A stretch of 64,000 nucleotides of DNA from a virus. Lineage: Duplodnaviria; Heunggongvirae; Uroviricota; Caudoviricetes. Below the pieces are notes generated by a model. The model made no database searches, was not told the origin of the DNA, and saw nothing but the letters and a program-made list of their open reading frames with translations. Position numbers and translations under genes: made by a program. The DNA lies in the IMG/VR virus record IMGVR_UViG_3300015615_000629, positions 32,001 through 96,000 of that record; one strand, 5' to 3'. Shown here in pieces: positions 1-64,000 of this stretch. Positions within the stretch are counted from its first letter, which is position 1; each line of letters begins with the position of its first letter.

Positions 1-36
1 GTATAGGTCATACAGGAGCCTATACGGGAATGCGAG

Positions 37-171
37 TTACGGTACAGGTTTGGTTTGAAGCAGTTTTGTGGCCAACTTAGGCCCTATTTTGACAACTTTT
101 GATTTAACTTTGGGTTTCTTTGCCCATTTGCCCGCTTTCATGGCTTTTACCATTTTCTCGACGCTCAGCAT
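37..171 (-). CDS. small Lys-rich hypothetical protein (44 aa)
   Basis: Manually translated MLSVEKMVKAMKAGKWAKKPKV...KPVP*; below the ORF-track length cutoff. Confidence 0.45.
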   Translation of the reverse strand: MLSVEKMVKAMKAGKWAKKPKVKSKVVKIGPKLATKLLQTKPVP

Positions 172-190
172 GTTAATTCTCTGGTACAGG

Positions 191-409
191 TTAGAATTCT
201 GCCTTGTCCCATTGGCTTAGGCCAATCGATCCAGGTAAAACACGAACCTCTGGCGGTGTGTGCGACATCTTTGTAAAGAGTTCATTTGAGTCTGGCTTAA
301 TATTCAAACTCAAACCCATAGGTTGCACAACAATTGATGCCCTACTCACAGAGTTTGTTATAATTACTGAGCCATCGGGTAAAGATTTAATCTCAAGCAT
401 TTTTGGCAT
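191..409 (-). CDS. hypothetical protein
   Basis: ORF in the minus-strand gene run; start may be the ATG at 400; its TAA overlaps the 10-mer motif. Confidence 0.55.
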   Translation of the reverse strand: MPKMLEIKSLPDGSVIITNSVSRASIVVQPMGLSLNIKPDSNELFTKMSHTPPEVRVLPGSIGLSQWDKAEF

Positions 410-560
410 CCAAATAATCAGAAAGTTCTTTACCTTCTAAAAGTGTCAGGGATGCTATTTTATCTCCAATCTCCCTGATATGGTCTGAAAAATCGCTAGA
501 CGCTGCCGTTCCTTTTCCGTTATGCGGAGGTGGCGGGGCCATCACAACTTGAGTTTCCAC
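393..560 (-). CDS. 55-aa protein with a ribosomal protein L7/L12 N-terminal dimerisation-like segment
   Basis: GTG start overlapping the upstream TAG; translation ...SDFSDHIREIGDKIASLTLLEGKELSDYLDAKNA*. Confidence 0.6.
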   Translation of the reverse strand: METQVVMAPPPPHNGKGTAASSDFSDHIREIGDKIASLTLLEGKELSDYLDAKNA

Positions 561-838
561 TAGTTCTCCGGTACAGATTCGGCCTGTCGTATTTTCTTAT
601 CCAGAATAATCATAGATTCGGTAGTTGCGTTGCCAAGTGTTTTGTAGTGCATTACACAATGGCAAATATCGGTAGAAAAAGTGGCTTCAAATTCAATCCA
701 TAAATTTTGAGTATCTCCCCATGTTCCAATAACTTTAGCCCCTGGCGGTAGTTTATCTGCGAAATAACTTGGAGACAACTTATCGGCCGGAACAGCACAA
801 CCCGCCAACAATACACAAAACAACAACAATTTACGCAT
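560..838 (-). CDS. putative lipoprotein
   Basis: Signal peptide with lipobox MRKLLLFCVLLAG-C. Confidence 0.7.
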   Translation of the reverse strand: MRKLLLFCVLLAGCAVPADKLSPSYFADKLPPGAKVIGTWGDTQNLWIEFEATFSTDICHCVMHYKTLGNATTESMIILDKKIRQAESVPEN

Positions 839-1460
839 TGTTTAATCCAAGTTTCTTGATTTCACGAGAGTTAAGTTGACGTTTGCCCGACGCTACAACG
901 CTTTTACCATAAGGGATTTGGTAAGTGTTATAGAAGTATTTCTTGAAAAATTCGTCAAATTGACCACGTTTGCTGGCCTTGAATTCCGTAAAGGTCAATT
1001 CGTACCAAACACCATCCATCTTCCAATAAGGCGTGAATTCAACCTTTTGGAATTTGTATTTCTTTTTGTCTTTGAGTTGGTGCAAAATTCCGTTAAGAAC
1101 GTAGAATTCGGGATAACACAGAGCACGGCCAGCGGGATCGACGATCCGTTTCCCTTCACGGCGGCAATCAAGGGTCACAAAATATTCAACGTGCAAACGA
1201 AGATGATAGCCCCTTAAAGTGTGGAGGCTATTGTTGGCACAGATTTCGGAGTAAACCTTATCCCAAGGACGACCAACATTTTTGCTCAGAGCCCGCCGAA
1301 GTGGAGCCAAACGGTCATCTTGCGATTTTCGTTCGGCATCGCCCTTTGGGCGAATGGATACCTTTGTGGGCGAATCTTCATCGAAGTGACGATTCTTGGG
1401 GAAAACGTCAGCCCCTTTGCGGGTCACATCAATGATGATATCTTTCATGTCGGAACGCAT
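831..1460 (-). CDS. hypothetical protein
   Basis: 209-aa ORF with AGGAG RBS; contains LAPLRRALSKNVGRPWDKVYSEIC segment. Confidence 0.75.
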   Translation of the reverse strand: MRSDMKDIIIDVTRKGADVFPKNRHFDEDSPTKVSIRPKGDAERKSQDDRLAPLRRALSKNVGRPWDKVYSEICANNSLHTLRGYHLRLHVEYFVTLDCRREGKRIVDPAGRALCYPEFYVLNGILHQLKDKKKYKFQKVEFTPYWKMDGVWYELTFTEFKASKRGQFDEFFKKYFYNTYQIPYGKSVVASGKRQLNSREIKKLGLNNA

Positions 1461-1617
1461 ACTTTTTCTCCTTCTGCCGACTCACGGTACAGATAAAGCA
1501 GAGCGTTTCTGAGACGAAAAAAGTTAATTTTATTTAATATCAGCAATCTTAAAACAATATAAATTTACAGTCGTTCTTGTCCCAGGCTTGGTTTGTGCCT
1601 GCACAACTTAATTTTAT

Positions 1618-2034
1618 TTAAACTTTGGCTTGGGACTGTGGGACAAAAAAGTTGCTATCGTGAAAAATATCTGATTTATGCCTGCACAAAACCTCCCCTT
1701 TAAGAGCATGGTCTTTCCAAAGATTGTAATAAGTTGTAATAAAAGACCTACTAAATTTAGTTGTCCAGAACAAGTCGATAGATGCCAATAATGAATTTTC
1801 TTCATTCCAATGTGGATCAAGTTCTTTTCCTAAGCAAATGTCGCCATTTTCGGTAATATTTGGAAAAAGTATGTACTTTTCTTCTTCGCCAACCAACGCA
1901 AAAACTCTAACATTGAATATATTATCCCTATTCTTAAAACCATAGAATTTTAATGAGGGAAAATTAATTACAAAAATGTCGCCATAAACTGACACAATAG
2001 TTCTGGTTTGGGGTGGGAATTTTTTAGTAACCAT
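1618..2034 (-). CDS. Prok-E2_D / PRTRC protein B-like paralog 1
   Basis: FPSL...FPNITENGDICLG...IDLFWTTKFS. Confidence 0.55.
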   Translation of the reverse strand: MVTKKFPPQTRTIVSVYGDIFVINFPSLKFYGFKNRDNIFNVRVFALVGEEEKYILFPNITENGDICLGKELDPHWNEENSLLASIDLFWTTKFSRSFITTYYNLWKDHALKGEVLCRHKSDIFHDSNFFVPQSQAKV

Positions 2035-2715
2035 TTATGGTTCTACCGTAAAAGTTTGCAATTCACCCAAGCAAATAAAGCGGGTTTTGGGCTTGTCGTG
2101 ATAGCCCTCTTCTTTGCTATCTGGATTGTAAATCTCCCCAGGTGGCAAGACCAATTCACTTCGGTTCTTATGATGATGCCCGAAAATCCATAAATCGGGC
2201 TGATGATAATTGAAACATTCTTGTAACAATTGGCCGGTGGCCGTAACGGTATCCCTCTCGTGATCGAAAAATACGAGCGTATCAGTGCCGAACAACGTCC
2301 GCACAACTTCTAGCGGAGCATCGTGAGTAACCATAATTTTAGGTTTTGCGGCCCGATAGGCTTCAAGTGCCTCCTGTTGTTGAACATAATTAAGTTCCTC
2401 TTCGGGGAACCAATCAATTTTGAACCGTCGCCATTTACGGTCAATCGACCAAGCACCACGGATGAAAAAGAATTCAACGCCGTTGATGGTTTGGGTGCCA
2501 AAGTCCCCAAGATTGTTGGGGCATTCACCGATAATTTCGTAATTATCGTGGTTGCCACCAAAAAAGCGATGATTCAGACTGATGTCGTTAAAAACATCAT
2601 AGGCGAATGAGAAATCGCCAATCTGTACGGAGTAGTCGCATTGCTCGACGACGCTGCGATAACTCTTGTATCGCCCATGCACATCGCCAATGAAAGTGAG
2701 TTTAGAGGGAGTCAT
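2035..2715 (-). CDS. calcineurin-like metallophosphoesterase
   Basis: GDVHG, GDF, GNHD, THDAP and FGHHH motifs. Confidence 0.9.
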   Translation of the reverse strand: MTPSKLTFIGDVHGRYKSYRSVVEQCDYSVQIGDFSFAYDVFNDISLNHRFFGGNHDNYEIIGECPNNLGDFGTQTINGVEFFFIRGAWSIDRKWRRFKIDWFPEEELNYVQQQEALEAYRAAKPKIMVTHDAPLEVVRTLFGTDTLVFFDHERDTVTATGQLLQECFNYHQPDLWIFGHHHKNRSELVLPPGEIYNPDSKEEGYHDKPKTRFICLGELQTFTVEP

Positions 2716-2733
2716 AGGGCTTTCAGGTACAGG

Positions 2734-3132
2734 TTAAAAGGTTAGTTTACCTTGCGGAATTTCGCCAGCAAATATAGAGTTCCAAAACCTATCAATTGAT
2801 TCTAAGGCTATTGCTTGTGGGTCTTTTCCATAAAAGTAAACCGGCCCTAAACAAACAATTCCAGTAAATGCGTCCACATTAGGAAGAAAAGGTGCTCGCC
2901 AAAGAAAAAAGTATTTTCTAAAAAGGACACAAAAGCGTTCCATTTCATAATTATCTTTTATCTTCTTAAGATAAATATCAAATTTTATCGACGGAAACTG
3001 GACATATCTTGTTCTATTATCATATAAACTATCCAAATATAAAACCGTTCGCTTCTTAGGCGGACATATTACAGACAATACATATCTATTTTTGTAGGGC
3101 GGGGAGCACCTTTTTAATTTCTTAAACTTCAT
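2734..3132 (-). CDS. Prok-E2_D-like paralog 2
   Basis: FPSI...LWRAPFLPNV...GIVCLG...IDRFWNSIFA. Confidence 0.6.
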   Translation of the reverse strand: MKFKKLKRCSPPYKNRYVLSVICPPKKRTVLYLDSLYDNRTRYVQFPSIKFDIYLKKIKDNYEMERFCVLFRKYFFLWRAPFLPNVDAFTGIVCLGPVYFYGKDPQAIALESIDRFWNSIFAGEIPQGKLTF

Positions 3133-3254
3133 GGTATCCTGCCGGCCGTTAAATAACTTATAACATAATCCATATCATGCGAGCCAGCAAACTCAAATCT
3201 TGAAGTCCAAAAGTGCTCAATAACCAATTACTTCGATAAATGTAAGTCCCTTTC

Positions 3255-3929
3255 TCATTTAATTTTCCTCAGAAAATCCCGAACAAATTTTTCCGAACGG
3301 GTTAAAACTTGTTCAACAGCGGCGTCGTCAAACGATTCTCTAATAACTCTTTTAACCGTTCCCAAGGTTTTCTTTACAGAATCCTTGTTCAGGAAATCAT
3401 TTACAAAATCAGGAACCTCTTTGGGCTGGGGAGACAAATGCTCGATAGAAACACCCAAATCAAGTAAGGCATATCTCGCGGCGTCGTTCATGCTCTCTAC
3501 TATAATCACACGAGAATTAAGCATCCAATGCTTCCTAGTTTGGGCGTAACCATCTTGGCCTGCAATCTTGATATTGTTGGTTTGGAGAATCAGAAGAACT
3601 TGTTCGTAAACATCCGGCGAGGTTTGAATTTTATACTTTTCCGTAATAGTTGGTTCATCTACATTGAAAATGGAAACCATACCAGAGCGAGTTTCCACCA
3701 CAATACGATCCAAACTTTGGCGTGCTGCCAATTCGGCAACATCACGCTGATTGCCGCGAAGTGAAGCGATGATTTCTGCTTCGCTCATATCGTCGATAGA
3801 TTCAACAGTCCCGCCACCTTGAACCAATTCCCTCAACTTAATGGAGTATTGGTTGATTCGACGAGCAATAAGGATTTCTTTTGCCTCTTGAAGGGAAATA
3901 ACACCAACCTTAGAAGTTTTCATTTTCAC
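3255..3929 (-). CDS. hypothetical protein
   Basis: 224-aa ORF in operon-like run. Confidence 0.7.
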   Translation of the reverse strand: MKMKTSKVGVISLQEAKEILIARRINQYSIKLRELVQGGGTVESIDDMSEAEIIASLRGNQRDVAELAARQSLDRIVVETRSGMVSIFNVDEPTITEKYKIQTSPDVYEQVLLILQTNNIKIAGQDGYAQTRKHWMLNSRVIIVESMNDAARYALLDLGVSIEHLSPQPKEVPDFVNDFLNKDSVKKTLGTVKRVIRESFDDAAVEQVLTRSEKFVRDFLRKIK

Positions 3930-4725
3930 ATTCCTCTTTGAACCAGGATTCGTTTTGGATAGACGCTATTGCTTCAAAAGTTTTAACTTTTAGTTCTTGT
4001 GGTTTGATATGAGTCGGAAGGCTATCGCCAAAATGCCTGCCACAGGCCGAACAAAGGAAAACCGCAATTTCTCTTAAAGAATAGCCTTCTTCTCTTAAGA
4101 CACCTTCAATAAAACGGTCGTGAATATACATCCTATCGGAATTGCCAATATAACCGTGGCAACCACCAGAATTAATATAATTTTGCAGATATTTGTCAGC
4201 ATAAAGTTCATCAGACAGTCGGCCTTGATATTCGTTAAAATCTGCGTGCCAGTCGGGGATTACATAACCATCCAATTCCCTTAGTCTGTTTTCTAGTTTT
4301 TCTCTTTCTTCCCGCAATTCTTTGTCTAATCCGATTTCTTCCAAGTCGTCTCTATCTTGCCAGCCCATTTTGAGATAATTATCTACAAGAAGCACGTAAT
4401 CGGGGCGTCTTTCATTGCGAAGATTACCCCAATTTGGATTCGGTAGGGAATTCAAGTGCATTTTATAAAAAGTTTCGTCTGCTTCGAGATAAACAGTGCA
4501 TTTGTATTTGTTTTCAATAACTTCTGCGATTTTTTCTCCATTCAAGAATGGAAATTTCTCAGATTGAATAACATAACCTGGAAACACAGGAAAATCGGGC
4601 TCGCAATCGATACCGAGCATCGTATCTTCTGACGAGCAAGCCGCAAAACAACTATGAATTTGTTTGTTGATTCTCATTGTCGAATTTCGTAATGTCTTCG
4701 TAAATCTCGAAATGATTAGTGTCAC
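3910..4725 (-). CDS. hypothetical protein (true start probably downstream, e.g. ATG at 4620)
   Basis: Long ORF; 5' end overlaps the upstream gene. Confidence 0.65.
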   Translation of the reverse strand: MTLIISRFTKTLRNSTMRINKQIHSCFAACSSEDTMLGIDCEPDFPVFPGYVIQSEKFPFLNGEKIAEVIENKYKCTVYLEADETFYKMHLNSLPNPNWGNLRNERRPDYVLLVDNYLKMGWQDRDDLEEIGLDKELREEREKLENRLRELDGYVIPDWHADFNEYQGRLSDELYADKYLQNYINSGGCHGYIGNSDRMYIHDRFIEGVLREEGYSLREIAVFLCSACGRHFGDSLPTHIKPQELKVKTFEAIASIQNESWFKEECENENF

Positions 4726-5200
4726 GATTTAAGTTATACGGTCGGCCCTCCTCGCCCTCGACATAAATCAACCAATGATTATCAGACATACTATTTCCAT
4801 GAAAAGCAATTGCTTCGGCATCGCTTTTTTCAATATAATCAGCCCATGTTTTTAGGTGACAGGCATGGGCCGGTACTGGGAACCTTTCAGCAAATTCTCG
4901 TAAATGGCCAGCGAATTTGGAGAAGTTTTCTTGGCGAATCATAGCCGCATCCATAGTGGAAAAAAGCACAATTCGTTCAAAAAATGGCAAATCTTGACGT
5001 TTCCATAGTTGCCATAGCACACAGCCTTTTGGGTCTCTCATAACAGAGGTCATCCAAGAATCATATTCGATATCTGGATTCTTAAGATAAGTGTCGTAAA
5101 GAGCCGTCCAGATACGGGCGGCCCCAAACCAAGAATTGCGGAACGAAATGACGGAATCCGCTAAACCGTCTCGGAATTCAATGATGCTGCAAGTGCTCAT
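4652..5200 (-). CDS. hypothetical protein, probably leaderless
   Basis: ATG at 5200 lies 6 nt downstream of a TATAAT box. Confidence 0.7.
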   Translation of the reverse strand: MSTCSIIEFRDGLADSVISFRNSWFGAARIWTALYDTYLKNPDIEYDSWMTSVMRDPKGCVLWQLWKRQDLPFFERIVLFSTMDAAMIRQENFSKFAGHLREFAERFPVPAHACHLKTWADYIEKSDAEAIAFHGNSMSDNHWLIYVEGEEGRPYNLNRDTNHFEIYEDITKFDNENQQTNS

Positions 5201-5206
5201 GCCTCG

Positions 5207-5234
5207 ATTATAGCACAATGGCTAGAATTGCCAA
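5207..5234 (-). promoter_or_regulatory. sigma70-type promoter
   Basis: TTGGCA-16 nt-TATAAT with extended TGTGC. Confidence 0.75.
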
Positions 5235-5771
5235 TTAGGCGTTTTGAGCGTGGAAAAGCGGCGAATCCGGAATGTTGGTTTCCAAATAAAACACTGTAAC
5301 ATCGATGCCCCGACGTAACCAACAATCTTCGATTAGAGTCTCAATGAAATTCCAATCGCCACCAGCTAAAGCACTTCCGAACATTGGGGCAATAATTTCA
5401 TATTCGGTTTCGACATCCAATTCATAAGCCACTTGGTCCATACAACTGGCAAGGTGATTATAATACAAAGGTCTTTTGCCACCAAGAGTTTGAGCAACCA
5501 TATTAGCAACAATTACATTATCAGATGCTTGAATAAACTGAGTTTCACCCAAGCCCGCACCTTCCCCTGGATGGAAATGGGCCGAGTTATGTTCTTCTAT
5601 CCACCTTTCATATTCCGGCCTAACATTCGGATATAAATTACAAAGGGGAATAACGAAGCCACTACCCATTCTGCCGTGACAGTTAGCCACGTGACAAATC
5701 ATAAATTTCTTATCTGGACTGTCGGCAATATGTTGAAACAAATCGCCTTTAATGTATGTCAATTTAGCCAC
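5235..5771 (-). CDS. macro domain protein (ADP-ribose processing; Poa1p/Tk.4-like)
   Basis: YIKGDLF, HVANCHGRMGSGF, PMFGSALAGGDW motifs. Confidence 0.85.
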   Translation of the reverse strand: MAKLTYIKGDLFQHIADSPDKKFMICHVANCHGRMGSGFVIPLCNLYPNVRPEYERWIEEHNSAHFHPGEGAGLGETQFIQASDNVIVANMVAQTLGGKRPLYYNHLASCMDQVAYELDVETEYEIIAPMFGSALAGGDWNFIETLIEDCWLRRGIDVTVFYLETNIPDSPLFHAQNA

Positions 5772-5780
5772 AATTTACTC

Positions 5781-5960
5781 CTAATCAGAATTCCGCATTT
5801 TAGTCACTTGGGCCTTAATTCCAGCCCGAATAGAAACTGGCGTTCGTCCCTCTTGCTTCTTTTGCTCAACGTATTTGTTGAGCAACTTGGTTGCAGCGGC
5901 CTTTTTGCCAGCAGTATTAGCCTGAAACAACGCTTTAGTAACTTCACAACTCTTAATCAT
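5781..5960 (-). CDS. small basic hypothetical protein (59 aa)
   Basis: Manually translated MIKSCEVTKALFQANTAGKKAAATKLL...; AGGAG RBS; fills the gap between genes. Confidence 0.65.
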   Translation of the reverse strand: MIKSCEVTKALFQANTAGKKAAATKLLNKYVEQKKQEGRTPVSIRAGIKAQVTKMRNSD

Positions 5961-6489
5961 TGGTTTTCTCCTTTAATTGTTTGACTACTTCTAAAATTAA
6001 TTCTAATTGCCATGCTTGCCTTTCGGTCATCTCAATATCTTTCAGGTCAGGAAGGTCTGGAACCTTATCTAAATCATGCAATGAGAAAAAATCTGAATAT
6101 TGGTCTGTAATGTGCTGGCTGACCTTGTCACATATTTTACCAATATCACGAGAATTTGAGATTGCAGTTTTCGGGCCGAATTTTCCAATTCTTACCCCTT
6201 CTTCAAAAAGTGCATTGATGGTTTCATAATTGACGGCAAACCCGAAATTAGCATCCACATATTCACTAACTTTGCTTTCAATTTGTTTTTCCTTGCAAGA
6301 CGCTAGTTCTTTCGCAACTTCTTTTTCTTTAAATTCACGGATAGATTCTAACTTCCGTATAGCATCCAGCAAATTTGCTGTAGGTGCCGTATCTACTAAA
6401 TCTTTGAAAAAATTCAATACGCCGAGAATTTCTTTAAGATTAGAATTGATTTCGTTTAGAACATCAGAATTCATTAGTATTTGCTCCAA
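5953..6489 (-). CDS. hypothetical protein
   Basis: 178-aa ORF. Confidence 0.6.
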   Translation of the reverse strand: MEQILMNSDVLNEINSNLKEILGVLNFFKDLVDTAPTANLLDAIRKLESIREFKEKEVAKELASCKEKQIESKVSEYVDANFGFAVNYETINALFEEGVRIGKFGPKTAISNSRDIGKICDKVSQHITDQYSDFFSLHDLDKVPDLPDLKDIEMTERQAWQLELILEVVKQLKEKTND

Positions 6490-7700
6490 TCAATTTCAGA
6501 GGATTTTGATTTCTTTTTAGATTTGCTTGGCATTTTAATTGGTTTTTCTCCAATGTCCAATGCTAAAGCATTAACACGTTCTAATACCTCTTTATCCAGA
6601 ATATTCACCCTGTTATTTTCTATCTTTAGTATGTCTCTAATATGTTCGTATTCATTATACATATCGACACCTCGGGAAATGGCGTCTTCTATCGATTTTA
6701 CCGTGGCTCCGTATGAAGCCTTGCGATATCGAGTTCGATGCTTGAGGTCAATACAATCAATTTCGCAATCGGGCGTATCGTCCGGAGCACATCTGCGAGA
6801 ATCTAGATCATGATAACTAATTCCTAAATCCCCGACAAACCATGAAAAAGGCACGCCAAAAACAGACTGCCCGCCTTGATAACTTTGGCGATAAAATTGT
6901 GAAACATCTTTAAAATCAGTAGACATAATGGTACAAGGAACGATTAACTCACGGTGAATTGTATCATCGTAGATATCTGGGTATTTTTTGGCGATGTGAT
7001 AGCAATCATCAACATACCCGCCAGTGGGGCGATGTGTATATGTAGAAACAAGCGTTAAACAATCTTTTCTCAAAAGGTATTCATCTGGTTCGTGGCCGGA
7101 TTCTTTTCTTGGTCCAATGTCTCGTCTATAGCCCGTTTGAACAATAATGTCTTTTGGCGGCCTTATCACAAGACAACGCTCTGTATTTGTATTTCGTACC
7201 AATGATTTGGCTGTGTATTCTCGAATATAATATTCGTTGCTTTCAGTACGACAACGGTTTGAATTATATGGCAGTGGCTCAACATCGGTTGGCAATAATT
7301 TAACAAATTTTCGACCAATGTCGTCACCATAGAATTCAAAATGAGATTTAAAATAATATTCATACACAATTAACCATATTTTTAGAGCCTCGTTATCATT
7401 GTGAAAATGGTTTTTCAATTTCCAGTTGCCGGCATTTAATGGGCCAAACGGATACCATTGATAAAGGATGTCGTATTCTTCTTGTTGCTTCATACATTTG
7501 GCAATTAGATACTTGGTAATATCGATGAATTTTTCCAGCACAATATTAGAGAAATATTCTGGTCTTATTGTCTCTAGAAAGAAAAGATATAACCGCAATG
7601 CATCTTTTAGATTTTTTGGGGCACCAACGTTCCTGTACTTTTCAAGATATTTCTTGACTAGATATATTTTTCTATAGGAGTCTAAACGGCTATTGCTCAT
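6474..7700 (-). CDS. hypothetical protein (408 aa) downstream of helicase
   Basis: Long ORF overlapping the helicase stop. Confidence 0.75.
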   Translation of the reverse strand: MSNSRLDSYRKIYLVKKYLEKYRNVGAPKNLKDALRLYLFFLETIRPEYFSNIVLEKFIDITKYLIAKCMKQQEEYDILYQWYPFGPLNAGNWKLKNHFHNDNEALKIWLIVYEYYFKSHFEFYGDDIGRKFVKLLPTDVEPLPYNSNRCRTESNEYYIREYTAKSLVRNTNTERCLVIRPPKDIIVQTGYRRDIGPRKESGHEPDEYLLRKDCLTLVSTYTHRPTGGYVDDCYHIAKKYPDIYDDTIHRELIVPCTIMSTDFKDVSQFYRQSYQGGQSVFGVPFSWFVGDLGISYHDLDSRRCAPDDTPDCEIDCIDLKHRTRYRKASYGATVKSIEDAISRGVDMYNEYEHIRDILKIENNRVNILDKEVLERVNALALDIGEKPIKMPSKSKKKSKSSEIDWSKY

Positions 7701-9570
7701 GGTGCCACCTTAGAATAGACCTAACCGCACGCTCTGTATCGGGTGATACAGGTTTTTTTGGTACAGGTTTAACTAGGCGATCTGACAAAAGGTTCCTAAT
7801 CGCCAGCAACTTATCCGGCGTCATTTTGCCTTCAAAAAACAAAGAACGACCAACGGCTGACTTTTCCATAATGTGATCAACGCCATGTTCATCTAATAAA
7901 ATCTTAATATCCGTTACGGGTTTTCCATTTTGGTTATTGAATAATTTACAAAGTTTTTCTAGAAACCTAATTTCTATTTGGCCTATAAGTTCGGGATATA
8001 AAGAATATCGTTCCGCGAGATTGCGACACATTTCTAATACGTTGTCTCGCGTCTTGTTTTCTAAATTCTCATATTCAAATACTAAATTTTCCAAAGCCTC
8101 TTCTCGTGGAACATTTAGGGCGTCCCATAAATAATAACGTTGTCCACCCGCAACCCCAGACGAATTAGACCTATAGAGAATAACTGGATTGAATTCATCG
8201 TCTAGTTCCAAGCACGCCATAATCAAATTGAAGCAATGTGAAAACTGTTCTCTTGAGGTTGTTCCGTCTATCTCCGGAAGACGTTCTAAATAATTGATAA
8301 TACGAACTTCGCGTTTGCCGGGGAACCGTCGCATGGCTCGACCGATAGTCTGCATGTATTCGGTCATAGAGCCATTCGGATACTTGGCATAATGTATTCT
8401 AGCACAAGAAACCCAATCTGTCCCCTCTAGTGCCATTTTGCATGTAACGACATGGCGGATTTGAATCTTTTCTGGCGAGTTTTTGGGTTCGTGACGAAGT
8501 CTTTCCATGTTGCGGTTCTGTGTTTTCTGATTCATAAGATCGATAACTTCATTCCCCTTATATTCCGTTAGGCTGGAGATAAGATTGGTATGAGCATTCG
8601 GATGATTTTTGCGATATTTTCCACCCTTCGGAGGCAAACAATACAAATGACAAGCGTCCTGGTAAGGATCGTTCTTGACGTTTGCGATAATTCTGTCGTT
8701 AGGAGTACCGCCTGGAGCGAATTCTTCAAATTCAATAATAACATTTTCCAACCCCAAAGTTGGCAAGTGTTCGTGCCAATATCTTGTATAAATATCGAAT
8801 TTGTCAAGATCCACCACAACTGGATCTTGATCTCCCCTATAGAATGTGGCGGTTGCTAATCTGATCTTAGCACTTAAAGAGTTCAGTATGATAAAATTAA
8901 CAATACCAGATAAAATATTTTGATAATTTAGATCACACTCGTCCAAGGTAACATTATTGATGTGATGAGCCTCGTCTATAATTAATACTAAGTTTTGTGT
9001 TGCTGTTTTCCTTTCCTCCTCGGATAAACCGTTCCAAACTTGGCACAACAGAGCATGAGTTGCTATAGCATTAAGGCCACTGATAATGTTATCATTTAGA
9101 TTCTTGTGGTGTGTGGTTTTTAATTGTTCTGCTGGTGCAAGCAGCCATTCCTTTAGTCTGTTTTTAGATCGAACAAAATTGTGTTTTGGTAAAATTTTCC
9201 AATCATACTCTGTTCCGTCAACATTTAGCTTAATACATTCCAAATCGTTATGTCCAAATACAAAATTATCCGCTATGTTCCGTTGCGGTGTTACAATAAG
9301 AACCTTTTGGTTGAAATTTGATGAAACGATGTCATGTATACCAAGAGCCACCAAGAGAGTGGTTTTGCCGGCACCGCATGGGGCTCTAGTTATTGTAAAC
9401 TGATTGTTCTTTTGTTGGTTGTATGCTTGTTGTTGCCAGCCATCGCCATGCGAAAGGAATTTGCAAACATTTTCAGTTTCAGTGGTGTCAATTAAGTTGT
9501 GGGCCTCCGGTTCGTAGGATTGATAATTAAAATCCGGACGAATTGTAAAATTTTGATTGGCAGCTCTCAT
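7690..9570 (-). CDS. superfamily-2 DEAH helicase/ATPase (type III Res-like), copy 1
   Basis: APCGAGKT, IIDEAHH, TATFYRGD, EGTDW, QTIGRAMR. Confidence 0.85.
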   Translation of the reverse strand: MRAANQNFTIRPDFNYQSYEPEAHNLIDTTETENVCKFLSHGDGWQQQAYNQQKNNQFTITRAPCGAGKTTLLVALGIHDIVSSNFNQKVLIVTPQRNIADNFVFGHNDLECIKLNVDGTEYDWKILPKHNFVRSKNRLKEWLLAPAEQLKTTHHKNLNDNIISGLNAIATHALLCQVWNGLSEEERKTATQNLVLIIDEAHHINNVTLDECDLNYQNILSGIVNFIILNSLSAKIRLATATFYRGDQDPVVVDLDKFDIYTRYWHEHLPTLGLENVIIEFEEFAPGGTPNDRIIANVKNDPYQDACHLYCLPPKGGKYRKNHPNAHTNLISSLTEYKGNEVIDLMNQKTQNRNMERLRHEPKNSPEKIQIRHVVTCKMALEGTDWVSCARIHYAKYPNGSMTEYMQTIGRAMRRFPGKREVRIINYLERLPEIDGTTSREQFSHCFNLIMACLELDDEFNPVILYRSNSSGVAGGQRYYLWDALNVPREEALENLVFEYENLENKTRDNVLEMCRNLAERYSLYPELIGQIEIRFLEKLCKLFNNQNGKPVTDIKILLDEHGVDHIMEKSAVGRSLFFEGKMTPDKLLAIRNLLSDRLVKPVPKKPVSPDTERAVRSILRWHHEQ

Positions 9571-9572
9571 TT

Positions 9573-10163
9573 TTACGCTCGGTAAAGCATGATAGTGATC
9601 AATTGTGATTTTTTAGAGGCACAATAACTAAATGGAAAATATTGATCAAATCTACGCCAAACTCTCGAAGGCAATTTGTTTCGGATACTTTGCAAAGCGA
9701 CCTGCTCTGAAAATCTTTTTCTACTTCTTGAATCATTCAATAATAAGTTAATCCCCATAACACAATCTTCCGGACATCGCATCATGGTTTCAGTAATTGT
9801 ATCTAATGCCTTTTTATTTTCAGCAAAATTTAATGAATCAAAGTACACCATTCCAGCAGAAGCGAATATCGGATTGTCAATTGCTGTATCCCATTCTTCG
9901 TGGAGCCATATAGATTTATTAAACTTCTCTTTATTTGCCAATATGTACTCCAACTCGCGATCCACGCCTACAAATTGAGACTCCCGTATAAATCCATCTG
10001 ACGAGAGGATATTAATCTCGGAATTAGGATAGGTTTGATCGTTGCATAACGTCCAATAAGTTTTATTTGTTGGTAAAGTTTGTCGATTGGTTATTCTCCG
10101 GTATGCATCGATTAGCATACGTCTGGCAGCCGACTTAATTGGATTATCGTATTTGAATTGCAT
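9573..10163 (-). CDS. helicase-partner protein, possible SAM-methyltransferase-like fold, copy 1
   Basis: Paralog of 54522..55127 (YWTLCN, SEI, QFxGVD, EW, VYxD, LNDSRS). Confidence 0.6.
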   Translation of the reverse strand: MQFKYDNPIKSAARRMLIDAYRRITNRQTLPTNKTYWTLCNDQTYPNSEINILSSDGFIRESQFVGVDRELEYILANKEKFNKSIWLHEEWDTAIDNPIFASAGMVYFDSLNFAENKKALDTITETMMRCPEDCVMGINLLLNDSRSRKRFSEQVALQSIRNKLPSRVWRRFDQYFPFSYCASKKSQLITIMLYRA

Positions 10164-10168
10164 AATGC

Positions 10169-10642
10169 TTAAGCAGCGACTTTAGAGAAAAAGCAATCAA
10201 CTTCACTGCCTTTCCAATAATTAAGATGCGTTCCGGAAAGGAGTGAAAGTTTACGGAAAAGTTTTCTCCCTACGCCTTTGCGGCGAAATTGTGGCTTTGT
10301 ATAAAAGCCACAATCCAAGGGAGAATGAAAAATGTCATTTGGTAAATTTCTACCGAATGAATAATGTCCCTGTTCGGTTATAAGATGATACCTTTGATAC
10401 ATCTGAAAGTCTCTAAATGAGGTTGGCTCAAACTTCATGCCAAGCCCAATCCATTCATCCCCTTCGACCGCTGCTACGGCTATCTTTATATGTTCGGGAC
10501 GGTTAAACACGTGTCTAAACAGGCCATAATCCATATATAAATGATTCTGTTTTGCCTGTTCAACAAAGAATTTAATTCTTTTCTGATTTTGAGTAAATTT
10601 AAGATTCATTTCTTTTAACCGAGAGGGGCTTGATGGGGTCAA
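10169..10642 (-). CDS. GNAT-like acetyltransferase
   Basis: FYTKPQFRRKGVGRKL acetyl-CoA binding motif. Confidence 0.6.
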   Translation of the reverse strand: MTPSSPSRLKEMNLKFTQNQKRIKFFVEQAKQNHLYMDYGLFRHVFNRPEHIKIAVAAVEGDEWIGLGMKFEPTSFRDFQMYQRYHLITEQGHYSFGRNLPNDIFHSPLDCGFYTKPQFRRKGVGRKLFRKLSLLSGTHLNYWKGSEVDCFFSKVAA

Positions 10643-11183
10643 AGTAATGTTCTAAATATTCTTCTTTAGTTTGCTCTGGAATCTCGACGGTATACATGCC
10701 ATCCGCAGGGTCTCGAATCGCTACGATTCCAACAGGACGTTTGGGTATAACTTCCTGCAAATCCAATCTCATGCCAATATCATGTACCTTAAACCCAAAT
10801 GGCTCATAATAAGGCACAGTTTTTTCTAGGCAAGTAAGCATAATTTTATATGCTTCGTGGTCGATTGCTGTTTGAATAGCCTTTTGTACCAATAATTTGC
10901 CTATTCCGGAGCCACGTTCGGACTTATCGACAACAACATCTTCAAGATGGGCAGCAGTGCCACAGAGATAACTTAGTTTATGTTGAAAATGCATCATTGC
11001 CGTGCCAACGACAACGCCATCTCTATCGGCAACCCAAAGATAATAATCTGGATTGCGTTTAATGTGAGAGCGGAATTTCCCGATAGCATTGGTATAGTTG
11101 TGCTCAAAACCTGGGGAAAGTTGAGCAACAATGCGACAGATGTCGGGAATGTCTTTTTCTTCGGCTTCTCGAATGGTGAGCAT
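10599..11183 (-). CDS. GNAT acetyltransferase (GNA1-like)
   Basis: HLEDVVVDKSERGSGIGKLLV...YKIMLTC...YYEPFGF. Confidence 0.85.
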   Translation of the reverse strand: MLTIREAEEKDIPDICRIVAQLSPGFEHNYTNAIGKFRSHIKRNPDYYLWVADRDGVVVGTAMMHFQHKLSYLCGTAAHLEDVVVDKSERGSGIGKLLVQKAIQTAIDHEAYKIMLTCLEKTVPYYEPFGFKVHDIGMRLDLQEVIPKRPVGIVAIRDPADGMYTVEIPEQTKEEYLEHYFDPIKPLSVKRNES

Positions 11184-11201
11184 GGCGAAATCAGGTACAG
11201 G

Positions 11202-11672
11202 TTAGAAAAGCCACACGAGCGGTCTTCGCTTGCCGCCTTTTAGTGATGAACAACGCTGATAAGTAATTCCCTGCCAAAAGAAATCAACGGCTTGCTTGGC
11301 TGCATCCTCCGCTGAAACATAATTATGTCTTGGGCAACTCCCCATACACACCTCATAATTAGAAGTTAAATTACGATCTTCTTTAATTAAAGACCAAGTA
11401 GAATTTAACTGATTGTTTCTCGTGCCCATTCTAAGATAATGAATATAATAAGAAACCACTCTCTCGGAGATAGGAATCTCTAATTTAGTCCAAACTGTTT
11501 TTGAAGAAATTCTTTCTTCTATTTTAGTCCAAATAACCGTCCAGGGTAATCGGCAAGTCCAAGGCTGATAACTTGTTAAAAATGTTCGTACTCTTGGCGG
11601 ATTTTGATAAACAAAGTAATGCTCAATGGTGTCTTGGCTAATTTGGTTCTCAAAATGATATGTTTTATACAA
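11202..11672 (-). CDS. Prok-E2_D-like paralog 3
   Basis: RLPW...NLTSNYEVCMG...AVDFFWQG; AGGAGG RBS. Confidence 0.5.
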   Translation of the reverse strand: MYKTYHFENQISQDTIEHYFVYQNPPRVRTFLTSYQPWTCRLPWTVIWTKIEERISSKTVWTKLEIPISERVVSYYIHYLRMGTRNNQLNSTWSLIKEDRNLTSNYEVCMGSCPRHNYVSAEDAAKQAVDFFWQGITYQRCSSLKGGKRRPLVWLF

Positions 11673-11686
11673 AATTAAGTCCTCCT

Positions 11687-11722
11687 AAAAAAATATGCCC
11701 GTGTGAATCACACGGGCATATT
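11687..11722 (-). terminator. intrinsic terminator
   Basis: Perfect stem AATATGCCCGTGTG/CACACGGGCATATT followed by a U-tract on the minus strand. Confidence 0.8.
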
Positions 11723-11757
11723 GGGCGTAGCCTAACGGCTCACGGATCCACCAGCCT

Positions 11758-12246
11758 CTACGCAGCAGAAATCTTTTTGCGATTCCTGTTGCGTCTCTTC
11801 CGTTCTCTCATATAAGACATGGTTTCGGACATTACAGCCGCCCCAATAGCATGGGGTAATTTAATAGTAAGCCCTTTTTCAAGGTCGCCTACATTAATCT
11901 GCATTTCAAGCCCACACTTCTTCTGTGTAACAACAATCTTTCCGCTTTGGGCTTTTAGATTACTTTCAGGATCTTTGCACCAATTGGACGCCAACAGATC
12001 GCCATTAAAAGTAATCTGATTATCGGCAGAACGCATTCTAAGAATGCTTGTCAAAGGGACTTTCGATAATTTATCGCCTTTAGCAAACTGCCAAGCAGAT
12101 TCTAAAATACGGAATTCGGCGATGCCGTCTTGTTCGGTAATGGTTTCGACAGACAACACAGTACCTGTTACGGCTGTAATTTCGGTCTCGGTGCGACCGT
12201 GATGCAGCAAAACTACGCAATCTTCACAGAACTCGATCTTCTGCAT
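11758..12246 (-). CDS. hypothetical protein
   Basis: 162-aa ORF. Confidence 0.7.
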   Translation of the reverse strand: MQKIEFCEDCVVLLHHGRTETEITAVTGTVLSVETITEQDGIAEFRILESAWQFAKGDKLSKVPLTSILRMRSADNQITFNGDLLASNWCKDPESNLKAQSGKIVVTQKKCGLEMQINVGDLEKGLTIKLPHAIGAAVMSETMSYMRERKRRNRNRKKISAA

Positions 12247-12473
12247 TCTTCTCTATCCTCCAGAAACCAGTTTCGATTTTTATACAATTTGTATAGCAAT
12301 CTCTGGATTTTTTGTTGCTTTTGACTAGAAACGCCACTTAATGCTAATTGTAGTTCAGCGGTCAATTCTGGCAAGTCCCCCTGGCCCAAATTGACGAGAT
12401 TTTTCAGGCAATCAACGGTTTGAGCAGACTCCCTGATGTTCTGCATCGTTTTCATAGAAATCGTTTTGTGCAT
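12213..12473 (-). CDS. hypothetical protein
   Basis: 86-aa ORF with AGGAGG RBS. Confidence 0.6.
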   Translation of the reverse strand: MHKTISMKTMQNIRESAQTVDCLKNLVNLGQGDLPELTAELQLALSGVSSQKQQKIQRLLYKLYKNRNWFLEDREECRRSSSVKIA

Positions 12474-12514
12474 TTACGCTTCCCTCCTTGAGGCTTTAAT
12501 CTACCTTACTTTCG

Positions 12515-13078
12515 TTAAATTGCAAGCTTTTGCTTGCGAGAATAGGTGTTCCAAATCAATAAATCGAATTCTGCCACACTCATGCCTGACTTATCTGCCA
12601 AATCTAGAAACAGATTTTCGATTTTTTCGTATTTCTTCTCCGACCCTGGCGTATTCCTTGGCACATCATGGCCCTTTTCAGACAAATAACGCAATACATG
12701 AACATCCAAGCCGGCCAAGCGGACGTTTTTCCTGCTATGTATAAGAAAACATCTGGCGGTTTTAGGGCCGATTCCACGAATCGACACTAAATCTTTAACT
12801 GAGCATTTTGCCAAATCTAGATTGGCATTTGCTAGTTCTTTTATCCAGATGGCTTTTTTCTTATAACAACCTAATCCAGCGGCTTTGAGGCGGGACTCCA
12901 ATTCTTTAATTGGAGTTTTTCTGATGAAGGCGAAAGGCGGGCGGTTTCGTAAAAACTTATCCAAACCCCTTGCAGTGGAATTTGCATTGTGTCCAGCGGC
13001 GAAGAGCCAGAATAAAAGCACCTCTTCCGATTCAACTTTATTCAAATTGTAATTTGTTATATTAGAAGGATCAATCAT
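12515..13078 (-). CDS. HhH-GPD DNA glycosylase (8-oxoG glycosylase Ogg2-like)
   Basis: LVSIRGIGPKTARCFL HhH, LDVHVLRYL, KKYEKIE, FDLLIW. Confidence 0.8.
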   Translation of the reverse strand: MIDPSNITNYNLNKVESEEVLLFWLFAAGHNANSTARGLDKFLRNRPPFAFIRKTPIKELESRLKAAGLGCYKKKAIWIKELANANLDLAKCSVKDLVSIRGIGPKTARCFLIHSRKNVRLAGLDVHVLRYLSEKGHDVPRNTPGSEKKYEKIENLFLDLADKSGMSVAEFDLLIWNTYSRKQKLAI

Positions 13079-13079
13079 A

Positions 13080-13499
13080 TTAATTTAATCTATATCGTTG
13101 CATCCCATCCTTTACGGTATTGAGTTGTTGGTCGAAAATTTCGTTTGAATGCATCAACACAGGAAAAAACTTATTTTTATAGTCTTCGCTGTCTAGTTCC
13201 TTAATTTCGTTGGCGATCATCCAAATCTCAAGTGCTCCGAAACCAACAATTTCATCCTTGGGAGCGTCCAACATATCAGGAACTAAAAGAGAAAGAAAGC
13301 CGATTTCAATAAGTTTTTTGTAGAATTCGATAACTTCAGGAATCTCGTATAGTTCCCTTGGGTCATCGTCAAAACCAGCAGTCGTTAAAACAAATCCCTT
13401 TTTGGAAATTTGGACTTGCCGCCACAAGTCGGCGAACATGCCTTTGATTTCGTCGATTGGAGTATCAACACCCAGATTGATAACAAGTAAATCATTCAT
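13080..13499 (-). CDS. hypothetical protein (CRR6/DUF1817-like motif)
   Basis: DDDPRELYEIPEV motif. Confidence 0.55.
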   Translation of the reverse strand: MNDLLVINLGVDTPIDEIKGMFADLWRQVQISKKGFVLTTAGFDDDPRELYEIPEVIEFYKKLIEIGFLSLLVPDMLDAPKDEIVGFGALEIWMIANEIKELDSEDYKNKFFPVLMHSNEIFDQQLNTVKDGMQRYRLN

Positions 13500-14160
13500 A
13501 GTCTATTCTCTTGTTCTCAACATCAACAGTGAATGTTTCCAAGGAATCCCTTTTGTAAAAAGTAAATTTATTGCCGTTTACTTCTTGGAAAGGAGAATTT
13601 GAATGAGTTATTTTCAAATTACGCAGCAAACCCATAGCAGTTACTAAGTCATAAGCAGCGTATGTATTCGCCTTTTTCCAATATGAGAAAGTTTTCGCTT
13701 TTAGCTGTTGGATGCCCACAATAGAAGTATCACTGTTCCAAAAATAATTCATAATTTTTTCTAGATATTCGTCATCTGCGTAATCTACATAAGAAACATT
13801 TACATTTTCTTCGCCCATGCAAACTTGCATGTCTGAAACATAGTTGCCAAACCAACGGGCATTGAATATCAATGTCTTAGGCGTTAGAGGCATTTTCTTA
13901 AACTGGCCGAATCTCACCGACGGTTTGGTAGTATACGAATCTGAAAAATCCAATTTGATATCGAAGATTGAATAGTTTTTAATATTTACCCAACAAGGTA
14001 CATTGGAACACATGATTGTTCGTGAATGCGGTGGAAATACCAAAATATGATTTATAACATATCTTCGACTAGGCGTATCCAGAATTAGCCCTGTATTTGG
14101 GCCAATCTGTTCCCTATTTGGGATAATACGCTTATTTGTTTCTTTATAAATTGGCCTCAT
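13492..14160 (-). CDS. Prok-E2_D-like paralog 4
   Basis: FGNYVSDMQVCMG...IMNYFWNSD. Confidence 0.5.
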   Translation of the reverse strand: MRPIYKETNKRIIPNREQIGPNTGLILDTPSRRYVINHILVFPPHSRTIMCSNVPCWVNIKNYSIFDIKLDFSDSYTTKPSVRFGQFKKMPLTPKTLIFNARWFGNYVSDMQVCMGEENVNVSYVDYADDEYLEKIMNYFWNSDTSIVGIQQLKAKTFSYWKKANTYAAYDLVTAMGLLRNLKITHSNSPFQEVNGNKFTFYKRDSLETFTVDVENKRIDYE

Positions 14161-14747
14161 TTGTTCCTCAAACTCGCCAAAGTTTCGGATGCGTCATAGG
14201 AAAATGGATTTGTAAACAAATTAATAAGTTGTTTGTCCGTGAAGTGCTTGTCGAAGCCTATTTCATTGCTTTCAATTGATATCTTAAGGCTAATCTCGGT
14301 TGCTTTGTTTTTCATTAATTCAATAGAAAGATCGGCCATACCATAACAAATCGAAGCCATTGGCTGTTCCAGGTCACAACCACTTGTCTTAAACAAGGTA
14401 TAATCATCCCGTGTCTTAATCCTTTCCATTCCTAATCTAACAATATCGCTTCGTTCTGGCTTCAATGTAGATTCACCAGGGATGGACTTTGGAATAAATC
14501 CGTTATCTAGCAAGGTTTTGAAGTTTACAACTTTGCTAAATGCAAGGTATTTGAAAGGGGTTTGGCCTTGCAAATTGAATTTAAAATATTGGGGTGGTGC
14601 GGGGATTCTACGAACAAGAATAGACCAGCAACCGCCGCCGACGAGCCATTCAAACCCAGATTGGAGAGCGAATCCGAGAAGAGTTAGGCTATCTTCGGGT
14701 TCGAGAGAGATGGAGACGGTTTCTTTGTCGAAAGTGGTTTGTAACAT
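14157..14747 (-). CDS. hypothetical protein
   Basis: ATG at 14747 coupled to the upstream TAA. Confidence 0.65.
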   Translation of the reverse strand: MLQTTFDKETVSISLEPEDSLTLLGFALQSGFEWLVGGGCWSILVRRIPAPPQYFKFNLQGQTPFKYLAFSKVVNFKTLLDNGFIPKSIPGESTLKPERSDIVRLGMERIKTRDDYTLFKTSGCDLEQPMASICYGMADLSIELMKNKATEISLKISIESNEIGFDKHFTDKQLINLFTNPFSYDASETLASLRNK

Positions 14748-14911
14748 TATCGGCGAGTAGTGATTTTGAGGAAGGTGTAAATCACACAGTAGACCACGCC
14801 ATAATAGAGCAAACCCGTACCAATGCAAAGGGCCAGCCAGAGCAAAAATGGGCTAAGCCACAATGCTAGGATTACACAGAGAACGATTCCAACAACTTGA
14901 TTGGTGCTCAT
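14747..14911 (-). CDS. small membrane protein (54 aa)
   Basis: Manually translated MSTNQVVGIVLCVILALWLSPFLLWLALCIGTGLLYYG...; ATGA and TAATG couplings on both sides. Confidence 0.6.
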   Translation of the reverse strand: MSTNQVVGIVLCVILALWLSPFLLWLALCIGTGLLYYGVVYCVIYTFLKITTRR

Positions 14912-15057
14912 TTTTCACTTTCAAATCGCCATTCGGCACTACTCTGAACAGGAAAGGGGTCGCCGGGCATTCCCCAATCCTTATGTACTCCAACTACAAA
15001 AACTACCTTACAACCAGCCAAAAACACCAGAAGTAAGATTAACAGCCACTTTTTCAT
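14908..15057 (-). CDS. small lipoprotein (49 aa)
   Basis: MKKWLLILLLVFLAG-C lipobox; ATGA overlap with the upstream stop. Confidence 0.6.
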   Translation of the reverse strand: MKKWLLILLLVFLAGCKVVFVVGVHKDWGMPGDPFPVQSSAEWRFESEK

Positions 15058-15764
15058 GTTTCATCCTTGAAACCAAGTAAAAAATCAACGGTTTGGTCAA
15101 TTTTGCCACAGACAAACTTGAAAAACCGCTTTTCCTTAAGCCTTCTGGCCCACTCTTTTTGGTACAGGTTGTAAATCGCCATGTTGTTCGATTGTGGAAT
15201 TCCAATTTCGTCGCAAATCCGACAACCAACTATCTCCGCTATTAACTCCCTTGTAACTTCGTCAGTCTTATATTTTAATCTTATTTCAGCCCAATGGGAT
15301 AATTCATGAAAAAATGTTGCATAATATTCATTTAACGGCACAGACGACGGTACGGGCACTGTAATGGAGTCCCCGAAGGAATGATTTGGCCAAGTTCCAA
15401 AAGGTTGTGGATAAAAATACTTTCCATTGGCACCAAAATCAAAATTATAGTTGGCTTTAGTCTTTTCTACAAAATGAAGGGCTTTTTTATAATCGGGTTC
15501 TATTTCTTTATAGCGATAGTTTACTGCTAGGGGGATTTCATCGGCGTTGAATAGTCCACGATATCTAGGAGCGGGAAAGCCAAGCGAATTCCATTGAGAT
15601 GCTGTGCCCCACCAACGGGTCTTTGATTCAGCCGATAGGGCGATGCCTCCCCAACCTTTATAGATTTTCTTTGTAATTATGTTCCTTGCCAAACCGGCAT
15701 TTCTGGGGCGTTGCCAAGGAAAACGATTTGCTTCAACTTCTGACAGTAAAAACGCGGGAATCAA
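15054..15764 (-). CDS. ArdC-like antirestriction ssDNA-binding / zincin metallopeptidase protein
   Basis: PW..., N..TKKIYKG...WWGT..QW N-domain; YYATFFHELSHW...ELIAE zincin motif. Confidence 0.75.
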   Translation of the reverse strand: MIPAFLLSEVEANRFPWQRPRNAGLARNIITKKIYKGWGGIALSAESKTRWWGTASQWNSLGFPAPRYRGLFNADEIPLAVNYRYKEIEPDYKKALHFVEKTKANYNFDFGANGKYFYPQPFGTWPNHSFGDSITVPVPSSVPLNEYYATFFHELSHWAEIRLKYKTDEVTRELIAEIVGCRICDEIGIPQSNNMAIYNLYQKEWARRLKEKRFFKFVCGKIDQTVDFLLGFKDET

Positions 15765-16305
15765 GGGAATCTTTCATTGGGGAAAATTCTGGTTCTATTA
15801 GAAAGTCGATAGATCGGTGCTGCAAAATACTATTTAAATAGTAGGCTTTTCGATCTTCTTTTTTTGGTAAGATACCTCTTTTTATCCATCTGGATAATTC
15901 GATGTAAAATTTATCACTATAAGGAGTTTCAAACTCAAACTCTGATTCCCAGAAATGGTTAATCATTTCTGACACATAGACGGGTTCGGCAAGTAGTTCT
16001 GTTGTACTTCTGAGATTCCGATGCGGCCCTGGCATACAAACAATTAACGATGTTCCAATATTAGGCAATGGCAATGGATATAATTTAATCATCCTCTCAG
16101 ATAATCTCTCATACATCCCAAATCGGTAGTCATAAGATAAGAATCTAATATTGTCGAAATTCTCTTGTTTAACCTTAATGATTAATGCGGTTTCTGGAAA
16201 CTTGAGAAAGTTAGGGTAATCCGAAAGGATAATGGTTCTGCCGTGTTCCAGAAACACCTTCACAAAAAGTAACTCTGTATTGAAGGAATTTGAATAGATT
16301 TCCAT
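15733..16305 (-). CDS. Prok-E2_D-like paralog 5
   Basis: KFPE...LYPLPLPNI...IVCMPG...MINHFWESEF. Confidence 0.55.
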   Translation of the reverse strand: MEIYSNSFNTELLFVKVFLEHGRTIILSDYPNFLKFPETALIIKVKQENFDNIRFLSYDYRFGMYERLSERMIKLYPLPLPNIGTSLIVCMPGPHRNLRSTTELLAEPVYVSEMINHFWESEFEFETPYSDKFYIELSRWIKRGILPKKEDRKAYYLNSILQHRSIDFLIEPEFSPMKDSLDSRVFTVRS

Positions 16306-17429
16306 TAGTTTAAGTCCGCCGACCCTCTAAAGTTAATCTTGGGCTTAACGGAATCTGGCATTGCATAAATGCCAATATTCTTAATCTTTCGCTTGTTTAA
16401 CTCGTCCAAACCGGCTTGAGTGATACAAAACCCCTTGCCAGAAGCAACTGTAACCAAAGGGTCGCGGTCGGGAGTGCTGAGCAACAGCGGCGGCATGACG
16501 AATTTTTGCAATTCTTCTTCTTTTACACGAACAACTGCAGTCATTCGATTCATGGAGATTGGACCTTGCTGCCCTAGAGCAACAAGAATCGCCAACCGCT
16601 GCTTGGTCATCCCAAACTCATCAATTCCATGATCTTCGGCAATGATTTTGGCAATATTTTCCCAGCGGTCGGGCTGCATTAAGTATTGTTGTCGCATTTC
16701 ATCCGCAAATGCCAACGCTTCGCGTGGAATCGTTCCAGCATACTTAGCTACCAAACCACATTCTTTTATTGACCAATCTTTGTTCTTAGATTGAACAATT
16801 TGAGCCATTTCGTAGTTGGAGTATAGAGTTAGATTAAGATGCACGAATCGAGTGACAAAGGCATCGAAAAGCAGTCCGATATCGGTAGTGGCGACAATCC
16901 ACGCACACCGAGAAAAGTTAAATTCATATCCTTTTTTGCTTACGACACGAGCATCGTTACGTTCAGTGGCTTTAAGCAAGCCTTGAACGATAGTGCTTTT
17001 AAGCAAATGAATTTCGTCAATAAAGATAATGCACGGTGGAACCTGAAAAATCATATTATCAGGAATCAGCGGCAAACCCCATTCAGCAAGAACGGTGGAG
17101 ATTACCGCAAGAATATCCTCAACCGATTTAACGGATTGAGGATGAATCTCAATGAAAGGGATTTTGAGAATATCAGCAATACGCTTAGCTAGCGTAGTTT
17201 TTCCAACAGAAGCGGGGCCAAGAAGGGCGTAATTCTGTTGGAGCCGATGATTGGGGTCTAGAAACGCCTGAAATAGGCCACGATTAAGAATACGAAGCAC
17301 AGGCCGGTTTCCGATGAAGCCGGCCCATGCCCCATACTCGTTGTCTGGATCTAAATCCAGAGCAATCAATTCATTAGGAAGAGTGTTGAAAAACAACTGT
17401 TGCGGAGCATTGTGGTTCATGCCACTCAC
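16305..17429 (-). CDS. ruvB: RuvB-like AAA+ ATPase
   Basis: GPASVGKTTLA, IFIDEIHLL, ATT..GLL....TRF, L..YS..EM..IV, GTIPREA, GIDEFG, C-terminal wHTH-like segment. Confidence 0.7.
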   Translation of the reverse strand: MSGMNHNAPQQLFFNTLPNELIALDLDPDNEYGAWAGFIGNRPVLRILNRGLFQAFLDPNHRLQQNYALLGPASVGKTTLAKRIADILKIPFIEIHPQSVKSVEDILAVISTVLAEWGLPLIPDNMIFQVPPCIIFIDEIHLLKSTIVQGLLKATERNDARVVSKKGYEFNFSRCAWIVATTDIGLLFDAFVTRFVHLNLTLYSNYEMAQIVQSKNKDWSIKECGLVAKYAGTIPREALAFADEMRQQYLMQPDRWENIAKIIAEDHGIDEFGMTKQRLAILVALGQQGPISMNRMTAVVRVKEEELQKFVMPPLLLSTPDRDPLVTVASGKGFCITQAGLDELNKRKIKNIGIYAMPDSVKPKINFRGSADLN

Positions 17430-17437
17430 GGTACAGG

Positions 17438-18385
17438 TTAGGTGCCTTGAGCGTCAAGAATCTTTTTCTTCAACCTCTCCAAGGCCACGTGGGGAGCCTC
17501 ACGGCTGTAACATTGTCCTGTGACAGGGTTTATGTTCGCCGCAGCAACCCGTGTAGCCCATCCTCTACCATCGAATAGAAAAGCATGCAAAACCTTTTCC
17601 TCCCAAGGAGTTAGGTTCGCACGGCTAATTGCATCGAGGTGTTCGGGGAACAATCCATTTTCCATAGAATCTGGATTATCCAAAAAGATTTCCTTTGGTT
17701 CTTCGTCATCATCGGCCAACGAAGAAGCATTTTTAATCTTATTGAGATTCATGGTAAGTCTGAGTCGTTGTTTTTCATTCAACTCAAGCCGATCACAAAT
17801 CTCTTCAAAGCTAAGATATGCTTCATCGGCGGCAATTCTCTGGTATTTGTATACCAATTTTGCCGCAGACGAACCAAGCGGAATCAATCTGGAACGCCAG
17901 ATATCACGGTTAATAGCGTGGTCAATGCAGTGCCAAGCGTAGGTAAGAAATTTAATTTTCTTACCTTTCTTGTTGACGCCTTTATAGCCATGCACGGCAT
18001 CCAAGAATCCAAGAACAGCCTCCTCGAAGAGGTCATTTTTGGAAATTGGAGTGTTATTCTTGTTAATGCGATACCAATGGTTGGAACGCTTGTGCAAGAG
18101 CCGTGCATAACCGGTCAAAAGTCGCCATTCAAGATTCTTGACCGCCATAAACTTCTCAACATCGGATTTTGGAATAAAATGTCCGAAGACGGTGATATCA
18201 CAAATCCGATCTTTGAGCAGTTTATATAGTTCGACACGGAATTTACGCCGACTGGGCTGCTTTTTGTTTCCCTTGATGATTTTGTGGTGTTGTTCGGCAA
18301 GGGTATTACCGACAATCAGCACTTGCATAATCTGCTTTTTGTCATCAGGGCTAATTTTTTCGTATGGTATCATTGGCTCATTCAT
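17438..18385 (-). CDS. sigma-70 family RNA polymerase sigma factor
   Basis: Region 2: DLFEEAVLGFLDAVHGY...KFLTYAWHCIDHAINR. Confidence 0.75.
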   Translation of the reverse strand: MNEPMIPYEKISPDDKKQIMQVLIVGNTLAEQHHKIIKGNKKQPSRRKFRVELYKLLKDRICDITVFGHFIPKSDVEKFMAVKNLEWRLLTGYARLLHKRSNHWYRINKNNTPISKNDLFEEAVLGFLDAVHGYKGVNKKGKKIKFLTYAWHCIDHAINRDIWRSRLIPLGSSAAKLVYKYQRIAADEAYLSFEEICDRLELNEKQRLRLTMNLNKIKNASSLADDDEEPKEIFLDNPDSMENGLFPEHLDAISRANLTPWEEKVLHAFLFDGRGWATRVAAANINPVTGQCYSREAPHVALERLKKKILDAQGT

Positions 18386-18406
18386 GGCGAGTCCTTTCGG
18401 TCGGCA

Positions 18407-18778
18407 CTAGTATCTTAGTAATCGTCGGCGAATTTTCTGGTACAGGTTGGACAACTCTACCACAAAAAGGTTCGCAGGGTGTTTATTGGCCATAGCCATT
18501 GCTTCGGCATGTCCAATTAAAGCCTCTTCTCTGGTTGCGTATCTTCTTTGAAATTGGTGTAGCTCATCTTGATTGTCACAAAATATCATTGTTTCATAAA
18601 GAATAGGCACATCCCCACGAAAGGAATGGTCAATTCCCAAGAATACAGTGCTTACAAGGCGGCCATTAACTCTATTACGGGCCACCTGTCTATCTTGGCG
18701 TTCAAACCACACCCCGAATTCTTCCGAGGTTGCAGGTACAGGTTTGCCGTCTTTTTCGATCCACAAGAGATTGTTCAT
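18407..18778 (-). CDS. hypothetical phage protein
   Basis: VSTVFLGIDHSF...PILYETMIF motif. Confidence 0.65.
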   Translation of the reverse strand: MNNLLWIEKDGKPVPATSEEFGVWFERQDRQVARNRVNGRLVSTVFLGIDHSFRGDVPILYETMIFCDNQDELHQFQRRYATREEALIGHAEAMAMANKHPANLFVVELSNLYQKIRRRLLRY

Positions 18779-18806
18779 TTTCGTGTCTTGCCCTGTAAAT
18801 AAGTTT

Positions 18807-19508
18807 ATGCACAATCCCTATTCGGCTCGTGTTGACGTACAATATGGTGGCTATCCGGCAATAATCATTGCCCCGCATGGGTTTGACGACCCCAATGTGG
18901 GTTTTATGGCACAAAAAATAGCCGACAGATTAGACTGTTTTTGTGTAATTAACAATGGTTGGCAATGTTCAGCGGAGTTCGATTATACCGCACAAAAAGC
19001 AGATTGCAACTCAATCAAACATTGTCAAGACGAAGTTCTAAATTTCGAATTTTTAAAACCAATCGAACAAATGGCAGAACAATGTAAAGCAAATTTTGGT
19101 TTTTTCTATTGTCTGATTTTGTGTGGGATTTCAGATAATATTAGGCGAATAATCGACAGAAACCTAGATTTGGTAATAGGTTGGGGAATGGGCTCGCCAC
19201 CTAGTTTAAGTTGCATGAGGATCACAAAAGATTCATTTATTAGCCATTTGGAAGATTTTAAACTCACAACTTATGAGGCAGGCTCTGGAAGTCGTTATTC
19301 GGGCAGAAAATACAATTCTTTAAATCAATATGTGTCTACACAAAAAGGTATTACACAAAGCATGCAGGTGGGAATTGTGCGGCATTTAAGGAGAAATAAG
19401 GATATAGCAGAGATAACTGCCTACAAAATAGCAGAATCTTTAAAGGAAACAGTCCGAATTGGGGACAATTATTATGGTCAGGTTAATACAAGAATATGCA
19501 CCTACTGA
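18807..19508 (+). CDS. hypothetical protein, possible Zn-dependent hydrolase
   Basis: IIIAPHG motif; TAAATA 5 nt before the ATG. Confidence 0.55.
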   Translation: MHNPYSARVDVQYGGYPAIIIAPHGFDDPNVGFMAQKIADRLDCFCVINNGWQCSAEFDYTAQKADCNSIKHCQDEVLNFEFLKPIEQMAEQCKANFGFFYCLILCGISDNIRRIIDRNLDLVIGWGMGSPPSLSCMRITKDSFISHLEDFKLTTYEAGSGSRYSGRKYNSLNQYVSTQKGITQSMQVGIVRHLRRNKDIAEITAYKIAESLKETVRIGDNYYGQVNTRICTY

Positions 19509-19522
19509 GGATAGATATTATT

Positions 19523-19999
19523 ATGGACGACTTCTTAGCACAAATCGAGCAACAAATCCGCGATGTTCGTACAGGACACAATATCCAGCCTGTTCCTTGT
19601 CACAAAAAACACAAAGAAAATAATCTACTTTTCATTGTGGCAATCGGCCTTATGGTGGCTATTGCCATTTTTATGTATAAACACAAAAAGGATGATATTC
19701 GTAATTGGGCAGGGCAATTATTAGTTCAGAAAACAGAAGAAGTTGTCGGTAAAGATGTTACCTCTGTATTAAACGAGATTTTAGCCACTCAAGAGAAGCA
19801 CAAGAATCTACTTCAAATGGTTGGCGACAGATTAGCAGTAATGGGAGCGGTTTTGAATAACAATACTGCTGTTTCGCAGAACAAATATCCTGTTGAAGAT
19901 TACGTTTACATAAGCCGTGATTGGAAGATCAATCAAGTTCCCAAGCACTTAAATGCGGCTCCAAGAGAGCGTGGCATTATCGAACAACATTCTAAGTAA
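19523..19999 (+). CDS. single-pass membrane protein
   Basis: LLFIVAIGLMVAIAIFMY hydrophobic segment. Confidence 0.65.
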   Translation: MDDFLAQIEQQIRDVRTGHNIQPVPCHKKHKENNLLFIVAIGLMVAIAIFMYKHKKDDIRNWAGQLLVQKTEEVVGKDVTSVLNEILATQEKHKNLLQMVGDRLAVMGAVLNNNTAVSQNKYPVEDYVYISRDWKINQVPKHLNAAPRERGIIEQHSK

Positions 20000-29440: not shown

Positions 29441-29758
29441 CTAACGGCCGAACTGTTGCAAATACAACTTGCGGGCTTCTGGAATACCGCAGTTGTTGTT
29501 GCGGGCCAAACGGCGAACCCGCTTCCAGTAAAGCACCGAAGCACGACCAACGGCTCTTTTGGCAGCAGGAGTCATTCGACGACGGCCGTCGTCGGTTTCG
29601 GTCGCTTGACCGTTGCTCGGTTCGCTTCCATTTTCGGAGAAAGTAACATCGAGATTCTTCATGCCGAGGCTATCGGCAATCGACCTCAACTCCGAAAAAC
29701 AGTTAAGCAACTTTCCGAGAGTGGCCGCTTCGCTCTTTGCTTTGGTCTTCATTTTCAC
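29441..29758 (-). CDS. basic hypothetical protein
   Basis: 105 aa; GAGG RBS. Confidence 0.65.
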   Translation of the reverse strand: MKMKTKAKSEAATLGKLLNCFSELRSIADSLGMKNLDVTFSENGSEPSNGQATETDDGRRRMTPAAKRAVGRASVLYWKRVRRLARNNNCGIPEARKLYLQQFGR

Positions 29759-29767
29759 CTCAAATCT

Positions 29768-30655
29768 TTAAGTAGACGATTCTTCGCCGAGGACTTTCTC
29801 GGCAACCTCAAGCAAAACACGTTGTTTGCCCGGCAAATCTTCGGTTGCCGCAAACAATTTCGACGTTAGAGCCTGTTCGGGCTCAATTACGCTCAAAATG
29901 GCTGCCAGTTGTTCAACCGAATGGGCGTAACTCTTGGCACGATCCAAAAATCCTTTTTGGACTTTGGTTTGTACCGAAGAAACCAAGCAAACCGCTTGCT
30001 CTTCCGGAGTCAGATTGTTAATCACAAACTCCATGATTTTCGTAGAAACCGCTTTTTCCTCTTCCGTGGAAGGGGTGAAAGTGTTTCCACGCCAAGAACC
30101 AACAGCCAATTCTGAGAAAGAACGAAGGCCGGAATTCGGCGTAAAATCAACTTCTTTCTCAACCAGACGCACGGCATCCGGCTTCTCAACACCAAGGTCA
30201 ACCAGAAGGTCAACCAAAGCATCGGCTGGCTCTTGGTCTTCGCCAACTTCGGGCATCTTTACCTTATACTTTTCCTTAACCGCGTAAATTGCCGAATTGT
30301 AAGGCTTGCCGCCAACTTCGGTCTTTACCGTTGGGTTTTCAAGAACACCAAACTGCCACAGCAATTCAGCGTAAAGAGCAAACAAAATGTCCTTAACAAG
30401 GGCATTGTCAGTCTCTTCTTTATCTTTGAAGAGCTTAAGCAATTCCTTTGCGGCTCGCCACTCATTAAAGACAGACGATTGCTCTTCGTCCAACTCCAAT
30501 TCTGGACGTTCTTTTTCCTTCTTTTTGGCTGGCTTTGTCGCAGCCTTACTCACCATCTTGAGGGCATCAAGAGGATTCTTGGGCTTAACGACAGCGATTG
30601 CTGGCTTTTCGGTTTCAGGGGCAGCAACAGGATTTCGAGTGGTGGCCTTAGCCAT
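29768..30655 (-). CDS. hypothetical protein
   Basis: 295 aa; AAGGA RBS; promoter upstream. Confidence 0.8.
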   Translation of the reverse strand: MAKATTRNPVAAPETEKPAIAVVKPKNPLDALKMVSKAATKPAKKKEKERPELELDEEQSSVFNEWRAAKELLKLFKDKEETDNALVKDILFALYAELLWQFGVLENPTVKTEVGGKPYNSAIYAVKEKYKVKMPEVGEDQEPADALVDLLVDLGVEKPDAVRLVEKEVDFTPNSGLRSFSELAVGSWRGNTFTPSTEEEKAVSTKIMEFVINNLTPEEQAVCLVSSVQTKVQKGFLDRAKSYAHSVEQLAAILSVIEPEQALTSKLFAATEDLPGKQRVLLEVAEKVLGEESST

Positions 30656-30721
30656 GATTTCAATTCCTTGACTTGGGTTGGGTTCCGTAACGCAGTTTAC
30701 GGTACAGGTTGGGCTCCCGTA

Positions 30722-30750
30722 ATCCTAGCACAAGAATAATCGATTGCCAA
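30722..30750 (-). promoter_or_regulatory. sigma70-type promoter
   Basis: TTGGCA-17-TAGGAT with TGTGC; a 10-mer motif copy lies just downstream. Confidence 0.65.
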
Positions 30751-30755
30751 GTAGC

Positions 30756-31712
30756 CTATTCGACTTCCAAATAATCTGCCAAACGGTTTGCCGTATCTCG
30801 AATCAAATCAACTTGGTCTAGTCCGGACACTAGACCATCTGGAAATATCTTAGTGCCGTTAAGAGCACCCAACATTGACCCAACTATGGAACCATTAGTA
30901 TCGGTATCGCCGCCAGCACTAATTACATCGTAGAGAGATTCGATTGAATGGGGATTGTTCAAAAAGAAATGGTAGGAAAAGGGTAGGCTATCATATACAT
31001 AACAACCCCCAGCCCCACATTTTTCAATTATTTCATTTGTTGTGAAGGGGCCTTTATCAAAATCAATTCTATCCATAATGTCATCGGTACTTTTATCTCC
31101 AAATAACTTTCCAGTTTCGATCCCAACCCTGACGAAGGCACAAAAAATAGGTTTATTTATCTTCTCAGAAATTAAGCAATAAACCAAGCCATTAGTGTGG
31201 GCAAGGGTGGCGGCGGTACAAACAGATGGCCGGTGCGTCATTAAAGATAAATTAGTGGTAAATTCAAGAAGTTCCACAATTTTTTTTGACTCATCATTCA
31301 CGGCAGCACAATAAACGGCAGCCGGCAAAATTTTCATTACCGTCCCGTTGCCGGCCTTTGTCGAGCCTTTACTTGATTCTTGATAAGAAACGCCATTAAT
31401 TAAATTTCTAATAGCGTTTTTAGTGCCGCTGCCCCAACCATCCGTGGTTTGTTGATAAGCGGCAACATGAGATTTAATTTGAGATTCAATATCTAACCCG
31501 CCAGACAAAATCCCTTCTGCTACGGCGAGCATTAATTGTGTGTCGTCTGTCCAACTACCTAGTTTTCTGTGTTTAAGTTTTTCACGTGTTGGAACAGTAT
31601 AATTAGTTACACGTTCATTAATTTCTTCCTTTTTAAGACCTTCATATGGCATGCCCAAGGCATCGCCAATTGCCAAGCCAAGAAAGGAACCAACTATTTT
31701 GTCACGTAGCAT
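30756..31712 (-). CDS. ADP-ribosylglycohydrolase (DraG/ARH family)
   Basis: GLAIGDALG, WTDDTQ, GNG.VM, GGDTDTNGSIVG. Confidence 0.92.
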   Translation of the reverse strand: MLRDKIVGSFLGLAIGDALGMPYEGLKKEEINERVTNYTVPTREKLKHRKLGSWTDDTQLMLAVAEGILSGGLDIESQIKSHVAAYQQTTDGWGSGTKNAIRNLINGVSYQESSKGSTKAGNGTVMKILPAAVYCAAVNDESKKIVELLEFTTNLSLMTHRPSVCTAATLAHTNGLVYCLISEKINKPIFCAFVRVGIETGKLFGDKSTDDIMDRIDFDKGPFTTNEIIEKCGAGGCYVYDSLPFSYHFFLNNPHSIESLYDVISAGGDTDTNGSIVGSMLGALNGTKIFPDGLVSGLDQVDLIRDTANRLADYLEVE

Positions 31713-31911
31713 TTTGAATTTCTGTAATTAGGGAATTAGTCCCAAAATATACAGTTGTTTGATCGTTTGTTACTGAGACAATCGAACCGAGACCATCTAG
31801 GTCTATTTGACTAAGAATGGCTAGAGCGGCCGATTTGTGTCCGTCGCTTTTAATGGATTTTGAATAAGATCCAGACTGAACCAAGTAACTATTTTTTCGC
31901 CATAAGTGCAT
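31702..31911 (-). CDS. hypothetical protein
   Basis: 69-aa ORF overlapping the next start. Confidence 0.45.
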   Translation of the reverse strand: MHLWRKNSYLVQSGSYSKSIKSDGHKSAALAILSQIDLDGLGSIVSVTNDQTTVYFGTNSLITEIQNAT

Positions 31912-31966
31912 AAACTTCTCCAGGTTAGGGAGAAGTTTATCACAATATTAGGATTGTTACAAGACG

Positions 31967-32011
31967 AAAAACCTGCGGGGGTTGTGAGTTTCCCCACAAC
32001 CCCCATGCAGG
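31967..32011 (-). terminator. intrinsic terminator
   Basis: GC-rich stem (CCTGC..GGGGGTTGTG/CACAACCCCC..GCAGG) plus U-tract. Confidence 0.65.
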
Positions 32012-32025
32012 CAACCCGTCAAGTC

Positions 32026-33696
32026 TCAAGAAACTTTTTCCAAATCGTCGGCAGAAACACCAACCTCATCGAGGAAATCCTCGAAATCGAATCGGTGATT
32101 CAAAGCCTTGTGACGATTGTAGACATTTTCGACGGCCGCCGAAAAATCTTCGGTGCGAACGCCTTGCTTTTTGCGAGTTTTCAGGTCACGACGCATCGCA
32201 ATCGACTTTGCTTCGTGAACAATTCCAGCCAACAAAGAACCAGAAATTGTATCGGAAAGATTAAAGTAAACCTTTTTATCGGCCTGGGCCTTGCTGGCGT
32301 TTTTGTGCCTGTAAGTCGCAAGAGTCAATTTTTCATTTCGCAATTCTCCGAGAATCGCGGTAATGGCATCATTTACGTTAACGCCACTTAGCGGGACATT
32401 ACGCAAATGAATTGCAAGAACCGACTCAGCAGCCTCGTCATCGGGGCGGGGCACTTTGATGTGACGGTCGATACGACCTTCACGAACCATTGCACCGTCA
32501 AGGACTTTGCTCCGATTGGTCGCAAAGATGAAAATGCCGTTATGGGCATCCAAACCATCCATTTCGGCGAGCCACATGGCAACCAAAGACGAATGGATAT
32601 GGTGATTCACCATATCGGTATTTCTTTCAAACAAAACGGCATCGGCTTCGTCCACAAACGTAACAGCCGGAAAACCGTGTTGTTCAAAATGTTTGCGTGC
32701 GGCGGTGAAAATCGAACGAATGTTGCTCTCAGATTCACCAACCCATTTGGACAAAATTTCTGGACCCTTAACGTAATTGAATCCAGAATCGACCATTTCC
32801 TTGCCGTGCAATTTGGCAATGCTTGTCGCAGCCGCCTTGCCAAGCATGGTCTTTCCGCAGCCTGGAGGGCCGTACAACAGAACGCCCTTGGGAGGCTTCT
32901 GGTTGTAGAATTCAAAAATGTCAGGGCACTTAATCGGCAATTCAATTGCTTCGATTAATTGCTGTTTGGCTTCCGGAATTCCGCCAATGTCATCCCAATT
33001 GACGACAACAGAAGTCTTCGGCTTGTAAGGAGAAACATCCGCAGCCGGAAACTTTTTGATAACGTATTGGCCGGTTTCATCCAAAATTACAGTGTCGCCG
33101 GAATCAACCTTTAACACTAAACTTTTGATGATTTTCTTCATCCCATCGGTTTCGACCTCTAGGTCGCCGCTCGGAAGCACACGGCTAATTACTGCCATTT
33201 TTCCAGCAGTTTCACCAGAAAGCACTTCCACAATTTGGCGACTGCAAGGGTGAACCTTTACGTAATCGCCACAGCGAATCTTTTCGCCACGCGGGCTGTA
33301 AGCGTCAGAAACCTTTCCGTCGTAACTGACGCGAACGTTGCTACCGTCATCTTTACCCAACAATTTAACTTGCTGAGTATCGGTGCCGATGCCGATTTTG
33401 TAGGTCTTATTCCCATCTTCGGTCTTAACATCAAGAGTGTTCTTCTTGGTGTTAATTGAACGAATTTGGAAAATTCGACCAAGATATTCGTCCTGTCGGT
33501 CAATAACTTCAACTTGATCGCCAACCTCAAATCGTGTAATGTCGATTGGGTGACTATCGCCGACCGCGTAACCAAAGCAGTTGGCCTTGGCATAAAACTC
33601 ATCAAGCATTTGATCCTTTTGAAGAATCAAATCCTTGGCGAGAAGCAACGGGTCTTCAACTTGTGGCATGGAGCCAGGGCGGGTAGCACAACTCAT
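32026..33696 (-). CDS. AAA+ ATPase, ARC/Mpa proteasomal-ATPase-like
   Basis: PPKGVLLYGPPGCGKT, VKGPEILSKWVGESE, FVDEAD, REGRID; beta-rich N-terminal region. Confidence 0.85.
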   Translation of the reverse strand: MSCATRPGSMPQVEDPLLLAKDLILQKDQMLDEFYAKANCFGYAVGDSHPIDITRFEVGDQVEVIDRQDEYLGRIFQIRSINTKKNTLDVKTEDGNKTYKIGIGTDTQQVKLLGKDDGSNVRVSYDGKVSDAYSPRGEKIRCGDYVKVHPCSRQIVEVLSGETAGKMAVISRVLPSGDLEVETDGMKKIIKSLVLKVDSGDTVILDETGQYVIKKFPAADVSPYKPKTSVVVNWDDIGGIPEAKQQLIEAIELPIKCPDIFEFYNQKPPKGVLLYGPPGCGKTMLGKAAATSIAKLHGKEMVDSGFNYVKGPEILSKWVGESESNIRSIFTAARKHFEQHGFPAVTFVDEADAVLFERNTDMVNHHIHSSLVAMWLAEMDGLDAHNGIFIFATNRSKVLDGAMVREGRIDRHIKVPRPDDEAAESVLAIHLRNVPLSGVNVNDAITAILGELRNEKLTLATYRHKNASKAQADKKVYFNLSDTISGSLLAGIVHEAKSIAMRRDLKTRKKQGVRTEDFSAAVENVYNRHKALNHRFDFEDFLDEVGVSADDLEKVS

Positions 33697-33735
33697 CTGT
33701 AAAAAATCCTTTTAACTTGACGGGGAATCCACAGA

Positions 33736-34449
33736 TTAATTATTGACCAAGTAGCAACGCGAGCCTTTTGCGAAAGCACGAACTTGAGTTCCAGGCGGCA
33801 ACTTACGTAGTGCCTTAACTGTAACCCTTAAATTCCGGTTCGGGTTGACTGTGTACTGAGTTAATATAGCCTGATTTGCGTCTTTGTCAACCATGCGAGA
33901 AATTACCAAACATGGTTGGCCATTATGTTGATCGGCCACGACAACAACCTCTTCGCCCGACGCAAAGTTTAACGCACGAGTCATGCCTCGCGGCACCGAA
34001 ACACTGCCACGAGCATCCGGACTCAACACCTTATCTCCTGGTGCGGTAACGACTTGTGGCATCGGGATAGATGCTGGAAGTGCCATTGTTGGGGCTGGCG
34101 TTTTATTGCCCCGATCCCTTGGTTGATAATTATCTGGGTCTCCATTAACTGGAAAATACACAAATGCCTTTTCTGGGGCACCGACATCCTTGAGTGTCTT
34201 TTCATACAAACCACTGGAAAGATAAACGGTAATTTCATCGTGAATAAATCTCTTCATTTCACGATGGCGTTCGGTGGGGATGCCAGCAGTTTTTGCACGT
34301 TCCTGAACTTCCACGGAAACGTCGAAAGCGGTAAACATTTCGTCACGGTTGACTTTTTCATCAACCACAGACTTAATTAAATCCAAAGTTGCTTGCGAAC
34401 ACATTTCAGTTTTCTCCAAATTCAGTTTTTGACGGGTTAGCGTGAACAA
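33736..34449 (-). CDS. hypothetical protein, possible AbrB-like C-terminal domain
   Basis: PDARGSVSVPR...SGEEV segment. Confidence 0.6.
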   Translation of the reverse strand: MFTLTRQKLNLEKTEMCSQATLDLIKSVVDEKVNRDEMFTAFDVSVEVQERAKTAGIPTERHREMKRFIHDEITVYLSSGLYEKTLKDVGAPEKAFVYFPVNGDPDNYQPRDRGNKTPAPTMALPASIPMPQVVTAPGDKVLSPDARGSVSVPRGMTRALNFASGEEVVVVADQHNGQPCLVISRMVDKDANQAILTQYTVNPNRNLRVTVKALRKLPPGTQVRAFAKGSRCYLVNN

Positions 34450-36029
34450 TCAAATTCAACTACGTAACGAAGGGCAAGTTGCCCTGTGTTGTAAACAATA
34501 TATTCGTTGTTTTGCAACCCACCTGTTTTCCCAATTTTACCCATCACTGAATGGTGCGGTTTGGGTGCTTCTGTATAGCCATGAGAACCCCTTGCAACGT
34601 GAATACTGCCTAAAACAGTATCACACACAAACATAAAGGCCCCGCGACCATAAATTGCACCACCGCCAGAAGCGTAATAAGAACCACTATGACTTGTATA
34701 ACCTACAGATTTACGCCAATCGTCAGCGTTATAAAGTCCGCCGCCGAACATAGCCCCGCTAATGGTAACTCCAACAAGTTGTTTGGGAAGTCTTAAACTT
34801 TCCTTTAAAATACCGCTCAAATTTACGGAGCGTGTCCCGTGAAACAATAAAGAAGTATTTGTTTGCAAATACCTCTTCGCTGCGTCCCGATCCAAATCGG
34901 CTCGCGCGGGTTGATGTAACGGACGCTCGCTAATTGTTGGCTTCGACGCCAAGACCCTATCTTGAGCAGCAGAAAGTTTATTTAAATCGCCTGGACGGTC
35001 AATCGTCCACAGATTCTTGATTTTCAGTTTTCCAATGCCGCCATGAACATTTCGTGATGCCCCTGGCATCCAACCATGAATAAATTCACCAATTGGCTCT
35101 TTAGGAGAAAGCCACTGCAATCGATATGGAAGATTGTAGAAAATATCAGATTTGTCATCTTCCACAATATCAGTGGCGTAAAGGGCAGATTCAAAGGCAT
35201 CCAAATCTTGCTGCCATTGAAAACAGTTGTTTTGTGACAGAATCCAAGTCTCTGGGCCGGCTCCCCTATCTTTTTTCTTGGGAATTCGCCCATACAACAT
35301 TGCTGTTAGATTTTTAAGTTGGACATCATTTACTTGATCGTCCAAATTATGTCCAACGGCTGCAATTCGTTTCAACGCCTCGTTTACAATATCTTTGCAT
35401 TCATCAATAGCAGCCTGTGTCGGGATGCTCTTGTCCGTCATTGCTCCACGAGTATAGGCCGCAACACCAACATTCAAATCCCGCATTAACTTAACCGTTT
35501 CGGGATGAATATCCACAGCGGGTTTTGGTGTTTTTGAAGTTTTTGCAGGAGCAGCAGTTGTTTTTGCTCCCTCGTTAAACTTAATTGTTTTTGCATCTGG
35601 CAAGCCAGTAGAACGAGTGGCTTGCGGACGTACTAAATAGCAGTCTTTTCCGGCTTTGGCCTGAAGAATTCGGCCAAGAGTCGGGTGAGTCACCCATTCG
35701 CCACGACCATCATTTTTAGAATGAAGTTGTTTGGCAAATTCGTTTTGGGCTTCACGCTCACTGCCACATTCAATAAATTGAAATTGTGGGCTTGTGGCAC
35801 CTGTACGGCCCCATTCAAAATAAACATACCACTTGCTATTGATTTTAGATTGGATAATGGCTGCGTGGTAGTATTTATTTGAATCAACATCGCCTTGGGC
35901 AAAACAGCCCATATCGCAGATTTTTACATTATCAAAATCGCCATCCTTGGTAGCGGGTGGCCCAAAACAAGAAAAGTCATTGGGACCGTGACCAGCAGGG
36001 TAAGCGGATTTGCCGAGTTTAGTAGCCAT
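34437..36029 (-). CDS. WGR-domain poly(ADP-ribose) polymerase-like protein
   Basis: SNKYY...EWGRTG WGR domain; LFHGT, GAMFGGGLY, KS.GY, NNEYIVY catalytic H-Y-E triad. Confidence 0.9.
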   Translation of the reverse strand: MATKLGKSAYPAGHGPNDFSCFGPPATKDGDFDNVKICDMGCFAQGDVDSNKYYHAAIIQSKINSKWYVYFEWGRTGATSPQFQFIECGSEREAQNEFAKQLHSKNDGRGEWVTHPTLGRILQAKAGKDCYLVRPQATRSTGLPDAKTIKFNEGAKTTAAPAKTSKTPKPAVDIHPETVKLMRDLNVGVAAYTRGAMTDKSIPTQAAIDECKDIVNEALKRIAAVGHNLDDQVNDVQLKNLTAMLYGRIPKKKDRGAGPETWILSQNNCFQWQQDLDAFESALYATDIVEDDKSDIFYNLPYRLQWLSPKEPIGEFIHGWMPGASRNVHGGIGKLKIKNLWTIDRPGDLNKLSAAQDRVLASKPTISERPLHQPARADLDRDAAKRYLQTNTSLLFHGTRSVNLSGILKESLRLPKQLVGVTISGAMFGGGLYNADDWRKSVGYTSHSGSYYASGGGAIYGRGAFMFVCDTVLGSIHVARGSHGYTEAPKPHHSVMGKIGKTGGLQNNEYIVYNTGQLALRYVVEFDCSR

Positions 36030-36046
36030 GTTTATTCCGGTACAGG

Positions 36047-36337
36047 TTAACGAAGTTCGTTATCTTTGTTGTTAAAGAGAAGAACCGGCCCAAGTAAAAC
36101 AGGATCAAATACAGTCGCGTAAGGAAAGGTCTTAATCCATAAATCCGTAGCGTTTTGATTTACCGGTAAGTTCTTAGACTTTCCATCCTCGTCACATAAA
36201 ATGAATTGTTCAGCACTTAAATTAACCTTCTCTACATAGCCTCCAACAAGGCCCTGCAATTCCTCAAGGGTGAAGCCTTCGCCATTAAGCGGCTTTACCG
36301 TCTCAATCTCGCCGTTAGCTTTGTAAAGTGTGGCCAT
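36047..36337 (-). CDS. DUF3846-like protein
   Basis: TLEELQGLVGGYVE...DEDGK..NLPVN..AT. Confidence 0.65.
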   Translation of the reverse strand: MATLYKANGEIETVKPLNGEGFTLEELQGLVGGYVEKVNLSAEQFILCDEDGKSKNLPVNQNATDLWIKTFPYATVFDPVLLGPVLLFNNKDNELR

Positions 36338-36342
36338 GCGAA

Positions 36343-36978
36343 TTACGGTACAGGTTGAAGAAGGTTGCGAATTATTGGTTCACGTAACCAATGTTGGGAA
36401 GTTTGCACATGCCCTTTTCTTACATACTTCGCCACGTTTTGAGCGTAATCACAATAATTGAAAGAGTTTACGTTTCTAACCACGTACCCCTCTTGAAGCC
36501 CAAAATCTGATTTTCCAGTCCAACAAGCCTTTACCTTGTTTTCGTCCCAAGGGCCTCGGTAAATCTCCGGTACAGATAGAAGTCCGAGAAGATTTGTCCA
36601 TTCAAGTGTTTCGTCCCAAGATAAACACTCGTTCTTATCATTGAATATTGAAAACACGTAAAAATAACTGTTTAAATTCTGGTAGTGAATAGAATGTTTG
36701 GCAAAGACATTTTCCCCGCAAACACGCCAGCCCTCGGGGATTTCGTTTTTAATTCTTTCGTATAACTCTCGAACATAAGCCCTAGAAGGGTGATAAAGAC
36801 TGTCGATTGAGCGAGCATGATGGCGGTCTTGATAGATGCTAGTATTTTCACCATCTAGTTTTTGAGAAACCACAATTTCTAATTTAGCAAAATGCTCTGT
36901 GGATTTCAACAATCTATCGTCACTAGTCGTTCCTGGCGACCAGGGCAAATGGGGGGTTCTAGGGAATTTAAAGTGCAT
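36343..36978 (-). CDS. ATP-dependent RNA ligase family protein
   Basis: KFPRTPHLPWSPG, QKLDGEN, GEN, EGYVVR, AKYVR. Confidence 0.85.
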   Translation of the reverse strand: MHFKFPRTPHLPWSPGTTSDDRLLKSTEHFAKLEIVVSQKLDGENTSIYQDRHHARSIDSLYHPSRAYVRELYERIKNEIPEGWRVCGENVFAKHSIHYQNLNSYFYVFSIFNDKNECLSWDETLEWTNLLGLLSVPEIYRGPWDENKVKACWTGKSDFGLQEGYVVRNVNSFNYCDYAQNVAKYVRKGHVQTSQHWLREPIIRNLLQPVP

Positions 36979-37073
36979 TTTGGTAAGTCCAATAAAAAAC
37001 CGGGCCAAGGAGGGGCAGAACCTTGGACCCGGTCGGCTTGGAAGCAAGATTACTCTTGCTCTTTGCTTACTCT

Positions 37074-37102
37074 AATTTAGCACAATGGCCGAGATTTGTC
37101 AA
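37074..37102 (-). promoter_or_regulatory. sigma70-type promoter
   Basis: TTGACA-17-TAAATT with TGTGC. Confidence 0.7.
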
Positions 37103-37482
37103 GTTATATCCCCAGCAAAAGCGCACGCCCAAGCCCAACCACGTTCGGTAGGCTCAAAACGAGCAATCGGAGATATAAACTTTTCGTTTTCTGAAAAATG
37201 TGGGTCTATCGAATTTTGCTCAATTAATTGCTGATAAGTAACGCCTTTAAACACTAATATCTTTTTTCCCTCATAGTTGGTGCAACCCTCATAAGCAATT
37301 TCAACCACCAAAAACTCGCCTATTAAGTTTTCTCTTAAAATCTTATATTTTGAAGGATTTGGGTTTGGTGGAACAATAACAGTTGCCGGAACAACGGTTT
37401 TTATTTCACCTGTTGAAGTTGATGGTGCTATTCCTGGTTGTTGGTAATCGTAGGTCGATCTACTAAAGGGGCTTAATCCCAT
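37099..37482 (-). CDS. hypothetical phage protein
   Basis: PNPNP...Y.GCTNYEG.KILVF...IDPHF...SPIARFEPT..GW. Confidence 0.7.
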   Translation of the reverse strand: MGLSPFSRSTYDYQQPGIAPSTSTGEIKTVVPATVIVPPNPNPSKYKILRENLIGEFLVVEIAYEGCTNYEGKKILVFKGVTYQQLIEQNSIDPHFSENEKFISPIARFEPTERGWAWACAFAGDIT

Positions 37483-37484
37483 AT

Positions 37485-37997
37485 TTAATTCATTTCTCCC
37501 CGTGCGTGCTCAAAAATGTTGGCGAATCGGCCCTCTACCTGCCCCTCTCTAGAAAACTCTACAAATGGCAAAAGTTTAGGTTTGCCCGCCGAACGGTCGA
37601 TCTCGGCAGAATGCATAAAATTTCCTAAAGTCTTATGTGAAAGCATTAAATTAACGATTTCTTTCCTCCCTGGTACAAATTCTAGACTCCCTTTGTATTG
37701 ATTGTTAAATATTTTTCTGCGTTCACCGATGTCAATGTCCTCTTCTGTTTCTGTCTTTTGTTCTACCATCCAACTTTCACATATGAAACCAATAGCAACA
37801 AGAGATTTATCGCGTCTTGCAATAAACCTCATAAATTCTACAAGGAGGTCTTTCGTTGCATGGTTTCGAGTAAACTGACCTGGAATAAGGCAAAAATTTA
37901 TCTTTTTGCCGTCAAAAGTCACAATCAATGGAGGAAGTTCCTCCCTGTCTTCAAAAATATTCTTGATAATACCAAGAATTTGTTGAACGAATTCCAT
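37485..37997 (-). CDS. hypothetical protein
   Basis: 170-aa ORF. Confidence 0.7.
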   Translation of the reverse strand: MEFVQQILGIIKNIFEDREELPPLIVTFDGKKINFCLIPGQFTRNHATKDLLVEFMRFIARRDKSLVAIGFICESWMVEQKTETEEDIDIGERRKIFNNQYKGSLEFVPGRKEIVNLMLSHKTLGNFMHSAEIDRSAGKPKLLPFVEFSREGQVEGRFANIFEHARGEMN

Positions 37998-38314
37998 TAC
38001 TTTCGTTTCCTTCTTAAAGTCAACAAAGAGGTATCCAACAGTTTCTTTTTCGAAGATTCCACTTTGGAATAATTGGATAAAGCCTGAAAAATCTGTTTAA
38101 TAGCACCCTCGCCAATCGATGGAATCTTAGCCAATTCATCCTGAGTATGATTTAGCAAGTCCTCAAGCGTGTTGATATTGTAAGATGCCAGGATATTCAC
38201 CGTTCTAACCGGCAATCCAGCAATCTCCAAATCCGATACAGTGTCTCCCCTATCAACCGCTACACATAAGATTTTCTTCGTTTCGTCAGATATCTTTGGA
38301 ACAATAAAGGACAT
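37997..38314 (-). CDS. RNA polymerase alpha C-terminal-domain-like protein
   Basis: LPVRTVNILASYNINTLEDLL...ELAKIPSIGEGAIKQI. Confidence 0.75.
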   Translation of the reverse strand: MSFIVPKISDETKKILCVAVDRGDTVSDLEIAGLPVRTVNILASYNINTLEDLLNHTQDELAKIPSIGEGAIKQIFQALSNYSKVESSKKKLLDTSLLTLRRKRK

Positions 38315-38324
38315 TTATAACCGC

Positions 38325-38876
38325 CTACTTGTTTGGAAACAATAACCTCTCGACCTCCATTATCGAATTCTCAATTAAAGCGACATCAACGCTTTTAATT
38401 TCAGATAACTCCTGTTTCCTTGCCCGAAACGCCTCAAATAAAGCATCGGCTTTTCGGTAGTATTTTACCGCATATGGGTCTTGGTCGTCGTAAAAGTCAC
38501 GAACATTGCAAATTCTATCGGCAACCTTAATTAACAATGCTCTCGACGACTTTGTTGCAAACGAAGCCAAATACTCTGCTTTTGCTTGAGATTTATAGGT
38601 GTCTGGGTCAGATGCGAATTCGAAAGTTAATTCTTTAACTAATCCAGAGACCTTGGGTCCGAAATTTTCTTCAACTATTTCGTGGGTGCAAGGCGTATCT
38701 TCTACAACATCGTGTAAAATGCCAGCTTCGATAACTTCTTGTTCATCTACACCCCAGACAGCAAGTTGTCTCACCACTATCATGGGGTGAATGTAGGCTG
38801 GCATTGTTATGCTGCCATATTTTCTAGTGCTATTATCAAGATGGCGACGTAGAAAATAGTAAGCGATGGTTTTCAT
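38325..38876 (-). CDS. Mesh1/SpoT-type HD (p)ppGpp hydrolase
   Basis: YIHP..V, AGILHDVVEDT, FG..V..LV.ELT, LIKVADRICN. Confidence 0.8.
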   Translation of the reverse strand: MKTIAYYFLRRHLDNSTRKYGSITMPAYIHPMIVVRQLAVWGVDEQEVIEAGILHDVVEDTPCTHEIVEENFGPKVSGLVKELTFEFASDPDTYKSQAKAEYLASFATKSSRALLIKVADRICNVRDFYDDQDPYAVKYYRKADALFEAFRARKQELSEIKSVDVALIENSIMEVERLLFPNK

Positions 38877-39034
38877 TAAAGTAAAACCTTGAGTACGACC
38901 ACCATTCCAGCACACAGCCCGCCAAAGAAAGCACCTAGAATCAACCCAACCACAAACGCCGTGCCTATGGCAGAAAACACACCGGACGTTCGGGGTTGAG
39001 GTTCTTTCCAGTATCCTTTTAGGCGATTCTGCAT
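38876..39034 (-). CDS. small membrane protein, probably leaderless
   Basis: Hydrophobic C-half; ATG 6 nt after TATGAT. Confidence 0.55.
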   Translation of the reverse strand: MQNRLKGYWKEPQPRTSGVFSAIGTAFVVGLILGAFFGGLCAGMVVVLKVLL

Positions 39035-39040
39035 ACTACT

Positions 39041-39052
39041 ATCATAGCACAA
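39041..39052 (-). promoter_or_regulatory. extended -10 promoter
   Basis: TTGTGCTATGAT. Confidence 0.6.
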
Positions 39053-39065
39053 TTTTAAAGAAATG

Positions 39066-40316
39066 CTATGCGGCAGAATCAAAAATGCTCTTTTCTCCAT
39101 TCAAAACGTCTGCCGTTAGAATGTAGTGGTTGCCAGCCCCGTGTTCAGGAATCTCATACAAAATGTCTTGCATGATGTTTTCCACAACCAACCGAAGTGC
39201 CCTGGCACCGGTATTTAACTTAATTGCCTTCTTGGCAATCAACCGTGCGGCCTCTTCGGTGACGACGAGATCAGAACCTTCAAAATTGACAAGTTTACTG
39301 TATTGCTTCAAAAGTGCATTTTTTGGTTCTACCAAAATACGCACCAAATCCTCTTCTTTAAGCTGTTCTACAGGTGCAATTACAGGCAACCTACCAATTA
39401 ACTCAGGAATTAAACCAAATTCGCACAAGTCTTCCGGCCCGACCTCTGCAAGTAATTGGTTAATTTCATGAGTAGTGAACAAACTCTGTTCATTAAATCC
39501 AATCCGTTGTTTTCCCATTCTTTTCGACACAATTTTGTCTAGTCCAACAAACGTGCCACCACAAATGAAAAGAACGTTTTTTGTATTTATCTGAATGTAC
39601 TTTTGCTCGGGATGCTTTCTTCCCCCTTGCGGTGGAATGTTAGAAACCGTTCCCTCAAGCATCTTCAATAATGCTTGCTGTACGCCTTCTCCCGACACAT
39701 CTCTTGTTATCGAGACATTGCCGCTAGTTTTTCCAATCTTATCAATTTCATCAATGTAAACAATGCCACGCTCGGCAGCCGATATATCTCCATCAGCAGC
39801 CACAAGCAATTTTTGCAGCAAGTTCTCTACATCTTCACCGACGTAACCAGCTTCAGTTAAAGTAGTTGCGTCACCAATGGCAAAAGGAACATTGAGAAAT
39901 TTGGCAAGAGTTTGGGCGAGAAGTGTTTTGCCTGAACCAGTTGGGCCAATTAAGAGAAGATTACTCTTATCGATTTCTACTTCATCTGGTTTATCGGCGT
40001 TGTCGATTTGGTTTTGAATTCTTTTATAATGGCAAGAAACAGCAACGGCTAATGCCTTTTTTGCTCTGCTTTGGCCGACAATGTATTGGTCCAGATGTTG
40101 AACAATCTGCTTCGGAGTAGGAATTGTCAGACGCTCCATTTTAGATTCTTGGATGGCTTCCATTTGAATCTGTTCGGCAGCCATTCTCACGCAATTAAAG
40201 CAAATTTTGGGCACAACAGGCCCAATGGACACTTCGGCCGCAAATAACTGGCGATCCTCCTCTTCGTTATAATCTGAGCCGCAGAAGTTACAAATCGCAG
40301 TCTTCTTTTTAGCCAT
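39066..40316 (-). CDS. clpX: ATP-dependent Clp protease ATP-binding subunit ClpX
   Basis: C4 Zn finger, [40 protein letters not shown] loop, GARAL. Confidence 0.95.
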
Positions 40317-40354
40317 TCTTTGTTCCTTGTCTAATTTATCACAGCCGCTTCGCT

Positions 40355-40383
40355 ATTGTAACACAGATGTAACATCCGGTAAA
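40355..40383 (-). promoter_or_regulatory. sigma70-type promoter for clpX
   Basis: TTTACC-17-TACAAT with TGTGT. Confidence 0.55.
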
Positions 40384-40415
40384 GCCGAATTAATCTCAAG
40401 ACTCAAGATATTGCC

Positions 40416-41144
40416 TTATAAGGACTTATCTCCAGAAAGCCACTTTTGTCTGATATAGGCGTGATTATTTTTCAAATGTGGGCTAAGATCAACGGTCTTT
40501 AGGACTTCGGTTACTGTCTTGTTGCTATAGTGGTGAACTAGATTCAGCGACAAGGCATAAATCCTTTTGCCGCGACTTTTGAGCCGAAACGCCAAATCCG
40601 AATCTTCACAATACGCAAAACTCAAATTCTTAGAATCAAAAAGCCCATTTTCCAAATAAGTCTGTCTCGATAAGCACATGCACCAGCCGCAAATATAATC
40701 AGCATCATCGCCTAAAGCACCTTTATAACCCACTCCATATTCATTAAGACAACCACCAAGATAACCACAAAGCGAATAATCGGTGTTTTGCAACCAAGAT
40801 ATCAATGCTTTGTCCCAATTAGGCTTTGTTTCAGTATCAGTGTTTAAAAGAATTAAATAAGGGCTTTTGGCAATAGATGCCAGATGATTATTGGGCTTAA
40901 TAAAACCAATATTTTCTTCAGATCTGATGTAAGTTGCGTCGATACTTTTTAAATAATCTGCGGTTTCTTTATTGCTGGCGTTGTCCCAAATGTATAAGTT
41001 GTAATTACTTGTGGTGTTTTTTATGCCTTCGATGCAATTTTTCACGTAAGGAAGTTGATTGTGAACAACAATCAAAATATCCTTTTCCACTGGTTTATAC
41101 TTGGAAAGTATAGCAATTTCATATCGAATGGTATCTTGATCCAT
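40416..41144 (-). CDS. glycosyltransferase family 2
   Basis: WDNAS, ENIGF, LLNTD, YCEDSDL. Confidence 0.85.
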   Translation of the reverse strand: MDQDTIRYEIAILSKYKPVEKDILIVVHNQLPYVKNCIEGIKNTTSNYNLYIWDNASNKETADYLKSIDATYIRSEENIGFIKPNNHLASIAKSPYLILLNTDTETKPNWDKALISWLQNTDYSLCGYLGGCLNEYGVGYKGALGDDADYICGWCMCLSRQTYLENGLFDSKNLSFAYCEDSDLAFRLKSRGKRIYALSLNLVHHYSNKTVTEVLKTVDLSPHLKNNHAYIRQKWLSGDKSL

Positions 41145-41163
41145 GAACTATAAGAGTATCAAT

Positions 41164-41196
41164 AAAAAAAGCCTGCGATTTCTCGCAGGCTTTTTT
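41164..41196. terminator. bidirectional intrinsic terminator
   Basis: AAAAAAGCCTGCGA-loop-TCGCAGGCTTTTTT. Confidence 0.85.
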
Positions 41197-41218
41197 AAAT
41201 CTGATTGGAAATGTTGGA

Positions 41219-41647
41219 TTAACCAACCTTCTTCCACAGTTGATCTTCGCCTTTCGTGACCGTCTTGGCCTCGTTCTGCATCTTGTAGAGCGTCTGATAG
41301 ATGGTGTTGGACAAACCATCCTTCGAACCACGGGACTTGTAACCCGAAGTAATGACTTGACGCAAAACGTCGGCGATTTCCAAACCGGCCGGATTCTTGT
41401 CAAGAATTTCAAGAATCACCTCCTTGAGCTTCATCCGCTTGCCATCCTTGACCTTGGCCGCCTTCGGAGCAGCCGCGACCTTATTCTTGGATCCAGGCTT
41501 GCGACCACGCTTTTTGCCAGTCGGGGCGACGGCAACATGACCATTAGCGGACGAACCGCCACGAATCAGGACTTCCATCTTTCCAACCAATTCCGAACGC
41601 TCGGCATCCAATGCCTCAAGTCGTGTAGCCAAAGTGAGCAAACTCAT
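41219..41647 (-). CDS. nucleoid-associated-like DNA-binding protein (coiled coil, AT-hook-like motif, winged helix)
   Basis: KKRGRKPGSK followed by LKEVILEIL...GY.S wHTH-like domain. Confidence 0.6.
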   Translation of the reverse strand: MSLLTLATRLEALDAERSELVGKMEVLIRGGSSANGHVAVAPTGKKRGRKPGSKNKVAAAPKAAKVKDGKRMKLKEVILEILDKNPAGLEIADVLRQVITSGYKSRGSKDGLSNTIYQTLYKMQNEAKTVTKGEDQLWKKVG

Positions 41648-41708
41648 GCTCTTACCTCTCCATTTCTAAGACAATTTCTTTCTTGTGGCACTCGCCACAA
41701 CCAACATC

Positions 41709-41737
41709 ACTATACGAACGTAAAACCAGCATGTAAA
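41709..41737 (-). promoter_or_regulatory. sigma70-type promoter
   Basis: TTTACA-17-TATAGT. Confidence 0.6.
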
Positions 41738-41820
41738 GGTGCTCACATCAAATTAAATCTATCACTCAATATAAACCTTTACCGCACAACAAGTTACGTC
41801 ACTTAAATTTTTCGACATTT

Positions 41821-42369
41821 TTACGAAACTAGTCGGCCATTTACGTCTTCAATTTCCGAAATTACTTGCTCTAACTCGTTACAGCCAAAGGACTTGTATT
41901 CGATTTTATTGCGATCTAGGAACATGATAATCTCTTGGTCGATTTGTTTGGCTTGTTCGTGGGTTTCGTAGCGACCGTGTGACACATATTCGGCTGGCCT
42001 ATGTAGAAACACATTGATTGGTTTGGTTTTCCCGTTGTGAGATGATTCGTAATCGCTCAGAATGGCCTTTAGGTGAGCAGAGCTAACAAATTTGTATTTT
42101 TCTGCGTAGAAAACCTGTAGGTGCATGGGAGAATCGGTAACAATGTGCTCGACACCGGCACAAAACAACTGATCCTCTTCGTGCAGTTGCTTGGCAAACA
42201 CGTAGCATTGGTCAAAGGATTTGGGAACACGGCTAGAGTAAGCCCATTGCTTGATGTATTCCCGAACCAATTCTATGTTGTAGCCTTTTATTTTTAGTTC
42301 AGAATAGATTCTGGCCGCTATGGTGCTTTTACCACAGCCGGCACCGCCATAAAGGTTAATTCTAGCCAT
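41821..42369 (-). CDS. P-loop kinase/ATPase (NadR/AAA_28-like)
   Basis: INLYGGAGCGKST, REYIK, IVTDSP, GRYET. Confidence 0.75.
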   Translation of the reverse strand: MARINLYGGAGCGKSTIAARIYSELKIKGYNIELVREYIKQWAYSSRVPKSFDQCYVFAKQLHEEDQLFCAGVEHIVTDSPMHLQVFYAEKYKFVSSAHLKAILSDYESSHNGKTKPINVFLHRPAEYVSHGRYETHEQAKQIDQEIIMFLDRNKIEYKSFGCNELEQVISEIEDVNGRLVS

Positions 42370-42421
42370 AAAGGTTAATTCTGTGCTTTGACTTGTGGGT
42401 TCTTCCGCAAGTTGGCACAAG

Positions 42422-42703
42422 TCATATGGTAACTTCTTTTAATAAAGAAATCAATTCATCATGGTTCAAATTCCGCTCTACAACATGAAAATTTAGAAAA
42501 TCAAATTCTGAGTCGGATATTCCGCAGCGAGATGTAAGAGATATTTTATCTTCTAATTTCCAACGGCGTATAAGCCATGCGGTTGCTAAAACCAAGTTTC
42601 TAGAAGAAGTATCAAATACAGAAGGACAATTCTCACAAGATGTAATACCATCTTTTAAAGGCAACTTTAGTTTAAAGCCGCAATTGGGGCAAAAATATAT
42701 CAC
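42422..42703 (-). CDS. zinc-ribbon protein
   Basis: CPNCG...CENC. Confidence 0.6.
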   Translation of the reverse strand: MIYFCPNCGFKLKLPLKDGITSCENCPSVFDTSSRNLVLATAWLIRRWKLEDKISLTSRCGISDSEFDFLNFHVVERNLNHDELISLLKEVTI

Positions 42704-42782
42704 ACTACTATTTATGAATTACGTTATAGAGTATTTTATCCAAAAATAAATTTAATCACTATTGGTTGAATCGGAAACATTT

Positions 42783-43112
42783 TCACTTATTCAGGTACAG
42801 ATGAATTGGCAAAACTAAAGTTTTGTCCGGTTCATCTAAAATTACAGAAACCAGCCCTGGTTTGACAATTAAATGAACCATTAGATTTTTTGCTCTATTC
42901 GGCTCATTCCATTTTTGTTTAGCTTCAACATTTTGATAAACAAAAACTTCGTCATCTGTAACATGTTCGCAAAACGCTTCGGGCCAATACGATTTAACAG
43001 CCCTGATGGCTTCTTTTAAGGGCTCAGCCTCTTGGGTTGGCAGGTCATATTTGTAAAGCGGATCGGTTGGGGGCGGCGTGCAAGGCGTTGCGGGTCTGAT
43101 CGGAAGTTTCAT
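42783..43112 (-). CDS. hypothetical protein
   Basis: 109 aa; GGAG RBS. Confidence 0.6.
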   Translation of the reverse strand: MKLPIRPATPCTPPPTDPLYKYDLPTQEAEPLKEAIRAVKSYWPEAFCEHVTDDEVFVYQNVEAKQKWNEPNRAKNLMVHLIVKPGLVSVILDEPDKTLVLPIHLYLNK

Positions 43113-43123
43113 TCAATTTCTCC

Positions 43124-43162
43124 AAAAAAAATACCTTGTGGAGCCGAAACCCCACAAGGTAT
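43124..43162 (-). terminator. intrinsic terminator
   Basis: ATACCTTGTGG/CCACAAGGTAT stem plus U-tract. Confidence 0.75.
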
Positions 43163-43191
43163 CCCAAGGCCAAGGTGCCTTCTCACAGATG

Positions 43192-44343
43192 TTATTCCAC
43201 AGAACGAGCGTGTTTGCGAAGAATCTTGCGAATGTCCTCCTCCGCACGCTCGATACCTTCCAAAACAGCCTTCGTGAGCTTCAGGTCGTTCAACTGAATG
43301 CCGTCGGGAAGGCCATCGCCAGCAGTGTCGAGAATCTTTTGAATTGGAGCAAGATAAAGTTTGCTAATCTTGTTCCAAGTCAAGGGCTTCGCCCCATTCT
43401 CGGCATTACGGACATCTTTGCTGGTTACGCGAGCCTTGGCCGGCACCGCAGCCAATTCCTCAGCCTTCTTGTCAACCGCAGCCGAACGGTCGGCCATTTC
43501 TTTCTTGGCCGACGCAACATCGCCACCGGTCAATTCGGCTTCCACAGCGGCAGCCTTGGAAAGAGACAGTTTATCTCTGGCTTTTTCCAATTGAACCTTG
43601 GCCCGCTGGCGAATCCCATCCAACCGAACAGCCGCATGCTTGGTGGCATCCTCCAACTTTTGGAGCCGTTCTTCAACGTCAGTAATTTTACTGAATTCCA
43701 AGGCAGCCGTTCGATTAATCTCGTCGCGGCATAGAGAATCAAAAGTCTTTTCGTCCAAAGCGATTAGAGCATCGGTATCACGGAGCCAAGTGATGCTCAT
43801 GTTGGTGACGTTCAAAATAGTGTCGTCGTTAACGCCCTTCTCACGAAGGTAGCGAACGAGAACGATTGTGGCAGCGTCACCAATCGGTTTGCTAGTGTCG
43901 TTGCCCGTGTAAGCATATTTAAATGCATCGAGCACGGCCATGTTGGGATAAACGGTCATGGGAACTTCGGCGTAAAGTTCTATCGCCGGAACCCAATCCT
44001 GCTTCATGCGATCCCAACATAAAACATTGTCAGAACGCAACTTATCAATGCAGCGGTAACGGCGTTCACCATCGACCAACTGCAAATCGGAGGATTCTAT
44101 CAGTCGGCCTTCCAACGGCTGGCGAAGCCCTTCCGTGCGAATCGCTTCCCGCAATTCATCCATTTCTTCTTTGGTGAAGCCACGGGCAATTTGCTCACCG
44201 GCAAGAATGTTGCGAGGATTCCCGAAGCACAATTCGGCATCGGTGTCGAAATCGCCCTCTGGGAGCTTAATTTTCTCAAAATTGACTCGATACAAATCTC
44301 TATCAATATGAGTGACGCCTTCGATTTGCAATTCAGTTTGCAT
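43192..44343 (-). CDS. ParB/Srx N-terminal domain protein
   Basis: NPR...ELREAIRTEGLRQPL...LVDGERRYRC. Confidence 0.8.
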   Translation of the reverse strand: MQTELQIEGVTHIDRDLYRVNFEKIKLPEGDFDTDAELCFGNPRNILAGEQIARGFTKEEMDELREAIRTEGLRQPLEGRLIESSDLQLVDGERRYRCIDKLRSDNVLCWDRMKQDWVPAIELYAEVPMTVYPNMAVLDAFKYAYTGNDTSKPIGDAATIVLVRYLREKGVNDDTILNVTNMSITWLRDTDALIALDEKTFDSLCRDEINRTAALEFSKITDVEERLQKLEDATKHAAVRLDGIRQRAKVQLEKARDKLSLSKAAAVEAELTGGDVASAKKEMADRSAAVDKKAEELAAVPAKARVTSKDVRNAENGAKPLTWNKISKLYLAPIQKILDTAGDGLPDGIQLNDLKLTKAVLEGIERAEEDIRKILRKHARSVE

Positions 44344-44424
44344 TATTTCTGGCCTCTTGTTTTGAAAACAACCCCTGGAAAACCGAAAACTAGCAAACGC
44401 CAGTTTGTGTGTCAACCCATGTTT

Positions 44425-45024
44425 TTACAGTCGGCGGCAACGTATTAGCCAAGGAACCTCATATTCCTTTGTGCCAAAATTATCCAGCACAGAATTTCTT
44501 TTCCTAAGCACCAATCCTTCAAGGACTTCCGTTCCGGCTGCTTTTTTGTAAAGATTTTCAAAATCGGAGCCAAAAACTTCGGCAACATAGATGTGTTCAG
44601 TGGCTTTATAGGCAATATCACCTACAGAGTATTCGCCACAAATTTCAAAAAGTTGCCGCAACCGCTCCATTTGATTGACTCGGAACAGATACTTTCCGGC
44701 AAACAAAATGTCATAAAGAACAATTTTGTCTCTGAATCTTGGGTCTGTTAAACGACCGTAAAAAGATTCACCATCAAGCCAATACTCGGTATCCGGTTTA
44801 AACTTAAAAGTAGAAAATTCTACTTTTAGTTGTGGCTCATTACTTAATCGAAGCAAGCCACCATGCCGATTGAAAAATTCGATTTTTCCATTTGGCAAGA
44901 TGTGGACTAATGCCCGATGGCCATTAAACTTGTTCTGTGCAACCCAATCTCCGGTTGCATCGTATTTGGCCAGTTGGCCGGGTGGGAGATTGCCTTTAGG
45001 GCGGGGCGGAAAGATGAATTTCAC
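44425..45024 (-). CDS. ATP-dependent DNA ligase-like nucleotidyltransferase domain
   Basis: AQNKFNGHR, LDGE, LYDIL, EGLVLRK; no OB domain seen. Confidence 0.75.
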   Translation of the reverse strand: MKFIFPPRPKGNLPPGQLAKYDATGDWVAQNKFNGHRALVHILPNGKIEFFNRHGGLLRLSNEPQLKVEFSTFKFKPDTEYWLDGESFYGRLTDPRFRDKIVLYDILFAGKYLFRVNQMERLRQLFEICGEYSVGDIAYKATEHIYVAEVFGSDFENLYKKAAGTEVLEGLVLRKRNSVLDNFGTKEYEVPWLIRCRRL

Positions 45025-45225
45025 TTAACGGCTTTCAATTTTTTCAACAGGCTTTTTAGCCTCTTTGGCTTTAATCTGTTGATAGATTTCGTCGCGGTGA
45101 ACAGGAACATCGCTTGGAGCAGTAATCCCCAACCTTACCTTGTCACCGACAATTTGAACTACGGTAATTTCAATATTGTCGCCGATACGAATGACTTCAT
45201 CACGCTTCCGAGATAATACAAGCAT
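45025..45225 (-). CDS. csrA: carbon storage regulator CsrA
   Basis: MLVLSRK..E.I.IGD.I.ITVV...GDKVRLGI.AP.DVPVHR.EIY. Confidence 0.95.
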   Translation of the reverse strand: MLVLSRKRDEVIRIGDNIEITVVQIVGDKVRLGITAPSDVPVHRDEIYQQIKAKEAKKPVEKIESR

Positions 45226-45257
45226 GTCACACTCCGTTGCTGTGGCTAAACGGCTAT

Positions 45258-45285
45258 ATCATAGCACGCAGATGCCCTTTGTCAA
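45258..45285 (-). promoter_or_regulatory. sigma70-type promoter
   Basis: TTGACA-16-TATGAT with TGC. Confidence 0.75.
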
Positions 45286-45290
45286 GGCGT

Positions 45291-45833
45291 TTAATAGGTA
45301 ACTTGGGGAAGGTTGGCAAGGTCTATGATTGAATCCGCCTCAATCGCCAGCGAACTAGAAATCTGGTTTTCAAAAAATGCGATATCGACCCTTAATCCAT
45401 AATCCTCTCTCAACCTATTAACCGTCCTGGCATAATTTGTAAACCCCGACACTAAAACATATTTATCGTAACGAGTAGCCAACCTGACCATATCGTATAT
45501 TATTTCACAAGTCACATTGGCCCGATCTTCCTCGTCTACCTCAAAACCATTCATTATAAAGCCGGCCTTGCTATCAAGGAAATCATAAAGAACAGGATCA
45601 GCACCGTAATGATAGGTATAATAGAACCTAACGTCCGAAGTTCTTCCCTGGGCAATGAATTCCTGCAACTTAAGATAATCCGGCTTTAGGTTGTTCGCCC
45701 TTACAGAATGAAATAAACTTAAATTATCGATAAATATACAAATCTTTTCCTTTTTTCGCTGTAGGCGAGTAAGGGTTTGAATGGCTGCCAACACTCCGTT
45801 TGAATCGTTCCTCAACTTCTCGTTGTCAAGCAT
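45291..45833 (-). CDS. NYN/LabA (PIN-like) domain protein, degenerate
   Basis: IFIDN.SL...RFY...LVSG...L...AD..IDL; catalytic Asp residues partly missing. Confidence 0.65.
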   Translation of the reverse strand: MLDNEKLRNDSNGVLAAIQTLTRLQRKKEKICIFIDNLSLFHSVRANNLKPDYLKLQEFIAQGRTSDVRFYYTYHYGADPVLYDFLDSKAGFIMNGFEVDEEDRANVTCEIIYDMVRLATRYDKYVLVSGFTNYARTVNRLREDYGLRVDIAFFENQISSSLAIEADSIIDLANLPQVTY

Positions 45834-45878
45834 GCTCTACTTCTAAAAACTAAAAATGTGAATTCAGAAACCGAACAA

Positions 45879-45906
45879 ATACTAGCACAACAACCCCGAT
45901 TGTCAA
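45879..45906 (-). promoter_or_regulatory. sigma70-type promoter
   Basis: TTGACA-16-TAGTAT with TGTGC. Confidence 0.7.
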
Positions 45907-46001
45907 CTGACTGCTCTTTTCTGTTTTTGTAACTCTTTGAACACAAAGGACTTATACATTTTGAAATCCGAAGAACTAAATATTGTAACAAGGAGGTAAA
46001 A

Positions 46002-46148
46002 ATGCGTTGTCGAAAATCGGATGGAACCTACACAACTGTTAGTTGGCGATTCTTCTATGTGTCTTGCCCAAGGATAAATGTACTTTGCAACACAAAGTCT
46101 GGAGCATGGGTAGCAGCGATTACAGTTTGTAATCAATCTTTATTTTAA
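46002..46148 (+). CDS. small Cys-containing protein (48 aa)
   Basis: Strong RBS AAGGAGGT before ATG; MRCRKSDGTYTTVSWRFFYVSCP... Confidence 0.45.
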   Translation: MRCRKSDGTYTTVSWRFFYVSCPRINVLCNTKSGAWVAAITVCNQSLF

Positions 46149-46537
46149 GCCTCACCAACAACACCAATTATTGTAAAATTTGGTATGGGGGCAAATTCCG
46201 TAAAGTGTTTACTATCAGCGGGTTTGCCCCCATTTTGTCTATTTACTGCTATAGTAATGTGCTTAAATTCATTCATACTAGGAGCTTCTGTCTCTACAGC
46301 AGCTGCAATTACTTTATCATTTGCAGCAACTCCTTTAACCACTATTTGGAATTCCTTCCCCATTAAATCCGGAGTTTTGCAAGAGCCTAAATTCATAGTC
46401 ATATGACTAGCAATAATTTCCCATCCTTGGGGGATGTGTTGCCAGAAATGGCCAAGCAACAAATACTTGTTTTTGTCGTCTAAAATCAACCCACAATAAG
46501 AAATGTGGTTTCTCAAAGCAAATTCCCTAAATCTCAT
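46145..46537 (-). CDS. 2H phosphoesterase (tRNA-ligase cyclic-phosphodiesterase-like)
   Basis: Two HxT motifs: SHMT and KHIT. Confidence 0.7.
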   Translation of the reverse strand: MRFREFALRNHISYCGLILDDKNKYLLLGHFWQHIPQGWEIIASHMTMNLGSCKTPDLMGKEFQIVVKGVAANDKVIAAAVETEAPSMNEFKHITIAVNRQNGGKPADSKHFTEFAPIPNFTIIGVVGEA

Positions 46538-46540
46538 GTC

Positions 46541-47317
46541 CTATTTATTATAGAGCAGCTTTAAATCACGCAGACAAAGGTCGCGATTCCCCTCAATGAT
46601 ATTTTTGATTTCTGGATTTTCCTTACATACTTCGCCTATTGTAGCACCTCCCTCATGCCGAATCCAACTACGTCCACAAATCGCTTGCCCATATCCAAAC
46701 TTTTTCATCCGATAGGCTAGCTCTTCATCTTCATAACCTCCATAAGGATAAGGCTTTATGAAACCTTGTATTTTGGAAAACAACTCTCTTCTAGCCATTG
46801 CACAATATAAGGGAAGATAGCCTTCAGTGAGAATTATATCTTCGCTAAATTCGTTTTTATTGCTACGAAGTTGTTTAATTGCTCCATCGCCTGGATTATC
46901 GGTCTTGGCAGAGACTAATCCAATATTTTGTTTCTTCAATTTCAATAGAGATTTTCCTAATTCAATCATCCAATTTTTATCTTCAACAAGGCAATCGGAA
47001 TGCATAAACATAACATATGGTTGCTTTGTGGCTTTGAATCCTTCAAACAACGCACCACCAAATCCTAATCGTTCATTGTTTCTTACGGTTTTAATTTGTG
47101 GAGCATCTTTTAAACTCTTAATAAACTCTTCATTTGGAGAACAATCGTCTACTAGTGTTATCTGATAAGGATTGCTGACAACCGAATAAACAATACTGCG
47201 TGCTAGTCGAATTACCTTATTGTAATTTTTGTAAAATGGGATAATGATGTCCACTGGCGATCTGGAGAATTCAGACACTCTGATTGGCTTTGCTTTAATT
47301 TCCGTCTTCATACACAA
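46541..47317 (-). CDS. glycosyltransferase family 2
   Basis: DIIIPFY, LVDDCS, MHSD, GYEDEEL. Confidence 0.85.
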   Translation of the reverse strand: MCMKTEIKAKPIRVSEFSRSPVDIIIPFYKNYNKVIRLARSIVYSVVSNPYQITLVDDCSPNEEFIKSLKDAPQIKTVRNNERLGFGGALFEGFKATKQPYVMFMHSDCLVEDKNWMIELGKSLLKLKKQNIGLVSAKTDNPGDGAIKQLRSNKNEFSEDIILTEGYLPLYCAMARRELFSKIQGFIKPYPYGGYEDEELAYRMKKFGYGQAICGRSWIRHEGGATIGEVCKENPEIKNIIEGNRDLCLRDLKLLYNK

Positions 47318-47756
47318 CTTTTCCTATTTTTTGAATTTCTTCTCTTATGGCTTCGTAATCAAGTTCAGAGAAAAAGCAAATTTTCGCATTAATTCTCTCT
47401 TTTTCATTAAACAATAATGATTTTTCGAAACGATATTGGTGTTTTGGCTCAAACCTGTCTGAAATTATAAAAAGATATTTTTTAAGGTCTTCGCTTTCAT
47501 TTTGCATTAAGCATAAGGATTTTCTAATACCGTGATTAATATCGAAATCGTAATAATCTTGATAATTTGCTAATTGAAATACCGATTTCCCGACCCAACG
47601 TGGGATTTCATCGTGATCTGGGTGATAAATATACCACCTTTGGTCAGTATGGCAGCCGCGAATCGCTTCTATCAAGACATTTTTTAAAGGAACTACATCA
47701 CGAACATCTATTACGATAGAAGCAACAGTTTCATTAAACAATTCAATTGGTTGCAT
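47295..47756 (-). CDS. hypothetical protein
   Basis: 153-aa ORF within the glycan cluster. Confidence 0.6.
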   Translation of the reverse strand: MQPIELFNETVASIVIDVRDVVPLKNVLIEAIRGCHTDQRWYIYHPDHDEIPRWVGKSVFQLANYQDYYDFDINHGIRKSLCLMQNESEDLKKYLFIISDRFEPKHQYRFEKSLLFNEKERINAKICFFSELDYEAIREEIQKIGKVVYEDGN

Positions 47757-48543
47757 TTCGCTTCCTTTTTAATCTGTCGAACTTCCTGATTGGATTGTCG
47801 AAATGCTTTGCCGGATGAACTATACAGGTTTCGGTGTAATTTTCTGTTATTTCCTCCTTCCAACGAATAGGATATTTACGGAAATTACCAGACCAATCAT
47901 TGAAAGCATCGTTCCATCTCGACAAGCTCTTTAATTTTCCACCAAAATGAACAGCCAAAGTTGGTAACAAATTCTCAATAAGGTCATAACCGCCTTGTCT
48001 TATCAACCCAGGAAAAAAACCAGCGTCAAAGAAATTGGTTTTTTGAATAAATTGATCGAAAAACCTTTCTTCTAACACCCTCATGAAATCATTTTTTATA
48101 AAAAAACAACACCCGAGCATATAATGTCCGGATTTAATCTCTTCCCCAAGCATCCGCTCTACTAGGGGAAACTTCATCTTGTGTTCCCTTAAATTAGTCC
48201 CAATCAGCCATTCTCCTGTCAGGTCTTCCCAAAACTCGTCAGAAGTAAAAAGAGCATCATATTCACAATAACAATAATACTCTGCGTCGGGGAAGATTTT
48301 GCCCAATGCTTTTAAGCCAATAACAACATTTCTATAGGGGTTTTTATGATATCCATGTATGACACCGCATATCTTGTAGCAGGGCAATTTTACAGATTTT
48401 CCCCAATTGTCCCAATTGGCACCGTCTACAATAGCCAATATTTGATCAGTTGCATAATACTTCATGGAATCAATAGTATCGAGAACTACATCCGTATTTC
48501 CATGAACCCCCATGCAAATCGCTAATTTCTTAGATTCTAACAC
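47743..48543 (-). CDS. putative GT-A fold glycosyltransferase
   Basis: YCEYD (DxD-like), C-terminal IVHPAK; cluster context. Confidence 0.5.
   Translation of the reverse strand: MLESKKLAICMGVHGNTDVVLDTIDSMKYYATDQILAIVDGANWDNWGKSVKLPCYKICGVIHGYHKNPYRNVVIGLKALGKIFPDAEYYCYCEYDALFTSDEFWEDLTGEWLIGTNLREHKMKFPLVERMLGEEIKSGHYMLGCCFFIKNDFMRVLEERFFDQFIQKTNFFDAGFFPGLIRQGGYDLIENLLPTLAVHFGGKLKSLSRWNDAFNDWSGNFRKYPIRWKEEITENYTETCIVHPAKHFDNPIRKFDRLKRKRNATN

Positions 48544-64000: not shown

Follow-up and report, generated by a model that had tools for sequence, protein, structure and literature searches.

Why does a huge phage carry the same 10-mer over and over at its gene junctions, always in the same orientation? 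The window that we analyzed is a stretch of 64,000 nucleotides, bases 32001 to 96000 of the 572,167-bp genome of a T4-like huge phage. AACCTGTACC occurs in it 12 times (0.02 copies are expected from dinucleotide shuffles), always on the minus strand and at exactly the coordinates of the original prediction. Four copies of the variant form ATCTGTACC had also been listed; the window contains five, at 570, 1486, 28923, 36569 and 42794. By simple arithmetic about 2 copies of ATCTGTACC are expected by chance per genome strand, and the copy at 42794, outside the motif block described below, may be a chance occurrence. The shorter string CTGTACC is present 19 times in the window, all 19 on the minus strand.

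The repeated 10-mer is a real element, and it is larger in extent than first reported. All 53 exact copies of AACCTGTACC in the genome are on the minus strand, and the full element, here called the box, is WAAYCTGTACC. A(C/T)CTGTACC is found 126 times on the minus strand and 3 times on the plus strand; 121 of the minus-strand copies lie inside one block of about 85 kb (genome positions 554000 to 572167 plus 1 to 69000). From the other ~480 kb, where genes are mostly on the minus strand too, the box is almost absent, and two of three copies outside the block (140861 and 148047) are near other sigma genes of the phage. The enrichment survives a codon-aware null model (within-gene codon permutation plus intergenic base shuffling, 300 runs): CTGTACC was observed 129 times versus a mean of 3.4 (maximum, 11), and AAYCTGTACC 88 times versus a mean of 0.1 (maximum, 2). 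A search for relatives of the phage found no close relative carrying the block.

The placement of the box relative to genes is not random either, with 41 copies exactly 9 nt before the ATG of an open reading frame (ORF) of at least 40 amino acids. The overlap with the upstream TAA at 183, 2726, 11194, 17430 and 36039 and the C-terminal PVP* encoded at 41 and 36347 agree with the ORF ends and sequences, and the distance to the next ATG, given originally as 0 to 11 nt, measures 9 to 11 nt (Table 1). Across the block, the stop codon of the upstream ORF overlaps the first bases of the box in 32 of 121 copies, and 7 further upstream ORFs have an ATGA overlap with the next start.

Table 1. Box copies and associated genes in the window (coordinates are those of the window)
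Feature	Coordinates	Strand	Context
AACCTGTACC copy	41..50	-	Encodes PVP* end of upstream gene; purine (A) 10 nt downstream; next gene exits window
AACCTGTACC copy	183..192	-	Overlapped by upstream TAA; ATG 11 nt downstream
AATCTGTACC copy	570..579	-	GTG 9 nt downstream; 55-aa ORF 393-560
TATCTGTACC copy	1486..1495	-	25-nt leader with AAGGAG, then ATG of ORF 831-1460
AACCTGTACC copy	2726..2735	-	Overlapped by upstream TAA; ATG 10 nt downstream (metallophosphatase, 226 aa)
AACCTGTACC copy	7760..7769	-	ATG of ORF 6474-7700 at 59 nt
AACCTGTACC copy	11194..11203	-	Overlapped by upstream TAA; ATG 10 nt downstream (GNAT acetyltransferase)
AACCTGTACC copy	15161..15170	-	Within an ORF; purine 10 nt downstream
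RuvB/clamp-loader-like AAA+ ATPase	16305..17420	-	Conserved downstream neighbor of sigma family (synteny in relatives)
AACCTGTACC copy	17430..17439	-	On TAA of sigma gene; AAA+ ATPase ATG exactly 9 nt on, predicted leaderless
Sigma-70-family factor, 315 aa	17438..18385	-	Regions 2, 3 and 4; candidate box reader
AACCTGTACC copy	18439..18448	-	ATG of sigma gene at 53 nt; AAAGGA in leader
AACCTGTACC copy	18735..18744	-	Candidate start GTG 22 nt downstream
AATCTGTACC copy	28923..28932	-	Within an ORF
AACCTGTACC copy	30701..30710	-	45-nt leader with AAGGA, then ATG of ORF 29768-30655
AACCTGTACC copy	36039..36048	-	Overlapped by upstream TAA; PARP/WGR protein (530 aa) ATG exactly 9 nt on, predicted leaderless
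AACCTGTACC copy	36347..36356	-	PVP* end of RNA ligase gene; DUF3846 protein ATG exactly 9 nt on, predicted leaderless
TATCTGTACC copy	36569..36578	-	Within RNA ligase ORF; nearest copy to block edge

The sequence that follows the box has a fixed geometry. About five A/T-rich bases lead to a pyrimidine-purine step whose purine lies exactly 10 bases after the box. In 43 copies a start codon (41 ATG and 2 GTG) begins with this purine. The leader is longer in 72 copies, and a Shine-Dalgarno sequence can be seen in many of these leaders. ATG codons form a second cluster 21 to 29 nt after the box. Among the 72 copies that have no start codon 7 to 12 nt after the box, 63 have a purine as the 10th base, 56 have a pyrimidine as the 9th, and 51 have both (joint P of ~1e-12 with duplicate spacers removed). 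The purine fraction of these copies peaks solely at the 10th base; the 7th base past the box (index 16) is also purine rich. In the main class we found no conservation upstream of about -21 and no conserved -35 element, and none of the 12 loose sigma-70-like sites on this strand of the block coincides with a cassette.

The surroundings of the box point to transcription. It lies 20 to 26 nt after 18 of the 30 strong intrinsic terminators in the block, giving 18 cassettes that consist of a hairpin (ΔG of -9.6 to -35), a T-run, 20 to 26 nt, and the box. In the interval between terminator and gene, the box and its A/T-rich flank are the sole conserved sequence. A tRNA-Tyr gene (genome positions 558543 to 558622) is preceded by a terminator, TATCTGTACC, and then 20 nt, which is not a translational context. 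Thus, the box is oriented with the genes it would serve and upstream of them, including the tRNA gene and the genes behind terminators. Several copies lie within ORFs and have no clear target gene, which counts against a promoter function.

Which polymerase could read such a promoter? A promoter of a phage-encoded RNA polymerase, either T7-like or phiKZ/AR9-like, was considered but found no support: the profiles Rpb1_1, Rpb1_2 and Rpb2_6 had no match in the phage, and their controls were positive; a search with PF00940 gave no match, but its control was also silent. The phage has four sigma-like genes, of which the one encoding the 315-aa protein is inside the block; the others include those for a 168-aa protein (genome positions 143842 to 144348) and an 89-aa protein (153345 to 153614). 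The 315-aa protein matches PHROG 351 (E-value of 2.9e-16), and the profile of its family matches SigA/RpoD (E-value of ~5e-14). Its AlphaFold model has a pLDDT of 89 and finds primary sigma factors as full-length matches in Foldseek. Among the best 60 PDB matches listed for the sigma profile, gp36 of phage phiEco32 does not appear; they comprise SigA, RpoD, RpoS, FliA and further sigma factors.

Other phages with this sigma provide a further connection. We found 287 homologues of the 315-aa protein, and in six other phage lineages that have the sigma there is a repeated, same-strand upstream motif of their own with a (G/C)TAC core (TAATCTGTACA, TTTAGTGTACGG, CCGTTGTACGA, TTGTACCAG, TTGACGGTACAA and CCCTCTACAAC). 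A pyrimidine-purine step follows the core at 10/11 nt, the offset seen with the box, in 12 of 19 copies, versus 1 to 6 copies at other offsets (P = 5e-4). As evidence against the connection, no repeated motif was seen in three relatives with the sigma, and the motif of one relative is of another, two-part kind. The recognition helix of the sigma varies widely across the family. The helix that most resembles that of this phage (TYAWSCID versus TYAWHCID) belongs to a phage whose box, AATCTGTAC, is nearly identical, a link between helix and box suggested by these two phages.

Taken together, the adjacency to terminators, the copy before the tRNA, the pyrimidine-purine step, the sigma gene inside the block and the (G/C)TAC motifs of the relatives favor the phage sigma promoter among the functions that were originally put forward, and they do so at the expense of the RNA-level ones. 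We therefore propose that WAAYCTGTACC is most likely the box of a phage-specific promoter class, probably read by the phage's own 315-aa sigma on the host core enzyme. Transcription would start at the purine that lies exactly 10 nt downstream of the box. On this numbering the box would occupy -19 to -10, its TG falling at -15/-14 and a C at -11, followed by the A/T-rich stretch at -9 to -5 (consensus TAATT) and the pyrimidine at -1. In about 40% of the copies the start codon opens with this purine, and the mRNAs would be leaderless; an alternative start 3 nt upstream would give a leader of at most 3 nt. The other copies would have a leader of 15 to 60 nt, many with an ordinary Shine-Dalgarno site. 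One box class would serve nearly every gene of the 85-kb, one-strand block of small genes, and where the block is most densely packed, every small gene forms a cassette of terminator hairpin, T-run, A/T-rich spacer, box and gene. The reader would be host core RNA polymerase with the full-length sigma-70-family factor of the phage (17438 to 18385 in the window), which is itself encoded behind a box. Its first expression would then need another route, such as injected protein, a host sigma, or weak read-through. The block is probably an early gene class, as it holds host-takeover and anti-defence-type genes.

The box could also be a promoter with a different reader, either the host holoenzyme or the 168-aa or 89-aa sigma-like protein. 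Something else must start expression of the 315-aa sigma if its gene lies behind the box, two box copies are near other sigma genes, and host sigma-70 is used by T4 early promoters and PeSL promoters (PMC4122927). However, an invariant 8- to 10-mer without a -35 element is unlike housekeeping promoters, and in the lineages with the 315-aa sigma the (G/C)TAC core is retained, whereas its flanks are specific to each lineage and the DNA-reading helix varies; we consider another reader unlikely. An RNA processing site, at which a phage or host endoribonuclease cuts at a fixed distance to give single-gene messages beginning at the start codon, is improbable. The fixed distance to ATG, the single-strand orientation and the position at gene junctions would suit cleavage as well as they suit a promoter, and a tRNA precursor could likewise be processed, but the 18 copies close behind strong terminators leave no room for another promoter, and transcription starts are usually marked by a pyrimidine-purine step. 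Moreover, the box has no accompanying structure or further RNA motif, and an Rfam search of the window gave no match.

It is more improbable still that the box functions at the mRNA level as a non-Shine-Dalgarno translation signal, for example as a standby or reinitiation site for ribosomes terminating at the overlapping TAA. The frequent overlap with upstream stop codons fits such a role, as does the absence of a Shine-Dalgarno site from most of the 9-nt spacers. GGAG or GAGG opens about 7 of these 43 spacers and could be used as a Shine-Dalgarno site on read-through transcripts. By inspection, AACCUGUACC has no GGAGG-like core, and the box shows no complementarity to the anti-Shine-Dalgarno tail of 16S rRNA (conserved CCUCC). 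The long leaders have GGAGG or AAGGA sites of their own. Many copies lie 25 to 60 nt before strong Shine-Dalgarno sites, and in the relatives the homologous motif always precedes a long leader, usually with a Shine-Dalgarno site. The copies far ahead of Shine-Dalgarno sites, together with those behind terminators and before the tRNA, are unexplained by a translation, processing or antitermination signal. The possibility that the box is mainly a recombination core for the shuffling of small genes, with no role of its own in expression, has very little probability. Similar PeSL cassettes of T4-type phages mediate modular shuffling (PMC2839356, PMC4122927), and a few cassettes here share 44 to 67 nt at 90 to 100% identity, but most copies share merely a core of 20 to 28 nt, and recombination needs neither the strict distance to the start codon nor the pyrimidine-purine step. 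In PeSLs the recombination role is additional to promoter function, and recombination may similarly be a side effect of the box cassettes.

A sigma-read promoter box would not be the only promoter class in this genome. TA(A/T/G)ATA is found 4 to 5 nt before ATG in 67 copies. This class fills the genome outside the block and is almost confined to islands of plus-strand genes within it, a spatial separation from the box which suggests that the two signals mark separate gene classes.

If the promoter reading is correct, sequence alone would suffice to place ~120 genes of an uncultivated 572-kb phage in a temporal class, and the box would fix their true start codons. Leaderless starts on this scale would imply a host that is efficient at translating such messages, or a phage that assists it. 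The sigma and its promoter, possibly orthogonal to host transcription, would be a useful part for synthetic biology, and the seven lineages would form a natural series for the joint change of sigma specificity and promoter sequence. More tentatively, we hypothesize that a widespread, primary-like sigma family of huge phages (regions 2 to 4), nearly always paired with the AAA+ ATPase, may read a single-box promoter that has an invariant (G/C)TAC core (-14 to -11) with flanks and recognition helix that diversify by lineage, providing each phage with a private, orthogonal channel. The phage studied here would be an extreme case, with ~120 one-gene units, 40% of them leaderless, and a box that doubles as the stop codon of the preceding gene. 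The GTAC-core motif family and its sigma-AAA+ module would be the new parts of this picture.

How does the box compare with known systems? The late promoters of T4 have TATAAATA at -13 to -6 and are read by the sigma gp55. They are single-box promoters read by a phage sigma, as we infer for the box, and the TA(A/T/G)ATA class of this genome has their spacing, provided that the A of the ATG is the first transcribed base. However, the box differs from T4 late promoters in sequence, gene set and type of sigma, and here the box class and the TA(A/T/G)ATA class are spatially separate. The Thermus phage phiYS40 has leaderless middle and late transcripts, with promoters against the ORF and messages beginning at AUG; its promoters are -10-like, TATA-type boxes read by the host polymerase. 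Phage and host are unrelated to those considered here, and the box differs in its GTAC core and in having a dedicated candidate sigma.

The middle and late promoters of phiEco32 are read by the phage sigma gp36 (Xu et al. 2025, PMC12276001). The likeness of the proposed promoter lies in a compact -10-region promoter with a TGTA core, a phage sigma on host core (the presumed reader here) and the separation from host-type promoters. The phiEco32 promoters have AATGTA centred at -11.5, with further gp36 contacts at -37/-34, whereas here TGTA would be at -15 to -12 if transcription starts at the conserved purine, 3 nt further upstream than in phiEco32, and nothing is conserved upstream of -21. A start 3 nt upstream, at the purine-rich index 16, could match the TGTA numbering of phiEco32 (-12 to -9). 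The sigma of this phage also differs, having 315 aa with regions 2 to 4 and primary sigma factors as its best matches, and the phage is T4-like and 7 times larger.

The promoter-early stem-loop (PeSL) cassettes of T4-like phages (Arbiol et al. 2010, PMC2839356; Comeau et al. 2014, PMC4122927) have a stem-loop or terminator directly upstream of a conserved promoter, followed by a small, mostly unknown gene, as do the 18 cassettes described above. Both kinds of cassette are repeated many times with the same orientation, in a plastic part of a T4-type genome, and the consensus differs between lineages. PeSL promoters are two-box, sigma-70-like promoters (-35, N17, -10) followed by a Shine-Dalgarno site; here there is a single invariant 10-mer with no -35 element, the probable reader of which is a phage sigma, and in roughly 40% of the copies the start codon coincides with the predicted start of the transcript.

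The 10-mer repeated in the window belongs to a wider element that is largely restricted to one strand of one region. The original prediction had counted 12 copies of AACCTGTACC in the window, minus strand only, with stop-codon overlaps and two PVP* endings; all of these were found as described, and dinucleotide shuffles expect 0.02 copies. Across the genome there are 53 exact copies, every one on the minus strand. The real element is wider, WAAYCTGTACC (here called the box): a further 43 or so copies read AATCTGTACC, and roughly 30 read TATCTGTACC. The 572,167-bp virus record, of which the window forms bases 32001-96000, bears a 141-bp terminal repeat, and the motif occupies one continuous block of 85 kb spanning the record's ends: 121 of 126 minus-strand copies of A(C/T)CTGTACC lie within genome 554000-572167 plus 1-69000, and the plus strand holds only 3 copies genome-wide. 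The neighbouring 280 kb also carry mostly minus-strand genes yet are almost without box copies; hence, the box is tied to a region and not just to a strand. One of three copies outside the block precedes, at a 9-nt distance, an NAD-dependent DNA ligase gene (identified by eye from the sequence), and another lies upstream of a large tRNA array. The enrichment withstood a codon-aware null in which codons were permuted within genes and intergenic bases were shuffled (300 rounds): AAYCTGTACC was observed 88 times versus 0.1 expected (maximum, 2), and CTGTACC was observed 129 times versus 3.4 expected (maximum, 11).

With the first base of the element numbered as index 0, indices 1 to 9 (A, Y, CTGTACC) are invariant in the 121 copies, which were selected by that pattern; other one-base departures from the 10-mer are uncommon. 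Indices 10 to 14 are A/T- and purine-rich and almost without C (consensus TAATT, with A at index 12 in about 75%), and a pyrimidine-purine step occupies indices 18 and 19. Upstream of index -2, the AAC and AAT classes show no conservation; in the TAT class, a T-run and an A/T-rich spacer precede the element. The start codon begins at index 19 in 43 copies (41 ATG, 2 GTG), each the start of an ORF of 30 aa or more, and 6 further start codons fall at index 20 to 22. Measured from the box, the ATG distance shows a spike at 9 nt (41 copies) and a second, broad cluster at 21 to 29 nt, where many leaders contain GGAGG, GGGAG or AAGGA. The 72 copies without a nearby start codon have a purine at index 19 in 63 cases and a pyrimidine at index 18 in 56. 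The fraction of purines is highest at index 19 (0.86) and falls to 0.25 at index 18, and the joint pyrimidine-purine excess at these positions is significant when copies with identical spacers are removed (p ~1e-12). A pyrimidine at -1 and a purine at +1 are the usual signature of a bacterial transcription start.

At which level does the box act? Strong intrinsic terminators on the minus strand of the block are followed by a box 20 to 26 nt later in 18 of 30 cases. Only about 41 nt separate the T-run from the ATG, and the sole conserved sequence in this span is the box with its flank. A translation signal is out of place ahead of the tRNA-Tyr gene (genome 558543-558622), where the upstream order is terminator, TATCTGTACC and a 20-nt stretch, and many copies lie far upstream of good Shine-Dalgarno sites. 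An Rfam search of the window found nothing. We infer from the sequence that the box acts on DNA as a promoter, with a predicted start site. A sigma-70-type two-box promoter with CTGTAC as -35 or TAATTG as -10 was rejected because the spacing is unworkable with the conserved ATG, and a sigma-54 reading (-24/-12) would put the start inside the gene. Reading the box as a promoter, we note that the upstream ORF ends in a TAA running into the box in 32 of 121 copies and no more than 2 nt from it in 8 further copies; in 7 copies (the PVP* type) the stop coincides with the TAA in TAATT or is shifted downstream by one base, and in 7 others the ORF reads through the entire box and ends in an ATGA overlap. 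Such stop codons, overlapping or abutting the box, suggest promoters built into gene ends.

Extended similarity (44 to 67 nt at 90 to 100% identity) exists among a few cassettes only. Most share just a core of 20 to 28 nt, which argues that the repeats are kept by function and do not stem from recent duplication. The terminator-promoter cassettes with boxes at 556556, 558643 and 564049 (G000:C1:556556-564080, in coordinates of the whole genome record, outside the window) share 47 to 67 nt at 90 to 94% identity, including the hairpin CCCGACTCCCCCGTAGAG...CCGGGGGAG, and a fourth (box 557232) has 44 nt in common with 556556. These repeats, which resemble the PeSL cassettes of T4-like phages, could mediate recombination.

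Outside the block, a different signal, TA(A/T/G)ATA, stands 4 to 5 nt before 67 ATGs spread over the remaining genome. If the A of the ATG is +1, this is exactly the spacing of T4 late promoters. Because TA(A/T/G)ATA fills the rest of the genome and occurs in the block almost only on a few plus-strand islands, the genome contains at least two promoter-like signals that mark gene classes and exclude one another, both at the distance of leaderless messages. The islands, with TA(A/T/G)ATA 5 to 6 nt ahead of each ATG in the T4-late-like leaderless geometry, look like late genes embedded in the minus-strand block; four of their genes matched no Pfam or PHROG family. Among genes outside the block (69-554 kb), the 70 nt ahead of ORF starts are about 5-fold enriched in TGTGCTA(T) (19 genes), which may belong to another promoter class or extend the TATATA box. 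Genes for an AAA+ ATPase, a DUF3846 protein, a GNAT acetyltransferase, a metallophosphatase and a PARP/WGR protein each stand directly behind a box in the window; many small ORFs without a family also follow boxes, and the block further contains an RNA ligase, an ADP-ribosylglycohydrolase and a helicase. This content fits an early, host-takeover class, from which we infer the timing.

The genome includes a major capsid gene of the T4 gp23 type (Pfam Gp23, E = 8.6e-85). The large RNA polymerase subunit domains Rpb1_1, Rpb1_2 and Rpb2_6 had no match in the genome in a search that detected its controls; hence, the phage most likely depends on the host core polymerase. Four sigma-like genes are present. 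One encodes a gp55-like protein of 184 aa that matches the PHROG family "late sigma transcription factor." ARAGORN called 40 phage tRNAs, including an amber suppressor type with anticodon CTA (93 nt, with a long extra arm or insert; G000:C1:30802-30894) and an opal suppressor type with anticodon TCA (G000:C1:286239-286310), both outside the window; these tRNAs may be a sign that stop codons are read through or recoded.

Sigma factors that serve a private class of promoters are well known from phages; examples are T4 gp55, SPO1 gp28 and phiEco32 gp36. We consider, with moderate confidence, that the box is read by the family of a 315-aa sigma encoded in the block (window 17438-18385), though its gene sits behind its own box (53 nt away); its TAA is part of the next box. 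The protein matches PHROG 351 (sigma factor; E = 2.9e-16) and has 287 homologues in a library of 1.8 billion proteins. A profile of 40 homologues matches SigA/RpoD regions 2-3, reaching towards region 4 (E ~5e-14), and the entire AlphaFold model of the protein (pLDDT 89) can be aligned to primary sigma factors. Immediately downstream of the sigma gene, nearly every homologue contig encodes a RuvB/clamp-loader-like AAA+ ATPase of about 370 aa, and so does this phage; the pair looks like a conserved two-gene module. The ATPase may take part in transcription; compare the link between the T4 clamp-loader and gp55.

Coordinates of the signals and genes discussed, and motifs in relatives; L numbers denote contigs or loci with homologues of the 315-aa sigma
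Feature	Location	Strand	Remark
AATCTGTACC copy	window 570-579	minus	GTG of 55-aa ORF 393-560 exactly 9 nt further on
TA(A/T/G)ATA-led gene island	window 18807-19508	plus	
TA(A/T/G)ATA-led gene island	window 19523-19999	plus	
TA(A/T/G)ATA-led gene island	window 24567-26024	plus	
TA(A/T/G)ATA-led gene island	window 26037-27629	plus	
Sigma and AAA+ ATPase pair	window 16305-18385	minus	also in L238, L239, L240, L242, L244, L246, L248, L249
Motif TAATCTGTACA	L237		3 copies
Motif GATTTAGTGTACGGT	L244/L245		5 copies
Motif CCGTTGTACGA	L239		2 copies
Motif TTGTACCAG	L249		2 copies
Motif ATTTGACGGTACAA	L248		4 copies
Motif CCCTCTACAAC	L247		3 copies

Six other sigma-bearing lineages, represented by short contigs, each have their own repeated same-strand motif upstream of genes, with a (G/C)TAC core in all six. 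A pyrimidine-purine step 10/11 nt after the core C is present in 12 of 19 copies, versus 1 to 6 at eleven other offsets (p = 5e-4), which matches the geometry of the box described here. The sigma helix matching region 2.4 varies widely across the family and is most alike (TYAWHCID versus TYAWSCID) in two phages sharing AATCTGTAC, a single pair that is at most suggestive of a helix-box correspondence. No repeated motif was seen in the sigma-family contigs L240, L242 and L246. Contig Ga0393277_0007801 (L238) has the same sigma-AAA+ module and a different two-part motif, CGAACCT-N12-13-GGTCTAA; this signal, AACCGAACCT-N12-13-GGTCTAA, occurs in 5 copies and resembles ECF-type -35 (GAAC) and -10 (GTC) boxes.

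No close relative with the block was found by megablast, by scans for AACCTGTACCTAATT or AYCTGTACCTAATTGGGC, or via the PARP/WGR or gp23-like proteins. Megablast of 20 kb of the window against a phage collection gave no match, and the search via the PARP/WGR protein found none. The IMG/VR scan for AACCTGTACCTAATT returned, among the matches listed, single matches only, which we read as chance. The 18-mer AYCTGTACCTAATTGGGC occurs in 3 contigs, two of them with 15-16 CTGTACC on one strand; their flanks do not fit, and they were judged unrelated to the motif. The search via the gp23-like capsid protein gave 404 loci at 75 to 80% identity. The five largest of these records have no CTGTACC excess, and in the 343-kb record no 8-mer is enriched to a comparable degree and the starts are preceded by Shine-Dalgarno signals only. 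Either the block is missing from these fragments or they rely on another signal.

With +1 at index 19, TG would lie at -15/-14 and TAC at -13 to -11. The former is the place of the extended -10 TG in sigma-70 promoters. In the phiEco32 gp36 promoter, the centre of AATGTA is at -11.5; base pairing ends with T-12, and melting begins at G-11 (PMC12276001). Its numbering, applied to this box, puts +1 at index 16, which is purine-rich too, and gives 3-nt leaders. With either start, such messages would be too short at the 5' end to hold a ribosome-binding site.

The closest known architecture is the PeSL cassette of T4-like phages, in which a stem-loop lies directly upstream of an early promoter and the units, with a lineage-specific consensus, are repeated around small novel genes in plastic regions (PMC2839356, PMC4122927). 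However, the promoter proposed here is a single invariant box, whereas that of PeSL is a sigma-70-like pair; its likely reader is a phage sigma, and 40% of its units are predicted to be leaderless.
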